Part shown: positions 1 through 64,000 of the stretch, piece by piece | How the letters are laid out: every line of letters starts with the position of its first letter | Position numbering within the stretch: the first letter of the stretch is position 1 | DNA from: a virus | Virus record (IMG/VR): IMGVR_UViG_3300000285_000003 | Length of the DNA: 64,000 nt | Strand: one strand, 5' to 3' | Notes under the pieces: generated by a model | The model's database searches: none | What the model was told of the DNA's origin: nothing | The model's input: only the letters and a program-made list of their open reading frames with translations | Made by a program: the position numbers and the translations under genes

Positions 1-3000
1 GATCTGTGTTAGTCTTTAAGAACGATACGGCGTTCACTATAGCGCTTTGCTATTCTTTGTTGTAAGTAATTCCTCCAGACTTACCGGTTGATCTAACAGT
101 GGTGACATCAGTATTCCTTACAGGAGATTCTGCTTTGGTTTCTTTCGGTTCTAGTTTCTTTGCGTTAATATAGAATTTCTATTTAACTTCTTCTACAAGT
201 TTTGCATATTGAGCATCATTCTCTTGATAACCAATATAATTCATACCAAATCCAAAGTCGCTATTACCAAACTCAAATATATCATTGCCTTTAAAATGTA
301 ATCCCTTCTTCTTACATAGTACATAAATCGGAACTTCTGTTAGGCTTACGTTTCCTGTATCTTTATCTTTGATTCCATTAAATTTACTAACTCCAACCAA
401 TCTGTAAAGAGATCTATTTACATTATTGTTGTACTTATCAGACAACTCATCCTTTACAGTAATATATCTAGGGTATTGCCCATTATCAAGTCTATTGATA
501 GTAGTGACATATTCTGAATTTTTGTCCAATGCATAGCCACATAAAGCAAATGGCTTCATTAACTATGGGTCATATATTCCAGAGTCAGTAAAATTCTTTC
601 GGCCTTTTCGTTCATAATCGTACTGTGGTACAAAATCGGTATCATTCCAATTATTTCTAAGTATATCATCTATAATAGCCTCTCTTATGCTTGGCTCAAG
701 ATTTGTATTAAACTTATTTAACCAGAACTCTACATGTCCAACAAATCCGCTATTAATCTTCCATGAGTTAGGAACATATTTAAAGAATCTGTTAAAACCA
801 GATTTCTCACCAGATGTTAACCATGCGTAAACTACAAGATCTCTAGCAAACTCCTTTAACTCCTAATCGTCCGGATAATTAAGCAATTCTTCCCAAGCAT
901 CAGTTAAGTCATCCTGGTTAAATGATGATTCTGATATACTGTGGAATGTACTAACAAACTTAGGAGCAGGATAAGTCTATCCATTAGCGCCTGTCGTTGA
1001 TTCATCTTTAACCTAATCTGATTCTACGAGCGATGTAAGCAGTTTGTTATTTCTTAAGTAGAACAATTTATCATCTGGATTGTTGATCCTACGCTTTATG
1101 CCAGCAAGCCTGTCAGCTATTGTATTGTTACCAAAGAATAATCTATTAACGTCTATCTTATTATTATCTTCTACTGCATAAGCTCTAATAAAGAGTGATT
1201 TAATACACTGTGAAACATTTCTATCTAACTTGTTGGCTATATCTTCTGTCTATGAATAATTGTTCATAAACTGACCAAGCTAACCAACTAATGAAGTATA
1301 AGATGTAGTAGCCTCAAATACCTATCCAGCAAGAATACTCTTCATTGCTTTCATAAATGAATTAGTCTTCTTATCAATCCAAGAATGTGTCATCATTTTC
1401 ATAACGCCTTCTGGTTCGAAAGATGTGTTACCTTGCTGAATATCCTTTAAGAACTAATCGTACTTCTCTTTATATAATAGCTATTTAGCAAGCGTATTTC
1501 CCTGCTTCTTTGTATCGATCTTAGTAAGCTGTACGAGTTTTGAGATATCATTTACAAATGGCTGTAATATATTCCATGCCTTATATACCTGCACCTAAGC
1601 TCTACAAAAATCTGGATCTTTTAACATATCCTCCTTATTAGTATATTTAAGAGCGTAATTCTTAAGATATTTTTCGCTATCAAACATACTATTTATTATT
1701 CTGATAGGAGAATTATTTTTTGCAGCATTCAATATGTGCTATTCCTTATCGAGCTATTTTTGTATTCCAATTCTAGCTTCATCGGATGTAGCTTCCTACA
1801 AATTGCTAGTAAGCATTCGTACCCTATCTTCGATCTAATCAATTTCATCCAAAGAATCGAGTCTTACGCTATTTATAAATCCTAATTCCCTTGTAACATC
1901 TTGACTATATAATTCATTTCCTTTACCAAGATAGCCAGCTATGTATTGCCTAAGAGCTTTCTCAGTAGCATCCTTCTAAGCTCTGTATTTACTCTTTGTT
2001 AAATCTCTACCATAGTGTCCACTAGCTGCTTCTGCAGCGAATGCCATATCCTTAATAATAGGCTACGTGATAAACCAAACGGAATTATCAGCCTAACCTG
2101 TTCTAACAAGGAAATTAAGCATATTATATGTAAAGCTATTTACGTTTATCTTTGATACATATGGATCCTTTACGATATCACAGTGAGCATTAATAAATGC
2201 TGACAGCCACGACATAACAGCATTACCATTCTTGTCATCACGTAAGTCTATACGTTTGAATGGTGTCTGCTTAGTAAATTCTGTCTCCTTTAATTTTACT
2301 CCGTAAGCCATAGTAAGAGCCTAATTTGTCACATTAAGAGCAAATGGTGCGATACCAAGCTTACCTGTAATATAATCTCTACGTCTATCTGTCTACTCGT
2401 GAAGTGTATAGAAATTGTATGGCAAAGTTTTAGTTGAACCAGCACTATCAAATTGATTAGCTATATTCTAAACAAGATCAGTATCGTTATCGATAGATCT
2501 CATAGCTATCTGTATAGAATTATCATTATCCTTAAGGAGTGTCATGTAATTCTCAAGAAGTTTGTTTTGATAATACTACTTCGTGCCTTTAGGGAATTCT
2601 CTAGTTGCTTTACTATCCTTAACGTCATATGCTAATGATGCAAGATAAAGTTTATCGATATCGAAGTCGGATCCAGTTACTTTGGTAAACTCTCTAGGAA
2701 GAATAATTGTATCTTTTACAACAGGAAGTACATCTACAAAGCGTAAAGCATGTATAGATGATTGAGCCTATGTAGGAATACGGTAACCAATAGTATTGGC
2801 TTTTACATCACTTCTGTTGCCTATAATCTTATTATCAAACAACCATTTTCTAGCCTAATCAAAAGACATGCCTTTTGGTATTATATGCTCAAAATAGTCT
2901 ATAGATATAACAGCGTCCATACTGCCATCATTATTGATAAACTGAAGCTGTTTTCCTTCATTAAGAGTCTACCAATTAATGATCTTTCTAGCTGCTGCAG

Positions 3001-6000
3001 GTAACGTATCGTACTCATCATCTGATACGATATGTCCCTCCATAGCGAATACAGATCTCTGATAGAATGCGTTTCCTGGAGTCTTAACATCTACAATCCT
3101 CTTATTAAGAGCAGATGTAAGAATACTCTCTATCCAGTGTGGATCAGACTGAGCAGCAAGCGGTACATTTAAGTGTTTGCTACCATCTGCATCAACCTTA
3201 ATAGTAATAGCGTCAATTGTATTCTTGTTAGCATTTCTTGACGTAAGCTCATCATTTAAGAATTTAGCGAACTTTTGTATATCAAACTCTCCATCAGTAA
3301 AGAACAAATCATCTACTTCTTTAACTCCCATATCGGAAAGCTAGTTTATAGAATCCATGATATTATCAAGAATCTAAGATCCAGATATAGCTTCGCCTGT
3401 AAGAGAATCTGTATAGTTAACTCTATCAATAATTAAACTGGCAAGTGCTACCTTAGCAGTCTATGTACCAAGATTCATCTCAATCTTTCCATTAGGGTCG
3501 GTATTAAGCTACTTTCTAAGATATCTAAGATCCTATTTGAATGTAACAAATGGCTCTTCTATACCTTTACCCTGTTCAAATTTAGAGTTATGCTTGTTAC
3601 CAATCTTTACAGCAGAATCAAACAAAAGCATATCTACGCCTTCGTTTATCATCTTATTGTATACCTTGCCCATATCTCCCATTGCGATAGATGGGAATAT
3701 AGGGAACAATGCCATCTTATTATAATAAGGTATAAGTAGACTGCCAAGTCGTTCATCATTTCTGTGTCCAAATGCACTATACTTCTGAGCTCCAACAATA
3801 AATTCCTAAAGCTCTGTAAACGCATCTGCCTTCTATCTGAATGTATACTGCTTATTTGGGTCTCTAAGCATAGCAAACAGCTATTTGGCTTTATTGCTAT
3901 ATAATCCAAGAGACCTTAAAAGCTTTTCACACATCTTATCTGTAATGAATGCAGATCCATCTGCTACATTTATAGGGTCTTTAGCTTTAGGATCATATAT
4001 CTTTCCAGCATAAGCTTTATATTCTGCTTGATATTTCTTAGTAACTCTAGCCTTGTCGTTTTCGTCAAGATATTTGTCTCTAAACTCTTCGAAATCTTTT
4101 TGTGTTTTATGTTCTGCGTAAGCTATATCTGCTGCCTCTTTCTTACTTTTACCACTACGCACAAGTTTGTTGTATACAGCTTCTTTTGTATTAGCTTGCA
4201 CAAACATCTTTTCGACACTATTCTGGTAAGCGTCATCAATGTTACCATCGTGCATCTTGTCAGCTTCAGAAGAGACCATAAAATCATCAACCTGCGCACA
4301 TGTGTACTTCGATTCAGAGTCATCCTGGAAGTCGGTTCTAGGGTTAGCTCCGGTAGAAATAAGTCCTCCAAGACGTTTTAACTGGTCAGTTTGTCTATCT
4401 TCTAGCTCGTTCTCACTATACTACCATTTATAGAATGCAGGGTGACCACCAAATAGTCTTTCTACTTCTTGTACAGAAATAATAGATCTTGTAGAAACAT
4501 CTGACATCATTGCTACAACTGCCGCAGCATTCAGCTATTCAATAGTTTTAATACCTTCTGTTCCAGCTAACGAATGCCTAATACAGCTAAACTCATTGTA
4601 GCTTAGACCAACATTCTCTAATGAATAATAGTTGTCTACATCGCCTTTAATGAGCCCTAATTTTATAGCCTTCTTAACTTCTTCTTTAAACTGAATATCA
4701 AGAACTCTAGCCATAATATTTCTCTATTGTTCTCTACTCTTATTAAAGAACTATTCATCAGCTAATTTCAGGCAGTCTATACTACTCTTTTTAGGATCAT
4801 TAAACTTTATTCTGTTGCCATTGTCATCAAGTATGGATGTAAGTGACGAGAATCTTGTACCATTAGGCTCTACCTTTACTGTTTCACCTTTACTGTTTAC
4901 ATACTTATTAGGCGTATGATAATTCTTTATCTTTACAGTATCATCTATAGCTGTATCACCTTCAAAGTATCCAAGCTGATGCATACATTCAAGTATAGCT
5001 GCCTTTTCATCCTTAGCGTAGTCTATAAATATATCCAAAACCTAATCAGATGGTCTTACTATAGTCTTACCAGTTGTATCTGTAACTATTCTAGGGAGTG
5101 CTCCAAGTAACTCTTTTCTAAGAGCTGATTTTTGATCTTTATCAGAACTAGATATAAGTTTATTTATCAGCCTATAATCTATACCAGGAATCAAAAATCC
5201 GTTAATAGCTTGATCCGAAGCCTGTAAATACATATATGTCTTTTTATCAGACATTGTAGGATAAATCAATCCTCCGCTAATAAGCATTGTAACCTTAGAC
5301 ATGTAATCCTCTATATTTGAAACCTAGTTATAATCGGATCCGTAGTCGTCATTCTGATCAGTCTTAAATCCGGCATAGTTATTCATAAGAATCTTCGCCA
5401 TCTTATTTCCTTCGTTCTGAGCAATCCTTCTAAGGACTATTGAGTGCTTATTATAACAGAAATTCTAGATTCTCTACTTAGCTTCATTATTAGGATTTTC
5501 GTCCTATATATCAGCAAGTATATCTGATACTGTATTATTCTCTCCCTGTGTATATGCCTTGTTATTATTGGTTAAGAGGTTCATCATCTCATTCTTAACC
5601 TTGTTATTCATAGACTGATACTTAGCAAGCTCATTTACAAATGAATCTTTATTATATAATGTATCAAGCTATACTTCAACCTATCCAGCATTTCCTATTA
5701 CAGAATCAAGAAGGTTCAAAAATTTACTCAAACTTACAAGAACTGTTTCGTTAAGCATCTATCTAAATGAATCGGCACTAAACTCTCCGTACTTATTAAT
5801 AAGCATATAGTTAATGGTATCGCTGTCAATCTATATACCTATCTTATTAAGTGTTATAGTAATCTTATCTATAACTTCAGACAACTATGCAGGGCTTGTA
5901 ATGTCATATGTATTGTTACCTATCTTTATGTCATTTCCAGCATTTGCCTAAGTCCATATTGATTTAATCCAGTTTGATGTACGTTTAAATATATCCTTTC

Positions 6001-9000
6001 CAGGAGCATTGTATACTACACCGTTCTTGTCTCTATTGAATAATATTCTACCTTCCTAATCTTTCATTGTAGATACAACTCCAGTAACGCCATTAGCTAA
6101 TCTCTTTGACCAATCCTGTGAAAACTTAAGTGTGTCCCTATCAACTGATAAGTTTGACATTCTTATACTTACATTTCCATCTTTGTCTGTAGAAGACCTA
6201 GTCATCATAAAGTTATATTTCTGACCAACCAATGCCTGGAATACTTGTGTTACAACAGCCTCTGCGTTATAGTTGATTCCTTCTCCGGTTGTCTTATCAT
6301 AATCTATGTATTGAGCCTAGAAATACTCATCAAACGTAGAGTATACATAGAAGAACATAGGGTCCTATGAAGCGAGTCTAGCTAATTCGTCATGGAGTTC
6401 TTGAACAGTCTTTACATTGTGAAGCTATTCGAACATCTTACTAAATACTTCAGTCTAAGGCATAAATCTAGGATCACCAAACAAGCTGTGTGATGTATCA
6501 AGTTCAATGCCTTCTTCATGATTATTGGCATTAGCCCACTTAACATATGGTACAGTTCCAAAGAAGAATTTAGCTTTTTGAGATACGCTTTGCAGCTTAC
6601 TCATTTCGTAAGACTCCTTGCCAACATAATCCATATAAGCTCCAGCAGAACCAGCTTCAAGCTGTTCCTACATATCTTCGTCATTAGTATTTCTAACAAC
6701 ACCTTCTTTGCTTATGTTAGCAATCTTAGCATACACTCTATCGGCTATAACAGCAAAGTTTGGATAATACTATTCCTTTCCTATAGCTACTCCATTTTTA
6801 TCAGTTATATACTTCTCTTTGCCTTGCTTAAATATTTCCTGGAATGCTTTAGCCTAAGCTTCTGGTACCGGAACTTCTGGATCTTCACCCATAAGCTATT
6901 TCATCATATCTACACCGATAAGCTTTTTAATATTTGTACCAGTAATTGTAAGTTGATCTATATTATCTCCAACAGCATTAACTCTTCCTTCTTCGAGAGC
7001 CTTCTCTACTATATAAAAAGCTATAGTTTCAACGCAATCGTTGAGCTGCTCGTTGTTTAAGATATTTTCGAAGCTATGCTTCATACCAGTCTTCTGATTG
7101 TAAACATCATAATGAAGAGAATCGCCAAACTTAGCTTTAAAACGCTCAAGGTTTTCTTTACGTATATTGCTTCCTGCTTTTGTTTTGTACCAGCCAGTAG
7201 ACATTATTGCTGACAAAAGTGTAAGTCTAATACTTCCGAGATCCCTAGCAAATTGTACACCGGCTTTAATCTTCTAGAAAAGAGCTACTACCTTATTATT
7301 GGAAAACTCATTATCATCGTAGTTGTTTTGAGCATCCATATACAGATTTGCTAATCCTTCTGCAATCTCTGTATCAGACATCTTATCATTACCTTCTCTA
7401 CTCTTATACCAATCGTATATCTTCTGTCTTTCAGATGGTCTTAGCAACAGCTCCAATACTCTATGGAATGCTTCGTGATACTGCACACCGTCTACAACTC
7501 TATTACCAATGTAAACCATGTCTGACATACATTTTCCGGCAACAGCCATGTCTGCAGGTATATCGTCATTTAACTATTTACCTATCTCATAGTTACCTTC
7601 ACCTATAACGCGCTTTAAATACGCATTCATTTGCTCTCTATCACCATCTGTTATATCTCTAAGCTTATTAGGCTAAACCTCTAATTTTAGTCCTCTAGAT
7701 CGATTTAAAAGATTTTTGAGAGAGTTTAATCTAGGCATTGAGATTGAATCTTCTTTTTGCCGCTCAGTGAGTATATCGTCTATACGATCATCTTGTTTTG
7801 TATTAGGAACCAAATATGGGCCTCTAAAATAAGTGGCAGTATAATTCTAACCGACAACAGATGTCTAAGTGTACTGATGGCGCATAAGGTAACCAGCGTA
7901 TGTACTCTTTCTTCTTTCATTTCCATCCTGGTCAAAGAAATCATCTCTGCTAAACTCTAAGCCATTTGGAGCAACAAATGTATCAACATTAGGGTTATCT
8001 TCAAAGTAATGCTTTACGTTGTTTATAACAGAGTTGTTTGTAAAGTTAAGCTATTGACTAAGCATAGTCTTTTCGAAAGCAACACCAACAGATCTTAAAT
8101 CTGTTCTGAGTCTCTCTAAGTCATGCTCACTTGTAAGATCGTATGATTCTCCAGTTCCATATATATGCTTACCATTGTCGTCGTACTGAGGTAATCCTAT
8201 AATAATCTATTTGTTTGAAGAGAATGTTATAGTTCTAGTCTGATTTGTTTTATAGTTAGGCTAATTATTTTCATTAACATGTACAAGCATCTTAATAAGA
8301 TCATATGTATTGTATCCGTTATAATTAACCTATCCCTAAGCATAAGCTCTTAATAAGTCTACAAGAGAATCAGCTTGATTCTAAGAAAGCTTAGACTGAT
8401 ACAGTATAACTGGAATTGTAGTCTAGTTACCTTTCTTCTCATCGAAGTTTGTATGCCATAAATATACAGTAGAACCTACTGATGTATTCTGTGTTCCAAC
8501 CCTAGCACTATTTAAAGTATGTATAGGACTATTTAAGCCATCAAGACTCATTACGTTCATATTACCTTTCTTGTCCTATTTTACTATACCAATCTATTTG
8601 CTCTTAAGGTCAATAGAATACGTATCATCAAGACTCATTATGTTTCCAACAACAGAATGTAAACCCTCTACTGTTGGAGAGTTTTCATTATAACCAACAA
8701 ATGCAGGATCATAAATAAGCGATCCATTTGTTCTTGTAGGTATAACTCTTAATGAGTAATTCTTATGCTTCTAGCAGAACTTCCATAAATCGACGAGATG
8801 CTGCTGATATCCCATTCTACTTTCGTCACCACCTTCATATATGTGCAATTCTATAGACTGTCCTTTGTATGTAATTCTTAAGTAAGGTCTATTGCTGTAC
8901 TCTGTAGCATTTCTGAATATAATCTCAAACTTACCGTTAGTAATAAAGTCTGGCTAATTACTCCACTCTACATAAGTCTTGTTTTCCTACATGGCTTTTA

Positions 9001-12000
9001 CTCCAGGTCTATGTAATGTTGTTCCAACGCCTTGACCAGAGATATAATTATTACCACCAGATTCATACCACATAAACTCCTGCTTATTAAGCTCTTCTGA
9101 TTCTCTAATTATGGAAGCGTCTGTGTCAATGTATGAGTCATCAAGTTGCTTTCCATACTTGTTAGCAAAGCCAGATATAAGCAATCTACCTCTATTAATA
9201 TTGTCCTAAAGGACAGGATTCATAGGGTTATCTGGATTCTGTTCAATATAATCTTGAGCATTATTAAGCAACATTCCGAAGTAGTTCTTAAGTAACCTCC
9301 AATACCAATCAGATTCAACTTCACCAAGATTCTGTTGGAATTTATTTCCATACAGTCTCATGTAATCTGTTATCTTCTGATTATAATCAAGTGTAAGATT
9401 ATCACTTCCATTTGTGATTGTGTTTCTACTATCTCTTGGAAGTACTACGTTGCCTTTTGCATACTTAGTAAACCACCAATCAAGTATTTCTTCGCTAGTG
9501 TCTCCCCATATAGATCTATTGTTATTAAACTTCATAATAACATTATCTATGAGGTCTCTCTCCTAAGAAACATTTACAGCCTAAGCTTCATTATCCTGCA
9601 ACAGATTATCAAGGGCTATTTCTGCTCTCATTAACTGTATAGACAAATCGTTTATAGCGTCTCTTTCTGGCTATGTAGTAGGTTTTACATCAGCTATTGT
9701 GCTAGATATTGAGTCAAGTGTATTGCAAGCATCTTCCAACTCGAGGACTAACTATGCTACAGTCTTTGGAAGATCATTATAGTCTGTTACGAGCGGATCC
9801 TGTGGAATTTCTTTCTAGTCGTTAAGATTGTTTAACTAGTCAGTAAGATCGTTGTATACCTAGTTTGTGTTCTGTATTATGTTACCAAGCTGCTTTATAG
9901 CGTCTTTTAACTAGTCTTCAGTTGCAAGCTTATCTATATCCAGTATATACTGTGATATACTCGTCTTATCAAATGGAGTTAACGACTAATCTGCAATCTT
10001 CTGTATAGCTGATTCAATATTGTCTATGTTAGACAGATTCTGTTTTACCTGCTGTACTAGCTTGTCTACATTTTGCTTAAGCTGCTCAGTCTGATCTGTC
10101 TTGTCATTTTTAAGATAATTCTAAACACTTCCAACACTAAGAACATTCTCTTCTGAATCAAGATTCTCAGCAACAGTGCCAGCCTATTCTTTAGATTTAC
10201 TAAGATATACATATGATAACATTCCGCTTAAATCTGGAATATCCATAGCATCTAATGGCATATCTTTAATATCATCAAGAAATGTCTTAAACGAATAATA
10301 TCCCTACTATGTACCATAGGCAACAAGTTTTGCAAGAGTTGATAAAAACTTAGGGCTTATACCAGAATAAGCTTCACCAGATCTAGCCCACTCCTTGATA
10401 GCAGCTTTCATCTTAGACTTGAGAAGTCGTTTCTTAGCCTCTATCTTAGCTCTTCTTTCATTTCTCTCTTGTCTTTGTTCAGAAAGATTATTAAGCCTTT
10501 CAAAGGAATCTGCTAATTCGTCATCAGGTTTAGATTTATCTACAATTGCTCTATTAGGTTCCAATCCTGCATTAAGAAGCTAATCATTGATATAATCTTC
10601 GATTATTCTAGCATTGTCTTCATTTCTGGTAATAATGTTCTTATATCTCTTAGAAGACTATAGCCATCTATTTATTTTATCATAGCTTCTACCTCTAAGG
10701 ATCATGTCATCAATCTTGCCCTTGAGTTTTCCTACGGAGCCAAGCTTGTCTTCTTTTATCTTGAGTTCAAGATCATCATGAACATAAGGTCTATCTGTAT
10801 TCTCAAAAGTATTATTTTCTACAGAATAATTGTTTTCCGGAGTATATACTTTATTTTCCTACTTTGTAAGAGATTCTACATGAGACTATGTATCTTTGTG
10901 CTCTGTATTTATTTCTCCAGTAGAAGTATTGTCCTGGTTCCACTTTTGTCCATAAGGATCATTAATAGCATCTGCTAAAGCCCAATCTATTGCCTTATTT
11001 CTCTCTGTGGTAGCCATGACGTCGTCTATGAACTTACTGAATTTAGTGTTACCATTTCCTTCAGCTTTTAGACCATCGGAGAACATCTTCTATCTATCCG
11101 CTATAAGATTTGCGTCTGCATTAAGAAGAGCTCTTACTCTTGTATTCTCCTCTATGTCATCAGAGAACTACTCAATAGCTCCCATGGCGTCAAGCTTATC
11201 CATTACTTGTGCATCATTAAGGCCATCAAGATTGATACCAGACAGCTCAGACAGTCTCTGAGAGATAATCTTTATATCACTATCTATAGACTTGTGTATT
11301 TTAGCAGCATCTTCTCTTATAGTATGCAATCCAAACTTATCTCTAAGCATATTGAAAAATCCGTCAGAAGTCTTGCAATCTGATCTAAGCTTAAGCAAGC
11401 CTCTAAGCTATCCTACAAGTATAGTTCTTTGACGAAGATCCTCAACGTTGCTTATTCCGGTAGGACCTGTCATTCTATTGAGCTTATCCTATTCAGACTG
11501 TGCTGATATCAAATCTACTTCCTAGCCTAATTCCTCAAGAGACTAAGCATTCTGCTCTGCTTCTTGTCTAGCCTTATCAGCTCTCTGCTAAGCAAGACTC
11601 TCTATAGATGATCCACTCTATCTTCTTCTTAATTCCTCATCAATAGCTTGATTAAGCTGTACCGAATGTATAATCTAATTATATTCATCTATAGCCTTCT
11701 GTCTCTAATCTCTGTTCTCGTCAGAATTCTAACCAGTCTAATATACAGATGCTACAGCTGCAGCATATTTATCTGTACCATATTGTATGCCATGCTTCTC
11801 CATTATAGCCTTAGTAGTAGGGCTTAATGTCATTCTCATTATGTCCTATGCCGCTTTTATTGAGGAGTCCCACTCATCGCTTGAGTAAGTATGCTCCTTT
11901 CTTCTAGCGTCCTCCTATTTAAGCTATTGCATAGTATTTAAGATCTACTCCATATTAGATCTACCTTTCATGGCTTCTTTTGCAAACAGCTGTCCCTAAG

Positions 12001-14449
12001 CTCGTTCATTTTGCATCATTATACGATTGGTAATACCGGCATTAAGTATTGCCTAATCTGCTGATATCTGACGTACAAGTCCAGGTATTTCCGATACAGC
12101 TCTCATCGCAACGGTATGACCGCCTCCAAGAGCAAATCCTCCTTTATAATTCTACCAGAACTCTTCATTGTCAAGGAGATCGCTATCTCCTATTCCTAAT
12201 TCAGCTAATATGGCGGCCTGTGTTCTTGAGCCTGCGCTATATTCATTTGCAAACAAACTACCTAGGCTAGGAAGCTCTCCAAGGCCCATCTGCTGCCTTT
12301 TAGCCTGCTCTGCATTAACATACTGTCTGGCTTCTTCTGCAGCCTCAGAGGCTGAAGAAACAGCCCAAACCTTACCCATTTTTAAGCCGTATGCAGAAAG
12401 TCTTCTTGCTGTCAATGGTATCTTATCCAAGATGTCTTGATAGTACTATCCTGCTCTATGTGTAGCAAGTCTAATAAATGCCTAACCTCTGGTTGGTAAA
12501 GCTTTTTTAGCCTAATCTAATACAGCCTTTCCAATACCTGTCATAGTACCATACACATACTAACCGGTCATACCATGTCCTAATACTGTAGCAGTCTGTT
12601 CTCCTAATCCAAATCCGCCTCTAAAGCTATCTGTGAACTCCTTTCTAAGAGTTGCGTATCTACTACCGTTTACGGCGTCTTTAGCTGCTTCTGCAGCAGC
12701 ATTTGTAGCTGCTCCTTCAACTGTATGCTCTATAGCGCCCGTAGCAGAATTAGCTGCACGTTTAATAGTTTTATTCGCAATCCAGTTTATGGTTCCTTTT
12801 CCAGCTTTGTATAGCTCTCTTCCAAATATACCAACCTGTAAACCCTTCTGTACCATAAGATCTGATCCTGTTGTTATGTTATCTTTCTGGAAAAGGGCAT
12901 TACTTCCAGCAAGTGCTCTAAGCTCAGCCTTTCTGTATTCTGGATGGTTAGAAGTTATAATGCCGGATAATGCACTGCGAAGTATCTCGTCATCGCTTTC
13001 TGTATCTGGATTCATGTTCAGTTTCGGATATGCCTATTTAGCCTTTTCTCTCAAGTCTTTTATTATATCCTGGTACTGTTTCTTGCCACCAGACATTAAG
13101 TTTGATTTAAGCTTATCAACATTAGCATCGCTAACTTCGCCCCTATTCTCAAACTTCATGTTCTCTATATCAAGACCTGTGGCAGTAGTCGCTACCTATG
13201 AGCCAATGTTTAACAAGGCTTGTCCTTTTGGTCCTAAGAACGCACCACCAATAGCAGCTCCAGTATTCAATGCCATAGCTATTCTTCCGGCAGTAGAAGC
13301 GTTAGAAGCAGCTATCTGAGAAGGCATTTCGTACTGCCAGTATTCTGGTGAGAATACACTAGCATTAGCGTATCTCTACTTTTTCTTATTGTAATCGTCG
13401 CTAATTGGGAACCACTTCTCGTCAGCCTGTCTGTACCTTACATGCTTTTCATAATCCTCTTGAGCTCCCTTTATTTCAGCATTAAGCTGAGTCTGGAAAT
13501 CTGTATAGTCATCAATCTGTGCTCTAAGTGAGTCTTTTAAAGGTAAGCCCTAGAATCTCTTTCTGTTGTTATCTATATTCTTGTCATATATATACTAGTG
13601 TGCAGCCTAAGAGAACTTTTCTTTATCATTCATCTTAAGTGTTTTATAATCCTAGTTGTTATGCGCACCATAAGCATTAGATGTATTAAGATAAGCTCCA
13701 GCCTTACCTAATACGTCTAAAAGGAATCCACCTGCACCAGCTAATCCCTCTTTGACTGAGTTCCATACATTATCCATGTCGTGCTGAGCTCGGAGCTGTT
13801 CAGCTCTCTGCTCATACACTTCACCATTGTTTATCTGTTTATCAAGCTATTTAATCTGACTATTTATTCTAATAATGTTCTATTTATCTCTATTTGATAA
13901 GTTAGCCCTATTATTAGAGTAGTCTTGTAATTGCTGCTAAAGTTGTAATCTCTACAACTTTAACTCTTTATTCTTCTTAGCTAAATCAACTGTTGCCGAA
14001 GTTTCCTTATTCAGCATTACTTTACCAGAAGCGTTACTCGCCCTTACCTGATCAGTAGATCTGAATATATCTCCAAGCATTTCCTTGCCTATCGCTGTAA
14101 AATCAAATCCAGGATTCTAAGGTCTAAACAATGGGCGCTCCATAGCAAGCTCATCGTTCACTTCCTTAGCCTTTTTTAATTTATTGTACGTATCAGATAG
14201 GTTTCTAGTTTCACGCTCCTCTCTATTAAGCGATTTGGATACATTTACATAATCTTTGTATCCATTATTTACAACTCGTTGAACAGGAGATGTGCTCTGA
14301 TATCTAGCTAAGTTGCTTCTAAATCTATTTGTAACCCTACTGTACGGCGTACTATTATTACGTCTTATGTACCCGATAGGATCATAAGTACTGCCTTCGG
14401 ATCCCCATGGGATTATACTAGGACTTACGTTCCTTGTTCTGTTTGCCAT
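1..14449 (-). CDS. Giant virion-associated multidomain protein, N-terminal >4,816 codons (C-terminus lies beyond coordinate 1); TAG read as sense
   Basis: I hand-scanned the minus frame (codon low coordinate = 2 mod 3) from 14449 down to 2. It has no TAA or TGA and roughly 128 in-frame TAG. Every real-looking ORF-track fragment on this strand between 179 and 14449 is in this frame and ends in TAG. The ATG at 14447-14449 lies just downstream of the TAA (14455-14457) of the upstream gene. An HEAFH (HExxH) motif is at 7463-7477. The virion/cargo or RNA-polymerase-type role is inferred only from size and position relative to crAss-like genomes. Confidence 0.85.
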
Positions 14450-14454
14450 AATTA

Positions 14455-16248
14455 TTATTTATAATACTGATTGTAACTCTTGTTTATATTTGTCCATTTT
14501 GAAGAATGGGTAGAAGTATCGTAACTATCTATTGTTACATTTCCACCATTATCATACCATTCTGTTCCAGGCATAACTTTTCCTCTATTTACAACCTTCT
14601 TTGTAGTCTTTCCATTCTTATTTTTCTGTGTAGTATAGCTCTTCTTTGTGAAAGATACGTCTCCTGCAGGTAATTCTTGATAAGCTGAATAATGGCCTCT
14701 TTGTTTCTTTAGAGATTTAATTAATGCCTTTCCTTCATCGGTGTCTTCAACTTCTTTGCCTGTAGTTATATTCGTCCACTTACCATCTACCATTTTATAC
14801 TTATTGCCACTATTATCTCTAGATGTGCCATCAGTTGTATATACTGTAACTTTCTGATACAAGTGCATTCTTCCATCTCTTCCAACAATTGCTATACCAT
14901 TTCTAGATGATTCATCAGGGGTCACTCCAAGAATATTGTTCTTCTTATACAATTTATCTGTATAGGTTCTATATACGTTTTTTCCGGTTTTAATAGAAGA
15001 AGCTTTGATTCTAAGCTCACCTTCGGTAAGTATCTTTCCTTTGACTTCGTTAGCATTGTATGCGTATCCGAATGTAGGATTAAGCTTGTTCTTCTGTACA
15101 CCAGTCCAAGCAGAATATCCTCCTCTAGGTAAATCGAATGAAACATCATTTAGATTAAAGCCCTTATTAGAGAATGCTTTTCCTTGTGCTCTAGATAAAT
15201 ATCCTAAGTTATTGCCATAATTCTTTTCTCCAAAAGTATGAGTAGCAAAATAATTCTAAAGCGTAGACGAAGCTTGAGTCATAACATCTGCAACAAGATT
15301 GTAATCATATTTGCTGCCTTCTCCATTTCCTTTAGCTGCCTATTCAGCAATTTTATTAGCACTCTTTTGCTCAGGCTCTTGCGTATCCCATTCATGCTGC
15401 TGTTTTGCCATTTCTCTCTAGAATTCTCTCTGTTTAGCAGCTTCATTAGCCTAGAACTACTGGTCATTGAGATGAACTTTTACCTGATCAGCTCGTCTAT
15501 CTACCTGAGTATACTCTCTGTTACGATTAATAATATCAGCCTTAAGGGCATCTATATCACCTCCATACATGTTGAGATAGTATCTGCCAAGATCAGATTT
15601 TGTCATATCCTTTATATTCGCATCAAGAATCTACTACATCTTCTTAGGAGACTTTGAATATACCTAATACAGTCCTCCAGCTTGTTTTGTTAGCTCTGGA
15701 TCGTATTCTAGCTACATGTTGTCAAACAGATTGCTTGTCCAATCTTTTAAGCTAGAATATTTAGAAGGAGCTTCTCTAGTCCACATTCCATCTGTAGCTG
15801 GATCCCAAGTTTCAAGAGTCTTACCTCCAAGTGCAAACTTCTCAAAGTCTGGATCATATGTACCATTGCGCATAGCCTCTGCCCTATATCTCTAATAAGT
15901 CTTCATTGACTCATTCTGAGCTTTAAGGTTAGCTATTTCTGCATATGGTCTCTCTCTAATAATCTTGGCTATATACGCTCTTCCTTCTGCTGATCTAAGA
16001 GGATCTATTCCGTTCTAATAGAGATAATCTAATCCTTTATTAACAGCCCCCCTTGTGATATCGTAAAACTCTTTATTTACATTAGCATTAGGCCCATATA
16101 GCTCACCGAATTCCTTAGCGAACTCCTTCTAGTCCTATACTGCCTAATTGTATTGTTCTCTTGCAGCACTGATGTACTATGACATCATGCTACTATCCAG
16201 TAGGTCGATTATGGGCACAGCTACTGGTTCGTCATACATTCCTATCAT
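14455..16248 (-). CDS. Hypothetical virion protein, 597 aa (TAG read-through)
   Basis: The ATG at 16246-16248 overlaps the TGA (16245-16247) of the upstream gene (ATGA). The frame stays open to the TAA at 14455-14457 with about 15 in-frame TAG. An upstream in-frame TAA is at 16273-16275. Only the last 165 aa appear in the standard-code track. Confidence 0.8.
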
Positions 16249-17840
16249 TTTCTTAATCTTAAGCTAGTTATATTATATGGGTTATAATCAAATGTACTTC
16301 CAGCCCATGTTGGTAAGAATAATCCATTAGGACCAAATCCGCCAGTATAATCGCTAGAGAAATTAATTCTCTCATACGGTGTACCAAAAGCACCTCTCTA
16401 ATACTATTCTTTTGATTTCGCCCAATTTCTTGTATACTTTGCAGAATCAGCAACCTTGTCAGGATCTATATACCAGTACTTGCCGTATGGCGCTTTTAAA
16501 TTATTTAAAGAATAATCATCATATTTTAAATCAAGTACTCCTCTGTTTATTCCTGTACCCTAATAAGGTATATTAGGTGATACAGAAAATAACTAATACT
16601 GACTAGGAGTCCAGCCTGGAGCTATGTTTCTATAATTAATAGAAGATGATCCAGATGCATTACTTGCTTTATTTATAGATACACTTGCTGCTGTATCTTT
16701 TGAACCATCTGCACCTATACCGTATATTGTTTTTAATGCTTCTTTCTTGTTGTCTACATCCTACTGATATATATCAAGAATATCGCCATACTGCTTGTTT
16801 TTAATGCGTTGTGACAACCATTTCTGACCAATAAGACCAAGATTAGATAAGTGTGTTTCTATACCCTTAGTCTTAGCACCGTGTGCTCTATTGTAAGCCT
16901 CCCATCCATATTGGTTAGACTGCTGTAATCTCTGTGCATCACTATCACCAAGTCTGGCAGCCATCTCAGCATAAGCATTTCTATATGCAGCATTCTTTTC
17001 CTGTACATTCATGAGTGCATCAGCAACATTTCTCTAATTTCCTAAAGCTAAAGCTACTCTATTAGCCTATCTCTGACCACCTGTATAACCACCAGAATTA
17101 GCAAGCTAATAAGCAGCCTGTCTATCTTGTGCATATAGCTTTTCGAGAATAGGATTAGCTGATACTCTATTACCAGCCATTGTCTGTAAAGCTATTGGTG
17201 CATATTTATTAGCTGCATATATATTTGGCATTACAGGATTTTCTCTACGCCAATGATTAAGCATCTATGTTTCAAGCAGTGCTGGTAAAGCATAACCTGT
17301 ATCAATCATAAGATTTGATACCTTTCCTTTTCCACCTGTTGTGTAGGATTTCCAGAAACTTTTTCCTTTATCAAATCTATCTTTCCCGCAATTATGTTTA
17401 ATCTAAGCTGCGTAATCTTCGATCTAATGCTATTTCTCTTGTCTGTCTGTAATATTCTTCATAGCTTGCAAAATAGGGGCCTTAGCGCGATCTAATTGAT
17501 TTTTCTGAAGCTCAATCGTCTACTTTGATAAAGAGCTAAGATCGGATTTCTTACCTGCTCTTTTTTCAATATCATTATACATCTAAAGCTTAGCTGTCAA
17601 CGGGGCTACTTGGTCAGAAAACTTCATTCCATTGCTCCAGTCTATATCGTTACCAGCTATAACATTATTATCATCTCTTCTAACAGAGCTAGGCTAATTA
17701 TCAACCCCAACCTTACCCTTCGTTACAAGAGTGCCGGTACCATTTGTATAATCTATAATAGACTCTCCTTTACCGACCAAACTATTAACCGGACCAGCCT
17801 AATAACCATTAGGTGTCCATACTTTATTTCCCTTTAACAT
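16245..17840 (-). CDS. Hypothetical virion protein, 531 aa (TAG read-through)
   Basis: ATG at 17838-17840, with an upstream in-frame TAA at 17853-17855. The frame is open to the TGA at 16245-16247 with about 16 in-frame TAG. It contains track ORF 16761..17012. Confidence 0.8.
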
Positions 17841-18612
17841 ATCTTGGTTTTCTTAAATCTTTTCCTCGGTTAGCATATAATACATCATCATACGTGTTAC
17901 CATTATCTAAATAATATTGCTATGTAAGGCCTTCTGTTGCAGCTGACGATTGATTAACCTAGTTGATAAGATTAACTTTCTATTGTGCGTTAAATATCTT
18001 TCTACGCTATCTTTCTCTAGCTTTTTTACTTCTAAACAAGCCTCCGAATAATCCTGTGATAGCTCCAACTGCTCCTCCTATAAGTGTACCGACACCAGGT
18101 ATAGCTGAACCTATAGAGGCTCCAGCAGCGGCTCCAGATCCAACCATTCCTAACGTCGCATTTTTATTTGACTTAGATATATCATCCATAGCTTTCTGTC
18201 TGTTGATATCATTCTGTGCTTGGTAATTTACACCGAATGCCTAATCTGTTCTTTGTCCAGAATAAGCCATAAGTTCATCCGTTCCCTTTACTGCGTTCTG
18301 CATGGAATTATATCCTTGTATCATTCCTATTGTTCCATTAACAGCTCCTGTTACAGTACTAGAGCTTATTCCGACTCCTCCTGCTGTCTAAACTACGCCT
18401 TTTGGGTTCCATTTTGAAGCTGGTGTTTGCCCAATATTAAATGACGCGCTAGAACTTCCTACTCCAGCTATAGCTGATCCAGCAGGAGCGTTACCGCCAA
18501 TCATGCTTGCAAGATCATTAGCTTGATACTATTGTCCAAAACCAACTTTTGAATCTATACCATTATTGAATTTTGATATATTATTTATCTTTTTTCTCTA
18601 CTTTAACTCCAT
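17824..18612 (-). CDS. Gly/Ala-rich hypothetical virion protein with a hydrophobic segment, 262 aa
   Basis: ATG at 18610-18612 (upstream in-frame TAA at 18664-18666) and TAA at 17824-17826, with several in-frame TAG. It contains track ORF 18007..18189 (GSGAAAGASIGSAIPGVGTLIGGAVGAITGLFGGLF). Confidence 0.75.
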
Positions 18613-21600
18613 GACTATCTATATTTTGTTATTATATATTGTATTGCCATAGCTGGATTTGGTTTAATATCTTCTATACTGCAAATCATGACCTTACCTC
18701 TAGCTCTATTGCCAAATAATCCATCAGCCCTAGGTATGACAAATCTATGATTATTTTCTCTAAGTGTTATCTGTTCTTCTAGACTAGACTCTATTTTCTA
18801 AGATTCTGTCTACCATGTATATTTATGATTTTTTGAGAAGTAGTCATCCTAGTCGTATATAACATCCTGTAACTATAGATTTTCGTATGTAACAATTTCT
18901 TGATTGTCAAACACCTTTGTAACCAATGGCTATTGAGCAACAACATATTTAACGTAACTTGAAAGTAACTACTGATTTGTTGATTTAGGCGATTCGTCTA
19001 GATAATCGTACTAATACACACATACAGTATCATTCTTCTTTACAAGGTATTCTCCATTAAAGAACTATATAGCTCCATCAAACGGAATAGTTAGTGTTGA
19101 CGTGAATTTTCCAATCATTTCATTGTATACGATTTGCATATCATCGCTTAAAATATTGAATACAACTTCATTGTATTTATTGTTGTAGAATACCTTAAAG
19201 TTATCGTTCTTTTTATACTTGTTCAGTATATTCTATACTTTACCTTGTTTTGAAAGCTATACTACACTCTATCCGTCGAATAAGCAGATTACATTATTAT
19301 GACTATCAAACCAATATAAACCACCTGTAGTACATACTGAACAGAATTGCTGCTTGTGTATTCCATAAGTATTGCTGTAGTAGTCATATCTATCAAGTAC
19401 TCCTCCAGTTCCTAATACTATATTTTGTCCAGAATTATCTGTAGCAACACTACGGTCATTAACACTGAGTACACCAAATGATTGCTCCTAGAAAAATGTA
19501 AGAACATTCTTAAATGTACATATATCAGTTATAGGGCCATATTCCTAATCTACGTCTATAAAGTTAGAGCTTCTAAATTTACACCAGCTATCTATAATTT
19601 CATCATTCTGTTTTAAATCAGAATAATATACTCTTGTATCTATAGTTTTATTATAATCTTGTGGATTAAGATCATCGTACGCAGCAAACGGCATACTTGT
19701 ATTCTATATACTGTAGACAGAATTATAAACGTATTCAGGCTCTTTCTGTACGTAAGCTTCTGTTATTTCACACGGTTCAGACTGTATAAAAGATGCGTAA
19801 TTGTCTCTTGCGTTAGAACTAAGTGTCAATCCATGTTGAAATTTGCACCATATATTTGATTCTGTTGGTATAGAGTATGTTATCATATGAGTATTAGGGA
19901 ATTGTAATTCATCCTTTCCGTTCTTTGTATAAGCTCCATACACTTTATGCATAGATGTATATTCGAATGTCTCTACGTGACAATCTCCATCAAATACTGT
20001 ATTCCATTTATTTTCAGACTCAAAGTAATTACCATCTCCGTAATATATATTCGTAAGTCTATTTGTAAACGAATACCCACCATAAGGAGTTGTTTGCTAT
20101 CTAAGATTGGTTAGGTATGTTCCAAGTAGAGTTGGCCTAATTACTTTTGTGATCATACCAAAATCACTAGATTCTGTCTAATATGGCTCTTCTTCTAGAC
20201 TATCATAATAATTACCATTCTTAGGATAATAATAAGAAAATGCACCAGCTGTACCAGTTTCTTTATACTAACAACTTAACAATAAGCACTTTCCACCAGT
20301 TCCAAAACATACATTTTTATTGAACTTTGCATCAGTTCCATCGCCTTTAAATCCTCCACTATAATTACCAAACGATTCAAATATATTACCATTAGTATCA
20401 TTGCAAATTCCTCCGGTAATCATATTTGTAAATAGCGCTCCACCGGCAGAAATAGCATAATTAGTGTACGTTTTTGATGAGGCCTATTCGTTATTATCTT
20501 TGTTAAAGTTTCTTTTGAACGCCTAATCCCATTTTATTTGATCAACTAACTAAAAGTCCTATATATAATTTATCTAAGATTTTCCAAACCAATCATCATT
20601 AGATGCAAAATTACCATCAAAAAAATCCTATACACCAGCACTCTGTTCGTACAATTTTATATAAGCAAAGGCCTTCTGTATTATGAATTTGCCAGATTTT
20701 TCCTTTCTTTTATTAGCAGACTAGTCATCATTATTATATAGTCTATCAAAATTTAAAATGCAATCTTTTATTAATGCATAAGAATATGGCCTATCATATC
20801 CAAGACCACCAATAGAAGCGTAATCGGCCTCGAAACCAATATATGTTATACCTTTATTTTTATACGACTAAGGATTAATCCTGTAAAAATAACTTGTGTT
20901 ATATGGTGCATCTAAATAGCATATTGGACTATTTTTTGAAATCTTATTTATAACATCTATATCATTAACATGGAAAGTCCCCCTTGCATCACCATCATCG
21001 TTTGGTCCAGTAAATAATTCTACAGCACAGTTTGAAATACATGGTATTACAAACTTAAAATTTCTCCTATTGTTATGACCAATCAACATTCCATACTCTG
21101 TATTTGTATATCCATTCTTAGGAGAATCATACTAGTCGTCATTAAATTTATGGTCACCTCTTGCTCCAAATAAAAAAGACTATTTTTGCAAATAATATTT
21201 TTTGTCTTTTATAAATTGTTTAAATGATTCTGGTTGATAACAAACTTCCTTTGAAACAAATTGCAATAATTTGTCATTATCTATGTTTGTCATACATTGT
21301 GATGCTAAATCATCTCCTTTCCAAACAAGCTAATTATGTACATTGTATCCTTCTATAAACTTATTTGTTGTTAAAAACCCTGTTGGGCAAAACATATGAT
21401 ACTTAGTTACATAATATTCATTATTTTTCCCCTCATACTGTCTACTATAAGCATTAGATACAGGAGAACTAAGTACACCTTGTGATATTGTAGCGATATC
21501 AGATTCATGTCTAGCACATCTAACTATTTGATAACCAGTACAGCCTTCTGGTAAACTTTTTACCATAAACTGTATTCCAAGATTTCTGATAACTAGTTCG

Positions 21601-23297
21601 TAACGCTTGCCATTAACGATAGTATTTGATGACATTAACTAGAAACCTTCTTCAGTTACATTTGGGGTTCTTATATCAGCAATCCATTTAACTGGAGAAG
21701 CTTGGCAATATTTATCATACAAAACAATTCCGTAACGATAAATCTCATTTCGTCTAAGTGACTTTATCAACCATGTGTTTTTATTTATTCCAGGATCAAA
21801 TTCTGCTTTCTCTATTATGGATGGTTTAAAATTTTTATCAATGTAAAAAACATTATTTTGCTATATGTTTTCTTTCTGAGAATAATTGTATAGCGTTCCT
21901 ATCTTTCTTGTATTGTTTTCTTTTATGCAAGAATCTTCTACCTAAGAAGAAATAACAAATCTCCATTCTATATTTTTACCAGATCCTCCAACCCATCTAT
22001 ATTCTGAATCGAATACAAAATTAACATAATACAATGAAGCTTCTTTATTTATGTTGTTATAAGTACCATCATAACAATCATGGTCAAATGGAGGAACTGC
22101 AACAGAGTCGTCTTCTATGTCTTTGCCGTGCGCATCTATTATAAATGAGTTATTACCATTAATGTCTGTTACAGTACTAGTATTTAGGTAATTGAACCTA
22201 AATGCTCTAGCGTCCCATTTATCGAAATCTTTAATAGTAGTCTGTATTGTCTTTGTGTTTGCGGCAAACAGAAAACCGTCTTTAGATGCCAATGAATTAG
22301 GTATTATTCTAACACCTTGTAATGAATTTAACTCTTCAACACTGATATGTTCTATTGGATCATTACCAACATCATTTATAACTATATCTGTAGAATCTTG
22401 TTCATTAAAGTCTACTTTAGCGTCACATATTACAGATACTATTGGCATCTATCCGTTTTGCGTATACTGTACTCTAAATACTTTAATATAATCAAGATGC
22501 CAATAATTACTAGGAATTTGTATAGATATCTTTACTCCACAATTTGATATAGCACCCTGTTTACCGCCGCACTTTACATATTTGCTGTCGAAATCATAAT
22601 TACCAATTGGTATTTGCTAACATTGTATAGATGCTCCTGTATGTATTCCGTATCTATTGTACAGCTAATAACAATAACTTACAACGCCAAATTCTATTTT
22701 TCCTGGCACATACTCTTCAAATATCGGTGGTTTACAAACTGCTTCTGGATAAGATAAGCATTTGTTAAGATCATCATATAAAAAATCATTGCTTATATTA
22801 AAAACCATTATAGGATGTATTGAATCTGCTAAGTATAGCTTGATGTTGTTTTCGCTCTCATAATTAAGCTGAATATCAAATACATCTGGATACTTCTACC
22901 CTTTATCTAAGGGCAATAATGGCGCATTTACAATAAGACTGATTTTCTATATATCATTGAAGTCCTAGTCATGCACTGTTCCGCCTATTGCGTTTTTAAA
23001 ACTATAGATCTTAAGTCTATTTTCATTTTCATCAATGCAAACAACTACTCCGTAATCTCTTATTGAACCAGTGGCAACAACTTTGTTACCATCGCCAGCA
23101 AATGATCCAGCTAGCTTTACACCCTAGACTGGCATTAATGATCCATGTCTATTATCTCTGCCTTCTCCACCTCTATATGATGATATTTTTATATTTCTAG
23201 CATCAATATACTAGTTTGTGGCAACAACAGAGAGATCATCATCACTATTTAATCCTCCTGCGAAACTATTAATTTGTGGTTCAGTATTAGTATCCAT
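18603..23297 (-). CDS. Large structural (tail/hub-type) protein, 1,564 aa
   Basis: ATG at 23295-23297 (upstream in-frame TAA at 23313-23315). A hand scan of this frame to the TAA at 18603-18605 found no TAA or TGA and dozens of TAG. Track ORFs 19704.., 20868.., 21330.. and 21942.. are all in this frame and end in TAG. Confidence 0.8.
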
Positions 23298-24150
23298 AGC
23301 AATAATCGTTAAAGTTTAACTATTTCTTTCCGGTGTTATTAAAGAAGTTCTCGTCATCATCCCACTCTGGTATAAGCTTAGTCCACTCATTCTTAATAGT
23401 AAGCATTTCGCTTTCGTTTGGCATCATTGCTTCAGCGTAAGCCTGGTTTCTATAGAAATTCCACTACTACTATATGTAGAAGTATGTGTTCTAATTATAT
23501 CTAGCTTTTCCACCAAGTGATCCTCTAAGGAACTTTGGAAAGCTTAACTTCATCATTACATACCAGTATATAGCTTCCTAATATGAAGCTAAGTCTGGGA
23601 TAAGTGGGTAACCCCTTTCGTCTGTAGCTATTGCCTTGTATGACAATTTAACGAAACCTTTATCTTTATTAAAGACTATCCAACCTGGCTTAATCCAGTA
23701 TGTAGGAACATCTACTTTATGGTCTCTAATAGCATCCATTAGTGCAGTGCTACCATTGATTCCTAAAAGCTATGATCTATGTGTAGGTAGCATTACTCCA
23801 GCTGGTTGTTCTGGGTGATAGTGATGTATATGCTTTGTGCTAGCTTTAGACTTAAATGAGCTTTCATCTTTTAGTGCCTATACCCAATTTGTTCCATTGT
23901 TTGAATAGGCTACAGTTGTCAATGACTCTAAGTCTTCTGGTATTGGAACTTGATGTTCGTGTATTTCAAATATTGGAACGCAATCTTCACCAGACTCTTT
24001 CTATACATACTATACAGGAGCACCAATCTTCTCAACAGCTTCAAAGATCCATTCTCGTATATCTGTAATACGTATGTTCTTTTCTTGCATGTTTGAGTCA
24101 GCCATAATTTTAGCTATAACTGACTCACATTTTGTATATTTGTATATCAT
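23287..24150 (-). CDS. Hypothetical protein, 287 aa
   Basis: ATG at 24148-24150 (upstream TAA at 24157-24159) and TAA at 23287-23289. In-frame TAGs include a run of three at 23464-23472. No fragment is long enough to appear in the standard-code track. If the TAG at 23320 terminated instead, the end would be 23320. Confidence 0.7.
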
Positions 24151-24595
24151 CTATATTTATATAATCTTGTTTATTAAATATAAGTTGAGCAAGGTGCCTT
24201 TTGTTTTCTCTAACCATACATAGCTAGTATTTATATCTATCAGAAAATACCCTGGGTATTTTTGACCAATATAATCTATATTTGTATCCATTAGAGTGCT
24301 CGTTTAAATGATAAACCCTTTTACCTACTTCTTTTGTTGATTTATAATCTGTAGACAATGACTAATCAGAATAGCTCTTAGGTTTATATTTTACTATGCA
24401 TATAGTACCTAGCCCATAAGGCATTTTAAATGGCTGTGAGCGCTCTAAAATCTCTTCCTTGACAACTTTATTAAATTCGTCTATAATGCGCTTATATCGC
24501 GCGTAATTAAGCTCTACATCGTTCTTTTTAATGTAGTCTCTATATATATCAGCTATTGTATAGCTTTTCTTATTCTTCCTTATCTTGAGGACCAT
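24125..24595 (-). CDS. Small basic protein, 156 aa, possibly an HU/IHF-like DNA-binding protein
   Basis: ATG at 24593-24595. The track ORF 24362..24595 ends in TAG, and the frame continues to the TGA at 24125-24127. The protein is Lys/Arg-rich. The PYGLGTICIVKYKPK segment loosely resembles the HU/IHF beta-arm region, so the functional call is weak. Confidence 0.55.
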
Positions 24596-25262
24596 TTGGT
24601 TTAACGCTTGCTAATGTTGAGTTGTTACTATCGTCACTAGGCCTCTTAAGCATAAACGCTAATTCGTTAATCATGATAGCTTTTTTAATATCTGGTATCA
24701 TCCATCCAGGTATCATTATATCATCTTCACTACCAGCTGTTTGTGTTGGGTCAAATATTCCTGTAACGTATATGTATTTAAAGTTTTCTGAACCATTACC
24801 ATCAACGTATATATACTAATCATCAAACCAACACATAGGTTCATTGTATGTATACCTTCTAAAATTATGATAATGCTTTCTAGATTTACTCATAATCTGT
24901 ATAACGCAACCACTAGCATCAGTAACGTTAACTATGTCGTCGCTACTATTCTCCATTGTATACAGCTTATTTTTTGTTCTCTTTAGTTTACCACAACGAC
25001 AGCAGCAACAGTCCTTTGACCCAGAATCTGGGTCGTCTATAAGTTCAAGTGGTCCAATAGTTGATAACTAGCTATCATCCGGATCCTCGTCATCACCGGT
25101 CTCAGCATCTTTATCATTTTCTTTCTTAGACAAATAAGCTTTATACTACATTATCCAAGATAAGATCTAATCTCTAGACATGTCCTCACTCTCACTTATG
25201 TTGTTATTTCGTACAATAAGAAGTATGTCATCTATCAATGTACGAGCTGAGAATGTTTTCAT
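24570..25262 (-). CDS. Hypothetical protein, 230 aa, acidic with a CCCCRC cysteine cluster
   Basis: The ATG at 25260-25262 overlaps the upstream TGA (ATGA at 25259-25262). TAA at 24570-24572, with 4 in-frame TAG. It is absent from the standard-code track. Confidence 0.75.
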
Positions 25263-25693
25263 ATTGCTTCTATTATTCTTATACTGTCTTCTTTAAGTAT
25301 GTCATTCGTATTACGTATCTTGTATTTATACACATCTTTCTTTTTCCAGTCAAATGTTATCAATCTCTTAAAGAAGTTCTTTTTGTTTTTATATTCTCTA
25401 TGCTTATAAACGTAGAGGTACTAAGTGTTCTATACATCTAACTTGATATTAACACTATCTTTACCGATTGTATAGTATACTTTAGTTAGGTTGTTATATT
25501 GTAAACTATCCTTATAAACAGAGTCTTTAAGTATAGTTATAATATCACCCCCTACCCCCTTACTCTTATTAACGTTTATAATCTACTTCTAAGTTGCCGC
25601 TACCTAAATTTCTTTGCTTTTTAGCTTTTCTGTCTTGCGTACAGAATCCAACTACTACACAAGATTATCGTTATAATCTTTAAGCTTTTTCAT
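25259..25693 (-). CDS. Hypothetical protein, 144 aa
   Basis: ATG at 25691-25693 (upstream TAA at 25757-25759) and TGA at 25259-25261. About 7 in-frame TAG hide it from the standard-code track. Confidence 0.7.
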
Positions 25694-25792
25694 ATCTAGC
25701 CTTAAAACACCAGAAGCCTACTAGGCACCGCTTAAGGCATCCTAATAGGCTTCGATGTTATTATTAGCCATTTTAAGCTCCTGTGAGAGCCT

Positions 25793-25924
25793 ATTAGCTT
25801 TGTTGTGGTAGAATATACCAGACGCTACACAAAAGGCTATTAGAAGCCCACAAATGGCATTAAGCAGCGTTTTGTAGTTGTTCTTTATTTTGCTTAATAT
25901 CTACTACATCACAATTGCTTTCAT
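25793..25924 (-). CDS. Possible 43-aa single-pass membrane peptide overlapping the 3' end of the holin-like gene
   Basis: ATG at 25922-25924 and TAA at 25793-25795. It has a hydrophobic stretch (LLNAICGLLIAFCVASGIF) and overlaps 25860..26165 in another frame. It is very short, so this is speculative. Confidence 0.3.
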
Positions 25925-26165
25925 TATTAGTTAAACACTCTTTTAAATATGTTTTTATCTCACCAAACTTACCTTGTATATAAATAGATACTCCATATAT
26001 ACTAGCTGAATAAACTAATGTTTGGGCTACAAACCCTAGTACACCTGTGGAGATTTCACCCTATTGTAAATACTGCACCCAGGTGAGAACCTAACCGCTT
26101 AAAAACGCGAGGCATGCGGTTGAATACTAAATCTTCTCGCGCCATGTTCCTGTTACATTGTTCAT
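25860..26165 (-). CDS. Holin-like membrane protein, 101 aa
   Basis: The ATG at 26163-26165 overlaps the TGA of the upstream wall-hydrolase-like gene (ATGA). TAA at 25860-25862, with 3 in-frame TAG. It has two hydrophobic segments (YSTACLAFLSG(Q)VLTWV and TGVLGFVAQTLVYSASIYGVSIYI). The holin call rests on this topology and on position. Confidence 0.55.
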
Positions 26166-26587
26166 TTTATCTCAATAGTTACATTTCCGTTAGAACAAGC
26201 TTCCTTTATTATTGGATAAAACTTGTTTATAGTAGCTCTTGAGTTAAGGACTTTTCCAACCTATTTGTTTTTGCCGAGAATCAAACAGCCTTCAGTGTCA
26301 GCGCTTGTGTTTCCTGCGTGAATACGTATACCTTCAAATGATGGAACGTTCATCAGCTGTGGTGTATACTTCTTAAACCTAGGTGAATATGTCCACTTGA
26401 TCTCATAAGTTCCGTAAGGTATTGCCGTTTTGGAATGTACCTTTTTCTCTCCATTGTCAAATTTGCCATTCTTATTGAGGTCTCTTACAGTATCTTCTAT
26501 AGTGTCGCAAAAATATACATCGTCTATATAAAGTTTTCCTATAGTGTAAGTTGGACGGAGAGCTATTCTTTTTAATGTTAATTTCAT
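26162..26587 (-). CDS. Putative cell-wall hydrolase / endolysin candidate (YkuD-like H..GN..GC motif), 141 aa
   Basis: ATG at 26585-26587. Track ORF 26261..26587 ends in TAG, and the frame continues to the TGA at 26162-26164. The motif IRIHAGNTSADTEGCLILG resembles the His/Cys catalytic signature of L,D-transpeptidase-fold enzymes. The gene sits immediately upstream of the holin-like gene. Confidence 0.55.
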
Positions 26588-29500
26588 ATTATACTTACTC
26601 CAGTTTCTTTATAGTACTTTAAACTTTCTCCAGAATTCTAAATATTAGCAGTAGTTATAGTTATACCCTAATTTATATCTGCAAACATCTTATTAACAAT
26701 ACTACTATTTGCTGCAGGCCATTTTATAAAGCTAGATGTATGGTTACCAACATTTTCTCCCCACGTTGATACAATTTTAGCATTATTAGAAGCCATTTTA
26801 CAATTAGATATATAATATGTACCAGCAAATATTGGGCCGTTTAATACACATAATAAGTTTGTATACAACATCTGGTCTAGCGTAATTGATGAGAATCTAG
26901 TCATATCAAATCCTTCAACAAGGTTTCCGTTATTATAGGAACAAGCCAAATTTAATCTAGCTTCTCCAGAATAACTTCCATAATCTATACCATAAATTAT
27001 ACAACTATTCTTAAACGCATTGCTCAATGTGGATGTTGTAGAAGGTATTGACTCATTTAATATTACAAACGAATAATTGTGTATTGTATGTGTGCCAGAT
27101 ATGCTATCCTATAATATAACTGGCTGCGCTCCAAACGCATCATTCAAAACAGAATATGTAGTATAGTTTTTAGGATACTAAACATATACATTTGTTGTTT
27201 CGTTTCCAGATGTTGTAGAACCTACTAGACGAGGTATAATTACCTGGTTGTTAAATACGCCGGTTACAATACCTGACCTATTTGCTTTAAAAATATTTTC
27301 AGGTATAATTCCAGCCATTGCATTAGACGTATTATCTTTAGCAAATGCATAACTATAGTTTGTTATACCATTATCTCCACTATCTGAAGTATGAGAAGTT
27401 GCTGCACAATAAAAGAAATCTGGTGGAATAATCAAGTTGTTTACGCCTCCATCAGGAACCTATCCATTATTAAACGTTGTGCCATTTCCAAGATTATATG
27501 AAGCCTAATATCCACCTGTCAAATGCTATGTATCAGTAAGCTCTGTGCAGTGATTAATGGTATGTTTTGTATATGTATATTCTTCAGTTTCCGGATCCTA
27601 TGTGCGAGTATAATATTCCATATACGCAGTCTGATCGCTTGTGTCATTATTCTTTGCACAGTTGTCTGGAATTTCTGTAGTCATATCAAACTACTATGCA
27701 CCACTCTATGGACTAACATTGTAAAATACATGAGAGAAGCTCCAGATTTTATAAGTGTTATCTCTTCCGTATCTATAATTATGCAGAGTTGCAGGCTTAT
27801 ACTCATTGCCAATCTTTATGAATACCTAAGTATTAATATTGTCATATCTCTTTCTAAAGAAATCAAATGGTATAGGTTTTGCTAAAGATATATTTGCAAA
27901 GCAATATCTAACATCTTGTATTTTAGGTAATTTAGAGAAGAAGTTGTCATCCAATCTTAATGCTCCATTATCACACTTAGCACCATCGAACGTATGTCGC
28001 ATATATTTTGCGTTTGAATTTATTGTAGGTAAACTTCCAAACGTTAAATCTCCATCAGTTTCGGTTATATTTGTATTATAGAATAAGTTACTAAGATTCT
28101 CTTTGTTATGCTTAATGTACAGATTACATATATCTCTATAGTGTGCCAATGAAACATGGGCTTTAAAGTTATAGCATCCGTAATCATGTCTATATTGACT
28201 TGTTAAGAATCCACCGTAACTTCTTGGAACAAACTTCTCCCAATTAATAAACTCCCATAAATCAATATCATCGGTACTTCTTCTATCTTGCGATAAACAT
28301 GTTTCAATGTTGTCTATATTTGGTAGGTCATAAAGTAAGCCATCAAGGTTTACACTATAACAACTAAGGAAGCTTGCGCGCAAAGTTGTTAATGATTTCC
28401 AATTAGAGTTGAATAATTCATTCAAATCAACCTTGTATGAGTTAGATATATTAAAGTCCTATATTCTCCAAAGTTTCTTAGGAGATACACCGTTAGGATT
28501 CCATATATCTTTAGCAGATATAATTTCTGATGTTGATATATCGTTACCGGTAGTTGGATCCATTGGTATCTAAAATTCATGACCTCCATTACCGTCATCA
28601 CCACCCCAATCTGTCATCTTTGATACACAGTGTTCAAAACAGTCTATAGCCATTCTTGAAGTATGTGTACAAAATAACTAACTATACGAACATCCTGATG
28701 GACTACCGAAATTATACAACTCTTTAAAGTGTACATTTATACCTGTAAAAAGATACATCTAACTAGCATTAGTAACCTTGTTTAAAACTGATGGATCTAT
28801 AGGGCTTTTAAATACACCTTCTATTATGCACTTCTTATAATCATCTTGTGTAAACCTAACACTAGAATAAGCAAACATTAAACTAGTGTTAGTAATGTTG
28901 TTATCTTTTGGAATAGCATGTGCAAAAAAGTTTGCTACAAATTCAAGATCAACACCACTTCTTTCAAATGCACTATTTAAAGACGTTGTATCAGGTTTTA
29001 CTGATAACTCTGTATAATCTCCACTCTAATCTAAACCATGATAATTAAAACAGTTATAGAACGTATATGGCCCAATATATAGATGTGTAGCATCAACGGT
29101 CTAAAGACCTGTAACATTCTAGAAGCAGTGATTTATAGCTGAAATATTTGGAGGAAGGATAACATGCTTTATATTTGTGCTATTCTAGAAACATACATTC
29201 TAAAGATGTGTTGAGTTATGCAAGTCTACAGTATTATTAACGGTTGCACCAGTATTATCTTTGATACAAAGCTAACCATGTATGCAATTTGTTACAGATA
29301 TACTCTTAGGGTAAATCTATACATTAGAATGGTTGTCATACTCTGTAATTGTAACGGTTCTAAGCTTAGGACAATTGTTTATATTTATTGTTTCAAAACC
29401 TTGTAGTGTTATAGTCTCAACAGAATTGTCACCAGAAAGAGTAAAACTACTGCCACTCTCAATGCAGCTTAAATTAAAGTTTGTGATATTCGTTTTATTA

Positions 29501-32500
29501 TTGAACGACAAGTTCTTGTATTGCCCCTATATCTATGACCACTGAAGCGTCTAAATCTAACTATTGTCTACAGAGAAACTGGTGATATTAGTACAGTTTG
29601 TTATAACAATACTTGCTCCTGGGTTTTTAATATTACTAACATTAACAGTTGCTATATTTAAACCATTCGCAGTTAAACCCATTTTTGATCCGCTAAGATT
29701 AATAGAGCTTAGGTTCGGATAATTGTCAGCTCCATTAAGTGTTAATGTTGCAGTATAACCAGGTGATGTTAAATTGATCTCCTTAACGCTAGGTGTATCA
29801 AAAGAGAAACTTCCAAATGTATTCGAAGAACCGTTTATTGATTCAAGTTTATCAGACCCAATGTACAAACCAGTCTAAGCATTTCCTTCTATCCAGTTTA
29901 TATTTTCAAGATAAGACCATAGCTAAGAACCTCCAACCTTAACACCTTGCACACCGGTTGTTTTAATGTCGACCTATTGATAATTATCTCCACCAATTAT
30001 GTAGTTTGCAATAACCGAGTTAGCCTTAGTAATCTGTAAAGGAGAAAATTTAGGACATTTAATCTTAAAGCTAGCATTTGAACCAAGCTGAATACCGGCA
30101 GAAGAACTTCCAGAAGAGAATATGTCTCTAAGGATAATTACATCTTGATTCATAGGTACAGAATAGTTTGCGGCGTTATAAGTAAGATCGTATACGATGT
30201 TTTCAACATTTGGATCGCTACTTAGATTTATGTCCTTCCACTATCCGTCATCATCTCTATATTGTATAGGAACACCTATTCTTGAGTTAATATTAAAGTA
30301 TGCATCAAGGATGTGCAATCTACCATTAAACCAATCTCTTACATAGTTGATTCTGGTTCCGTTAAACTTCTGGTAATCAATAGGATTCCATTGTGTACCC
30401 TAACCATCGAGTGCAAGATATTTAGATCTATAGTTATATGTTACAAGTAGGCTGTTTATAGAACCGAGATTATTAGCGTAGAAATTATCTACAAAATAAT
30501 CAGCATTTTTTAGAATGCCTTCGTGAGTCTTGTTGTTTATAACATTACTTCTCCATTTTGCATACAATTCTTGCGGATAGTTAACCGTATACTATTCGTC
30601 GTCCTTAAATATTAATCTGGCATATTTAGCGACTGCAAATAAATATGATGAAGGAACATCGAATCCGTTTGACCCAAGTGTAGATGGTGAAAAGTCTCTG
30701 TATATATTTACATTATCTGGATAATCAACACCGTCTTGAGTTTTCTTTAATTGTCCATCCCAATAGTCTGAGAAAGCAAAATAAGAAATTTTACCACCGC
30801 TATTGTTAATACCTAAACATGTATCCATATCATAGAACGCTGTTACCCAAGTTGTACCAGCAGAATTCTTGCCAGACCACGTCTTAATATTAAGATTCTT
30901 CATTACACTATCAACAAGACCAAGAACCATACATATTGTATAATACTCTGATATTGACTAGAAGTTTAACTCTGATGGTCTATTGTTGTCCATATCTGGT
31001 ATACAAAGATCTCTTAAATTATTCTATGTTCCAGGACTAATAGTGCTCTTCAACACGTATTTCCAACTTGAACCATCAGATCTTCTTTGATACTATTTAG
31101 TATAATCTGGAACCATATTTAATGATTTTCCAGTTTTGTTTCCAGATTTATCAATCTCTTCTGCAGAATATCCATCTTCATAAGAACCTCTTCCTTTTTT
31201 TAGATAGTCAAATAAATAACCACCTCCAAGCGTTACTGATTTTACGAGCTTTTGTATAGATTCCTACAGTTCTGCTTCAGAAAAGTTTGAGCCATGAACA
31301 AGGTCTCCAAACATGTATGTGTTATCGTTCTCTTTGTTCTGCTAAAATAATATAGTAGAATCATACTGTGAGAAGTCAAAGTAGTTAGAACCGCCCTAAA
31401 TTTCAGCAACACCAAGACCTTCTCTCAACGTATTATCATCGTTATTTATTTTATAAAACACAAAGTCTTTTCCGCTACCAGTTAATGTAGTCTTGTCACC
31501 AAATACTCTAAGATCTTTATAGCCGAGATTAAAATACGACTCACGACCAAGGTTAAAGTTATATACTCCGAAGTAATAATAAACGTCATCTTTGAGCCCT
31601 GTATCAGGATCTTCTGTAACAATATGCATAAACAAAAGTATAGGAAATCCCTCAAGGCAGTTCTTTATGTACGGCTTAAATACGCTATCTTCACTAATAC
31701 TGTCGCTAAATTTTTCACAAACTGTATTTACAAACTTTCCGCAAGTTGTATTATTTGAGTGAGAGCTATCAACGACATCAGCTTTTAATGTAAACTACGT
31801 TTCTGGTAAAAATGTCTCAAGGTTATTTTGATTGAAATTAGGAGAATACAAGTAAACGTCAGCAGTTTCAGATTGGTCTGTATTTTCTATTTCCAATGTA
31901 AAGTTTTTTACTCTATACAATTTTGTAGAAGAACCTTGTAACGATGCCCTAAACTGTGCATTAGTAAACGAATCTGGTACCTTAACTTCTGTTAACGCAG
32001 ATCTTCCAGGACTCCATTCAATTGATACAGGGAAATTAAGATCGGATCCTTCACCGGTTCCATCCTCACCATAATTTTTCTCGAGCCTCTATATCATTGG
32101 AGTTCCGGTACCATTGTCTTGGCACGTCATAACAAGAACAGGAGTTGACGTATTTGCAGCAATATCGCTAATTGTTGCACCGTCTATAATAATTCTACCA
32201 TTTGTTCCAACATTAAACTTTTTTAAATATTGCTTTAAAATAAGTTCTTGCTAAAACTATTCGCTTTGTTCGCGAATTATCTCATATCTATATTTAAGAT
32301 AATATTGATATACGTCGTAATCTCCATTTTCTCCAATATCAGACACAGGAAGATAATCAACATCTATTGTGTTAATGTAAACGTTAACTGGATTTATCTG
32401 CAATTGTTTTACAATCAATGGCGCGTTGAACAAACTAGAGAATGACGCCTCCATTCTTCCATCAATATATATAGAAGTGTCATAGTATGAGTCATTGCCA

Positions 32501-34077
32501 TCCTTTTTTACAAAATTTGAAAAAACCTACAATAGGTGATATTTTGTAAGATCATCTTTATTCGCATCATTTTGCTTTTGCACATAGCAATCTACGAACG
32601 AACTACCTCTAGTTGTTAACTGCTACCCTATTGTCATAATTGGAGAATCTCCCTCGTTGTACAAACTTATAATAGTAGCGTTATCAGAGTTTATATGATT
32701 AAACTGTAAACCGATAGCTATATGTGTACAAATATTTCCTGTACCACTAACCTATGGAGGTTCAATACCTGTTATTCTAATAGCATTAGAGTTAACAGTC
32801 TAAGATATACTTGTATTAGCTAAATACTAATTAAAATTATCAGTACAAGTATTTATTCTGTAATAGTACTATGTCCACTGCTACGGATTTTCAAACCAAT
32901 CAAGCTAATCCTCGGATTCTTTTACATAAAAATAATATTTGGCGCTGTACCCAGAAACGTTTATTTCAATTGTGTTTTCCCCAGATTTTGTAGCAAGAAT
33001 CTTAAATGAATTCTATTGACGCTCTGTTACGGTAAGACCGTTTTCAAACATTTGTACACCGTTAACCTTTACGAAAACATTGTAACTTCTGTTATTATTT
33101 ATGCCTTCATAGATTCTGAAGTTAAACTAAATATACCCAGGATTGTAAATATACTACCCCTCAGTCTATTGTGTATTATATATAACACCGACATCTGGAG
33201 ATATTAAACAGTATAATTCGTTAGGTATAAGAGATATATTTATAGTTTGATCATTGGATATCATTTCCTAGCCATCTGGTATAACCTATGTACTAAATAC
33301 GGCAGAGTAAAGTCCAGATTTATCGTTTGTAAAATTACTCTTATCTATAGGAAATGTAAGAGATCCACTTTGATTTTCAATATTTCCAGAGCCTAAATCC
33401 TATCCATTAAATCTAGCCGAGTAGTTTATTGATGCTGAAACGGAAACTACGTAGTCAACTTTTATATTAAGACCAGTATCTCTTGCTGTTTCTATAAAGA
33501 TCTCATACGTATTGCTATCTGTTAAATATTTCTTTCCATTATCATCAACAAGTGATACATCGAACGAATATGGTGTAACAATGTACTAGCATGATACCTG
33601 CTATGTGTCATTACCATCTGTTACAGTAATAGTAAGCGTGGAGTTTGTATTAAGATTAATATTTGTCTAAAATCTAAACGCATTTTCGATAGATAAAATC
33701 TAAGTTCTTGTCTGAGTAGTTTCTCCACCATTAGCAGTTTTGGTTGTATACGAGTATGTTACATTAAACTTGCCACCATTTGGGTTGTTTATTATAATAA
33801 GAAGCGGATATGTATCTATTCTGTTAAGGACAATATTTTCGCCCTTAAGCTGGATACCATTAAGCGAAGCAAATACACTAAATGATTTATCGTTGCCTCC
33901 ATCTCCATTACCAGAGCCAGAACCGACTCCGCCATATTTATAAATCCACTTAACATTTGTTTTAAGCGAATTTACATCATTAGTTATAGACGATAATTTG
34001 TCGGACAGCGTTGAAGAGCCATCCGACATTATTATATCGTCATCACTAACAATCTTAGAATTGTTATTTAATCTCAT
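26584..34077 (-). CDS. Very large tail-fibre/adhesin-type protein, 2,497 aa, with a leucine-rich-repeat-like region
   Basis: The ATG at 34075-34077 overlaps the upstream TGA (ATGA), and the TGA at 26584-26586 overlaps the next ATG. A hand scan of the frame found no TAA or TGA. Ten track fragments (26668.. to 33700..) share the frame and end in TAG. The N-terminus has a coiled-coil segment and a Gly-rich segment. LRR-like repeats lie in 29317-29868 (for example NLTSPGYTATLTLNGADNYPNLSSINLSGSKM). Confidence 0.8.
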
Positions 34078-37000
34078 ACTGTAAGCATTATTGTTTCTGT
34101 ATCAACCCACTCTCCGTAGTTGTTATCAGAAACCTGCTTAAAGTACTGTAACTTCATAGGAGATGTAGAGTAATCGTACTGTGTAAATTTAGCTGTAGAT
34201 GTAAGAATGTTAGCTATTCTAACAAGCTCAACATTGTAATCAGAATCCGAGAGTCTTATTATACCAAACATTGGGTATTTCTAGTTAGCGTTTGCTACGT
34301 CTTTTCCGTTTTTAACTGTTGTTTCTGGTATAGCTATAGAGAACTTCTAGTTTGCAGAAGGAAGCTCTTTATTTGATGTAAGTTTAAATCCTGTAGCCTA
34401 ACACATAAAATAAGTAACACCGCCTCCAAGGTTAGGCACGCTTGTATATGGGAAGAAGCCAGTAGGAGCCTGTCCTACATCCTCTCGTTTTGTTAAAGGG
34501 AACTTTGTATAATCTTTACCATCTACAACAAATCTAACATTATCGTTCTATAATGTATTATTCATCGAATACTCTGAAAAATTATCTTTGCTGTTTTTAT
34601 CCTACCCAAAGAAGAAATACTCTCTAACAGGATATGTACAAGCATATGTGTGTTTATGACCACCGATCATAAGCTTTACACCTTTGTACTCAAGGAGTCT
34701 GCTAAGCCAATATGTACCAGCACCAGTTTCGGTTTGATCGATCTAATTGCAATGGCTTCCGATTAATTTGTCTCCATTAGGTCCAAGTGATCTAGAATAC
34801 CGTTCCTGTCCATTTGCGATATTGCTATTTGTAATAACAGTGAACGGCATTTCATGACAAGCAGCTATACACTTTTTACTAGTGTTAAGCATGTTATAAA
34901 CCATTGTATATATAGATGTAAAACTGCTAATATATTTCTTATTTGTACCAATAGTGTAGCCGGTATAAATGTTAACAGTGTCTTCTCCGTCTTTAAGATT
35001 AAACCACTGGTTACAATTAATCGTTGTGATTTCACTATTAATCATAACGAATCTGTAGTTCTTTGATTCGAAATAATACAGAGATGGTATATATTTGCTA
35101 TTAACAATTGGCACGAATACAGATTCATTTATATCGTAACAAAAGAATACATGAAAGTAGAAAGAGTTTGATTTACCAAGGTCGTCACCAGTTCCAAGAT
35201 CTGTCACATTTGTACCACAGAGGTCGTTGTTACCAACAACATTCATCTACTCAAACTTGTTAAACAAAACATGACCAGCGTTGTAGTAATCAAACCACTC
35301 ATTAATTCTTGTTCCGTTCTGTGTCATGTCTCCAGTATTAATGAGAATAGGAATAATATTGCTACTCTTTTGGTCTTCTGTAATCTTTTCATTCAGCTTG
35401 TTTGCTGCTGCAGCCCAAACCTGGTACTGTAACCAATCAAATCCTTGCTAGTCTGTTATTTGATAAATAACTGGCTTATAAGTTTCTGGGTATAACGTAA
35501 ATGACTGTACGTCTGATACATATGAACCAGGATTACCATTAGCATTAGGTCTACCAACAACATACTCCCAAACCTAAGGACCTCCTGTAACAGCAGAACC
35601 AACAACATTAATTACACATTTATGAGATGTATACTGTGTATCATCTGCTGGAAATCTACTTACGATTCTACTATAGATAACATTATTAACATCTTTAGAA
35701 TATTCTTTTCTTCTAGGATAAGATGCATCCTATTCAGTAGCGTTTTCTACCTCTTTATAAGATTCGAATCTATATGTCCAATCTGTCTATCCTTTCTGTC
35801 TAATCCAGATATACTCATCATGGTATCCTACAGAGATCCAGTTAAATGCTCTATCCTTATGCATGTCTATACCAAACGAACATGTAACTATATTTGGTTT
35901 AGTTACATCAAGCTTAGACTTATCTGTGCATACATTCTTATTTAAATAAGACGCCTTTGGAGCAAAGTTAGATACACTATACTATTCTTTAGAATGTGGA
36001 AAACTAATCGTTGGCGAACTAAGATCTACAATCCAAACATCTGCTGTACTAGCCCATCTTGCTCTAGAACTATCTTTAATGTTTGCTGACTAATAAGCCT
36101 ACTGTGCAGGGTCAAGCTCAAATGTGTTTTTATACATTGTATTCGATTCAATACTAAGAACAAGCTTTGCCCAATATCCAGTCTTAGAAGAATCTATAAC
36201 ACCTGTAAAGAAATAGATTGAATCAATGAATGATGGATCGTATAGGTTAGGGTAAGTCTTAGTATCATTAAATATAGTTACAGAGCTATCGTTTGTTTTC
36301 CATAAATATGTTGTAGGAGTAAGTGTTGGATTACCATATGTCAAAGCGAAACCGTTTCCAAGGTTAGAACTTGTATCGATTGTAAAATCAATCAACTTAC
36401 CGTTTTCGTACCACTCTTGATCGTACGAATCTACCTTAATATAAGCGTTTTCATCTTTCTTATTACCATAATAAGCTCCTGCAATAACATATGTACCACC
36501 TGCTTTTATCGTGCCAGTAAGTGGTAAATGATATACAGCCTACTTCTCGTCTGTTGGTCTAGTGTAATGCAAATAGCACCCCTGTAAGCAAAAGTCGCTA
36601 TCAGATGTATTCTCAAGTTCAACGAACGCTCTTGTACAACCGTGTACGATATCTGTATCCAACGGTGCGTAGAATGCACCAATTTTTATTCTGTCAGAAT
36701 ATAATCCAATATTTTGTGTTTCAGATAATCTGTTAGATGGATTTGCTTTATTATATTCTGCTAATCTAAGTCTACCGATAAATCCTCTAGCACTCCAGCT
36801 ATCCAAGTCAACACCACTAGCGATTACTCTATTAGAAAGAAGATCTTCGTCATTAGGAATTTCTTGATTAATAAGATCTCCAGACTCATTGATAAAGAAC
36901 TTGTACTTCTTGCCAGTGTCTTGGTGAATAAATGTAATATCTGAAAGGTCTGTTATTCGTAGGTTTTCATCATCCTCGCGAATAATACCTTGCCTCTTAA

Positions 37001-38243
37001 GCAAATCTAATACTTCACTTTCTGTCATACCGTCATCTGGTGTTGTACCGCCACCAGCAGCAATTTTAACTAGTTTATTATTATTTTTAATCCATAAATT
37101 CTTTGTACTTTCAACAAAGGTTAATTCGTTATTCTGAATTTGGTCCTTTATCTTCTAAAGTACATCTTCTGATTTTACAGAACGAATTGTTATATGTGAT
37201 ACTTTATATTTGTAATCCTACTCAGATGGTGCGCTAGGAATAACCTGGTTAGAAAAATCCTGGAATTTAGAGCATATATCAAACATAGAAACGTTTGTAT
37301 CTCTAAACGTAACCCAATCTGGATAATATGAATACCCGATATCGTTTCGTATATTGTTTAGCCTATCATCATAATAATAACCCTCTTTGTATACCTTGTC
37401 ATGGATAGCATCGCCGATACTAATGTATATATATCTACTACCAGCATCTCCTGCCATTCTGCTAATACAAACCATTATATTGTATGCGTCAGCTTTTGGT
37501 AACTCTATTGAATTTATATTAAAACGAGTCTAGTTTTCTCCGTTTGTTAAATGTATAGTTATATCTGGATTAGTTACAGTAAAATACATAAAAATCTTAG
37601 GATCTGTAATCTATTTTACAGTCTAATCGTCATTCCATGTAGCTTCTCCAGTAACCTTTACTACACCTTCTTCATCATATCCTAAGTTTGATTCTGGTGT
37701 AAGTTCACAACCATGACCTATTGTAAGACTTGTGACAGATGACAAATCTTCTTTATCAACCGCCCACAATGGTTCGTCGTCTGGATCAGAAATACCGTCT
37801 AGAACAGATGACATTAACGTATTTTCATCCGTATATGAATTGAGTCCATATCTAAACGTATTCCTTATTTTTGCCACTTCGCTCTATAATGCTCTTATGG
37901 CAGAAAACAAAATGTCGACATACGTACCATTTACCTAAACTTCTCTAGAAGGTTTTGTGTTTAGGTCACTTTCCTTATCAGCTATAAGTATATATTTATC
38001 AGGGATGTCACTAGGGTCTACATTATCTATGATATCTTGTGTATATGTAGGTATTCCGGCAAATGATCCAATGCCGCTCTTTATAATTCGCTTATTTAAT
38101 TCGTGCTGACCAATTTTGAGCTGTTCATCGTATATTTGTCCAGCATCTGCCACAACGCCTTCTGTAGACGCACTAACGATCCTTCCGTATACGATAGTAT
38201 CCTCTTTCTTTGGTCTTATATACGAGTTTTTAATATCTGCCAT
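34074..38243 (-). CDS. Large structural protein, 1,389 aa, with a calcineurin-like metallophosphoesterase-type motif set
   Basis: ATG at 38241-38243 (upstream TGA at 38250-38252) and TGA at 34074-34076. A hand scan found no TAA or TGA. Seven track fragments share the frame. Between about 34620 and 35460 the motifs are ILINTGDMTQNG, VVGNND, ACHEMPF and IGGHKHTY. Their order matches GDxxD/GNH(D/E)/H/GHxH, but several positions are non-canonical. Confidence 0.75.
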
Positions 38244-38254
38244 AATTAGTCATT

Positions 38255-39172
38255 TTAGAATATTGCCTTTACAGAAACTCCTCCAGACATAGTGTTTTTA
38301 AGTACTGGGTTAGAACCTGCATAATAATAATATCCTGTTTCAGCATTATACTAAACAGTAGTAAATGGTATATTATTCATACTTCCATCAATAAGGTTTT
38401 TAATAGGCTTTTTAGACATTACCCATAAATATTGACCATCTACATAATTTACTATAGTTGAGAATCTTGATAAATCATGAACTTCGAGAAGCAAATTAGG
38501 ATCTACATTCTGTATTCCTACATTATCATATGTTTCCTGTGATGGGTTTTCGTATCCATCGTCAGACCTGTCGAATCCTTTATCTTGATCACTTTCTTCG
38601 TCTTCGGCGAATGGTCTTACTGCTAAATATCCAATAAATCCAGAATTAATCAAAGGATCAACTCCAGTTGTTATTGTTATACCACCAGTCTGCTCTGTAC
38701 CTTTATCAACGATTTCAAATATCTCTCCATAGTCTATCGTATTAGTTTTAAGCTATCTTTTTCCCCAACCAGGAACAAATGTTTCTACGACAACAATTAA
38801 TTGATATACTCCACATATCTAATCTTTTGATGGAAAGTATGCGTTTATAACATTATTGTTTGCGTCTAATTCAGACTCCATGAGATATTTTGTTTTGTCC
38901 AAAGGTCTATATTTATCCATTTCACACTTGCAGTCAAAATCTCTTCCGTTATAGTAGAATTTATTTCTACAATGAGGCAATACGTGATACGTAGGACATC
39001 CACACCAATTTAGCAAATACTAACTATTGCAGCATTTTTTATTCATGCTCTCAGTTAATGTTTTATTAACCAAATAACATTTTATATTCTTGATATTAGA
39101 TGCGCTATATTCTGTTTTATCAACAAGTGATATATTTATTCTAATATCATTTCCGATTCTGATTTTTTGCAT
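38255..39172 (-). CDS. Hypothetical structural protein, 305 aa, with a Cys-rich N-terminal third
   Basis: ATG at 39170-39172 (upstream TAA at 39185-39187) and TAA at 38255-38257, with 4 in-frame TAG. It joins track ORFs 38819..39016 and 38351..38653. Confidence 0.75.
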
Positions 39173-39185
39173 ATTGATATGTATT

Positions 39186-39229
39186 TAAAAACAAAAAGCC
39201 GAGATAGGGCTTATTACCCCACCCCGGCT
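39186..39229 (-). terminator. Rho-independent-type terminator after gene 39235..40365
   Basis: On the minus strand, AGCCGGGGTGGGGTAATAAGCCCTATCTCGGCT (outer stem AGCCG/CGGCT) is followed by TTTTTGTTTTT. It starts 6 nt after the TAA at 39235-39237. Confidence 0.6.
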
Positions 39230-39234
39230 AAATA

Positions 39235-40365
39235 TTAAAATTTCTTTTCGTCGTATGCGTTTGCATTACTAATAGGATTTGCTATGTTCTGACGAGCCTA
39301 GATCATATTCTGAAGCTTCTCTACAAATCCACCAGCAATCTCTACAGCACCAGTTGTAAACTTTTCACCATTATTAGATGCGTAAATCTCAACTGTCTGC
39401 TTTGTTCTGCGCCACAAATCATCAGCTGTTCTATACTGGTTCTCGAACTCGATTGTGATACCATCGTATTTGTTATCGATATTTGTAACCATAGCTGGCT
39501 GAGGATCGTACCAGCAGCTACGATGCAAAACACCCTGGTAGTCAAATGATGCACGTTCGCGATCACGAACAAGCTTAGCTGAAGCAGGATATGTTGTACC
39601 TTCCTTCTTTGAGAAAGCTGCACCAAGATCATACTTGTTATTAGATGCCCAACCTGGAGCAGCTGGATTCATCCAATACATATTTGCATCAAAGCGACCC
39701 TTCATGTATACGTTTTCTGTTCTATTAGACTCATCGTCATCATACTTCATTGCTGTAAGAATGAGCTTCTTCTCAGCAGCTTTAGCGTATACTCTCTGAC
39801 GCTTTGGAGCACGAATAATATCCTTTACAAGACCAGCGATAATCTGCTCAACACCGTCACCAACTTCTGTAACGTAGCTATAAGACTCTGTCCACTTACG
39901 ATAGCGCATTGGCATATCTTTAAATGTAAGACGAAGTACCACAGGGCAACCACCCTGGGCAAGAACCTTAAGTGTTTCTGTCGGTACGTTTGTAAAGTCT
40001 ATTGTGATCTGATCTTCAGCATCGTCCTTATAGTCGAGCTTTGTTACAGACTTAATATCTGCAACATTGATGATATTTGACCACTTAATAACTGGGACAA
40101 ACTTAACGGTGCCGTCCTTACCAACCTTCTAAAAACTATCAGATGTAATAACGCCAATCTTGAAACGATCTGCGTTTTCATCATAAGAATAAACATCTGT
40201 GATAGCTGTACCATCCTGTGCAGATGGATCGCAGTTCATAAATACAAACTTACCAACCAATGGCTTAAGTTCTGCTTTTGTTTCCTTGCCAGCCAAATCT
40301 TCGGCTGTAGCAAGTGTCTCACCGTTCTTGTTAGAAACAAGGACTGTATTTACATATGTAATCAT
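39235..40365 (-). CDS. Probable abundant structural protein, 376 aa (function unassigned)
   Basis: ATG at 40363-40365 (upstream TGA at 40387-40389) and TAA at 39235-39237. There are only 2 in-frame TAG (40129 and 39298). It is followed by a strong terminator. It joins track ORFs 40129..40365 and 39298..39942. Confidence 0.8.
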
Positions 40366-40442
40366 ATTAAAATTAATTTTTTCTACTCACCCTATAATAT
40401 TAATGCTAGACCTAACTAGCTGGGCTTTCCACGTTAAAATTA

Positions 40443-41138
40443 TTATTCTTGTGTATTTACCTCTTGAGTTATAGTTCTATAGCGCTCGTCTTTCTTATTT
40501 TCTAAATACATTTGAGCAGCAATCTTTATAATCTCGGGCATAATAATATCCTCGAAATCCTCATATTCATCATAAGGATTATCGAGTGTTATTTCTGTAG
40601 GCTTTCTGAGATAACCTAAAGAATATTTACTAATCTTATATTGTTTATCTGTTAGCAACATACATCCATTAGAGTTTCTCACACGTAGAGGTCTAGCTCT
40701 ATGAAATCTGTAATGGAAGTCTGTAAGACTGTTGTTAACTCTGTACATAAAATTATCCTACGTGCACTCAAACATGCATGTATTGATTTTATTCTCTCCA
40801 TCAAGATCGCTTATTACTACGTCCTCATTGAGTGAGAACATGAAGTTTTCTGGATAGATTATAGTGTAAGATGTATATGACGGCTGACTTTCATCTACAG
40901 TCATATTTGTTGATGTGTAAGTCTTCTATTCGTATAGTTTAATAAGATCTTCTCTACGCTTTTCATTTTGTTCGTACGAAGTTCCGTGAACAAGATCGCT
41001 ATTAAATCTAAGCTTAATAAACTTACAAACAGCCTAATTGAGCCAGAATAAAGATTCGTCAGTAGATGGTTTGTCTAGCTGGCTATCAAATTTATTTATC
41101 TCTCTTTCTAGCCCTACTAAAATATCTATATTCCTCAT
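40443..41138 (-). CDS. Head/connector-module protein, 231 aa (function unassigned)
   Basis: The ATG at 41136-41138 overlaps the upstream TAA (TAATG). TAA at 40443-40445, with 3 in-frame TAG. It extends track ORF 40443..40748. Confidence 0.75.
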
Positions 41139-41884
41139 TACTCAGCCTCCTACTATTTTGGTTGTGATTTCTATTTAGAATTACCCTAAGCAAGTTTTAG
41201 TTTATACTGAGTCAAATACATGTCTACAGCACCTGACACGAGCTCTTCAAAACATGAATACGGAAGCGAACAATAACTATGTACAGCTCCAGCAGACTGA
41301 TCGCTGTCATTAAACTTTAATACATTGAATGCATTAGGCTGGCAATAGTATATAAGATCCACACTATCTATCTATGTATATACGTCAGATATAACCTTAA
41401 ACTAATTACTTGTATAATTAGTGCTTTCAAATATAACTAATGGATTTTTTATAATCCCGTTATAGTTGTAGTACGCATTGATTACGTTGTCTACATCTTC
41501 TTGCTTAATAAGTATATTTGGTGTAATTACACCATCTTCTAAAACCTTATCACTTTTATAATTTTTTGTAACGATGCTTTCAGATCTTACGTACATTGCA
41601 TAATCTTCAGGCAATTTATATAAGCCATCATCATTTGATGTCTTTATATTAACTCGCCTAATTAAAGATCTACTAACATCGCTTATTCTTTTAGCTCGTC
41701 TAGTACCACGTTGAAAATCATCTTCTGTAGAATACAGCATTTTTACATACTGTGTCTAGAACTCGCTTAAGAATGAATATATTGTATCGGTGCTAAGTTT
41801 CTATTCTGACGCAAACTAAGGATATACTTCAATTAGTCTACGTTCAAACTCAATACCAAGTTTTCGTGTTTCTTCTCTTGTCAT
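41138..41884 (-). CDS. Head/connector-module protein, 248 aa (function unassigned)
   Basis: The ATG at 41882-41884 overlaps the upstream TGA (ATGA). TAA at 41138-41140, with several in-frame TAG. It contains track ORF 41402..41740. Confidence 0.75.
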
Positions 41885-42609
41885 GATTCAAGTGGTCTAG
41901 TATTAGCTTTAGTAGTAAGTCTACTAGATTCTACAATCTCGGTAGACATAATAATTGACAAATTAATTAATTCTTCTGCCATGCTATCAGATAATTCAAA
42001 TTTAGTCTATCCGAAATCATAGTCGTTTACTGATAGTCCTGGTCCAATAGCAAATTTTGCAGGACGTTTAATATATGTGAATTCAGCCGTTGACTGAGCT
42101 CCATTATATTGTACATCCATTGGATCTACATATACCACAACATTGTTGTTCTCTATGCATCCTACAGGCTACTCAATCCAAGGTAGATTTGTTTTTGTTA
42201 CCTTAAATTTTTTAGCAACATCATGCGATACGAATACTATATTTTCATATTTATGGTTCTTGTTATCATGAGAAGTAATATTCTCTTTGATTTCAATCTG
42301 TCCATCAATTATGTATAAAACAAGATTATCTATAGTGTGCGTAGCGAATGTATAGCTATTATCGCCAGATAAACTACCAACGGCAGTTAATTTGTTAATC
42401 AATGGCTATAAATCTTCGATTGCTTTCATATCTGACTCAAACGCTGACCTTCTAGGATTGTTTCCTGTATATTTTTGAGCTATAAGAGCTAGGTAGGCTT
42501 TATCGAGTATTGTAGCAATCTCATATTTAGTTAGCGACGGATATGACGAAGTTATATTTGCCTTGTCATATTCAATCATAAACTTAGTATAAATATCACT
42601 ATGCGTCAT
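41881..42609 (-). CDS. Head/connector-module protein, 242 aa (function unassigned)
   Basis: ATG at 42607-42609 (upstream TAA at 42616-42618) and TGA at 41881-41883. It joins track ORFs 42406..42609 and 42169..42402 through TAG. Confidence 0.75.
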
Positions 42610-42624
42610 ACGTCGTTAGTTTAA

Positions 42625-43377
42625 TTATTTATTTTCGATCTGATTAATAATCGAGATCTTTAAGTCTTGATTCTTCTTTGCGTCCAAGTATGCAATACAA
42701 TCCTACAATGAGTCTGCAAGCATCTCAGAACCATAGTAATACTGTGTTCTATCCTTACGGATAATACCTTTGGCAATAGCACTCTCGATCAAGAACTCTG
42801 TTTCCTTTGTCTTGTTATTAACCCACTTTGTAAAGAAGTTCTGTGGCTGTTTATCAACCAATGAGAACAATGTAGACTCTACAAGCTCATTAGACATTGT
42901 GTCAGCGCTAACACCGAACAGTCTAAGACACTTACGCATCTCTTCGAGAGAAAGCTTGCCAAAAGCAATAATAGCGTCTCTACGAAGCTTGTTAATCTTA
43001 TTCTTCTCAATAGCTTCGGCCTGTCTATTAATAAGCAGGTAATCCTTACCAGCATTGAGTTTATCAAGCGATGTGGCTACTCTCTTATGTCCCTCAAGGA
43101 ACTTAATAATCATAGCCTATCGTGGGAATGAGTCATCAAGAATTGTGCTCTTAGAGCCAACCTTAACACAGAATGTATTCCAGAATGGTGAATTTTTAGC
43201 GAGATGGCCTTCTGGATAGCCAAGCTCCTTTTCAAATTTCTTTTCGTCCTCAGGTGTTAAACCTGTGTATATCGACCCAGATCTGGTAAAGTAAGGTGCA
43301 ATATAATCAAAACAATGTTTATACTTTAACAATCCAGCCCAGGGATTTTTCTTTCTGATCTTTAATTCAACTACCAT
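42625..43377 (-). CDS. Capsid-module protein, 250 aa (function unassigned)
   Basis: ATG at 43375-43377 and TAA at 42625-42627. It joins track ORFs 43117..43377 and 42703..43113 through TAG codons at 43117 and 42703. Confidence 0.75.
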
Positions 43378-43409
43378 AATTTTTCAATTAGTTGTTGCAA
43401 TGCCAAGCT

Positions 43410-43430
43410 CCCACCCTATTTTGGGTGGGG
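43410..43430 (-). terminator. Stem-loop downstream of the capsid gene (possible attenuating terminator)
   Basis: On the minus strand, CCCCACCC AAAATA GGGTGGG forms a 7-8 bp GC stem 27 nt after the MCP stop. There is no clear U-tract, so terminator function is uncertain. Confidence 0.35.
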
Positions 43431-43456
43431 TTGAACATTGTATATTATTTTATTAA

Positions 43457-44992
43457 TTACGCGAGCTCTGCTGCTCTATTCTCGACTGCAATAGTCTCCT
43501 GGTCTTCAGCATCGCAATACAAGATACCACATGACAATGGGTTTCTCAGCATGATACCCTCTTCACCAAGGAAGTGTACCTGGTAACCATCACGGCTGTT
43601 AGAACGCATAGTGTTGATGTTATTTGCATAACCATTTGGCAATACAGAACCACCAGTACACCACTGTACGAACTCACGACCCTTACGACATACCTTAACG
43701 ATGTTAGCCTGACCATCACGGCGACCAAGGTCAACGAACAAGAATGTATAAGACATCAATGGTTTACCTGTCAATGGGTGAAGCTGACGGAACATTTCCA
43801 TATTATCAAACATAGCACAACGCTTAACTGTCAACTCAATACCATTAGTCATAGTGTAAGTTGTGAACTGACCACCCAACTTCAAGTCCTGACCAGAACC
43901 TGTAATGAAGTGTGTATCAATCATATTGAAGCTAGCTGCCTTCTCCTTCAAGATACGGTCGAACTCACGGATACCCATCTCACCAGTCAAAGCAACGAAC
44001 TTACGCTCGTTAGTACCAATTATGTTGTAGCAGAGATCGAACAAGTAATCCTCGAACAACTCTGTAGTCAGCTTTGTATAGTAACGTACGTTAGCTGGAG
44101 CAATCTGCTCGAACAAACCTGCAGAGATTGGAACGAAACGGCCATTAGTACCCTTCAAATTGTAAGTACCATCTGCATTACGGTTAGAGTGAGCGAACAG
44201 CAACTGCTTCTCCTCTCTCTTCTTCCACTCACGAAGAGCCTTCCAATACTGGTAGTCAGACCACAAATAAGACTTCTTACCTGTCTCAGGATCAGTCAAA
44301 GCGATAGCCAATACTGTAGAGTAAGCATCACCAGTGATATCGTAAGTAAGACGCATAGTCATCAAGCTATTACGCATCTTAAATGGAGTCTGATAATTGA
44401 TAATATCTGCCTCATCACTGTACTCCTCGTAAGCAGAACCGATACGGTCTACCTGACGACCTGGGAGCAAATACTCGCAAGGAATATAAGAACCCTGGAA
44501 GCCTTCTGCTACATAGCACTCATATACCCATGTGCTACCATCCTGGTATGGAGTACCATTTACACGTACCTGGAAGTTTACGTTGTCAAATGCAAGAATT
44601 GCACCTGGACCAAACCACTTCTCTTCAAGACCAAGATAAATAGGAGTATTGTTAATACCTGGAGTCAAACCTTCTGTAATTGACTTAGGAGTAATCTCCT
44701 TACCATTCCACTTAGCATAGCGGATATTAACAGCGTGATCAGCATCAATCATTACAGACCACTCGTATTCTCTGTTTTCGATAGTCATGGTTGAACCAAG
44801 ACCACCAGTTAACAAGTCGATGGTAGTTGAAATACCATCATCCTTTGTACCAAAAACCAATGACAACAAGCCTGCTACTTCATGAGGCTTTGTAAGCATT
44901 GCGTTAGCAATCATGTTTTCGTCTACCAAGTCAGCAAAACGCTTACCACGGTAGAGCTGAAGATTATTTAATAAAGAACTTGAATTATTCAT
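43457..44992 (-). CDS. Major capsid protein (crAss-like type), 511 aa
   Basis: This is an intact 511-aa ORF even in the standard code, with no in-frame TAG, and it ends in TAA. It lies directly downstream of a scaffold-like gene within the terminase/portal/scaffold module. Its composition differs from its neighbours and a GC hairpin follows it. The call rests on size, position and resemblance to crAss-family capsid proteins. No alignment was run. Confidence 0.75.
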   Translation of the reverse strand: MNNSSSLLNNLQLYRGKRFADLVDENMIANAMLTKPHEVAGLLSLVFGTKDDGISTTIDLLTGGLGSTMTIENREYEWSVMIDADHAVNIRYAKWNGKEITPKSITEGLTPGINNTPIYLGLEEKWFGPGAILAFDNVNFQVRVNGTPYQDGSTWVYECYVAEGFQGSYIPCEYLLPGRQVDRIGSAYEEYSDEADIINYQTPFKMRNSLMTMRLTYDITGDAYSTVLAIALTDPETGKKSYLWSDYQYWKALREWKKREEKQLLFAHSNRNADGTYNLKGTNGRFVPISAGLFEQIAPANVRYYTKLTTELFEDYLFDLCYNIIGTNERKFVALTGEMGIREFDRILKEKAASFNMIDTHFITGSGQDLKLGGQFTTYTMTNGIELTVKRCAMFDNMEMFRQLHPLTGKPLMSYTFLFVDLGRRDGQANIVKVCRKGREFVQWCTGGSVLPNGYANNINTMRSNSRDGYQVHFLGEEGIMLRNPLSCGILYCDAEDQETIAVENRAAELA

Positions 44993-45010
44993 AATATGTT
45001 AATTGTCTCA

Positions 45011-46207
45011 TCATAGGTATTTTGACGCGAGATCCCATGCCTGAGGTTGTTTTTCATGCCCAACATTGTATGATGTATGATTTTTTGTTTGGTGTTTGAG
45101 CATTTGTCTAAGTTTACTCGCAGCAGATGTCTGACCATTGCGCTGTGCTTCGCCCAGTAGAGCATCACCCTTCATTGTGAAGTAGGCTGATTCTATCAAA
45201 TTGTTAACAAGGTTATTATTAAAAGCCTTCTGATACTCTGTTAAACCGTCTGCATCAGTTCTTGTGATATAATCGAACAACGCTTTTCTATCCTCCTTTG
45301 GAATATTGATACCTCTAATATTTGTAAGACTATTAATACTAGAAGTAAGATCGTTCATGAACTGTGCAGCTTGCTGCTCTTGTTCCTGTCTTTGAGCTTC
45401 CTGTTGCTGAGCCATATACTCTTGCTGTTGCTATTCGTACGCCTTAAGATAATTTACAGCATCAGCTGCTTCATCTTCCAGCATGTCAGCATCTTCATAG
45501 CGCTCAATCTTGCGACTAATCTGTTCGTCGTTCATTCCCTATAATTTATAGAACTCGCGAACAGCTGCTTTCTGATTAGATTCGTCCTCCAAATCTATGT
45601 TATCGTAAGACATAGATTTCTGTTGTGTCTGATAGAAGTCTTCAAATTTACCACCATTCTTTACGTACTGATCAAGTCTAGCAATACGATCATCGGCGTA
45701 CTATGGGGTTGAATTCTCATCTACGACATCTTTGATATACTCTACGAGGTCCTCGACTGACTTAGGTTTCTCGTCTGCATCAACACTCCAACCATTAGCT
45801 TCAGCGAATGCGTCAAAGAAAGCACCAATCTATTCTGCTTCTCCAGGATCTACGACGTCAGTGTCAGTCTGCTGATCATTATCATCATTGTCGTTATCCT
45901 ATTCGTTGTCAACTGTAGTTGAGTCGGACGTATTATTATTTAAAATATTATCTGGGACCTCTGTATCATCATCATGAGCGTTAGGATCACCAGTTACATT
46001 CTTATTATCTTTATTATCCTCAGAAGACTTATCGTCATCTGGATTGTCTAAATTATCAATATCATCATTAGGGTCATCTAACACCTGATTAACAACATCC
46101 TGGTTATCGATGTCTGTAACGCTGTCGCCACCTTCCTGGCCACCGAACCCGAGAGAGCTCAAAGCGTCTTCAAAATCACCTAATGGATTTTTCTTCTTTC
46201 TTGCCAT
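45011..46207 (-). CDS. Scaffolding-protein candidate, 398 aa
   Basis: ATG at 46205-46207 and TGA at 45011-45013, with 5 in-frame TAG. It joins track ORFs 45899..46207 and 45011..45415. The N-terminus is strongly acidic and low-complexity, and the middle is Gln/Glu-rich and helical-looking. It sits immediately upstream of the capsid gene. Confidence 0.6.
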
Positions 46208-46249
46208 AATTTAAATTATAACTAAGTTAATATTTTTAATTGTTGTACG

Positions 46250-46274
46250 CTACACGGGAGTCGAACCCGTGTAA
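46250..46274 (-). other. tRNA T-arm-like hairpin just after a stop codon
   Basis: On the minus strand, TTACACGGG-TTCGACT-CCCGTGTAG forms a 9-bp stem. Its loop matches the tRNA T-loop consensus (TTCGAnT). It begins 5 nt after the TAA at 46280-46282. I could not fold any acceptor, D or anticodon arms around it. Confidence 0.5.
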
Positions 46275-46279
46275 TGTTA

Positions 46280-48172
46280 TTATTTATTCCACTTTGATGC
46301 ATTACGCGCAAAGTTGGCTTTCTTTCTCATAGCCGCACTATACTTACTTGGATTTCTTAAGACCCTATTAGCAAAGCCCTGAACACTCATACCGTGCTAC
46401 TTAGCAGCTTTAGTAAATGTACCGCGCTTAGATTTCTTTATATGAATATCTTTACCGGAATTATGAAATTGCAAAAGCTATGGATACATTTTATTTTCTA
46501 ATGGTGTAGGTGTTCTTCCAAGGCCAATATTTATTTTGTGATCCTAAATATGGAACGGAAGATCATATTGTATGTCAAATGGTTCTGCACCAATATATTT
46601 ACCAACCTCTAAATTATTCAGATAATTATAAATGTCTGTATTTTTGTAATTGAAATTCTATAAATAATCTCCAAACTTTATTCCGGATCTGCCAATTATG
46701 CCTCTTAATCCGCTATTATTTGTAGCTGTCCTAGTAGCGCCACCTTTATCTATAATATCTGATAACTTAATTTTCTGACTTGTTGTCATCCAATCTGGGT
46801 AATCCATTCTATCAAATAATCCCTAATTTCTATATCCGATAAAGTCTTTTGATTTGGATTTTAATCTTGTACCAAATTTATTTATAGACTTAGTTCTGTA
46901 CTCATTAAAGAAATTAGATATCTTTTTATTTATTCTCTATCCAGGCATTAAATCCCAAGTATCGTTTACCTTTATAATGCCTTCTATTGGCTTTTTATTT
47001 AATAATTTAGTTGAAACAGACACATTCCCACCGGCACTTGTAATAAAGTCTTTATCAGTGAATGGTGTTCCAGCGTTAACTACTTCTATATCTCTAGCAC
47101 CGCCACCATAGCCTTTTCCTTTTAATTGTTTTAAAGCGTCTATATTGGTTAATTTTGTTCCATCAGTTGCAGACTATGTAAATTGATAATCTCCAGATTG
47201 CGGCAATTTCAAATACCTCCTATACGCATTAGCTCTTGCCTACAAAGCAATATCTCCATCTACATTATATGCTTTTTCAAAAACACTTTTAAGAGCTTTG
47301 CCAGCAAAATTATTCTAAGTCCAAAATGCTTTATTGATATCTGGTGCACTACCTTTTAAAATATAATATGGCCACGCAAGAGCTGGAGCAACAAGTTTTC
47401 TTGCGGAATAAGAAGCAGGAGGAAGATAGCTATATAATATAGATCTTGTGAAAGCGTTGTTAAATGGATTGTGATTTTCTTTTGATAGTTCAAGCAATTC
47501 CTTTGTGTTCTAAATTTTATCAGAAAATTTTTCACCAATCTTAGATCCTATCATTATATCAAATAACTAATCGGCAGCTCTTCCTGTTTCTCCGTAACCA
47601 CCATAAAGTCCCTAATTACTCTCTTCCCATGGCATTCCTGTTCCGCGCAAAGTTCCAATCCATCTAGTTGGCGACAAAGTTGTCATAGCCTTACCGATTT
47701 TACTAACCTTGTCGTAATATCCAGATGCATCGTATCCGTTTTGCTTCATAATCATTGCTGGATAGTTTATTGCAGCTTCTACTGATTTATCAAAACCATG
47801 AACAACGCCATTAGGATCCCAATATGAAGACGTATTATGTCTACCAGCAGCAGCCCATGGGTTAGCTTTTGATTTATCTCCAATAATTTCTACTTCAGGT
47901 AATAGTAATCCGGCGCTATAAAACGGTTCTCCTGTTTCTTTGTAATAAAGCATTCCATCTTTAACTTCTAAAGGAGCACCTGTTTCTGATTTGATGCCCT
48001 TACCGTCTCCAAACTTAGGAAGCTTAAGTTTCTTTCTAAGCTACTTCATAGCTACCTACTAATCTGCTTTAGCCTACGCTTTTCTTCTACGTTTGATCTT
48101 ACGAAAGAGCTTATGACGCTGATAGTCATTCTTCTTCTACATCTTTCGCTTAGGACTTTCCATCTGTTTCAT
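46280..48172 (-). CDS. Hypothetical virion/head-module protein, 630 aa
   Basis: ATG at 48170-48172 (upstream TAA at 48185-48187) and TAA at 46280-46282. The hand-scanned frame has no TAA or TGA and many TAG. It contains track ORFs 47612..47953 and 47315..47497. The C-terminus is basic (KRGTFTKAAK(Q)HGMSVQGFANRVLRNPSKYSAAMRKKANFARNASKW). Confidence 0.75.
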
Positions 48173-48174
48173 AA

Positions 48175-49197
48175 TTACATCAATTTAAGATTGTTACCTC
48201 TTCTCCACCAGAACTTCTAGCCATAAGAGTCTTTGCCAAAGTTATTAGATGGAAGCAAGTTTAGTATATTCGGAAGTGAAGGCTATGTTATACTATCGTA
48301 CATCTACTGTTTATACTTATTAAGATCACGCTATTGCTGAGCCTTTATTTCTTCCTAAGTTGGACCAAGTAGAGTTGTAGGAACATCTGCTCTAATAGTA
48401 CCAGGCTATCTTGTAGATGGCGAATTGATAATTATAGGACTAGCATTCTTTGTGTCTTCATAATCCTACACAAGATCATCAAACTTAACATTATAGTTGT
48501 AAGCGTCTTTATGATTAATTCTGTGATAGTGGGCCGCCTTTACCAAGCTGTCCATTCCTCGAAGGTTTCTAGAATAATTCTCGAGAGAATCTGTGTAATA
48601 CCCCTTCTGTTTGAGAGCCCTAGCATAATCCTATGTAGATTTAGCTCTAAGCGCTGCTCCGTATCGTGTATGCATAAGCCTTACATAATCCTTAACGAAA
48701 TCCGCATCGCTCTTATATGTATTGTAAGTCTTACCATTCCAGCCTACTCCACCATAATTGTGTTGTCTTCTAGCAACTCTAGATCTACCATAATTAGATT
48801 CGTATGCAAGCTAACGCATTACATTGTAAAACGCAGCATCACCATAACCATATCTGTTCAGCTATTGTCCTACAAGAGGGCCCATTCTGTTAACAAAAGT
48901 ATTAATAGAATCATCTTTTCCACCTTTATATTTATGAAGTATAGGATGCTCTTCATTTAATGGAGTGTCAAAAGGTAATGGCTTAATAATGTCTTCAGCT
49001 ATATTAACATCCTTTCCTTCATCATAAGCATTAAGTATAGACTATACATTCTGATCCATCTACAGCTACTCTTCTGGACTAGGTTCCTCAGCCTGGGTGT
49101 TTCCACCCAAGTTGATTCCTCTAATATCCTTCCAGTAATCAGCGCCATTCTTCCACGCCTCATACTTCTACTAAAATGTCTTGTTGTCAAACTTCAT
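48175..49197 (-). CDS. Putative virion-associated peptidoglycan hydrolase (glucosaminidase-like), 340 aa
   Basis: The ATG at 49195-49197 overlaps the portal TAA (TAATG). TAA at 48175-48177, with about 15 in-frame TAG, so it is absent from the standard-code track. The segment YESNYGRSRVARRQHNYGGVGWNGKTYNTYKSDADFVKDYVRLMHTRYG...ALKQKGYYTDSLENY resembles the FlgJ/LytD-type N-acetylglucosaminidase core. Confidence 0.55.
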
Positions 49198-51668
49198 TAC
49201 TTCTCGCCAGATGTTTTATTCTTAAGGGCCGTGCGAGCCTTAAGTTTCTCGCGTTCATAAGCAGCATCATCCTTAGCCTTCTGCAGCTCTGTCTCATGCT
49301 TCATCTTATCCTTCTCAAGCTAAATCTTCTGATCTTCTATCTCGCGCTTCTGCTTAGCTTCATAACGCTTATTATAAGCATCTTGATTAATCTTCTGCTG
49401 CTCGATAGCCTGTTTACCAATTTCTACTGGATCTGGGATTCCATTTTGATCCTGATCTAATTCCTCGGTTCCACGATAAGCATTAATCTGTGCTACAGCT
49501 ATCTTAGTCTGATTATCTTGATCAATCTGATATCTCTGAAGATCCATCTGAGCTTCCTGTAACATAAGCTCTTGCTGCTTAGCTTCATTCTGCATCTGCT
49601 GTAACTGCTGTTGCTGCTGAGCTTCTGCCTCCTGCTGCTGTTGCTGTATCTGCTCCTGTCTAGTCTACATATCCTTAAGCTTCTGCTTAATAATATTGAA
49701 GTTATCGTTTGTAAGAATCTCTGCTGCTTCAAGCAAGCTAGCACCATTCTGCATAGCTGGCTATATAAGCTGCTGAAGCTTCTGTATGTTCTCTAGATCT
49801 TTAGACGTATCACTTACGAATACATCCATATCCTCATAGTAGAACTTAGGAGTAATATCCAAGAATGCTCTTTCTCCATTATCAAAGATATACTGGAGCT
49901 TTTGTTTGCCAGTCTCTTCCCAAGCACCCTTAGCTGTATTAAGAAGCATATTAAGAACTCTTCGCTTGCACTGGTTATGAACCCAGAATAATGGTTCAGT
50001 AATATGCGAGCTCTGTACTACAGATCTTTCTACATTACCTACCATCTCTGATGTGCTTACAACTCCTTCACGCTGCTATGTAATACCAGAGATCGTTCCA
50101 GCCAGTTCTTCTATCTTATCCATTAGCTGTATATATTCAGCTATGACGTTAGACATTGTAAGATCCAATGCTGTAATCTGATTGAACTGAGCAGGCTTAC
50201 CACCCTCTCTTCCTGGGATATTCCAACCTTCTTCATATGGGTTAATAAAGTTAACACCAACACTAGACAAGTAATGCATCCATTTAGCTGGGCTAATATT
50301 CATAGACTTAGGAATCTATGTAATATCCATGTTTACAACCTTACCTTTATCTCTGGCGATAGCTAACTCAAGTCTGTACCATAATACAATATACATATAC
50401 TACAATGGCTTAAGAATGCTAACCAATGATCTAGGCTTACTATTTGTGTTACTATAAATAGCACCACAATAAGGAAGCTTCTGGCTATTAGGGTTATCGA
50501 TACTTACATGCTGATACTCGATAGGCTGTATGCCAAAGTATAAATCGCTACCAGCTCTATATCCTTCCCATACCTCTATAATCCAATCTGGTTCTACACT
50601 AACCTCGTTACCAACAGGCTGATATGTTTCATCAACTATATTGATCTAAGGCTGTCCTGCGTCATCTGTAGTTGTTACGTAAAAGATCTTCTTAAAAGAC
50701 TTCCAGCAACAATGCCATACATTTACAAGCGATTTACCAGATCCTTCAAATATCGGGTTATCATATATACGTAACTATATGCCCATATCAACAGGACTTC
50801 TGTCTCCAAGGTTTCTGCCAGGAGTAGAACCAATCATTTCTTCAAGCCTATCAAGATCCTTCTCTTCAAGCTTGTCGTAATATCTATCGTATACTTCAGC
50901 TATAGGCATACGCATCTTTCTGCAACACCATGATCCATCCTCAATAAAATCAAGGTCTGGACTTTTATCGTAAGAGAAACATATAGGATTAACTCTTTCC
51001 GCATATGGCTCTGCATTAAGTACGCCAACGTAATAAATTTCTCTACCTGAGATCAATCCGTCCTTCCAGCCTTTGATAAACTCGTTGTCAAGATCAAGCT
51101 TCTCTCTCAGATAGGTAAGAGAATGATATGCAGTATTCTCTACAATATCTTTGTAGTCTTTGTCCATATACTTAGCTATCTACTCTGGCGGCATAATCTC
51201 TCCAGACTGTAGCTACTCCTGGAACTACTGAGCTTCTTCTGGGCTCATTTTAGCTGTGATAGCTGCTTCTATATATTGTAGAATCATCTATTTCTCTTTC
51301 TCCTGCATTTCAGATGTAGCCTCCTATGAAGTTCTGATAACTCTGAAGTTAAGAGGTCTTTTTGTTTCCTCACCTATAAGCAAATCTACTTTAGGTCTTA
51401 TAATATTAAAGTCGTGAGGAGTAGCAGGAAAACCATCCTCGACCTTGAATGGGTTTGTAATTGATTTAAAATCCTTCTCGTCGAAGATGCTGTTATATAA
51501 ATTATAATAGGTCTACAGCTCTCCGTAATATGATGTACTATTTCCTCCAGATGTTACGTTACCTTCACCTATAATATAGTTAACGCAATCTTCCTGCCAC
51601 TTCTTTCCTTTCTTTGAAAGAGGGAGCTTTTGTCTGGGGAAAGCTGAATTGTATAAGTTATCTTCCAT
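49197..51668 (-). CDS. Portal protein, 823 aa
   Basis: The ATG at 51666-51668 lies 3 nt after the TerL TAA, and the gene ends with TAA at 49197-49199. The hand-scanned frame is open with about 15 TAG. It joins track ORFs 50775.., 50076.., 49761.. and 49320... The portal call rests on size, position directly after the large terminase, and a Gln-rich C-terminal tail. Confidence 0.7.
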
Positions 51669-51671
51669 GTA

Positions 51672-53735
51672 TTAAAATGTGAATATCGGCATACCGTCTT
51701 CACTTGTGCTGCTATCTTCTTCAAACCATTGTTTGCTAAATAACGGCATCTCGAAGAGTTCAACCTATTTGTTTTGTTCTTTTGCAGACGACACCTTTAG
51801 CTAATAGAGCTCCTCTCTGTATATCATTACCATACACAAAGCTATAACTCGGTCTACATTTCGTACACCATCATTCTCTATAAGCTCTTCTATTAGAGGT
51901 TCGCTGTATACTCTTTCTACATTAGGGTGGCCTTCTTCAAACTCATCTAACAGCCACTCTAATATTAATCCTTCGCCATACGCCCTAATTTGCTTGGTCA
52001 TGTGGCATCCTTTTCTTCTTTGCACTTTGCTGTCTTTAAAGACTTCAGATATGATTTTATCTGGCTAATCAGCCAAGAGGTAATCGCAGTGTTTATTCGT
52101 AAAGTAAGGGTAGATTCCTTTTCTTTCATTCTCAAATAATAATCTAGCGTTATAAAATGTAAGCAGCTTGCGAACATTCTCATAGTATTCTTCTGCTGTA
52201 TCCGGTCTTCCGGAATACTCTGCTACTATTACATCTGTCCATGCTTCACCAGCTCTTACGCGTTTAAATATAAATGTAGAACCAAGAGAGTTTGTAAAAC
52301 TATCATCATGGTCGTATGGGTCGCATCCTCCTATATATAATCCAAGCGGAGGATCCTTTACTGGGTACTCCCATATAACTACAGATCCATGTGGCTTGTC
52401 TCCCTTCTTAAGAGGGTAGTTAGTTATATCACCACTAGGCTTCTCTGTAGCCTTTACCTGACCATTTCCATCCCATTCTAGATCAACTATATGCTTCATG
52501 CTTTGTAGCTTCTTGTTGGTCCTTATTCTTGTCAACTGGTCCATTAATAACTTTCTAGGGAATATATTCTTACCGAGCTCCAATACAGCTTCTGCTGGCC
52601 TTATAGGACGCTCTGATATAAAACGGTCTATTGACTGCTAACTAGCACCTCCATCTTTTACCTTGTTTCTCTAATCTATAAGGTTCTCTATAGCTTTCTC
52701 TTTATAGCTATTTCCATCCCTATCCATGTAAACCTAATTACCGTCATCATCAAATGACTCTAGGTTTGAATATGCTGGAACAAAGAATGCACATTCAGTA
52801 TTCTCTCTGCCTTCATCCCATATATTAGGGAAGCTGAGAACATTATAAGACTTAGGCTTATAGAATAATTCTTTCAATCCTTCGAAGCTAGCCCCTTCGG
52901 TACCACCGGTACCAAATGCTATCATCAATCCGAACGCTTTACCATCATCTGTTTCTACTGAAGGCTGTTCTATACGCCATGCATCAAGAAGGCTAGGGAA
53001 TTTACCACCTTCCTCCCATAGTACAAGCTTAGCACGTGTACCACGCACACGTTCTGGATCGTTCTTAAGAGTTATTCCTGTTATACTGGACAGGTATCCT
53101 TGTTCGGTTTGTTTACCAAACTCATCTGTGATTTTATAACCGGATGTTCTTTCCATACGTGTAGACACAAGTCTTTGCTTAGCCCATGCTGTATGCTTAT
53201 CAAGGAAGTCCATTATCTGCCAGGCTTTAGTTAACAAACCATCACCTATAAGGAATTTCTGTTCTGATGCTATAGCAAAGTTCTTCGAACCTGGTATAAG
53301 CATATAGTTTCTAACTAGCATAGATCCACCCTTAAATGAATATCCTCTCTGTCTGCATTTGAGCACAGCCATATGCTTTCCTTCCAACTCTGCTTGTTCT
53401 ATAGCGCAAAAATAATAGTAATCATAGTCCCAAAAGCTAGGGAATTCAAGTATACGTTGTCTCCTCTTTCTAAGGTTACCCTCTCTATCTGTATACTCTT
53501 CTTCCTTTAGTCGCATGATTGGACTATAATTTAGATAGAAGTAATTGTATCCAGTTATACCTTCTCCATCTGGAGCCGTATAACCATTAATGCATCTATC
53601 TGTCTCTTGCTCCCAATATTTGTTATAATCAGTAGTACCTCTAGGAGCTAAGGTATAGCATCCATGCTGTTGAAAGAAGATAGCTGCCTATCTAAACTTA
53701 TCAGTATCATGGAGTCTCTAATTAAAGTCTATCAT
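51672..53735 (-). CDS. terL: Terminase large subunit, 687 aa
   Basis: ATG at 53733-53735 and TAA at 51672-51674. It joins track ORFs 52734..53516, 52065..52583 and 51801..52025 through TAG. It has an ATPase-like segment (VLKCRQRGYSFKGG ... KLVLWEEGGKFP) and a nuclease-like acidic segment (GGCDPYDHDDS). Confidence 0.8.
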
Positions 53736-53737
53736 AA

Positions 53738-54247
53738 TTATTCGTACATACCAATAATGCCACCACCCTTGACTCTACCGGTTTCTGCTTGTTCTGCTTT
53801 TGCCTACTTCATAGCCATGTCTAACGACTTGATTATTCCGCTAACATCTTTCAATATAGCTGAAAGCTTCTTAGCTGTATCTATATCAAGATCTTCTTCA
53901 GCATAGCTATCCATCGTGTTCATAATGCCCTCTGCTGCGCTCTTAGAAGATTTAAGCAGCCTGGTAGCAGGAGTCTCTTGGAACTCCTGGAACCTTTTTG
54001 CTAATTCTTTTACAACGTCATCAGGTTTATAATTCTCATTATTAAGTACATCTTTAGCTACTCTCCATGTGCGTTCTTTCTCTGGATATGCCTCATATGG
54101 GCTATTCCATTTATATCTCCACACTATGAATTCAATCTTCTTTAACGCATCTTGTTTATCTTTAGCATTGTTGTAGAAGTCTTTAAATGGTGGTATAGCT
54201 AAATCTTCTGTGCTTAATTGTATTTTATTCTATATGATGTCAAACAT
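53738..54247 (-). CDS. Small-terminase candidate / hypothetical, 169 aa
   Basis: The ATG at 54245-54247 overlaps the upstream TAA (TAATG). The TAA at 53738-53740 lies 2 nt before the TerL ATG. It extends track ORF 53804..54124 on both sides through TAG. The functional call is by position only. Confidence 0.45.
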
Positions 54248-54567
54248 TACTTAAATAGTCTTTTAAGCCAACTATAATGTTTTCTTGTTTTTAAATAATC
54301 TAAATTGTACTAGTTACTGTAAGCTTCTCTCTCAAAGGAAAGATTTCTATACGCATTTCCTTTACAGAACAGTTTAAATAACCATTCTACTCCATACCAC
54401 AAATAAAATGGTACATATAGCATTTCTTTCATCTATTCTGTATGTATCTGTTCATGGTTGATTGTAATATCAGTTATCTTAGCATTTGGTCTACAGAATA
54501 GATATCCAAATAAATTAATCGCCAGAAATCCTTTTGGAGGAAGTATGTTCTATCTAATTATTTTCAT
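54247..54567 (-). CDS. Small HExxH (zincin-like) protein, 106 aa
   Basis: The ATG at 54565-54567 overlaps the upstream TGA (ATGA). TAA at 54247-54249, with 2 in-frame TAG. It carries the motif INHEQIHTEQ, and its C-terminal half is hydrophobic. Confidence 0.6.
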
Positions 54568-57236
54568 GACCCAAATCCTCTACTAGATACTTTTAGTGTT
54601 CTATCGGCATCCATCCATAAAACTCCTTCAATTTTTGGATCGCTTGTAGGCAGACCATCTAATATATATAATATATCATCCGATGACGCATTATCAATTC
54701 TCTTTAAATGAAGCCCTTTATTATTATAACTATTTGTTAATGTTACAAAATCATTACCTGCAACATCGTGGCCGCTAAGATCTATATATGGTCTACCGTT
54801 ACCATCATACAATCTTATACTTTGTTCAGTAATACTAGAACAATCAAAACCCTTGTTATCATTTTTGTTACTATAGACAGAAATTTCTCTATCAAGTGGA
54901 TCGATAATTATTTTTCCAAAGCTTTTCATAATTAATCTAATTGCCGAAGAAAGTGAATCTGGATCTATAGTATATTCAAAATTAGCTAATTCTATCCTTT
55001 CGTCGCTAGATGGGAGATATGTTCCATCTGTATATGAGTCATCTGTAATACTAACTGGTCCGATTATTTTAAAAGAACACTACTGCGGATTGAGTTTAAT
55101 GCTTTTACCCTGTTGTGTATTTTGCATAACAATTGACCCATTTGAATCTATTGTGGTATACGCCGTTGTTAAGTCTCCAGTTGTCTGCATTTTTCCTGCC
55201 CATATTCGTACGTCACCCTTATTCGTAACCTTCCCATTAAGATCCGACTTACTATCAATCGCCTTACTAGAAGTCATACCCGCTACGATTGCATCACCGT
55301 CCATTATAACAACTTCTTCTGATGACAACTCTTTAACGTAAGCCTAATTTGCTATTATCTTATCAGCTACAAAATTTTCTGTAACTGCGAACTTCTGAAA
55401 ATATGTAGCAACATCAGGAGTCATTACCCAATGGTCGGATTCTCCGGTATCTGCATTTACGCAAACATAATACATGTTTTCATAAAGTACGACATCTTGA
55501 TAGAATATACCGTTTTCAGCATCTCTCTTTCCATCATAGTACTTTTTACCACTAGCCCATGCACCAACAATTCTTAAAGGTGAACCTTTGAACGTTTGTC
55601 CAATAGATCCGTCTCCAGGATCACCTTTATCTCCAGATGACGATACAGGAATAGTCATAGATGTAAGATATGCTCCATTTTTATTCTCTGCATATATAGT
55701 AATAGTGCTAGACTTAGACTATACAGTTGCATTTACTGAAGCGTCCCAATGATCTGTGTTATACTGTAAAGTTGTTCTATCGTTCGAGTTTATCTACATA
55801 TATAGATTATACAGACTTGCATCAGTACTATTTACAGCGCTTTCGTTTTTATACAAATTAACATTACAGCTCATCTATAAGTTGTAATTCTAATCTGCAG
55901 GAACGTATGATAACGATATGTTTGAAAGCTGTAATGAATAAGTTACTCCATTAAGTCCATTTATGCCAGACCTAACGATTGGAACATATTCGTTTAACAT
56001 TATTGCTCCATTTGTTGCTTTAAACAACATTCCATTATCACCTTCTGTTTGAATCTAATCAGATGATATTGTGGTCCATGTATCTCCTCCATCAACACTA
56101 TATGAGAACGACCAACCAGAACCATTTGATGGTGTAATATTTGTAATCTACGAGCCATTGCTTTTTACAACATATACACTAATAAGATTTGGGTACATTG
56201 TACCATCTTGATAATTAATAGTACTCGTAGAAGTTTTAATATCGTATGATACAGCGTTTTCTCCTGCAGTTCCAGTTAAACATATTGGATTTGTGTATTC
56301 TCCATACTATCCATTACCATTTATGAATACTTGTGTCATCCATATGTAGTATCCAGCTTCCTAATTTGGAGCATCATCAACCCACCCAGAACCGTCTTCA
56401 GGTGGTCTATTTGCACTAGGTTTACTTGGCGCTACAGAATTACTTGGGTGTTTTTTGAAATAAGATTTGCTATATCCAAATTTAGTATAGTCTATACTTG
56501 AACTAGCACCACTAATAGGTATTTTTATGTCGCGCCCACTTTCAATAGAGTACGCCTTATCGTTTATTATCAATTTTGATAATGTGTTCTTTTTAATATA
56601 ATTTAAAAGCTACTGCTATACATAATCGGTATCTACTCCACCACCAGATCCGCTTTCAGATAAAGCAACTCTAAACTAACCACCATTCTTCTATGTAAGA
56701 ATAAGCTCATTGTGTTCCAATGTAAAGCTCTCTATAGGATAATCTTTCCCTATAGTAGAGTCTTCGATTATCTTCTATATCTAAGCTATAGTATAATAGT
56801 TAGTGGGATCAAATTTTATATAGTCAGCCTTGTTTAAATACGTAGAATCGGCATTCTCTTTTGTAACATACTAATCAAAGTCAATATTACTAATAGCGTC
56901 ATCAACATATTTCTTTTTAGCATACTCTTCAATATTTAAATCAGTAATAGCACCCGCTATCTGCCTAGACACTTCTATCAATATTTCTTTCTTTATAGAG
57001 TTATCTCCGTCTCCAGCTATTTCGTTTAGCTTATTTTGAAGATCTAGTAAAGCAGAATTGCTAGCCTTTCCATTCCATTCATCTCTTTCTTCCTAAGATA
57101 TATGTGAGACAGAATCATTTTCATGGCAGCACAATCTAGAATATATTGACGAATAACACTTGTCTATTTTAAAATCTAATTCTCCGATTGGATTTTTGCA
57201 ACAAGGCTTTTTTGGTTCTACGCAAAAATTAATCAT
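54564..57236 (-). CDS. Tail-fibre-type protein, 890 aa
   Basis: ATG at 57234-57236 (upstream TAA at 57255-57257) and TGA at 54564-54566. The hand-scanned frame is open with many TAG. It joins track ORFs 56361.., 55344.., 55080.. and 54564... It has a Cys-rich N-terminus, a coiled-coil-like stretch, then Ser/Thr/Asn/Gly-rich beta-type sequence. Confidence 0.75.
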
Positions 57237-57510
57237 ATTAATTCGTTTAAATTGTTAACAATTATTGTACTGTGGTGTCATCGAAGACCACGTCTAAAAC
57301 GCCACAGTTAAAGATTATTTGAATTTATCCCAATCTATATTTTCCTTCTTTCCTACAACGTCTGCCACCCATCTACAAAACTGAATTCCTGTATATCCAT
57401 CTAGGGGTGATAAAAGTCCTACCCTGGTACGCATTTGAAAAGATGCGTGGCAGAATCTGTTGTGCTAGGCGGGGCAGTGAACCCCGTCATGCTTTCATTA
57501 AGACCTAGCT
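57237..57510 (-). ncRNA. 274-nt structured non-coding leader/intergenic region (candidate regulatory RNA)
   Basis: There is no open frame in any reading, even with TAG as sense. The region looks locally GC-richer than flanking coding sequence. It contains a tRNA top-half-like minihelix (57464-57509), a long-range stem domain (57355-57463), alternative hairpins (57269-57308) and a 14-bp palindrome (57250-57263). Confidence 0.4.
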
Positions 57511-58707
57511 TTATTCAAGATTTAAAGTTTGTTTAATTAGACCACTTGTACTAAGTGCATCTATAAGATTTATTACAATAGTTCTTAGTTTTGTGATATC
57601 AGCTGTTTCTATATCTGTAACATCAACACTATTAACTGTGATTTTATCCTATTTTTTCGACAGGCCTACTCTCAAACTGGAAATGCTATCATTCACAGTA
57701 TTAAGACTATTCGCAAGTGCATACTTAGCATCAGCATCTTGCTATGTTATAAAATTAGAGTCATTAGTAAGCTGGCTAACATTTGTAGGAACAGTAGGGA
57801 GCTCCGTCTTTAAAGCAAAATCAGATATTGGTTTAAATGTGCCATCTGAAGTAGCTAAACAATTGTTATACTTGTCAGAAGTTATTCCATTAATAGAATA
57901 TGTTGTTCGAATGGCTTGCCCTTCCTATATATTCTAAAAATCAACAAAATGTAACTAACTATAATTAAGATAAAAAGCCCCATCCTAATTACCACCAGTA
58001 ATATTTGTGCTCTAGATTGATACACCTTCGTTATTATTAGTTACATAAAGATTTTTACCAATACTATATTGCGAATTAGTACTTGAATCATAAGGAATAT
58101 AGTTGCCAGCGTCCTATTTAGCACTAATAGCAGCATTCAGCGTATTAATCTGCTAATTAAGCGCTGTTGTAAGAACGTAGTTACTAAGTGCGGTAGCGTC
58201 AGCCTTTTCTGTAATAGCCTGATTTAATGCTGTATGCAAGTCATCGTTACCAGCAAGTTTGTCAGCAATCTCTTTAAGTGTATCAAGATCTTCTGGGGCA
58301 GCAGCAATCACATCGGCAATAGCTTTTCTAAATGATCCTTCTGTGTTTGAATCACCATCAACTATTGCAAGCTTATCTGATATCTCTTTCTCTTTACCTT
58401 CTGCTCTAGTCTGCTCTGCCTTAATCTTAGCATTTAAGTCTTCATCACTCTTTGTACGAGCGCTTGTTTCAGCTTCAAGTAAATCCTTTGTAACATAATT
58501 ACCATTTTCAATGCTATTGTCTATAGCATATTTTACAGACTGATCAATAAGTTTATTTGTAGAGTTTGCATCCAGTATGTCTCCATGCATAAATTCACCA
58601 CCTTCAAGATCAACCAATATTTCTGGATTTCTGACCTATTTACCAGGTGCTGTTACGAGTGCATTCTTTACTGGAACTCTATATAAAAAATCTTTTTCCT
58701 AAATCAT
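57511..58707 (-). CDS. Tail-fibre/coiled-coil structural protein, 398 aa
   Basis: ATG at 58705-58707 (upstream TAA at 58765-58767) and TAA at 57511-57513. The hand-scanned frame is open with about 12 TAG. It contains track ORF 58153..58617, which has repeated helical heptad-like segments typical of fibre shafts. Confidence 0.75.
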
Positions 58708-58732
58708 AATTAATGCATTAATGTGTTTAAAC

Positions 58733-58767
58733 AGTAAAAGGGAACTACCTTTCGGTAATCCCCTTTA
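58733..58767 (-). terminator. Rho-independent terminator after the dUTPase gene
   Basis: On the minus strand, AAAGGGGATTACC-GAAA-GGTAGTTCCCTTT forms a 13-bp stem (2 G:U pairs) with a GAAA tetraloop, running into a T-tract. It starts about 11 nt after the TAA at 58778-58780. Confidence 0.65.
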
Positions 58768-58777
58768 TGTAAGCGAA

Positions 58778-59335
58778 TTAGGCCTATCCTTCGCTTACCT
58801 CAGCACCTTCTTGTGCCGCCGCTGACTCTGGTACGGACTCAACCTGTTCCTTAAGCTGTGACTGAGTTCCCGTAGCTGCGCTAGATTCGTTTTCGTGTCC
58901 TGTGCCAGTAGAACCAAATCCGCCATCGCCTCTCTCTGTTGACGAAAGCTCAGAAACCTCTGTGATTGTATACTCTGGTATAGGAACGATGACTAACTGA
59001 CAGAAGCGTTCGCCCTGCTTGTAAACAGCAGGAATTGTATCTGTTGTAGCCTTCATGAATGCTACAATCTCGCCTCTATAATCACTGTCGATAACACCGA
59101 CATTATCAGTAAGCCATAATGACTTTTTCCAAATACTAGAGCGTGGTATAAGTAAACCAACATATCCGGCAGGAATTTCAACTGCCAATCCTGTATGGTA
59201 AACCAACATTAGCTGATTTGCTTCATTAAGAGCTGTTTCAATCTTAGTGCAAGTCAAATCAATTCCTGCAGCACCTTTTGTGCCACGAATAGGGAGGATA
59301 GCGTTATCCTCAAGTCTCTTAAATTTCAACTCCAT
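58778..59335 (-). CDS. dut: dUTP diphosphatase (dUTPase) with an acidic C-terminal extension, 185 aa
   Basis: The canonical trimeric dUTPase motifs are present: AGIDL, PRSS, GVIDSDYRGEI and RGDGGFGSTG. I chose the ATG at 59333-59335, because the track start at 59344 is a TTG. The TAG at 58784 is followed by GCC and then TAA (58778-58780). Confidence 0.9.
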
Positions 59336-59360
59336 AGTATTCAAATATTATTTTTTATTG

Positions 59361-59431
59361 TTACCCCACTAGGATTCGAACCCAGACTAAGAGTTTTAGA
59401 GACTCCTGTGCTGCCGTTACACCATAGGGCA
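59361..59431 (-). tRNA. Amber-suppressor tRNA, anticodon CTA (reads UAG); Gln-type identity plausible
   Basis: The 71-nt cloverleaf folds as follows. Acceptor stem TGCCCTA/TGGGGTA (U1:A72). D arm GTGT-AACGGCA-GCAC. Anticodon arm GGAGT-CTCTAAA-ACTCT, a 7-nt loop with T33 and anticodon C34 T35 A36. Variable loop TAGT. T arm CTGGG-TTCGAAT-CCTAG. Discriminator A. No CCA is encoded. Confidence 0.9.
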
Positions 59432-59437
59432 ATAAGC

Positions 59438-59474
59438 GCGTAACTTTTATCTGGAGTTACGCAGAACCAGTATT
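59438..59474 (-). repeat. Hairpin/pseudoknot motif, copy 1
   Basis: On the plus strand, GCGTAACT-TTTATCTGG-AGTTACGC forms an 8-bp stem with a 9-nt loop, then AGAA, then CCAGTATT. The loop CTGG is complementary to the downstream CCAG. Confidence 0.6.
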
Positions 59475-59610
59475 AGCGCCATTTGGATCCTGCAGCTCCG
59501 AGCGCCGCTAGGGCAGAAAGCTTTTGTTTCACCCGGATATCCCAGTTTATAGAGATTTCAGAAATGGCGACAACCTCTCAGCGATTATATTCGCCCGTCT
59601 TCTTTGACTC

Positions 59611-59643
59611 TTATAAGTTTTAGCTGGACTTATAACCAGTATT
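59611..59643 (-). repeat. Hairpin/pseudoknot motif, copy 2
   Basis: On the plus strand, TTATAAGT-TTTAGCTGG-ACTTATAA forms an 8-bp stem with a 9-nt loop, followed directly by CCAGTATT. The loop and flank match copy 1 except for one loop base. The stem sequence is entirely different but still fully paired. Confidence 0.6.
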
Positions 59644-59746
59644 GGGTCCCTGTGTCAGCTTACCATGGTAGCCTTTTGTTTATAGTGTACACACAGGGAT
59701 GCCACTCATATTATCAATCTAAATATTAAAAAAAATGAATATGTTG

Positions 59747-59820
59747 GAGTCTATGCAGGAGTCGAACCTGCTAACTATTCCCTTTGTATCGGGTCGTCTT
59801 TACCGTTTGACTAATAGACT
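59747..59820 (-). tRNA. tRNA-like gene with a non-canonical anticodon arm (pseudo-tRNA or unusual tRNA; anticodon undetermined)
   Basis: The acceptor stem (AGTCTAT/ATAGACT), U8, D arm (GTCA-AACGGTAA-AGAC) and T arm (GCAGG-TTCGACT-CCTGC) are all good. The anticodon region ACCCGATACAAAGGGAA only forms CCC/GGG with an 8-nt loop GATACAAA, and the region is one nt longer than standard. Confidence 0.5.
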
Positions 59821-59830
59821 CTAAAGGTGA

Positions 59831-60154
59831 TTACTTAGTACGAGTAATCCAATTCCATAAACGTTTATACCAAGGCTTCTTAATCTTCTCTTCGGCTCTG
59901 CGCGCCTTACATCTTAAGTATACGCAATCATCTTTTACTACAGCGCAACCGTTCTCTGGAAGAATCTCGTCGAGCAAAGCATCTGTAAGGATTGATATAA
60001 CTGTATAATAGTCGCAATCAGTCACTCTCATACCTGCCGAAATCTTCTTGCTAATGAAGTATGCTGTAACATCGTTTACATTAGCAACATCAAGCATAGA
60101 GATTACATACTTGGGTCTCTTTACCTTAACTGTCTTTTTAATAGCTTTCTTCAT
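59831..60154 (-). CDS. Hypothetical basic protein, 107 aa
   Basis: This is an intact ORF in the track, from ATG 60152-60154 to TAA 59831-59833, with no in-frame TAG. Confidence 0.75.
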   Translation of the reverse strand: MKKAIKKTVKVKRPKYVISMLDVANVNDVTAYFISKKISAGMRVTDCDYYTVISILTDALLDEILPENGCAVVKDDCVYLRCKARRAEEKIKKPWYKRLWNWITRTK

Positions 60155-60164
60155 AACTTAAATA

Positions 60165-60548
60165 TTAACATTGTCCACAATAGTCTCCACAATCTTCGCA
60201 AGCAGCATTTACATGTGCGCTCTCTTTCTGTTTGGCTGCCCACTCTTCTTTTCGTTTTTGATCAGCAGCTTTGGCGTTATCGAGGGCCTTTAACCAATCT
60301 TCAGACTTAATTATTACAAAGTCTGTGCCAAGATCTCTGTCGTAGAATGTGATAAGAATATCATCTTTCTTTACATCTGCGCAGATAGTTTTGTTAGGGA
60401 AAAACTTTGATGTCCACTCAACATTAGCATCTTCTGGAATAACGTAAATATCATCGATACCTCTTGCAGATCTATTAATCGCCTAAACCTCAGCTGTATC
60501 TGTATCAACAATAATAGGCTTGCGATCAATGTTTATTATCTTTTTCAT
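60165..60548 (-). CDS. Hypothetical protein, 127 aa, with a C-terminal Cys cluster (CEDCGDYCGQC)
   Basis: ATG at 60546-60548 and TAA at 60165-60167. One in-frame TAG (60483-60485) hides it from the standard-code track. Confidence 0.7.
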
Positions 60549-60756
60549 ATGGGCTTAATGGTTTATTTTTATTATCTTTAAATCTATTTTTAAGTTTGAA
60601 TCTAAATAGTTTGTTTATTAATACGTCTCTAGTATCATCTTGATCTTTCATAACATCAACTACGAACTAAAACTAGTGCATAACTATTTGTTTTACTAGC
60701 TCTGGGTCATCGTTCAATGTATGTCCAATCTATCTACAAACTTTATCTATATTCAT
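60526..60756 (-). CDS. Hypothetical protein, 76 aa
   Basis: The ATG at 60754-60756 overlaps the upstream TAA (TAATG). TGA at 60526-60528, with 3 in-frame TAG. It overlaps the next gene by 23 nt. Confidence 0.55.
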
Positions 60757-61184
60757 TACTTTTCTACTGTTTCAGTTGCTACAATATCGTAAAGCGATAC
60801 AAGTTGAGAGTCCTTAAGCAAATCGAAATACATAGCACCTCTAGATGATCTATATATAACGATATCACCAACCTTGATAGGCATCTGCTGTATTTTCTCA
60901 TCGCTATATGGGTGTGTGTACTCATATGGCAACTTAAGTACAACAGCTCTAGAGAAATCTGAATCAACTTCTTTTATCTCTGTCTTTACCTCATCATAAT
61001 CAACTGCCTCGATCCCATCCTTATCCTTCTTAGGCTTAGTGTCCTTAACCACAGGTTCGGAGATCTTCTTCTTAACTTTAACAGGCTCAAGCGGCTTTAC
61101 TAAGAACATCTGTCTGAACTCATACTTTATTTTTGAGCTCAAGTCCTCTGCTAACTGGGTCTGATCTATCATCTTCTCATCCAT
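60756..61184 (-). CDS. Possible GroES/Gp31-like co-chaperonin, 142 aa
   Basis: This is an intact track ORF ending in TAA, with no TAG. MFLVKPLEPVKVKKK near the N-terminus and MPIKVGDIVIYRSSRGAMYFD...SLYDIVATE near the C-terminus resemble the GroES pattern (L.PL.DRVLV ... VKVGD.V.. ..Y.G.E ... DILA). There is a long charged insert between them. The call is tentative. Confidence 0.4.
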   Translation of the reverse strand: MDEKMIDQTQLAEDLSSKIKYEFRQMFLVKPLEPVKVKKKISEPVVKDTKPKKDKDGIEAVDYDEVKTEIKEVDSDFSRAVVLKLPYEYTHPYSDEKIQQMPIKVGDIVIYRSSRGAMYFDLLKDSQLVSLYDIVATETVEK

Positions 61185-61185
61185 A

Positions 61186-61596
61186 TTACTTCTTCAATCC
61201 TTTAAGGTACTCAAGTAATTTAATCATGTTTCTCAATACTGTCTCCTTCTCAACAAGCAAACACTGAGGTGTGTTCTCATCAGCTTTTGACTTAAGAGCA
61301 CAAAGCTCATTGTTGTATTCTGAGAGCTTATTGTTGATCTCGTCAAAGATATTTACGAATCTCTTTTTATCATCAACTTCCTCAACGTATCCATTATCAA
61401 GAAGCATCTTTGCATATTCCTTTGAGATTCTATAAACAGAATTGTAAGAAGAAACAACCGTTGAATTGTCTTCGTTTGAGCTATTATGCTCTTCGTTATA
61501 TACACTTTCGTACTAATCTGTATCAGCGTTGTACTCAAATGTATCACCATTCTCCATTACGAAGAAAGGCTTAATAACCTTTAAAATCTTTGTCAT
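61186..61596 (-). CDS. Hypothetical protein, 136 aa (first gene of the leftward unit)
   Basis: ATG at 61594-61596 (upstream TAA at 61609-61611) and TAA at 61186-61188. One in-frame TAG (61513-61515). It extends track ORF 61186..61407. Confidence 0.7.
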
Positions 61597-61883
61597 ATCC
61601 AATTGCTTTTATTGTTTTACGCTGCCATAACGAAATAATTTTCAAAAAGGTTGCAAATATGGTATAAATTTTGTAAAAATAGCATTTTTCTTGCAAATAT
61701 GCAACTTTTTTAGCTTTTTTACGTTAGGGGGATAGTAGGGGGTTAGTCAGCTAGAACCCTTTCTCTTATATATTCTCTTTAGGAGATCTACTTTAGTAGT
61801 ACAGCTATTACAGTATGTAAGACTATACAACTATAGTAGAGCTATATAAGCTTAATAATAATTGTAAGACTAATAAGAATAGT
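61597..61883. promoter_or_regulatory. Divergent intergenic control region between the leftward and rightward gene blocks
   Basis: This is a 287-nt AT-rich gap between oppositely oriented start codons (61596 and 61884). It has an exact 11-nt repeat TTGCAAATATG at 61651-61661 and 61691-61701 (40 nt apart) and a tandem TAGGGGG..TAGGGGG at 61725-61742. No promoter was mapped. Bacteroidota-type elements (TTTG / TAnnTTTG-like) are only loosely matched. Confidence 0.5.
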
Positions 61884-62282
61884 ATGGATAAGAAGAAAAA
61901 GTGTATAATAGACGAATATAAGACAGTATACGGATTTAGCTTATTCGTTATAATTAACCCGGATAAGTCTGTGATGGATAAAAGATTTGCGTTTAGACAA
62001 GATGAATCATCTATATATGATGGCGAATGGGCAGATTATACAGCCTACACTGTTAGAGGTGCATATGATAAATCAACGGACGAAGATTGCGAAATCATAG
62101 TAGTAAACAAGATCTGGAATAGTGATAATGATGTAAACACGTTTGCTCATGAGTCATTTCATGCAGCTGTAGATATACTTGAGGCATGCCATATAAAGCT
62201 CTCTGATGATACAAATGAGGTATTCGCGTACTTAATTGGGTACTTTACAGAGTGTGTAAACAAAACAGCAAATAAACGATGA
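61884..62282 (+). CDS. Small HExxH (zincin-like) protein, 132 aa
   Basis: This is an intact track ORF ending in TGA (62280-62282). It carries the motif FAHESFHAAVDIL and has no in-frame TAG. Confidence 0.7.
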   Translation: MDKKKKCIIDEYKTVYGFSLFVIINPDKSVMDKRFAFRQDESSIYDGEWADYTAYTVRGAYDKSTDEDCEIIVVNKIWNSDNDVNTFAHESFHAAVDILEACHIKLSDDTNEVFAYLIGYFTECVNKTANKR

Positions 62283-62749
62283 ACTAGTTTGAGATGAGTG
62301 CTGTACTATATTATGCCGACTTCTTGTCTCTACAATACTAGAATAAACCGTGTACAGAATAGTGTAAATATTTCTTTATACATGGAGTACCAGTAAATAT
62401 AGCATACATTGTAGAATAGGAACCAATATACGATCTTGATAATCAATGGTTCTAGAAGAGCCTTAAAGAATATAGTATGCTAAAGCATAAATTCGGCGAA
62501 GATGGAGCTATGAGCTTTATTAAAAACCTATGTAATCTAGGAGTAGCAGGATCTGTAAATGCTACACAAATGATGAAATATATTCATAGATATGACGATA
62601 AATAGGAGCGAGACAAAGCGTTTAGAATGTTTAAATACAACAGATCAAAAGCAAAATATACCCACTTAATACATAACGACGATGGTGAAATTGTAGAGGA
62701 AGAGTGCACAAAATACGTAGCCCATGCTGAGCAAAATAGCAAAAGATAA
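62279..62749 (+). CDS. Hypothetical protein, 156 aa, TAG-containing gene on the plus strand
   Basis: The ATG at 62279-62281 overlaps the upstream TGA (ATGA); an alternative ATG is at 62294. The frame is open to the TAA at 62747-62749 with 6 in-frame TAG (5 from the alternative start). It is invisible in the standard-code track. Confidence 0.65.
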
Positions 62750-62920
62750 AGAATATTTAAGAGCGGCAGAAATAATACAGAAAGCCGAGAGAAACGGTAG
62801 AAGATTAGGATTTTACGAACCAGATAAAGATGAGTCCATTTGATATAATATTCATGTTTTTAATACTTCCAATAGTAGCTACTACCACATGTTGGATAAT
62901 ACTTAAAGATAGTAAAAATA

Positions 62921-63385
62921 ATGGGAAAGATTAGTAAATATAGCAATTTGTACGATAAAGATGGAAAACTTATTAGATCAGTGGATAGTATTTCCGGAAG
63001 ATTGGATGACTATACCATTGAAGAACTAGAAAACCTTGTAGATGAGCTAGCAAAAGACGAAACAAAGCGTACTGAGTATACTAATAGCATGTCCGTACTC
63101 ATGCACATGTATGAAACAAAGGGAAATCCACACAAGAATGAAATAGTAAATAAAATAAACGAGTATGTAAAGACAAAGACTACCAAAACTGAGGTTATAA
63201 ACGCTTTAAAAGATATAAACATTACGGAGTCTAACGACTCCTCCAACGACATAAAAGATGAAGAGGCAAGAGAAAATGGATCCAGCACAGAGGGACGCAT
63301 ACCAGATACTTCTGAAAGAGCTGGAGAACATGGGGGAGGAAGCGACTCCAACGAGACAGATACTACAATTAGCACTGCAGCTTGA
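62921..63385 (+). CDS. Hypothetical protein, 154 aa (3' third may be non-genuine; see overlapping ORF)
   Basis: This is an intact track ORF. The N-terminal ~110 aa look protein-like and helical. The last ~40 aa are low-complexity and overlap ORF 63258..63476. Confidence 0.6.
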   Translation: MGKISKYSNLYDKDGKLIRSVDSISGRLDDYTIEELENLVDELAKDETKRTEYTNSMSVLMHMYETKGNPHKNEIVNKINEYVKTKTTKTEVINALKDINITESNDSSNDIKDEEARENGSSTEGRIPDTSERAGEHGGGSDSNETDTTISTAA

Positions 63386-63476
63386 TGAAAAAGGAGAGTT
63401 CTACAAATTTATAGAAGTATTCGGGGATAGCAGAATAGATGGTAAAGATGTCCTCGGACTGTCCCGAGATAACTAA
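63258..63476 (+). CDS. Overlapping +1-frame ORF, 72 aa (separate gene or frameshift product)
   Basis: This track ORF overlaps the previous one by 128 nt. Its sequence (DPAQRDAYQILLKELENMGEEATPTRQILQLALQLDEKGEFYKFIEVFG) looks more protein-like than the tail it overlaps. Confidence 0.45.
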   Translation: MKRQEKMDPAQRDAYQILLKELENMGEEATPTRQILQLALQLDEKGEFYKFIEVFGDSRIDGKDVLGLSRDN

Positions 63477-63496
63477 AATGATATTAGATATAATAT

Positions 63497-63769
63497 ATGG
63501 AGACGAAGGAGAAGGAAACGGAATTAGTACAATTAGTCAGACAGCTTAGAGATTACGTAATCCTGGACAGAAAAGATTACGAAAAGCTTGTACAGAATAG
63601 TAGTCCAGAAAAGTTCAATGAGAGTGCATTAGAGTCTAGAGATGCACAGATAAAACTGTTGGAACAGCAATTAGCACACCAGGAAGACTGGGTTAACTAT
63701 TGGAAAAATAAGTATGAAAAGTGTCTAGAAGAATTAAAGAAAGAGTCAACTAGATGGTGGAGATTTTAA
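63497..63769 (+). CDS. Hypothetical coiled-coil protein, 90 aa
   Basis: This is an intact track ORF ending in TAA, with no TAG. Confidence 0.65.
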   Translation: METKEKETELVQLVRQLRDYVILDRKDYEKLVQNSSPEKFNESALESRDAQIKLLEQQLAHQEDWVNYWKNKYEKCLEELKKESTRWWRF

Positions 63770-63786
63770 AAATAGGAGATTAAAAT

Positions 63787-64000
63787 ATGTTAGTAGATAT
63801 ATCTGATATTAAAAAAGATTTAAACGAAGAAGAGAAGGAAATCTTTGATAAGGTAATAAAGGCTATGAATACCAAAAGTATTACAGTAAATATGTTGAAC
63901 TTAGCGTTCGCTGTAATATTGTTGTACGTATGCTTTACAATTCTCCCTTTATGGGCTGCTATTTCGCTTATCGGAATAAAGCTTGCAATCCCTATTGCAG
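63787..64000 (+). CDS. Hypothetical membrane protein, 5' partial (runs off the window)
   Basis: ATG at 63787-63789, and the frame is open to the window end. It has a hydrophobic stretch (LNLAFAVILLYVCFTILPLWAAISLIGIKLAIPIA). Confidence 0.5.
   Translation, partial: MLVDISDIKKDLNEEEKEIFDKVIKAMNTKSITVNMLNLAFAVILLYVCFTILPLWAAISLIGIKLAIPIA

Follow-up and report, generated by a model that had tools for sequence, protein, structure and literature searches.

Analysis of a 64,000-nucleotide stretch of viral DNA (hereafter the window) supports the view that TAG serves here as a sense codon, most likely for glutamine, and that it is decoded by a suppressor tRNA encoded by the phage. We hold with high confidence that the late genes are written in genetic code 15 (UAG = Gln), that the phage carries its own CUA derivative of a tRNA-Gln, and that a standard-code early phase probably gives way to a recoded late one. 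Judged from its sequence, the window covers most (~63%) of a gut crAss-like phage genome (Crassvirales, Suoliviridae, genus Burzaovirus, 'delta' group), as indicated by near-identity to the type genome, the crAss-type synteny of the TerL, portal and MCP genes and the taxonomy line of the record. A 22-kb query from the window matched NC_055899.1 (cr124_1) at 97.6% nucleotide identity over 89% of the query, and comparison of TerL gave 98.7% amino acid identity.

Results

Co-directional late genes (~31) occupy the minus strand from 2 to 59335 and, with TAG read as sense, this block contains ~465 in-frame TAG codons and no in-frame TAA or TGA. Taking TAA and TGA as the sole stops, the ATG-to-stop lengths on this strand are 4,815+ (open at base 1 of the window), 2,497, 1,564, 1,389, 890, 823, 687 and 630 codons, in agreement with the frames of >4,816 to 630 codons given in the initial annotation. 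The longest frame free of TAA and TGA extends for 4,819 codons, whereas 100 dinucleotide-preserving shuffles of the window reached 250 at most and averaged 183. Counting of in-frame codons in 29 minus-strand genes (19,497 codons) yielded 440 TAG, 0 TAA and 0 TGA, the lack of TAA and TGA matching the earlier hand scan, while their two alternative frames harbor 1,826 TAA and 1,133 TGA. With TAG counted as sense, coverage of the window by open frames 200 or more codons long rose from 9.5% under the standard code to 88.5%; the longest standard-code open frame, 513 codons in length, is the major capsid gene, the one large gene without TAG. Two other reassignments were considered and rejected, namely code 4 (TGA to Trp), with 0 in-frame TGA and a coverage of 13% by the same measure, and reassignment of TAA, with 0 in-frame TAA and a coverage of 20%. 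Gln-type codons in the window comprise 470 TAG, 349 CAG and 257 CAA (TAG share of 44%), and TAG positions are uniformly distributed inside the late genes (KS P=0.18). Gene ends are TAA (28) or TGA (14) in a gene list that includes a few doubtful small ORFs, compared with about 11 TGA ends estimated in the initial annotation. Its 12 overlapping junctions were also recovered (7 ATGA, 4 TAATG and 1 TGATG), but the absence of TAG from them, put forward as evidence, is uninformative because the ATGA and TAATG motifs cannot contain a TAG stop.

With TAG read through, the late genes, all on the minus strand, can be followed one by one. The giant ORF at the window edge (2..14449; >4,815 codons, 128 TAG) has 23-30% amino acid identity to the region of cr124_1 from 93765 to the end plus gp01, and carries a DFDID (DxDxD) motif at residue 3987; a DxDxD transcription block has been described (PMC7886860). 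From the motif and the genome position, we surmise that its product is presumably the virion RNA polymerase or transcription-block protein; Pfam gave no matches to either the giant ORF or the protein encoded at 62279-62749, and a phmmer search of residues 2381-4816 of the giant ORF against PDB sequences likewise gave none. Further along lie a 1,564-residue gene (18603..23297; 40 TAG) annotated in cr124_1 as 'virion structural protein', a 2,497-residue gene (26584..34077; 62 TAG) annotated there as 'spore coat protein-like' and a 1,389-residue gene (34074..38243; 22 TAG) annotated as 'phosphatase', followed by the genes for the portal protein (49197..51668; 823 residues, 14 TAG), the large terminase subunit TerL (51672..53735; 687 residues, 8 TAG) and a dUTPase (58778..59335; 185 residues) with a single TAG near its C-terminus. 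A candidate Rz-like spanin (25259..25924; phrog_739, E=3.4e-5) has TAG in 12 of its 14 Gln-type codons, a share among the two highest in the window (binomial P=0.0016), and a similar bias has been reported for the spanins of TAG-recoded crAss-like phages (bioRxiv 10.1101/2021.08.26.457843). At the other extreme, the gene for the 511-residue major head protein (43457..44992) contains no TAG, 16 CAG and 0 CAA, and its counterparts in 48 relatives carry 4 TAG, 687 CAG and 16 CAA among their Gln-type codons.

The residue specified by TAG was approached with an annotation-free codon comparison across 80 + 14 related loci, for which the query proteins carried X at TAG positions. Altogether, 449 of the 470 TAG positions aligned with relatives, and 2,973 of the resulting 5,475 cells are themselves TAG. 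TAG is conserved in frame, and where it is replaced it is exchanged mostly for glutamine codons, with CAG or CAA found in 1,318 of the 2,502 non-TAG cells (53%); CAA, which is two mutations away from TAG, is nearly as frequent as CAG (581 vs. 737). In the reverse direction, TAG of the relatives falls on Gln codons of the window in 6.8-10% of cells and on those of any other amino acid in at most 1.2%. In-frame TAA or TGA was seen in only 3 cells of the relatives, 1 of 74,881 in the second set and 2 in the first set, for which the total was not counted. As about 47% of the non-TAG cells are non-Gln, a proportion expected at variable surface positions, the assignment of TAG to Gln is a statistical one. 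Alignment to homologues, proposed in the initial annotation as a check, gave no stop at TAG: TerL and portal proteins of seven standard-code phages (cr10_1, cr50_1, ProJPt-Bp1, Kehishuvirus, FPSV-S30, phi14:2 and crAssphage LMMB) can be aligned without a break across the 22 TAG positions of the window, with Gln being the commonest residue there (33/143 or 23% vs. a background of 4.3% and 28% at the window's own CAR-encoded Gln positions).

The tRNA with anticodon CTA that had been predicted within 59300-59900 was located by ARAGORN at 59360..59431 on the minus strand (Rfam tRNA, 55.6 bits). It forms a canonical cloverleaf of glutamine type, with U1-A72, discriminator A73, a 4-nt variable loop and no encoded CCA. 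Among cellular tRNAs, an 18-nt motif of its 5' acceptor and D-arm is matched by tRNA-Gln in 101 of 101 cases, and the best cellular tRNA-Gln match is identical at 57 of 71 positions, with both U1-A72 and A73 shared; the nearest cellular tRNA-Gln sequences belong to mixed phyla and point to no particular host. A CTA tRNA lies within 10 kb of TerL in at least 20 relatives. In the window, the tRNA adjoins the dUTPase gene, which is the first gene downstream of it, and sits near the head of the ~60-kb late transcription unit. A second tRNA-like gene, unannotated and with an abnormal anticodon loop, lies nearby at 59747-59820; the 315-nt spacer between the two folds no better than its shuffles (z = -1.0) and matched no Rfam family at E<=1. 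Scans of 59.2-62.4 kb for sigma-70 promoters and terminators, with a model unsuited to Bacteroidota or phage polymerase, were at or below shuffle expectation, and a PHROG scan of the small genes around the tRNA returned essentially no functions.

These data bear on the possibility that TAG is sense and yet encodes pyrrolysine, Glu, Lys, Tyr or Trp, a reading we consider very improbable. ARAGORN does label the tRNA 'tRNA-Pyl', a label it gives to any CTA tRNA; after Gln, the residues most often aligned with TAG are Glu and then Lys; and GAG, AAG and TAT/TAC are each one step from TAG. Yet Gln codons at TAG positions exceed those for Glu (231 cells) 5.7-fold and those for Lys (169 cells) 7.8-fold, Tyr and Trp account for only 43 and 8 of the 2,502 non-TAG cells, and the tail of Glu, Lys and Arg is the normal substitution spectrum of Gln, seen at the window's CAR positions as well. 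Moreover, the restriction of the acceptor/D-arm motif to tRNA-Gln and the canonical cloverleaf argue against another residue, as does the detection of Gln in peptides of related phages (PMC9523058). Pyrrolysine decoding in particular was rejected on the canonical Gln-type cloverleaf and on the count of Lys vs. Gln (169 vs. 1,318 of 2,502 cells). The proposal of TAG-to-Gln recoding in the initial annotation is thus upheld by the exchange with CAG/CAA, the tRNA type and published work.

The extent of the recoding was judged mainly in cr124_1; the window itself holds only ~2.3 kb of the replication module. TAG occurs 391 times among the 19,931 codons of the late module of cr124_1 and 14 times among the 7,628 codons of its replication module, which has the opposite orientation (1.96 vs. 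0.18 per 100 codons, a depletion of ~10-fold). Eight genes of the replication module contain TAG and, in seven of them, the codon is restricted to the final 0-14% of the gene length, a placement with P about 1e-6 if positions were uniform. Recoding is confined to one module, and the earlier claim of a sense TAG throughout is correct for the late genes (structural, lysis and transcription block) that occupy the window and not for the replication module of cr124_1, in which TAG probably still terminates the early genes, given the TAG depletion and the restriction of TAG to the 3' ends of seven genes. The division into early and late genes is imperfect. Upstream of the tRNA, five small genes of the same strand (59831..61596) harbor 5 TAG in ~590 codons, all internal. 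On the plus strand, or 'early' strand, a 156-residue homologue of cr124_1 gp45 (62279..62749), already flagged as requiring read-through, contains 6 internal in-frame TAG and is the one gene of the oppositely oriented module to be clearly recoded; four homologues (37-45% identity) carry sense codons at all six positions.

This distribution also speaks to the proposition that the host itself reads TAG as sense, with the whole phage genome in one code and no switch. The presence of TAG in genes of the opposite strand and in genes that precede the tRNA could be taken in its favor, as could the finding that no annotated gene of cr124_1 ends in TAG when called with a TAG-sense table. We nevertheless deem it most unlikely, since the phage brings its own suppressor tRNA, the replication module is depleted of TAG and, in seven genes, has it at the very 3' end, where true stops are expected, a Bacteroidota host with reassigned TAG is not known and recoded prophages occur in standard-code hosts (bioRxiv 10.1101/2021.08.26.457843). 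That the short standard-code ORFs are real, the product of a decayed or defective genome or of a sequencing or assembly artefact, has nothing in its favor beyond the fragmented table-11 ORF map and is practically inconceivable, being refuted by the in-frame stop statistics, by the retention of the frames in ~90 independent metagenomic relatives from several hosts and by TAG positions that are either conserved or exchanged for CAG/CAA.

Discussion

Based on these findings, we favor a model in which the late genes are recoded to UAG = Gln. We propose that the host glutaminyl-tRNA synthetase charges the phage tRNA(CUA) with Gln and that the charged tRNA would compete with host release factor 1 at UAG, resulting in full-length late proteins. 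TAA and TGA are still the sole terminators of late genes. Early genes would be read in the standard code of the host, with TAG as a stop, and translation of the late genes would begin after the suppressor tRNA has built up, a temporal order suggested by gene position. The annotation of the near-identical cr124_1 lists no release factor (RF2 included), GlnRS or anti-RF1 gene, and phage RF2 and GlnRS are likewise not annotated in most recoded crAss-like phages (bioRxiv 10.1101/2021.08.26.457843). A more elaborate version, which we regard as rather doubtful, is that UAG is a stop early, when little suppressor tRNA is present, and Gln late, so that early proteins gain short C-terminal extensions late in infection, that the major capsid gene, TAG-free throughout the clade, escapes this control and that the tRNA-like gene at 59747-59820 is part of the switch and not a decayed tRNA.

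The importance of these observations lies in annotation and not in discovery. Reading TAG as Gln yields intact genes for the terminase, for the portal, tail and lysis proteins and for the giant transcription-block proteins, and pipelines meeting such contigs must test code 15. The phenomenon is a phage-driven reassignment of a stop codon, which probably times the expression of late and lysis genes and was described for this phage group between 2014 and 2022. Code 15 (TAG to Gln) in crAss-like and other gut phages was reportedly recognized by Ivanova in 2014. Subsequent studies described TAG-to-Gln recoding, mostly of late genes, together with suppressor tRNAs in the delta group (Yutin 2021, PMC7886860), and recoded late and lysis genes, TAG-biased spanins and a proposed role for host GlnRS (Borges 2021/2022, bioRxiv 10.1101/2021.08.26.457843). 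The proteomic proof, Gln in peptides spanning TAG, comes from two other crAss-like phages (Peters 2022, PMC9523058). The recoding here is therefore already known, as the initial annotation had recognized, because NC_055899.1 and NC_055895.1, which are 97-98% identical to the window, already annotate the read-through CDSs and a tRNA-Gln.

In bacteria, the amber suppressor supE (glnV) is a tRNA-Gln whose anticodon has changed from CUG to CUA, with GlnRS tolerating the change at position 36. The tRNA of the window resembles supE in having a tRNA-Gln body, the anticodon CUA and, as predicted here, insertion of Gln at UAG, but, unlike supE, a weak suppressor of rare nonsense mutations, it is encoded by a phage in which UAG makes up 44% of late-gene Gln-type codons. 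Closer still are cr124_1 (Burzaovirus faecalis, Suoliviridae, Oafivirinae) and cr7_1 (NC_055895.1), which match most of the window from 16.7 to 63.9 kb at 96.8-98.8% nucleotide identity, except for a single 0.8-kb block at 91%, and share its gene order, its read-through genes (2,496/2,497, 1,389, 687 and 823 residues) and a tRNA(CTA) of identical sequence, annotated as tRNA-Gln. Differences from cr124_1 comprise positions 1-15,417 of the window, which contain the giant ORF and have no nucleotide similarity despite the distant protein identity noted above, the absence of gp34-36 from the window, a different segment at 46.3-48.2 kb and ~140 extra nucleotides between the two tRNA-like genes. Compared with the published code 15 crAss-like and gut phages, the phage described here differs in no essential respect, sharing with them late structural and lysis genes that contain in-frame TAG, a CUA suppressor tRNA of its own, replication genes that the standard code can accommodate and a strongly TAG-biased spanin.

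Results

The window has a G+C content of 35.4%, and its longest open frame in the standard code spans 513 codons. Once TAG is no longer counted as a stop, the minus strand becomes an almost continuous run of long genes, with ATG-to-stop lengths of 4,815+ (running off window base 1), 2,497, 1,564, 1,389, 890, 823, 687 and 630 codons. These values agree exactly with those of the initial annotation, which had proposed TAG as a sense codon throughout the window. These frames are not attributable to AT-rich composition, as judged by 100 dinucleotide-preserving shuffles, where the longest stretch free of TAA and TGA had a mean length of 183 codons and a maximum of 250. The share of the window lying in open frames of 200 codons or more rises from 9.5% in the standard code to 88.5% when TAG is read as sense; reading TGA or TAA as sense in place of TAG yielded 13% and 20% coverage, respectively, and did not recover the long genes. 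Among 29 minus-strand genes comprising 19,497 codons, we counted 440 in-frame TAG and not a single TAA or TGA, vs. 1,826 TAA and 1,133 TGA in the other two frames of the same genes, which bears out the earlier hand scan of these frames. In addition, TAG is uniformly distributed along the late genes of the minus strand (KS P=0.18), as expected for a sense codon. The number of gene ends previously described as overlapping the next start was about right (7 ATGA, 4 TAATG and 1 TGATG), but the absence of TAG from such junctions, offered as support, has no evidential value because these overlap motifs can hold only TGA or TAA. Gene ends at TGA numbered 14 rather than about 11, on a gene list in which a few of the small ORFs are doubtful.

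To assign an amino acid to TAG independently of annotation, we used tblastn to read the codon of each relative opposite every window codon, each such pairing being counted as one cell. The relatives were retrieved from IMG/VR with TerL (80 loci) and the 1,564-aa protein (13 loci), both queried with X at TAG positions and taken with 10-kb flanks, to which we added crAssphage cr124_1, a near-identical RefSeq genome. Aligned relatives were available for 449 of the 470 TAG codons in the gene list, giving 5,475 cells, of which 2,973 were also TAG. Glutamine occupied 1,318 of the remaining 2,502 (53%; 737 CAG and 581 CAA), followed by Glu (231) and Lys (169), while Tyr (43) and Trp (8) were rare although their codons are single-step neighbours of TAG. 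CAA lies two mutations away from TAG yet occurs almost as often as CAG, which makes selection on the amino acid a likelier source of this pattern than mutational proximity. In the reverse comparison, the share of cells in which a relative has TAG opposite a window Gln codon was 6.8% in one data set and 10.2% in the other, vs. at most 1.2% for any other amino acid; relatives had in-frame TAA or TGA in 3 cells in all, of which the second set, with 74,881 cells, contributed 1. Distant TerL and portal proteins from seven phages lacking in-frame TAG (cr10_1, cr50_1, Azobacteroides phage ProJPt-Bp1, Kehishuvirus 'tikkala', Flavobacterium phage FPSV-S30, Cellulophaga phage phi14:2 and crAssphage LMMB) aligned through all 22 window TAG positions, so the outcome that would have spoken against read-through, homologue alignments ending at TAG, was not seen. 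Gln was the commonest residue at these 22 positions (23% vs. a background of 4.3%); at the window's own CAA/CAG positions the figure was 28%.

ARAGORN called a single tRNA in the window, at 59360-59431 (-), with the CTA anticodon noted in the initial annotation; it folds as a canonical cloverleaf (55.6 bits, Rfam). The tRNA-Pyl label attached to it was discarded as merely the program's name for this anticodon. When GTDB species genomes were scanned for its first 18 nt (acceptor 5' strand plus D-arm), TGNCCNATGGTGTAAYGG, all 101 ARAGORN-called tRNAs at the matches were tRNA-Gln (85 UUG and 16 CUG). The best cellular match was identical at 57 of 71 positions and had U1-A72 and discriminator A73 in common with the phage tRNA. 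As judged by these sequence features, the suppressor is a tRNA-Gln derivative with an anticodon predicted to read UAG, which together with the codon comparison supports Gln as the meaning of TAG. The classical suppressor supE follows the same logic, with a tRNA-Gln body and a UAG-reading anticodon. A CTA tRNA also lies within 10 kb of TerL in at least 20 related loci.

A second tRNA-like gene is located at 59747-59820 (-), ~315 nt upstream of the suppressor. Its score of 38.3 bits with the Rfam tRNA model exceeds the gathering score of 29; the acceptor, D and T arms are good, the anticodon arm is abnormal, with a 6- or 8-nt loop, and ARAGORN called the gene, as 'tRNA-?(Val|Cys)(ac)', only after its threshold was lowered. 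The cr124_1 annotation has no counterpart of it; tRNAs with odd anticodon loops ('aa', 'taaa', 'ggaa' and 'ca') adjoin the CTA tRNA in relatives. The interval between the two tRNA-like genes harbors ~140 nt (59475-59613) in excess of cr124_1, and this spacer neither folds significantly (z=-1.0) nor matches an Rfam family.

Discussion

TAG accounts for 44% of Gln-type codons in the window (470 TAG, 349 CAG and 257 CAA), but its use is uneven. The major head gene, at 43457-44992 (-), contains 16 CAG with neither TAG nor CAA, and its counterparts in 48 relatives have 4 TAG vs. 687 CAG and 16 CAA; TAG is likewise under-used in the portal gene (19%) and in the gene at 45011-46207 (14%). This depletion suggests a lower decoding efficiency for UAG than for CAG, with UAG kept out of the genes that are expressed most strongly. 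At the other extreme, a candidate Rz-like spanin at 25259-25924 (phrog_739, E=3.4e-5) has TAG at 12 of its 14 Gln-type codons (86%, P=0.0016), reproducing the TAG bias that Borges et al. (bioRxiv 10.1101/2021.08.26.457843) described for spanins.

The proposal that TAG is sense throughout holds for the late genes, but probably not for the replication module as judged by the complete cr124_1 genome, where 391 TAG occur among the 19,931 codons of the late module and only 14 among the 7,628 of the oppositely oriented replication module (NC_055899.1 14174-45614). In seven of the eight TAG-containing genes of the latter, TAG is confined to the last 0-14% of the CDS (e.g., codon 96/96, 164/165 and 82/83), a clustering with P ~1e-6 under a uniform model. 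The simplest reading of TAG at these extreme 3' ends is that it is the stop of those early genes, probably overrun by a few codons by a TAG-sense gene caller. The exception, with six internal TAG, is the homologue of window 62279-62749, the plus-strand gene for which read-through had been thought necessary and which distant homologues substantiate as a genuine 156-aa gene. Together with the position of the suppressor tRNA, ~2.2 kb into the minus-strand unit and ahead of almost all TAG-rich genes, these 3'-terminal TAG codons lead us to favour the published temporal model, in which early genes would be read in the host's code and late genes would become translatable as the suppressor accumulates. 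We infer this timing, as well as charging of the suppressor by host GlnRS and its competition with RF1. In the proposal of Borges et al. (bioRxiv 10.1101/2021.08.26.457843), recoding sets the timing of late-gene and lysis expression, and the suppressor is charged by host GlnRS. Neither a release factor nor an aaRS appears in the cr124_1 annotation, which does include a tmRNA, two tRNA-Val and one tRNA-Met.

The giant ORF at 2-14449 (-), with >4,815 codons, lies within the region (1-15417) devoid of nucleotide similarity to cr124_1, in contrast to the ~97% identity of the remainder, and its product is only 23-30% identical to the cr124_1 homologue. It had no sequence match in Pfam or PDB. A DFDID motif at residue 3987 would fit the fast-evolving transcription-block protein with DxDxD described in crAss-like phages (PMC7886860); either the module was swapped or this protein has diverged to an extreme degree. 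In NC_055899.1 the homologue is split by the ends of the linear record, with its 5' half (93,765-101,532) having no matching CDS and its 3' half named 'DNA helicase'.

By megablast, window 38-60 kb matched NC_055899.1 (crAssphage cr124_1; Burzaovirus faecalis, Suoliviridae, Crassvirales) at 97.6% identity and 89% coverage, and cr7_1 at 98%. The cr124_1 genome is colinear with window 16.7-63.9 kb, mostly at 96.8-98.8% identity, with several indels; window 46283-48189 is non-homologous (630- and 340-aa genes vs. the 576-aa gp29), and gp34-36 (~1.9 kb, including a 'fiber' gene) are missing from the window at about 57400-58195. Its RefSeq record already holds the read-through genes, including a 'spore coat protein-like' gene (2,496 aa), a 'phosphatase' (1,389 aa), TerL (687 aa), portal (823 aa), major head protein (511 aa) and dUTPase, as well as the same tRNA, labelled tRNA-Gln; in-frame TAG in these CDSs indicates that they were called with a TAG-sense table. 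As the initial annotation acknowledged, the phenomenon is not new: TAG-to-Gln recoding has been described in many Beta, Delta and Zeta crAss-like phages (Yutin et al. 2021, PMC7886860), and Gln has been found at TAG in peptides of two crAss-like phages (Peters et al. 2022, PMC9523058). For this window the observation is thus confirmed and its interpretation supported; the phenomenon is already known, a near-identical genome already has the same gene models, and the value of the result is for annotation only.

Follow-up and report, generated by a model that had tools for sequence, protein, structure and literature searches.

The closest described system is gp66 of Cellulophaga phage phi14:2 (PDB 6VR4), a virion-packaged DNA-dependent RNA polymerase that stands free as a protein of 2,180 aa, in a phage that uses the standard code. 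Its biochemistry, virion location and domain coordinates were reported by Drobysheva et al. (bioRxiv 10.1101/2020.03.07.982082), and its motif 1361-DFDID-1365 is essential in vitro (same reference). That crAss-like phages encode giant virion RNA polymerases is already on record, and PMC10136315 names such genes, "up to ~6000 aa", as a hallmark of these phages. Also published are TAG-to-Gln recoding in Suoliviridae and recombinational replacement of the transcription module. Among "polyvalent proteins" (Iyer et al. 2017, PMC5512222), the joining of a zincin peptidase to a virion RNA polymerase is a familiar theme; like N4 gp50, these are giant virion proteins, encoded among late genes, in which an RNA polymerase shares the chain with a module resembling an HExxH peptidase and with other enzymatic domains. 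According to the accessible text of bioRxiv 10.1101/2022.12.01.518664, the RNA polymerase of Thermus phage P23-45 (5,002 aa) is likewise a two-barrel virion enzyme within a giant multifunctional virion protein, with the tail tape measure of a siphovirus as its fusion partner.

The locus that we compared with these systems lies in a window of 64,000 nucleotides (the whole stretch analysed, from IMG/VR virus record IMGVR_UViG_3300000285_000003); all genes and modules below are on its minus strand. The original prediction described a single frame of more than 4,816 codons with about 128 internal TAG codons, and named any in-frame TAA or TGA between positions 2 and 14449 as grounds for abandoning the claim. 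An automated scan from the ATG at 14447-14449 to nucleotide 2 returned 4,816 codons, 128 TAG, 0 TAA and 0 TGA, and no stop precedes the left window edge, which cuts the frame. The chance of meeting zero TAA or TGA across 4,816 codons is ~1e-123, and the remaining five frames over the same 14.4 kb hold 172 to 563 of them apiece. The start codon lies 5 nt past the TAA of the upstream gene (14455-16272) and is shared with a public protein (P0012, 99.4% identical) that begins with the same MANRTRNV. P0012 is 6,000 aa long, as expected from the claim that the full protein exceeds 4,816 residues; its first 4,816 aa are 99.44% identical to the translated frame, and it has Q at 128/128 of the TAG positions. 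These comparisons, together with collinearity with the orthologues cr130_1 gp79 and cr272_1 gp23, indicate that the visible part of the giant gene (2-14449, aa 1-4816, TAG = Gln) is very probably the first four-fifths or so of a gene of ~6,000 codons. We estimate the whole product in the source phage at 5,660 to 6,113 aa, a range given as an estimate because the C-terminal tail varies among close relatives. Our main reading, with a probability of about 0.9, is that a single late gene, of which the frame makes up the 5′ four-fifths, encodes a virion-packaged, multidomain "transcription block" protein of ~6,000 aa; none of the results contradicts this identification.

Comparison with gp66 carries this reading. 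The giant gene occupies the same genomic place, after the virion and tail genes, as in phi14:2 and cr130_1, and this synteny agrees with the original argument that the position fits crAss-like giant virion genes. A region at aa ~2620-4760 (170-6592) matches the gp66-like, two-barrel DNA-dependent RNA polymerase in profile and blastp searches. Local HMMs match gp66 collinearly (gp66 232-829, 853-1689 and 1677-1776), so that homology covers gp66 ~232-1776 at 17-29% identity, and it is strongest at aa 3300-4200 (1850-4552). The family profile reaches E = 2.1e-70 against PDB 6VR4 (across gp66 723-1715), and blastp of the polymerase region against gp66 gives E = 5e-18 (6e-8 for the trigger-loop region). 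A virion RNA polymerase had been suggested on position; these matches indicate that the giant protein does include a crAss-like polymerase module. The original search for a DxDGD-type catalytic motif failed because crAss-like polymerases carry DFDID instead: the catalytic Mg-binding motif is present at aa 3928-3932 (2654-2668), where TGSDFDIDKLY aligns with TGSDFDIDKMY of gp66 (DFDID opposite residues 1361-1365), and its position is conserved across all orthologues in the form DFD(I/V)D. Upstream of it, aa ~3639-3795 (3065-3535) align with the Connector that lies between the two barrels of gp66, and aa ~3455-3638, directly before, align with gp66 945-1094. Regions aligned at the sequence level to the bridge helix (aa ~4015-4045; 2315-2407) and the trigger loop (aa ~4077-4115; 2105-2221) are also conserved, the latter with SAFINAHCDIVKDPYV in the giant protein opposite SAFLNAFVDNAKDPYI in gp66. 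A model of a 52%-identical homologue (pLDDT 45.6) has 6VR4 as its top Foldseek match (probability 0.91), though at a TM-score of 0.16.

Unlike gp66, the polymerase module here lies inside a chain of ~6,000 aa, preceded by ~2,250 unrelated residues plus an HExxH module and followed by a helicase/effector tail. The N-terminal ~2,250 aa (7700-14449) yielded no recognisable domain in Pfam, no PHROGs match and no strongly hydrophobic segments in hydropathy analysis. They sit at the position of gp67, and family HMMs show no similarity to phi14:2 gp67, gp65, gp68 or gp69. Only cr130_1, cr131_1 and cr272_1 have an alignable N-terminal half (matches to cr109 and cr118 are weak), 6 matches were found among 1.84 billion representatives, and for the N-terminal 47% no relative was detected outside Oafivirinae. 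Within this region, Suoliviridae share a conserved submodule at aa ~300-1130 (11060-13552). Where the lineage-specific half gives way to gp66 homology lies an HExxH...E module (aa ~2290-2400; 7250-7582), a candidate zincin-like metallopeptidase: the HEAFH residues H2325, E2326 and H2329 (aa 2325-2329; 7463-7477) and Glu2364, 35 residues downstream (7358-7360), are invariant in six family members. The module aligns with the zincin region of the gp65 family at an hhalign probability of 57%; a profile search of the PDB found nothing, and a 99-aa single-sequence model (pLDDT 64) gave no significant Foldseek match. In its combination of a polymerase, an HExxH module and further enzymes, the giant protein resembles N4 gp50 and polyvalent proteins. 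The N4 polymerase, however, is T7-like and single-subunit rather than two-barrel, shows no sequence relationship to the module here, and has the peptidase after it instead of before it. P23-45 differs from the podovirus-like source phage in its fusion partner, and we found no tape-measure similarity in the giant protein.

The location of the HExxH...E module raises the possibility that one chain is made and then cleaved, either while still in the capsid or once ejected, to give an N-terminal ejection protein, a polymerase and helicase/effector pieces. This refines the single-gene reading and is not exclusive of it, and we consider it a serious possibility at somewhat under even odds. In its favour, HExxH...E is invariant in six divergent orthologues exactly where the N-terminal half meets gp66 homology, the phi14:2 polymerase is a separate protein of 2,180 aa, and a Lys/Thr/Ser-rich linker lies between polymerase and helicase. 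Moreover, Drobysheva et al. (bioRxiv 10.1101/2020.03.07.982082) called fused versions "likely cleaved," and Iyer et al. (PMC5512222) proposed autoprocessing by zincin domains for polyvalent proteins with a virion RNA polymerase. Against it, neither the PDB profile search nor the fold search lends the module peptidase-fold support, N4 gp50 works as a full-length protein of ~3,500 aa (as described in the accessible text of PMC13434306), and HExxH...E could instead belong to an effector acting on host targets. If cleavage occurs, the cleaver might tentatively be either the protein's own HExxH...E module or the HExxH domain of a separate gp65-like protein.

Behind the polymerase, the Lys/Thr/Ser-rich linker (65-169) leads to the first ~21 aa of a predicted C-terminal SF1 (RecD/Pif1-like) helicase (2-64, YNKEQQSAIV...); its Walker A motif and remainder lie beyond the window edge. 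The assignment comes from L006 and P0012, in which the AAA_30 and UvrD_C_2 domains begin at sequence matching the helicase start at the window edge. The same polymerase-helicase fusion is seen in cr118_1. In near-identical phages, DUF7831, a Rossmann-like module and a NADAR domain come after the SF1 helicase, and the C-terminal cassettes vary, with NADAR in P0012 (99.4% identical) versus DUF1848 in L007 (89% identical). The giant late-gene polypeptide therefore holds several unrelated enzymatic domains, the mark of a polyvalent protein (RNA polymerase and helicase start here; helicase, DUF7831 and NADAR in P0012). Drobysheva et al. (bioRxiv 10.1101/2020.03.07.982082) mention a three-protein fusion of gp65, gp66 and gp67. 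In close relatives, the giant ORF stops at TAA and a separate gp65-family gene (~1,830 aa) follows a few nucleotides later; the corresponding position in the source phage falls beyond the window edge, and judged by these relatives gp65 (VP02740-like, with a zincin HExxH) is probably not part of the same chain.

Readthrough of TAG extends beyond the giant frame: between 14455 and 59347, almost all large ORFs on the minus strand contain TAG in frame. In the giant frame itself TAG (128) outnumbers CAG (97) and CAA (56), and the giant genes of relatives terminate at TAA. When the frame was aligned with relatives 89-96% identical to it, 107 of 141 nonconserved TAGs (76%) stood opposite CAG or CAA, and the reverse comparison gave 77 of 92. 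Translation with TAG = Gln, as originally recommended, is borne out by this alignment and by P0012. A suppressor tRNA with a CUA anticodon is predicted at 59360-59431 (ARAGORN). It derives from tRNA-Gln, as it is identical to tRNA-Gln(UUG) of cr130_1 at 53 of 72 nt, with nearly the same D and T arms, and it is needed for reading the 128 TAGs. Metaproteomics in a Suoliviridae phage confirms TAG = Gln (reviewed in PMC10136315). Judging from these comparisons, TAG is read as Gln in the source phage. That it instead specifies another amino acid, such as pyrrolysine, Glu, Lys or Tyr, is highly improbable. ARAGORN does label the tRNA "tRNA-Pyl," but because of its CUA anticodon, while its body is that of a phage tRNA-Gln; a minority of TAGs do align with Glu, Lys or Asp codons, yet the 76% opposite CAA or CAG and the published metaproteomics favour Gln. 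CAA and CAG are one transition from TAG, but other codons equally near are rarely seen at these positions.

It is equally hard to credit that TAG still stops translation, at least in part, with internal starts giving several smaller proteins. Under the standard code, 15 fragments of at least 60 aa are callable with ATG starts (17 with ATG, GTG or TTG; between stops, 27 stretches reach 60 codons), close to the ~20 first counted, and public gene callers produced such fragments for relatives (P0001-P0011 and P0013-P0015). These ORFs, however, span only 30-34% of a frame that relatives keep over its full length, in line with the early remark that most of the protein goes missing. The TAGs are not kept as stops but swapped with CAG or CAA in the 89-96%-identical relatives, and the window carries a matching tRNA(CUA) gene. 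Because the longest TAG-free run is 180 codons, termination would cut the polymerase core into nonfunctional pieces, and TAGs flank DFDID itself at aa 3894 and aa 3958. The orthologue in cr118_1 (gp14) has 0 TAG in 4,946 codons.

That orthologue is one of several Suoliviridae RefSeq proteins, each encoded by a single CDS (5,801, 6,386, 4,328, 4,946, 4,400 and 5,443 aa), and this range of 4,328 to 6,386 aa, with one gene free of TAG, upholds the claim of one gene. They include the collinear cr130_1 gp79 (5,801 aa) and cr272_1 gp23 (6,386 aa), as well as cr7_1 gp32 (5,443 aa), cr118_1 gp14 (4,946 aa), cr109_1 gp53 and cr6_1 gp36. Like the giant gene, they show the HExxH and DFD(I/V)D motifs, the same gene order, in-frame TAGs in most cases and, where tested, a C-terminal SF1 helicase, but their amino acid identity to the giant protein is only 23-38%. 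Their RefSeq product names are DprA-like, exonuclease V, DNA helicase, nuclear pore-like or hypothetical, with the polymerase unmentioned. On these sequence relationships, the giant gene belongs with the "transcription block" giant protein genes of Suoliviridae (delta crAss-like phages), and the source phage is, with high confidence, a Burzaovirus-like gut crAss-like phage of Oafivirinae, with TAG = Gln in late genes.

Nucleotide comparison places a mosaic breakpoint at ~nt 15,414 (15400-15430), within the gene that precedes the giant ORF. To its right the window is 97-98% identical to cr7_1 and cr124_1; to its left, a stretch that takes in the giant gene and the 3′ part of gene 14455-16272, nothing matches at the nucleotide level. 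Apart from the giant gene block, which is a divergent allele, the genome shows 97-98% identity to those phages. Comparable replacement of divergent transcription modules is known from the delta27 cluster, which has four module types (Gulyaeva et al., bioRxiv 10.1101/2021.06.01.446427). Although such a divergent cassette could resemble a misjoin, an assembly chimera or a decaying pseudogene is the least credible explanation, as the same allele and junctions recur in five IMG/VR contigs (several samples) and an independent Logan assembly, module replacement at exactly these borders is published for delta27 phages, and 14.4 kb run without stop or frameshift and with intact catalytic motifs.

By analogy with phi14:2, crAss001 and N4, the giant protein of our main reading would be produced late, after expression of the suppressor tRNA, packed in the capsid, and ejected with the DNA into a Bacteroidota host, probably Prevotella/Segatella, where the polymerase module would then transcribe the early genes. 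A role in packaging or ejection is probable for the N-terminal ~2,250 aa, the HExxH module may well divide the chain into its functional parts, and the C-terminal enzymes may work on the DNA as it enters or counter host defence.

The giant gene is real, was well interpreted from the start, and is of low novelty. It holds two lessons for annotation: a standard-code caller shreds a 6,000-aa gene, its fragments covering about one third of it, and the RefSeq names on orthologues hide the polymerase. A more speculative proposal, which we regard as doubtful, casts the protein as an "infection starter kit" in one molecule, with C-terminal modules, located beyond the window edge, that would serve as counter-defence enzymes delivered by the virion and exchanged as cassettes. 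According to the accessible parts of PMC11825919 and PMC11543638, NADAR enzymes undo ADP-ribosylation of DNA of the DarT type, and phage NADARs that stand alone can neutralise DarTG1. If the proposal is true, a polymerase-fused NADAR would shield the entering DNA ahead of all phage gene expression, and host defences directed at the injected proteins would lie behind the wholesale exchange of the ~25-kb transcription block between genomes that are 97-98% identical.

The giant gene lies on the minus strand. Opening with an ATG (14447-14449) 5 nt past the TAA of the preceding gene, it runs down to nt 2 as one frame of 4,816 codons with 128 TAG, 0 TAA and 0 TGA (frame scan). These counts agree exactly with the original prediction, which had staked its case for a single giant protein on the lack of in-frame TAA or TGA between 14449 and 2; the scan found zero. 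Over this 14.4 kb, each of the five remaining frames carries 172 to 563 TAA or TGA, and the probability of a frame staying open at the length of the giant gene is ~1e−123. In the standard code, the gene is split into 15 to 17 ORFs (minimum length, 60 aa) that together span only 30 to 34% of it, as had been foreseen (about 20 fragments, with most of the protein missing), and its longest stretch without a TAG is 180 codons. The earlier reading of the giant gene is essentially right.

TAG in the giant gene encodes glutamine, and the cognate tRNA is encoded in the window. The gene is present in five IMG/VR contigs, and TAG codons were compared in the four of them with an unbroken frame (protein identity, 89 to 96%). 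In this alignment, CAG or CAA stands opposite 107 of the 141 non-conserved TAGs of the giant ORF, and the reverse comparison gives 77 of 92. In P0012, a public 6,000-aa protein from a Logan assembly that is 99.44% identical across all 4,816 residues, glutamine occupies 128 of the 128 TAG positions. TAG is also the commonest glutamine codon of the gene (TAG, 128; CAG, 97; CAA, 56). A tRNA with the anticodon CUA is encoded on the same (minus) strand at 59360-59431 (ARAGORN). It agrees with the annotated cr130_1 tRNA-Gln(UUG), from another crAss-like phage, at 53 of 72 bases and has nearly identical D and T arms; the “Pyl” label that ARAGORN gives it mirrors the anticodon only. The recoding is not confined to the giant gene: when only TAA and TGA count as stops, positions 14455-59347 of the minus strand form a dense row of long ORFs, nearly all of which contain TAGs. 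Yutin et al. (PMC7886860) described TAG-to-Gln recoding in delta-group genomes, and metaproteomics backs TAG as glutamine in Suoliviridae (PMC10136315). Because the orthologue in the phage genome cr118_1 (gp14, 4,946 aa) has zero TAG, the existence of a single long ORF is independent of the recoding assumption.

The use of TAG varies along the window. The MCP gene (43457-44998, minus strand) has 0 TAG in 513 codons, while its neighbors have 2 to 62 each, and the most highly expressed late gene may thus be avoiding the recoded codon. Past the suppressor tRNA, from 59,400 to 64,000, the long TAG-containing ORFs end and give way to small ORFs without TAG on both strands, with a change of sign in the GC skew near 62 kb. 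Here may lie the border between a TAG-recoded late block and standard-code genes.

The closest annotated relatives of the giant gene belong to Suoliviridae, where the orthologue is deposited as a single gene (cr130_1 gp79, 5,801 aa; cr272_1 gp23, 6,386 aa; cr109_1 gp53, 4,328 aa; cr118_1 gp14, 4,946 aa; cr6_1 gp36, 4,400 aa; cr7_1 gp32, 5,443 aa). The window’s protein is collinear with these orthologues, most of which contain dozens of in-frame TAGs and all of which end in TAA. A tblastn search with the C-terminal third matched 130 phage records, and every named one is crAss-like, including Bacteroides, Flavobacterium, and Cellulophaga phages. The gene order also bears out the expected location: the giant gene lies downstream of the genes for TerL, portal, MCP, IHF, tail tubular protein, and a g071-like virion protein, as it does in Cellulophaga phage phi14:2. 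The four RefSeq records NC_055899.1, NC_055901.1, NC_055872.1, and NC_055894.1 name the giant-gene product “DNA helicase,” “DprA-like DNA recombination-mediator protein,” “exonuclease V,” and “nuclear pore complex protein-like protein,” and a polymerase is mentioned in none of them. The cr124_1 record is linearized within the giant gene; its annotation covers only the C-terminal 2,626 aa, and some 7.7 kb at the opposite end has no matching CDS. When the gene was rejoined across the record ends, the frame broke at the junction, and the C-terminal 2,626 aa alone were compared.

The protein was predicted to extend beyond the window, and it does. Neither a megablast search of the giant ORF against the phage collection nor a search of IMG/VR for the exact 44-mer at the window edge returned a match, and the missing 3′ end was recovered only via protein-level relatives and an exhaustive HMMER search, in which a TAG-free piece (aa 473 to 629) had only six relatives among 1.84 billion representatives. 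Given the length of P0012 and its near-identity to the visible part, the window lacks about 1,184 aa of the protein. The missing part measures 844 to 1,297 aa in more distant relatives, which places the full length at about 5,660 to 6,113 aa.

The original prediction noted that the gene’s position matches that of giant virion proteins, including the virion RNA polymerase, and the polymerase is borne out by homology to gp66, the virion DNA-dependent RNA polymerase of phi14:2 (PDB 6VR4). Single-sequence searches of the 4,816-aa protein against Pfam and PHROGs gave nothing significant, and neither did phmmer of aa 1922 to 4816 against PDB; the sole route that found the polymerase was a family profile, which matched PDB 6VR4 across gp66 residues 723 to 1715 (E = 2.1e−70). 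Direct blastp against gp66 aligned residues 3660-3954 with gp66 1113-1387 (5e−18) and residues 4082-4136 with gp66 1603-1658 (6e−8), and matches of the family HMMs follow gp66 collinearly between its residues 232 and 1776, over residues 2620 to 4760 of the giant protein. The catalytic motif, which the original prediction had failed to locate, is present as DFDID at aa 3928-3932 (nt 2654-2668) within TGSDFDIDKLY; the fourth motif position in crAss-like enzymes is Ile, not Gly. All three motif aspartates are essential in gp66 (Drobysheva et al., bioRxiv 10.1101/2020.03.07.982082). The alignment to gp66 further places the connector at aa ~3639-3795, the bridge helix at aa ~4015-4045, and the trigger loop at aa ~4077-4115. 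As a check on the two-barrel fold, the polymerase core of a database homologue (52% identity) was modelled, with a pLDDT of only 45.6; the top Foldseek match of the model was 6VR4, but the TM-score of 0.16 is meaningless. An SF1 RecD/Pif1-like helicase starts in the last 21 residues visible (YNKEQQSAIV...), and the giant chain holds an intact gp66-like polymerase core and this helicase start.

In the related contig L009 (IMGVR_UViG_3300013947_000026), an insertion of ~900 nt at 7785-8683 directly precedes the FDIDKLYL codons and therefore interrupts the polymerase gene within its catalytic DxDxD site. It matches the Rfam group I intron model RF00028 (49.8 bits, where the gathering score is 50; E = 2.5e−11) and is interrupted by a 242-codon ORF (7924-8652). 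The window’s giant gene has no such insertion at the catalytic site.

The polymerase-helicase fusion is also found in cr118_1. After the helicase, P0012 continues with DUF7831, a GGAYGGD Rossmann-like module, and a NADAR domain, and this tail differs among close relatives: the P0012 tail (aa 4817-6000) includes NADAR (E = 4e−15), a 409-aa insertion with DUF1848 (E = 5e−24) takes its place in contig L007, and contigs L006, L009, and L010 have neither. Since NADAR enzymes are described as reversing DNA ADP-ribosylation, the P0012 tail could be an injected anti-DarT module. A fused gp65 was rejected: in close relatives, the orthologue of phi14:2 gp65 is a separate downstream gene after the TAA, which sets the chain apart from the full fusion of three proteins that Drobysheva et al. 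mention. In L006, L007, and L009, the giant gene is followed by a 1,830-codon gp65-like gene; in L010 (13,704-15,818), the frame past the giant-gene stop is open for just 705 codons, which suggests an interruption or a different arrangement.

Directly ahead of the start of gp66 homology, the HExxH motif HEAFH (aa 2325-2329) and E2364, 35 residues downstream, are invariant in six orthologues, in a region whose identity is only 20 to 26%. A profile-profile comparison aligns both motifs, at a probability of only 57%, with the gp65-family HExxH region, zincin-like according to Drobysheva et al. A search for proteins homologous to aa ~2187-2754 returned nothing, the profile of the region matched PDB at chance level only, and a single-sequence model of a 99-aa piece (pLDDT, 64) had no Foldseek match. 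The module is a candidate peptidase only. In the N-terminal ~2,250 aa, which match three Oafivirinae genomes only, neither Pfam nor PHROGs recognized a domain, and none of the segments is strongly hydrophobic. These residues occupy the position of phi14:2 gp67 but show no similarity to it by family HMMs.

From nt ~15,414 to 64,000, the window is 96.8 to 98.2% identical in nucleotides to the RefSeq genomes cr7_1 and cr124_1 (Burzaovirus), with MCP at 99.6 to 99.8% amino acid identity, whereas neither the giant gene nor the 3′ portion of the gene at 14455-16272 has a nucleotide match in those genomes. The three genomes carry three giant-gene alleles that are 27 to 31% identical in protein, and identity picks up again past the gp65-like gene. 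Gulyaeva et al. (bioRxiv 10.1101/2021.06.01.446427) reported the same mosaic pattern in the delta27 cluster, with four types of transcription module ascribed to recombination, and the sharp boundary is therefore not a new finding. Prevotella (Segatella) copri has been published as the delta27 phage host. Inside a 2,506-codon ORF (26584-34101), a 37-nt stretch at ~30,801-30,837 matches records of the Prevotella megaphage Lak-A1 at 97.3% identity; this only match outside crAss-like phages may be due to chance or a shared host-related element. Near the giant gene, the minus-strand ORFs 17824-18663 and 16245-17852 overlap by 29 nt in different frames and jointly match the single gene cr130_1 gp77 (724 aa). 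A frameshift error is ruled out because cr124_1 annotates the same overlapping pair, one as “glycine zipper, peptidoglycan-associated,” which makes the overlap a lineage feature.

Large multidomain proteins with DxDxD in a transcription block (Yutin et al.) and virion RNAP-zincin “polyvalent proteins” (Iyer et al., PMC5512222) have been described, and a near-identical copy of the giant gene was already public; the window adds a new allele to a gene type that is already well described. Judging from phi14:2, crAss001, and N4, it would be a late gene, translatable only once the suppressor tRNA is available. Its product would be packed in the capsid and ejected along with the DNA. With less certainty, packaging or ejection may be the role of the N-terminal half, and the candidate HExxH module may cut the chain, although we lean slightly against such cleavage. 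Within the ejected product, the polymerase module would transcribe the early genes.

Follow-up and report, generated by a model that had tools for sequence, protein, structure and literature searches.

Suppressor tRNAs and the recoding of TAG to Gln in the late genes of crAss-like phages have already been described (Yutin 2021, PMC7886860). For crAss-like phages of about 105 kb, a recoding model was put forward in which recoding times the late and lysis genes and the host GlnRS charges the suppressor (Borges 2021, bioRxiv 10.1101/2021.08.26.457843). Analysis by LC-MS/MS revealed Gln at TAG in two crAss-like phages (Peters 2022, PMC9523058). The gut phages that use code 15 combine a phage-encoded tRNA(CUA) with the reading of TAG as Gln, mainly in late, structural and lysis genes, and with a host that uses the standard code. 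The stretch of viral DNA analysed here (the window, 64,000 nucleotides of IMG/VR record IMGVR_UViG_3300000285_000003) resembles them in all these respects and, compared with the published code 15 phages, its gene represents one specific allele, that of the Burzaovirus lineage. In E. coli, the suppressor supE (glnV44) is a tRNA-Gln whose anticodon CUG was changed to CUA and which inserts Gln at UAG through GlnRS. The window tRNA is similar to supE in its Gln-type body, its U1:A72 pair, an anticodon CUA that is one base away from CUG and the predicted insertion of Gln via GlnRS. It differs from supE in being encoded by a phage, in carrying A73, as the tRNA-Gln of Bacteroidales does, instead of G73, and in having the anticodon loop CUCUAAA with A37-A38. 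Further, it serves hundreds of sense-like TAG codons, whereas supE acts by leaky suppression of rare nonsense mutations. Phage T4 possesses a tRNA gene cluster with small stable RNAs and the homing endonuclease SegB. Likewise, in the region described here tRNA genes lie beside small-RNA-like elements, in a variable region with homing-endonuclease genes. This analogy holds for the island only, since T4 belongs to another phage family and its tRNAs supplement codon usage, whereas the window tRNA recodes a stop codon.

The window was assigned to the genus Burzaovirus (Suoliviridae, Crassvirales) on the basis of 97-98% nucleotide identity and colinearity with reference genomes. Its positions 57000-62000 are 97.6% identical to crAssphage cr124_1 (NC_055899.1), a member of the species Burzaovirus faecalis (Suoliviridae), and 97.5% identical to crAssphage cr7_1 (NC_055895.1), and its positions 15426-63851 are colinear with positions 92878-43647 of cr124_1. 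For positions 1-15425, megablast found no counterpart in the first 100 kb of this otherwise colinear genome. The 71-nt gene is 100% identical in cr124_1 (KNV57_gt04) and in cr7_1 (KNV53_gt01), being annotated as tRNA-Gln in both, and in both it occupies the same place, between small hypothetical genes and the dUTPase gene at the head of the late-gene strand. This complete conservation across the three sequences occurs despite differing flanks, and the difference lies in the upstream spacer, from which about 170 nt are missing in cr124_1. The suppressor is already known, down to the identical annotated RefSeq gene. A search with the portal protein produced thousands of matches, the best 120 of which were all about 98% identical, and this must therefore be a very common gut phage. 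Outside the part that corresponds to the window, cr124_1 encodes a tmRNA (34357-34713, locus L003) with the tag peptide GNVNNIVDYTNVA, and it also encodes two tRNA-Val(GAC) and a tRNA-Met, none of which lies inside the window.

Application of ARAGORN to the 64-kb window identified one tRNA (59360-59431, minus strand, anticodon cta). The covariance model of Rfam family RF00005 accepts the fold of 59361-59431 on the minus strand over its full length, model positions 1-71 being aligned end to end with 55.6 bits, above the gathering score of 29 (E = 2.8e-9 for a search of all 64 kb). An earlier reading made from the letters of the sequence alone (hereafter the sequence-only reading) had described a clean 71-nt cloverleaf with the loop CTCTAAA and the anticodon CTA, and both programs agree with it. 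That reading did not give the strand; it is the minus one, shared with the late genes and with almost all genes of the window (Table 1). The full tRNA is UGCCCUAUGGUGUAACGGCAGCACAGGAGUCUCUAAAACUCUUAGUCUGGGUUCGAAUCCUAGUGGGGUAA and, by segment, it reads UGCCCUA UG GUGU AACGGCA GCAC A GGAGU CUCUAAA ACUCU UAGUC UGGGUUCGAAUCCUAG UGGGGUA A. It displays a GG in the D loop, the T loop GUUCGAAUC, a 5-bp anticodon stem and a 5-nt variable loop, all of them canonical features. The anticodon loop, CUCUAAA (59401-59395), has 7 nt and contains U33 and A36-A37-A38. At the acceptor end, the U1:A72 pair that had been pointed out previously can be read directly in the sequence, together with the wobble pair G2:U71 and the discriminator A73. 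Alignment of the window tRNA with 13 homologous or related tRNAs (14 sequences) recovered the cloverleaf, with compensatory double changes at 20 of the 22 consensus pairs. The minimum free energy fold of the 71-mer is not a cloverleaf (-20.2 kcal/mol, z -1.17). Thermodynamic folding commonly misses the tRNA cloverleaf, and this result is hence no evidence against the fold. Neither the window nor the first 100 kb of cr124_1 yielded another tRNA with the anticodon CUA.

Table 1. Features of the window around the suppressor gene and in the recoded late-gene block (positions of the 64,000-nt window).
Feature	Position	Strand	Remarks
Amber-suppressor tRNA(CUA), Gln-type body	59361..59431	-	71 nt, no encoded CCA; ARAGORN and Rfam
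Anticodon C34 U35 A36	59397..59399	-	Sequence, covariance-model alignment and ARAGORN anticodon position
Conserved 43-nt leader	59432..59474	-	Directly 5' of the suppressor; function predicted only
Non-coding spacer	59475..59746	-	AT-rich stretch plus the three elements that follow
~130-nt element	59475-59612	-	Within the spacer
Second AAUACUGGUU module copy	59613-59643	-	Stem ATAAGT/ACTTAT (AUAAGU/ACUUAU), wholly unlike that of the first; precedes the ~130-nt element
Hairpin element	about 59643-59705	-	Within the spacer
Degenerate tRNA-like gene	59747..59820	-	Rfam RF00005, 38.3 bits
Recoded late-gene block	1..59335	-	ORF statistics under alternative stop sets; colinear with cr124_1 late genes
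Terminase	51672-53735	-	8 in-frame TAG
Portal	49197-51668	-	14 in-frame TAG
Giant ORF	1-14449	-	128 in-frame TAG; longer than 4815 codons and still open at the edge of the window

The late genes of the window depend on read-through of TAG. Under the standard code, long ORFs cover 52% of the window; with TAG read through, their share rises to 132%, coverage being summed over the six frames with overlaps counted twice. The late block (minus strand below 59400) contains 447 in-frame TAG in 19,657 codons, together with 241 CAA and 334 CAG, and TAG represents 44% of its Gln-coding codons. The terminase and portal genes are included in this count, in agreement with the previous claim that the tRNA serves TAG-recoded genes. 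Because the late genes are recoded, the window must be annotated with code 15. The annotation of cr124_1 shows no TAG in the replication genes (14174-28218) and up to 60 in late genes. All 78 annotated CDS that were checked in this genome end in TAA or TGA and none in TAG; gene calling in the window admitted TAA and TGA alone as stops, and its genes therefore say nothing independent on termination at TAG. The boundary of the recoding is not sharp at the suppressor gene. The five small genes located upstream on the same strand (59831-61596) carry 0, 1, 3, 0 and 1 in-frame TAG, and the dUTPase gene, the first one downstream, has one. The description of these upstream genes as TAG-poor in the sequence-only reading is thus correct, but they are not TAG-free, and the block on the other side, which had been called TAG-rich, begins with a gene that has one TAG only. 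On the plus strand across the divergent region, the ORFs 61699-61908 and 62279-62749 contain 5 and 6 TAG, respectively, and recoding therefore extends beyond the late strand downstream of the tRNA, although the ORF 61699-61908, which is unannotated in cr124_1, may not be a real gene. Since TAG already occurs in some upstream genes and on the opposite strand, it would oversimplify matters to regard the tRNA as a switch for all the genes downstream of it. The major capsid gene (43457-44992, minus strand) has no TAG and no CAA, and all of its 16 Gln codons are CAG; the lack of TAG in this gene may mean that suppression is not fully efficient.

The residue that corresponds to TAG was analysed by comparison with relatives. 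ORFs of the window were translated with TAG as X and compared by tblastn with the structural modules of six relatives (cr273_1, cr56_1, cr10_1, cr55_1, Azobacteroides phage ProJPt-Bp1 and Flavobacterium phage Fpv1). After removal of one spurious overlapping ORF, the likelihood of each candidate residue at the TAG sites was calculated from the substitution frequencies of the same alignments and bootstrapped over sites. The 64 TAG sites obtained in this way correspond to 219 aligned residues, among which Q is the most frequent (55), and E, D and K come next. Gln reached a log-likelihood of -547 and the runner-up, Glu, of -617, about 70 units behind. Gln was the best residue in 1000 of the 1000 bootstraps, and Glu in none. 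At positions 424, 452 and 637 of the portal and 602 of the terminase, Q is invariant or nearly so among the relatives. The search for portal homologues was uninformative on the residue, as it returned only sequences about 98% identical and already translated with TAG read through. With high confidence, TAG is predicted to stand for Gln in its evolutionary meaning, and this can be inferred by comparison. The previous statement that the inserted residue could not be determined from sequence alone has to be withdrawn, since the comparison with the six relatives gives Gln in every bootstrap.

The body of the tRNA is also of the Gln type. The tRNA-Gln of Bacteroidales (Bacteroides, Prevotella, Muribaculaceae, Dysgonomonas and others) share with the suppressor the U1:A72 pair, A73, the 5-nt variable loop, the general layout and a 3' end with no encoded CCA. 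GTDB genomes were scanned for the D-arm sequence RGTGTAAYGGYAGCACA regardless of isotype, and 106 of the 115 tRNAs that carry it turned out to be tRNA-Gln (63 UUG and 43 CUG), the other nine being distributed among His (3), Trp (2), Asp (2), Gly (1) and SeC (1). In addition, the standard-code relative ProJPt-Bp1 encodes a homologous tRNA-Gln(CUG), which shares its D arm, U1:A72 and A73 with the suppressor and whose anticodon is one base away from CUA. The compatibility with a Gln-type tRNA that had been noticed from the first pair and the overall body is strengthened by these comparisons. U1 is kept in all the suppressor alleles of cr273_1, cr56_1, cr53_1, cr130_1 and the IMG/VR relatives; their position 72 may be occupied by any of the four bases, which leaves pair 1:72 weak or open. 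Regarding the anticodon bases by which GlnRS identifies its tRNA, C34 and U35 are present, and position 36 is A, that is, the suppressor change itself. G36 is an identity element for GlnRS in E. coli, and supE demonstrates that its change to A is tolerated. The presence of A36 instead of G36, together with the G:U wobble at 2:71, may make charging sub-optimal. The context A36-A37-A38 is typical of tRNAs that read codons starting with U, which suggests that the suppressor loop underwent an adaptation beyond the single anticodon change.

The similarity of the tRNA core to other phage tRNAs raises the question of whether the suppressor inserts a residue different from Gln, such as Trp, Glu, Lys or Tyr. 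Positions 4-67 are 89% identical to the tRNA-Trp(CCA) of Bacillus phage vB_BanS_Nate (L012 298-371), in which the anticodon stem is almost identical and the change of C35 to U alone would yield CUA, and the core is about 81% identical to Streptomyces phage tRNAs annotated as Arg. Because phage tRNAs annotated as Trp and as Arg share this core, overall similarity of the body is not decisive by itself, and it is the acceptor end and the analysis of the TAG sites that therefore decide for Gln. The acceptor stem of the Bacillus phage tRNA differs, with A1:U72 and G73, whereas U1:A72 and A73 of the suppressor match the tRNA-Gln of Bacteroidales. Trp is the worst of the 20 residues at the TAG sites (-1154 versus -618 for Gln), and the distance of Glu from Gln has been given above. 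Acceptor and discriminator bases and the TAG-site likelihood led to the rejection of a Trp-type origin. Work on E. coli has established that CUA anticodons attract GlnRS, which also counts against a residue other than Gln. With the Gln identified by proteomics in related phages (PMC9523058) pointing in the same direction, insertion of another residue is very unlikely. The name 'Pyl' that ARAGORN gives to the gene, which would make it a pyrrolysine tRNA, goes back solely to the CUA anticodon and to the naming convention of the program. The special architecture of tRNA-Pyl does not include the canonical D loop, T loop, 5-bp anticodon stem and 5-nt variable loop of the suppressor. Neither pylS nor pylBCD is annotated in the near-identical cr124_1, and the TAG sites align with Gln, so that this label was rejected and can be regarded as effectively refuted.

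It could also be argued that the tRNA is a relic or a bystander and that read-through is achieved by a host suppressor, by inactivation of release factor 1 or by one of the odd tRNA-like genes. Published surveys report many recoded phages with no detectable suppressor (PMC7886860; bioRxiv 10.1101/2021.08.26.457843), and the locus is highly variable in close relatives, a few of which are without a recognisable canonical allele. However, the gene is kept without a single change in the window, cr124_1 and cr7_1 while the flanks differ, an exact-motif search located some CUA-anticodon allele at the same place in 23 of 29 relatives, the cloverleaf shows compensatory evolution and this is the only CUA tRNA found; we give this explanation only a very small chance. 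An offensive main role, in which read-through of host UAG stops harms host or defence proteins and the recoding of the phage is secondary, was proposed as a possibility by Yutin et al. (PMC7886860), and a side effect of this kind is compatible with the locus. As a main role it is highly improbable: with TAG making up such a share of the Gln-coding codons of the late block, the phage needs the suppressor for its own translation, whatever the effect on the host. The gene, which lies near the 5' end of the late strand, very probably encodes a functional Gln-type amber suppressor for the late genes.

The genes of the late strand begin at the divergent region (about 61.6-61.7 kb). The suppressor gene follows about 2.2 kb further downstream, and its orientation indicates that it is probably co-transcribed with the start of the late-strand unit. 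A scan for sigma-70 promoters and intrinsic terminators around the island, in which Bacteroidetes and phage promoters were not modelled, gave no more sites than shuffled sequence and is therefore uninformative. What we infer about the transcription unit and its timing, the processing, the charging by GlnRS and the efficiency of suppression can be arranged in the following route. A pre-tRNA would be made with the conserved 5' leader hairpin, trimmed by the host RNase P and by 3' processing, and provided with its CCA end by the host CCA-adding enzyme, after which the Bacteroidales GlnRS of the host would charge it with glutamine. The anticodon CUA would then pair with UAG in competition with release factor 1, and the approximately 450 in-frame TAG of the late genes in the window would be read as Gln. 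Bacteroidetes have GlnRS and lack GatCAB (PMC3927822), which makes direct charging by the host GlnRS the likely route. The annotation of the near-identical cr124_1 contains no release-factor gene and no synthetase gene.

The non-coding stretch of about 400 nt that lies upstream is more unusual than the suppressor itself. The leader that directly precedes the tRNA consists of AAUACUGGUU, a hairpin (stem GCGUAACU/AGUUACGC, loop CCAGAUAAA) and CUUAU, in this order, and its conserved form is AAUACUGGUU, a hairpin with the loop CCAGNUAAA and then YUUAY. Wherever this leader adjoins a tRNA (Met or Sup), both in related IMG/VR contigs and in the window, the 10-mer starts 44 nt before the tRNA. The pairs of the stem vary among relatives between G:C, G:U and A:U on the transcribed strand, and an upstream CUGG could form a pseudoknot with the CCAG of the loop. 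No further occurrence of the leader module was found, either elsewhere in the window or within the first 100 kb of cr124_1. The missing nucleotides of cr124_1 mentioned above (about 170 nt) lie between two AATACTGGTT repeats (59475-59643) and are present in cr7_1 and in the window; their loss looks like the result of recombination between the repeats. Neither the spacer elements nor the leader module matched a family in Rfam, and the fold of the 315-nt spacer (z = -1.04) is not significant. At the far end of this stretch lies the degenerate tRNA-like gene, which was missed by ARAGORN and is unannotated in cr124_1 and cr7_1. Its acceptor, D and T arms are normal, and its anticodon arm consists of a 3-bp CCC/GGG stem and an 8-nt loop, GAUACAAA, replaced by GAUAUAAA in some relatives; a G at position -1 is placed opposite C73. 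This gene was found in 27 of the 29 genus-level relatives collected through the dUTPase gene, in which it is 96-100% identical, compared with 65-87% for the upstream gene, 87-98% for the dUTPase gene and 67-93% for the suppressor. No other sequence of the region is as well conserved; neighbouring genes reach 65-98%. Text searches of the Yutin, Borges and Peters papers found no description of the leader module, the degenerate tRNA-like neighbour or the allele diversity, and literature text searches for odd anticodon loops in Crassvirales tRNAs returned nothing.

The position between the tRNA-like gene and the dUTPase gene was surveyed for suppressor alleles in the IMG/VR loci L135-L190. At least five very different tRNA(CUA) alleles share this slot, at the identity given above for the suppressor, while the flanking dUTPase gene is 87-98% identical to that of the window (87-99% in another listing of these loci). 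Two of the alleles are candidates recognised by eye. One of them has a non-canonical D/T elbow (for example, in L184 at about 2405) and is recognised as a tRNA by neither ARAGORN nor Rfam. The other is split by an insert of about 230 nt in the anticodon loop (L176 at about 2714 and L190 at about 81), and Rfam found no group I intron and no match to an intron family in the insert of L176. The surroundings in relatives include tRNA-Met, tRNA-like genes with anticodon loops of 6 or 8 nt and ORFs similar to HNH or GIY-YIG. Inspection by eye of cr130_1 (L014, about 370-960) revealed a 5' half of a tRNA (GGTGTTTAGCTCAGTCGGTTAGAGC...) and a T-arm/3' half (...GGTGGTTCGAGTCCACC...) at a distance of about 500 nt, with an HNH-like ORF in the gap, an arrangement that suggests an intron-split tRNA. 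Positions 418-495 of the same sequence (L014) give a weak Rfam tRNA match of 27.4 bits. The suppressor might be an interchangeable cassette within a specialised, fast-evolving tRNA island headed by the conserved tRNA-like gene, with the leader placed ahead of the tRNA cluster wherever such a cluster comes directly after this gene, an idea that is tentative and that we hold to be rather doubtful. If it is true, the suppressor would be under diversifying pressure or subject to frequent replacement, for example to escape host defences that target tRNAs, and the tRNA-like element and the leader would have roles of their own in expression, in processing or as a decoy within the code switch.

Because of such stop-codon recoding, standard gene callers break up late genes in phages that are among the most abundant of the human gut. 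The suppressor is the key part that enables the phage to use another genetic code alongside the standard one of its host, and it may act as a timer for the late and lysis genes. It brings no new biology by itself; the variability of the locus and its conserved non-coding partners are what could matter. In conclusion, the variability of this locus and the partners of the suppressor may tell how the code switch is expressed and why the suppressors of many recoded phages have been missed.

Follow-up and report, generated by a model that had tools for sequence, protein, structure and literature searches.

Tandem double-pseudoknot RNA modules upstream of a suppressor tRNA in a crAss-like phage

The 315-nt spacer at positions 59432-59746 of the window, i.e., the whole 64-kb stretch of viral DNA analysed here, consists of two tandem paralogous modules, unit 1 (59706->59611) and unit 2 (59610->59438), which nearly fill it. 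Each module combines an H-type pseudoknot, PK-A, with a second one, PK-B, and the A-rich third loop of each could line the minor groove of its short, G/C-rich first stem (Table 1). All structured elements are encoded by the minus strand, as are the genes and tRNAs on either side. Comparison with related phages supports the conclusion that the spacer is a selected RNA structure and not a coding region, a terminator or an assembly artefact.

The initial annotation, which read the plus strand, had described a duplicated hairpin and placed each of its elements exactly to the base. Copy 1 comprises GCGTAACT (59438-59445), the loop TTTATCTGG (59446-59454), AGTTACGC (59455-59462), AGAA and CCAGTATT (59467-59474), and copy 2 comprises TTATAAGT (59611-59618), the loop TTTAGCTGG (59619-59627), ACTTATAA (59628-59635) and again CCAGTATT (59636-59643). 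However, the relevant strand is the minus strand, on which the RNA is read. The duplicated hairpin is real, but instead of being an isolated motif it represents PK-B, the 3′ pseudoknot of each tandem module. The 8-bp stems ascribed to it are present in both copies, but the stem of copy 2 is effectively 6 bp if the pseudoknot forms, because its first two bases must then serve as loop 1. A further 9-bp stem, TCCCTGTGT (59647-59655) paired with ACACAGGGA (59691-59699), proved to be the long PK-A stem of unit 1.

Table 1 Features of the locus, with positions in the window
Feature	Position	Strand	Remarks
Upstream tRNA-like gene	59747..59820	-	Rfam tRNA 38.3 bits, E=1.9e-6; 5′ boundary of the locus
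Variable spacer, tRNA-like gene to unit 1	59707..59746	-	AT-rich; 55% identity to cr7_1 vs ~98% for units
Unit 1 (type I, 96 nt): AGUGGC..., PK-A, AAUA, PK-B	59611..59706	-	17 distinct type I sequences in relatives
Unit 1 PK-A stem 1	AGUG 59706-59703 with CACU 59687-59684	-	covaries: AGCG/CGCU in L020
Unit 1 PK-A stem 2	UCCCUGUGU 59699-59691 with ACACAGGGA 59655-59647	-	unrelated helix sequences in relatives
Unit 1 PK-B	59611..59643	-	covariance-model match 59.8 bits
Unit 1 PK-B, AAUA and stem 1	AAUA 59643-59640; CUGG 59639-59636 with CCAG 59627-59624	-	
Unit 1 PK-B, stem 2 and loop 3	(UU)AUAAGU 59635-59628 with ACUUAU(AA) 59618-59611; CUAAA 59623-59619	-	
Unit 2 (type II, 173 nt)	59438..59610	-	20 distinct type II sequences
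Unit 2 P0 hairpin	GGCG 59595-59592 with CGCU 59583-59580	-	100% paired; G·U -> G-C in 3 sequences
Unit 2 PK-A stem 1	AGAGGUU 59578-59572 with AAUCUCU 59557-59551	-	99.2% paired; also predicted by RNAalifold
Unit 2 PK-A stem 2	CGCCAUUU 59569-59562 with AAAUGGCG 59484-59477	-	98% paired
Unit 2 three-way junction in PK-A loop 3	59487..59538	-	
Three-way junction helix AUCC/GGAU	59538-59535 with 59490-59487	-	
Three-way junction helix GGGUGAA/UCUGCCC	59534-59528 with 59517-59511	-	
Three-way junction helix GCGGC/GCUGC	59508-59504 with 59496-59492	-	
Unit 2 PK-B	59437..59474	-	covariance-model match 73.7 bits
Unit 2 PK-B, AAUA, stem 1 and loop 1	AAUA 59474-59471; CUGG 59470-59467 with CCAG 59454-59451; loop 1 UUC	-	
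Unit 2 PK-B, stem 2 and loop 3	UGCGUAACU 59463-59455 with AGUUACGCG 59445-59437; AUAAA 59450-59446	-	
Conserved linker GCUUAU (consensus GYUUAU), PK-B to tRNA position +1	59432..59437	-	
Suppressor tRNA, anticodon CUA	59360..59431	-	directly 3′ of the element; ARAGORN; Rfam tRNA 55.6 bits

Unit 1 is 97.9% identical to its counterpart in cr7_1, and RNAalifold applied to the type I sequences recovered the outer helix and the PK-B stem. Stem 1 of its PK-A has equivalents in the type II modules (AGAGGUU/AAUCUCU) and in a distant clade (GUCGG/CCGAC). Stem 2 encloses a conserved A-rich loop, AUAAACAAAAGG (59683-59672), and the same site is occupied in relatives by unrelated helices (GUCCG/CGGGC, GUGGGAGG/UCUCCCAC, GGUCGUC/GGCGGCC and GCUGAU/AUUAGC), with the compensatory CCAUG/CAUGG also found among them. 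Unit 2 shares the PK-A/PK-B core and additionally carries a 5′ extension (GAGUCAAAGAAGAC plus a hairpin) and a three-way-junction insert in loop 3 of PK-A. The P0 hairpin contains a 32-nt insert in some relatives. Changes on both sides were observed in four of the eight pairs of PK-A stem 2 (L012: GCUCACC/GGUGAGC; shuffle p=0.005). Within the three-way junction, GCAGC/GCUGC is replaced by GUAGC/GCUAC in L041 and L050, and GGGYRRA/UCUGCCC shows one-sided, pairing-restoring changes in L005, L006 and L027. Overall, the proposed type II structure pairs in 97.7% of cells compared with 33-45% in slid controls, and five pairs show double changes (0/500 shuffles). RNAalifold also predicts a competing pairing of the type II 5′ extension (AGAA..CGG) with CUGGUUCU of PK-B, in which no covariation was found.

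The relatives bear out the proposal that the paired but differing stems reflect a selected structure: compensatory double changes occur in eight of the nine PK-B pairs. Most close relatives are very similar, and much of the covariation at this locus depends on a few divergent lineages and on structure-guided registers of our own choosing. Both PK-B stems covary, and 98.6% of cells pair compared with 71% in shuffled sequences (0/500) and 21-44% in slid controls. Likewise, the predicted CTGG/CCAG pseudoknot is seen to covary, appearing among relatives as CUGG/CCAG, CAGG/CCUG, CAGC/GCUG, CUAG/CUAG and CAGU/ACUG. In the MAFFT alignments, some type I sequences were misplaced at their 5′ end and the distant PK-B copies in their 3′ half; due to the latter, PK-B covariation was counted on a stems-only alignment with a register that we set. 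As a longest-helix test of cognate against non-cognate strands was too noisy with G·U pairs allowed, composition-preserving shuffles were employed instead; for PK-B stem 2, they combine to p=6e-8. For PK-A stem 2, the Fisher-combined shuffle p was 9e-6 over eight unrelated helices.

Many positions are mostly G·U on the minus strand (e.g., in 16-18 of 19 sequences at four pairs of type II). Such pairs are A·C mismatches on the opposite strand, and the fold is therefore tied to the minus strand as RNA; all ~60 copies of the family lie in gene sense. The difference in identity to cr7_1 between the units and the adjacent spacer (Table 1) indicates selection, and the unpaired nucleotides AAUA, UAUAAAY and NUAAA are invariant in the element. 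The minimum free energy of the whole spacer gave a z-score of about -1.0 on either strand, which is expected because the folding program does not model pseudoknots and which lends the structure no independent support. Close relatives differ by indels of 1, 32 and 170 nt that break the plus-strand open reading frames of 46 and 41 aa, and we thus conclude that the spacer is not coding. No terminator-like sites were detected on either strand of 59250-59950, and GCUUAU or GAGUCA, instead of the U tract of an intrinsic terminator, comes after the stems. The concern that the region might be an assembly artefact is answered by its presence in GenBank cr7_1 and cr124_1, ~30 IMG/VR contigs and one MAG contig.

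Small genes precede the locus and the dUTPase and tail genes follow it, all of them encoded on the same strand. The tRNA-like gene at its 5′ boundary is not called by ARAGORN. Its acceptor, D and T arms are normal, the anticodon stem has 3 bp and the loop 8 nt (GAUACAAA); it is 98.6% identical to that of cr7_1 and conserved in all relatives. The variable spacer that follows measures 24-47 nt among relatives. A Bacteroidota -7 box (TAnnTTTG) could not be placed consistently among relatives in the spacer upstream of unit 1, no sigma-70-like promoter was found on the gene strand of the spacer region, and the upstream 107-aa open reading frame has no PHROG match. On the other side, the 3′ end of tRNA-Sup lies 15 nt from the dUTPase start codon, with no element 3′ of this tRNA. 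The downstream tail gene contains in-frame TAG codons, and TAG recoding is used in the late genes of this genome. Relatives carry a cluster of homing endonuclease genes and introns here.

Modules were identified in ~30 related Suoliviridae contigs with one to three copies each, and copy number across all relatives ranges from 0 to 3. They vary in size from 96 to 212 nt, and the bodies upstream of the tRNA-proximal PK-B are of type I, type II or both. Exactly one module is missing from cr124_1, corresponding to 170 nt bounded by a 10-nt direct repeat, AATACTGGTT. Two further relatives, L019 and L021, possess tRNAs including the TAG suppressor and have no module, which shows that the module is dispensable.

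A search for further copies, as proposed by the initial annotation, found only these two: the next covariance-model match in 64 kb after units 2 and 1 scored 12.9 bits (E=0.13). For the pattern CTGG-N8-16-CCAGNTAAA, 0.03 occurrences would be expected in the window, which has two. Distant copies outside the training set were detected by a model built from close relatives (E 8e-4 to 3.5e-3), and a scan of 185,579 bacterial and archaeal genomes gave one phage-like contig as its sole true match. The pattern also matched by chance at 19 other sites, 16 in bacterial genomes and three in coding regions of viral contigs; the second stem has 0-2 bp in the 16 bacterial chance matches compared with 5-9 bp in all true copies. 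A scan of IMG/VR with the conserved 17-mer TACRCTATAAAYAAAAG returned mostly chance matches in AT-rich coding DNA and no new lineage.

A linker of 6 nt (GYUUAU) separates the last PK-B from a tRNA in most related contigs, and the distance between the CCAGNUAAA motif and the tRNA start is a constant 15 nt in ~24 of 30 contigs, for Met and Sup alike. The linker is missing from L023, where PK-B directly adjoins the tRNA; ~120 nt separate the two in L011, L015, L017 and L046, and at most loci of the distant clade PK-B has no adjacent tRNA. These gaps and the distant-clade loci show that the tRNA junction is frequent, not obligatory. A tRNA-like element upstream of the modules is present in both this clade and the distant one. 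The initial annotation had further proposed a link to the suppressor tRNA and the recoding switch. This link is not specific, because the same element precedes tRNA-Met(CAU) at the same distance in many relatives; overall, Met(CAU) and the CUA suppressor are equally frequent as the tRNA 3′ of the modules. The absence of the element from L019 and L021 likewise argues against a role particular to recoding, which our data do not support. The element might play a part in tRNA expression or processing more generally.

No known RNA family accounts for the element. In agreement with the first reading, Rfam 15 matched only tRNAs in the window, returned only tRNAs and noise for 59200-59950 at E<=10, and gave no match in nine relatives. 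Neither ARAGORN nor the Rfam tRNA model found a tRNA or tmRNA inside 59432-59746. Ribozymes of the HDV/theta, twister, pistol, hatchet and hammerhead classes had no Rfam match at E<=10, nor did riboswitches (preQ1, TPP and others) match, and a likeness of CUGAGA to TPP riboswitches was dropped for this reason. PK-B resembles the preQ1-I aptamer in topology, with a short G/C stem 1, pairing of the 3′ part of the loop with the tail, and an A-rich loop 3. However, the aptamer has a stem 2 of 3-4 bp and belongs in the 5′ UTR of queuosine or transport genes, whereas this stem has 6-9 bp in PK-B, which lies upstream of a tRNA; RF00522 gave no match at E<=10. Consecutive H-type pseudoknots 5′ of a tRNA-shaped domain occur in the upstream pseudoknot domain of tobamovirus 3′ UTRs and in the pseudoknot array of tmRNA, but those pseudoknots belong to a eukaryotic viral mRNA or to tmRNA itself, while the neighbour here is a real, separate tRNA.

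Closer parallels come from tRNA-associated RNAs. Stable RNAs of the T4 tRNA cluster (species 1 and 2; RNAs C and D) are co-transcribed with tRNAs and released by tRNA-processing enzymes, and in MALAT1-mascRNA the RNase P-made 3′ end of MALAT1 is protected by an A-rich triple helix. The setting of the present element, with a tRNA-like gene upstream and a tRNA 6 nt downstream on the same strand, would suit a precursor-embedded RNA of the T4 species 1/2 type, its processing being presumed; no sequence or structural homology with the T4 RNAs or MALAT1 is expected. GOLLD and ROOL are phage-encoded RNAs of unknown function, often near tRNA islands, pseudoknot-rich and supported by covariation (PMC12286853). 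Our modules share the pseudoknot-rich, covarying character and the tRNA-adjacent setting. However, GOLLD and ROOL are 580-800+ nt long and form homo-oligomeric cages, whereas the modules, at 96-212 nt, have another fold; neither family matched in Rfam in the window or the nine relatives. Theta ribozymes are small and pseudoknotted and form tRNA ends in Bacteroidota gut phages, with one fifth of the associated tRNAs being suppressors (PMC10879173). The likeness lies in a small pseudoknotted RNA fused to phage tRNAs, often beside suppressors, in gut Caudoviricetes infecting Bacteroidota (PMC10879173). Theta ribozymes, however, sit at the tRNA 3′ end and have a nested HDV fold with a catalytic C, whereas the element here sits at the 5′ end and has two side-by-side H-type pseudoknots. 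Theta/HDV ribozymes are expected to cleave within +/-5 nt of a tRNA 3′ end; the start of unit 1 lies 40 nt past that of the tRNA-like gene. PK-A shows a P1/P2-like crossing with only GUA at the place of P3/L3, and P3/L3/P1.1 are absent.

We tentatively favour, with confidence somewhat short of even, a phage-specific two-module pseudoknot RNA that is released from a tRNA precursor and acts in trans, or acts in cis on the adjoining tRNA. The whole stretch would be transcribed as a single tRNA precursor, in which the RNase P cut at the 5′ end of the downstream tRNA would set the 3′ end of the modules. Their 5′ end would arise where the upstream tRNA-like element is processed at its own 3′ end, with trimming to follow. 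This would release a compact RNA of ~280 nt, whose terminal PK-B may shield the new 3′ end from 3′-5′ exonucleases. The freed RNA might then act in trans on some partner, or, prior to release, alter the maturation of the adjoining tRNA in cis.

A possible, though in our view rather doubtful, alternative widens the idea of the initial annotation to the whole tRNA array: a cis-acting leader, in which the stable PK-B, 6 nt away from the RNase P site, or the alternative pairing of its 5′ strand gates tRNA 5′ maturation or precursor stability, would time the availability of the suppressor and initiator-like tRNAs. Consistent with this, the tRNA-proximal PK-B (with its GCGUAACU stem) and the GYUUAU linker are constant while the upstream bodies vary, the distance to tRNA +1 is fixed, the competing type II pairing could act as a switch, and the late genes of the genome use TAG recoding. 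However, tRNA-Met is preceded as often as tRNA-Sup, some suppressor-bearing relatives are devoid of the element, and the alternative pairing shows no covariation. Moreover, the pseudoknot stems of 8-9 bp look constitutive and not gated by a ligand or factor, and Rfam reveals no riboswitch similarity. That the modules represent a new class of phage RNA, a timer of tRNA-array maturation and thereby of the supply of TAG suppressor for late genes, through RNase P gating or self-cleavage, we consider improbable. Less probable again is an antitermination RNA of the HK022 put type, whose nascent pseudoknots would bind RNA polymerase in cis and allow read-through into the dUTPase and tail genes. Like putL and putR of HK022, the modules are tandem copies that share conserved loops but differ in their stems, and they lie where the upstream small genes give way to the late, TAG-recoded dUTPase and tail genes, in a region with no terminator; the comparison extends to position and tandem arrangement only. 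No promoter could be placed consistently upstream, and such a function would leave the tight tRNA junction unexplained.

The pseudoknots, the invariant unpaired AAUA, UAUAAAY and NUAAA and the fixed short distance to tRNA +1 would also suit a self-cleaving ribozyme that makes the tRNA 5′ end or its own end, a 5′-side counterpart of the theta ribozymes, and pseudoknotted tRNA-end ribozymes have a precedent in theta from Bacteroidota gut phages (PMC10879173). We judge this very unlikely, as no Rfam ribozyme model matched at E<=10, the HDV-defining P3/L3/P1.1 core is absent, theta ribozymes are located at tRNA 3′ ends and the element at a 5′ end, and host RNase P would make the tRNA 5′ end anyway. 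To our knowledge, no small ribozyme class cleaves downstream of its entire fold. Hardly any weight falls on a DNA-level element, such as a recombination, replication or packaging site or a mobile hairpin whose polymorphism reflects mobility. The direct repeat bounding the 170 nt missing from cr124_1, the copy number of 0 to 3 and the homing endonuclease genes and introns clustered in the region in relatives would fit such an element. But the G·U pairs are strand-specific, terminal inverted repeats are lacking, and the direct repeat belongs to a longer structured motif that shows compensatory changes, rather than being a target-site duplication. Homologous recombination between the repeated PK-B 5′ halves fully explains the presence/absence polymorphism. 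Mobile DNA hairpins (MITE, REP or IS200/IS605 ends) were likewise rejected, as the window holds only two adjacent copies, with none elsewhere in its 64 kb, and the fold is strand-specific by its G·U pairs.

CrAss-like phages are among the most abundant human gut viruses, and a suppressor tRNA serves to reassign TAG in many of them. Our analysis reveals a conserved double-pseudoknot RNA, supported by covariation, within the tRNA operon of one crAss-like lineage; this RNA is absent from Rfam and, apart from one phage-like contig, from bacterial genomes. At ~100-200 nt, it is a small and experimentally tractable addition to the structured RNAs found next to phage tRNAs, such as GOLLD, ROOL and the T4 stable RNAs, and its precise junction with tRNA position +1 makes it directly testable in vitro. 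If the RNA affects tRNA maturation, it would bear on the timing of stop-codon recoding; if the timer reading were true, crAss-like phages would time their genetic-code switch at the RNA level. If the RNA acts in trans, it would represent a new phage effector RNA.

The 315-nt spacer lies within a block of genes that all run on the minus strand, in the order 107-aa ORF, tRNA-like gene, spacer, tRNA-Sup, dUTPase and tail-protein gene. The hairpin copies and the 9-bp stem listed in the initial annotation, which had read them on the plus strand, are all present. In the sense of the genes, the motif reads AAUA-CUGG-UU(CU)-stem-CCAG-NUAAA-stem'-GCUUAU, with a tRNA directly 3' of it. The window has two occurrences of the pattern CTGG-N8-16-CCAGNTAAA, where 0.03 are expected, and a covariance model of the motif, searched over the whole 64 kb, finds only the two known copies (73.7 and 59.8 bits; next match 12.9 bits). 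Two crAss-like phages of the Suoliviridae genus Burzaovirus, cr7_1 (95%) and cr124_1, are the nearest records to the window.

Coordinates of the structured element and its neighbours in the window.
Feature	Position	Strand	Remark
Copy 1	59438-59445 GCGTAACT, loop TTTATCTGG, 59455-59462 AGTTACGC, AGAA, 59467-59474 CCAGTATT		+ strand coordinates
Copy 2	59611-59618 TTATAAGT, loop TTTAGCTGG, 59628-59635 ACTTATAA, 59636-59643 CCAGTATT		+ strand coordinates
9-bp stem	59647-59655 with 59691-59699		+ strand coordinates
Unit 1 (type I)	59706->59611	minus	
Unit 2 (type II)	59610->59438	minus	
tRNA, anticodon CUA (tRNA-Sup)	59360-59431	minus	flanks spacer
tRNA-like gene	59747-59820	minus	Rfam 38.3 bits; missed by ARAGORN
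ORF, 107 aa	60154->59831	minus	neighbour of tRNA-like gene
dUTPase	59344->58784	minus	PHROG 135
Tail-protein gene	56590-58707	minus	downstream of dUTPase; many in-frame stop codons

Comparison of relatives, which were gathered via the upstream ORF and via DNA patterns, revealed two module types. Type I (unit 1) consists of AGUGGC, the 5' strand of a long helix, GUACACUAUAAAYAAAAGG, an optional hairpin, the helix 3' strand, YAAUA and a pseudoknot. Type II (unit 2) adds to this core a hairpin-bearing 5' extension and a three-way junction within the A-rich loop. In both types, the 5' strand of the long helix lies between the two strands of a short 5' stem (type I, AGUG/CACU; type II, AGAGGUU/AAUCUCU); thus, this part of the module, PK-A, is also an H-type pseudoknot. 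Its stem 2 in unit 1 is the 9-bp stem, while the 3' pseudoknot that follows, PK-B, is the one seen initially. The earlier reading of a selected pseudoknot structure largely holds, with its strand changed to minus and its extent to two double-pseudoknot modules, and the two copies are the PK-Bs of tandem modules rather than an isolated duplicated hairpin. RNAalifold also pairs the type II extension (AGAA..CGG; 59595-59603) with CUGGUUCU (59463-59470, minus strand), which comprises the PK-B 5' strand and loop 1, and this predicted pairing would compete with PK-B stem 1. It could be a conformational switch; it shows compatible single changes only and no covariation.

The CTGG/CCAG pairing proposed initially, PK-B stem 1, covaries in relatives with five pairings (CUGG/CCAG, CAGG/CCUG, CAGC/GCUG, CUAG/CUAG and CAGU/ACUG), and PK-B stem 2 has at least six unrelated sequences. 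In a stems-only alignment of eight distinct PK-B variants, whose register we set from the structure and anchored for stem 1 by the invariant AAUAC and adjacency, 98.6% of cells pair, compared to 71% after shuffling (0/500) and 21-44% with slid partners, and 8/9 pairs show changes on both sides. Composition-preserving shuffles spanning eight sequence-unrelated helices gave combined p values of 6e-8 (PK-B stem 2) and 9e-6 (PK-A stem 2). PK-A stem 1 covaries as well (AGUG/CACU, AGCG/CGCU, GUCGG/CCGAC). For the 48-pair type II structure with both pseudoknots, 97.7% of cells pair vs 33-45% in slid controls, with double changes in 5 pairs (0/500 shuffles). At many pairs G·U predominates on the minus strand and would be a mismatch on the opposite strand, which assigns the fold to RNA of the minus strand. 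Identity to cr7_1 is ~98% for the units, similar for the tRNAs and 55% for the AT-rich spacer upstream. Chance matches to the sequence pattern comprised 16 in bacterial genomes, with a stem 2 of merely 0-2 bp, and three in viral contigs, all within coding regions. Distant copies outside the training set were detected, with E from 8e-4 to 3.5e-3, by a model built from the close group. We judge the element very probably to be a selected RNA structure.

The family was found in ~30 IMG/VR contigs, whose homologous spacers carry the structured, covarying motif, in two GenBank genomes and, with variant sequences, in a more distant clade. A search of 185,579 bacterial and archaeal species genomes gave a single true match, a phage-like contig of 101 kb (JAJXAL010000002.1) that had been binned with Segatella copri and resembles a complete crAss-like phage genome; the binning weakly suggests a Segatella/Prevotella host. 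The family appears restricted to crAss-like phages. Relatives carry no module (L019, L021), one, two or three (L040), with type II alone in L027, L032 and L041. Compared with window positions 59474-59643, cr124_1 (L002, 3190-3240) misses one module, and the absent sequence is exactly the 170-nt stretch that separates the two AAUACUGGUU repeats. Differences in module number arise through recombination of the repeated 5' halves of PK-B.

In ~24/30 related contigs, GYUUAU separates the last PK-B from tRNA position +1; many contigs have Met(CAU) here, others Sup(CUA). PK-B abuts the tRNA without a linker in L023, a 120-nt insert separates them in L011, L015, L017 and L046, and a spacer follows PK-B at most loci of the distant clade. 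A tRNA-shaped element sits just upstream of the modules in both clades. With tRNA-Met or tRNA-Sup downstream and this element upstream, the modules are tied to the phage tRNA operon and not to the suppressor in particular. The suggested link to the recoding switch is therefore not specific and remains speculative. Taken together, the comparisons reveal a strand-specific, modular and selected RNA fold whose junction with tRNAs is fixed. The tail-protein gene starts with ATG ATT TAG, and the single in-frame stop verified on the DNA is TAG, which fits readthrough by the neighbouring CUA tRNA.

In the tRNA-like gene, the acceptor, D and T arms are normal, the anticodon arm has only 3 bp and an 8-nt loop (GAUACAAA), and there is a possible G-1:C73 pair; the gene is nearly invariant across relatives, though the neighbouring ORF is just 35% identical. 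Between this gene and the first module, L006 (2930-3125), L038, L040, L046 and L050 hold a further conserved non-coding block of ~200 nt (AATAGATTRCACCGATTGTGGAATCTCGACCAG...GGGGTAAGATA), which has no Rfam match and is missing from the window. Long ORF-containing inserts split tRNA genes in the anticodon loop (L014 3325-3870, L017 3150-3700, L038, L126-L128, L130), immediately after CAT in tRNA-Met and after CTCT in tRNA-Sup, which suggests intron-bearing phage tRNAs. Between tRNA-Met and tRNA-Sup, ARAGORN calls tRNAs whose 'anticodons' have two or four bases (aa, ca, ac, taaa, tgaa) in L011, L013, L015, L017, L018, L027, L040 and L041; these are further tRNAs of this phage group with non-standard anticodon loops. 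Distant relatives have group I introns (RF00028, 65-72 bits) within or close to the dUTPase gene (L104 1674-1915, L107 437-684), and in L020, L022 and L006 the tRNA and dUTPase are separated by inserted ORFs for GIY-YIG and HNH-like endonucleases. L101, L102 and L105 carry a different pseudoknot, CAGCC...GGCUG, 200-300 nt upstream of tRNA-Sup, where it immediately follows the ORF107 homologue's stop codon. Its second stem covaries (GCAAGG, ACGUGGG or ACGAGGG), and an armless tRNA-like minihelix (acceptor and T arm only) adjoins tRNA-Sup.

In agreement with the initial annotation, no Rfam 15 family matches the element in the window or its relatives. The nearest published tRNA-fused RNAs are the theta (HDV-like) ribozymes of recoded gut phages, which have a different fold and sit at tRNA 3' ends (PMC10879173), whereas the present element precedes the tRNA. 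GOLLD and ROOL, likewise phage RNAs of unknown function near tRNA islands, are several times larger (PMC12286853). Candidate phage RNAs have also been listed anonymously in large catalogues (PMC10690425). Judged against Rfam 15, the structured RNA family appears undescribed.

The G·U pairs, the occurrence at a single location and the absence of inverted termini speak against an element acting at the DNA level. Alternatively, the RNA might act in cis as a regulatory leader or timer of the tRNA array, serve as a put-like antiterminator or be a self-cleaving ribozyme. Analogies are offered by the stable RNAs of the T4 tRNA cluster, MALAT1-mascRNA 3'-end formation and the tobamovirus pseudoknot domain upstream of the tRNA-like structure. 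We tentatively favour a processing route that we regard as possible, if somewhat short of probable. The modules would be part of a tRNA precursor, their 3' end would be made when RNase P cuts at the downstream tRNA, and the terminal pseudoknot, leaving only a 6-nt tail, would protect this end. The outcome may be a stable RNA that acts in trans, or an effect in cis on how the tRNA matures.
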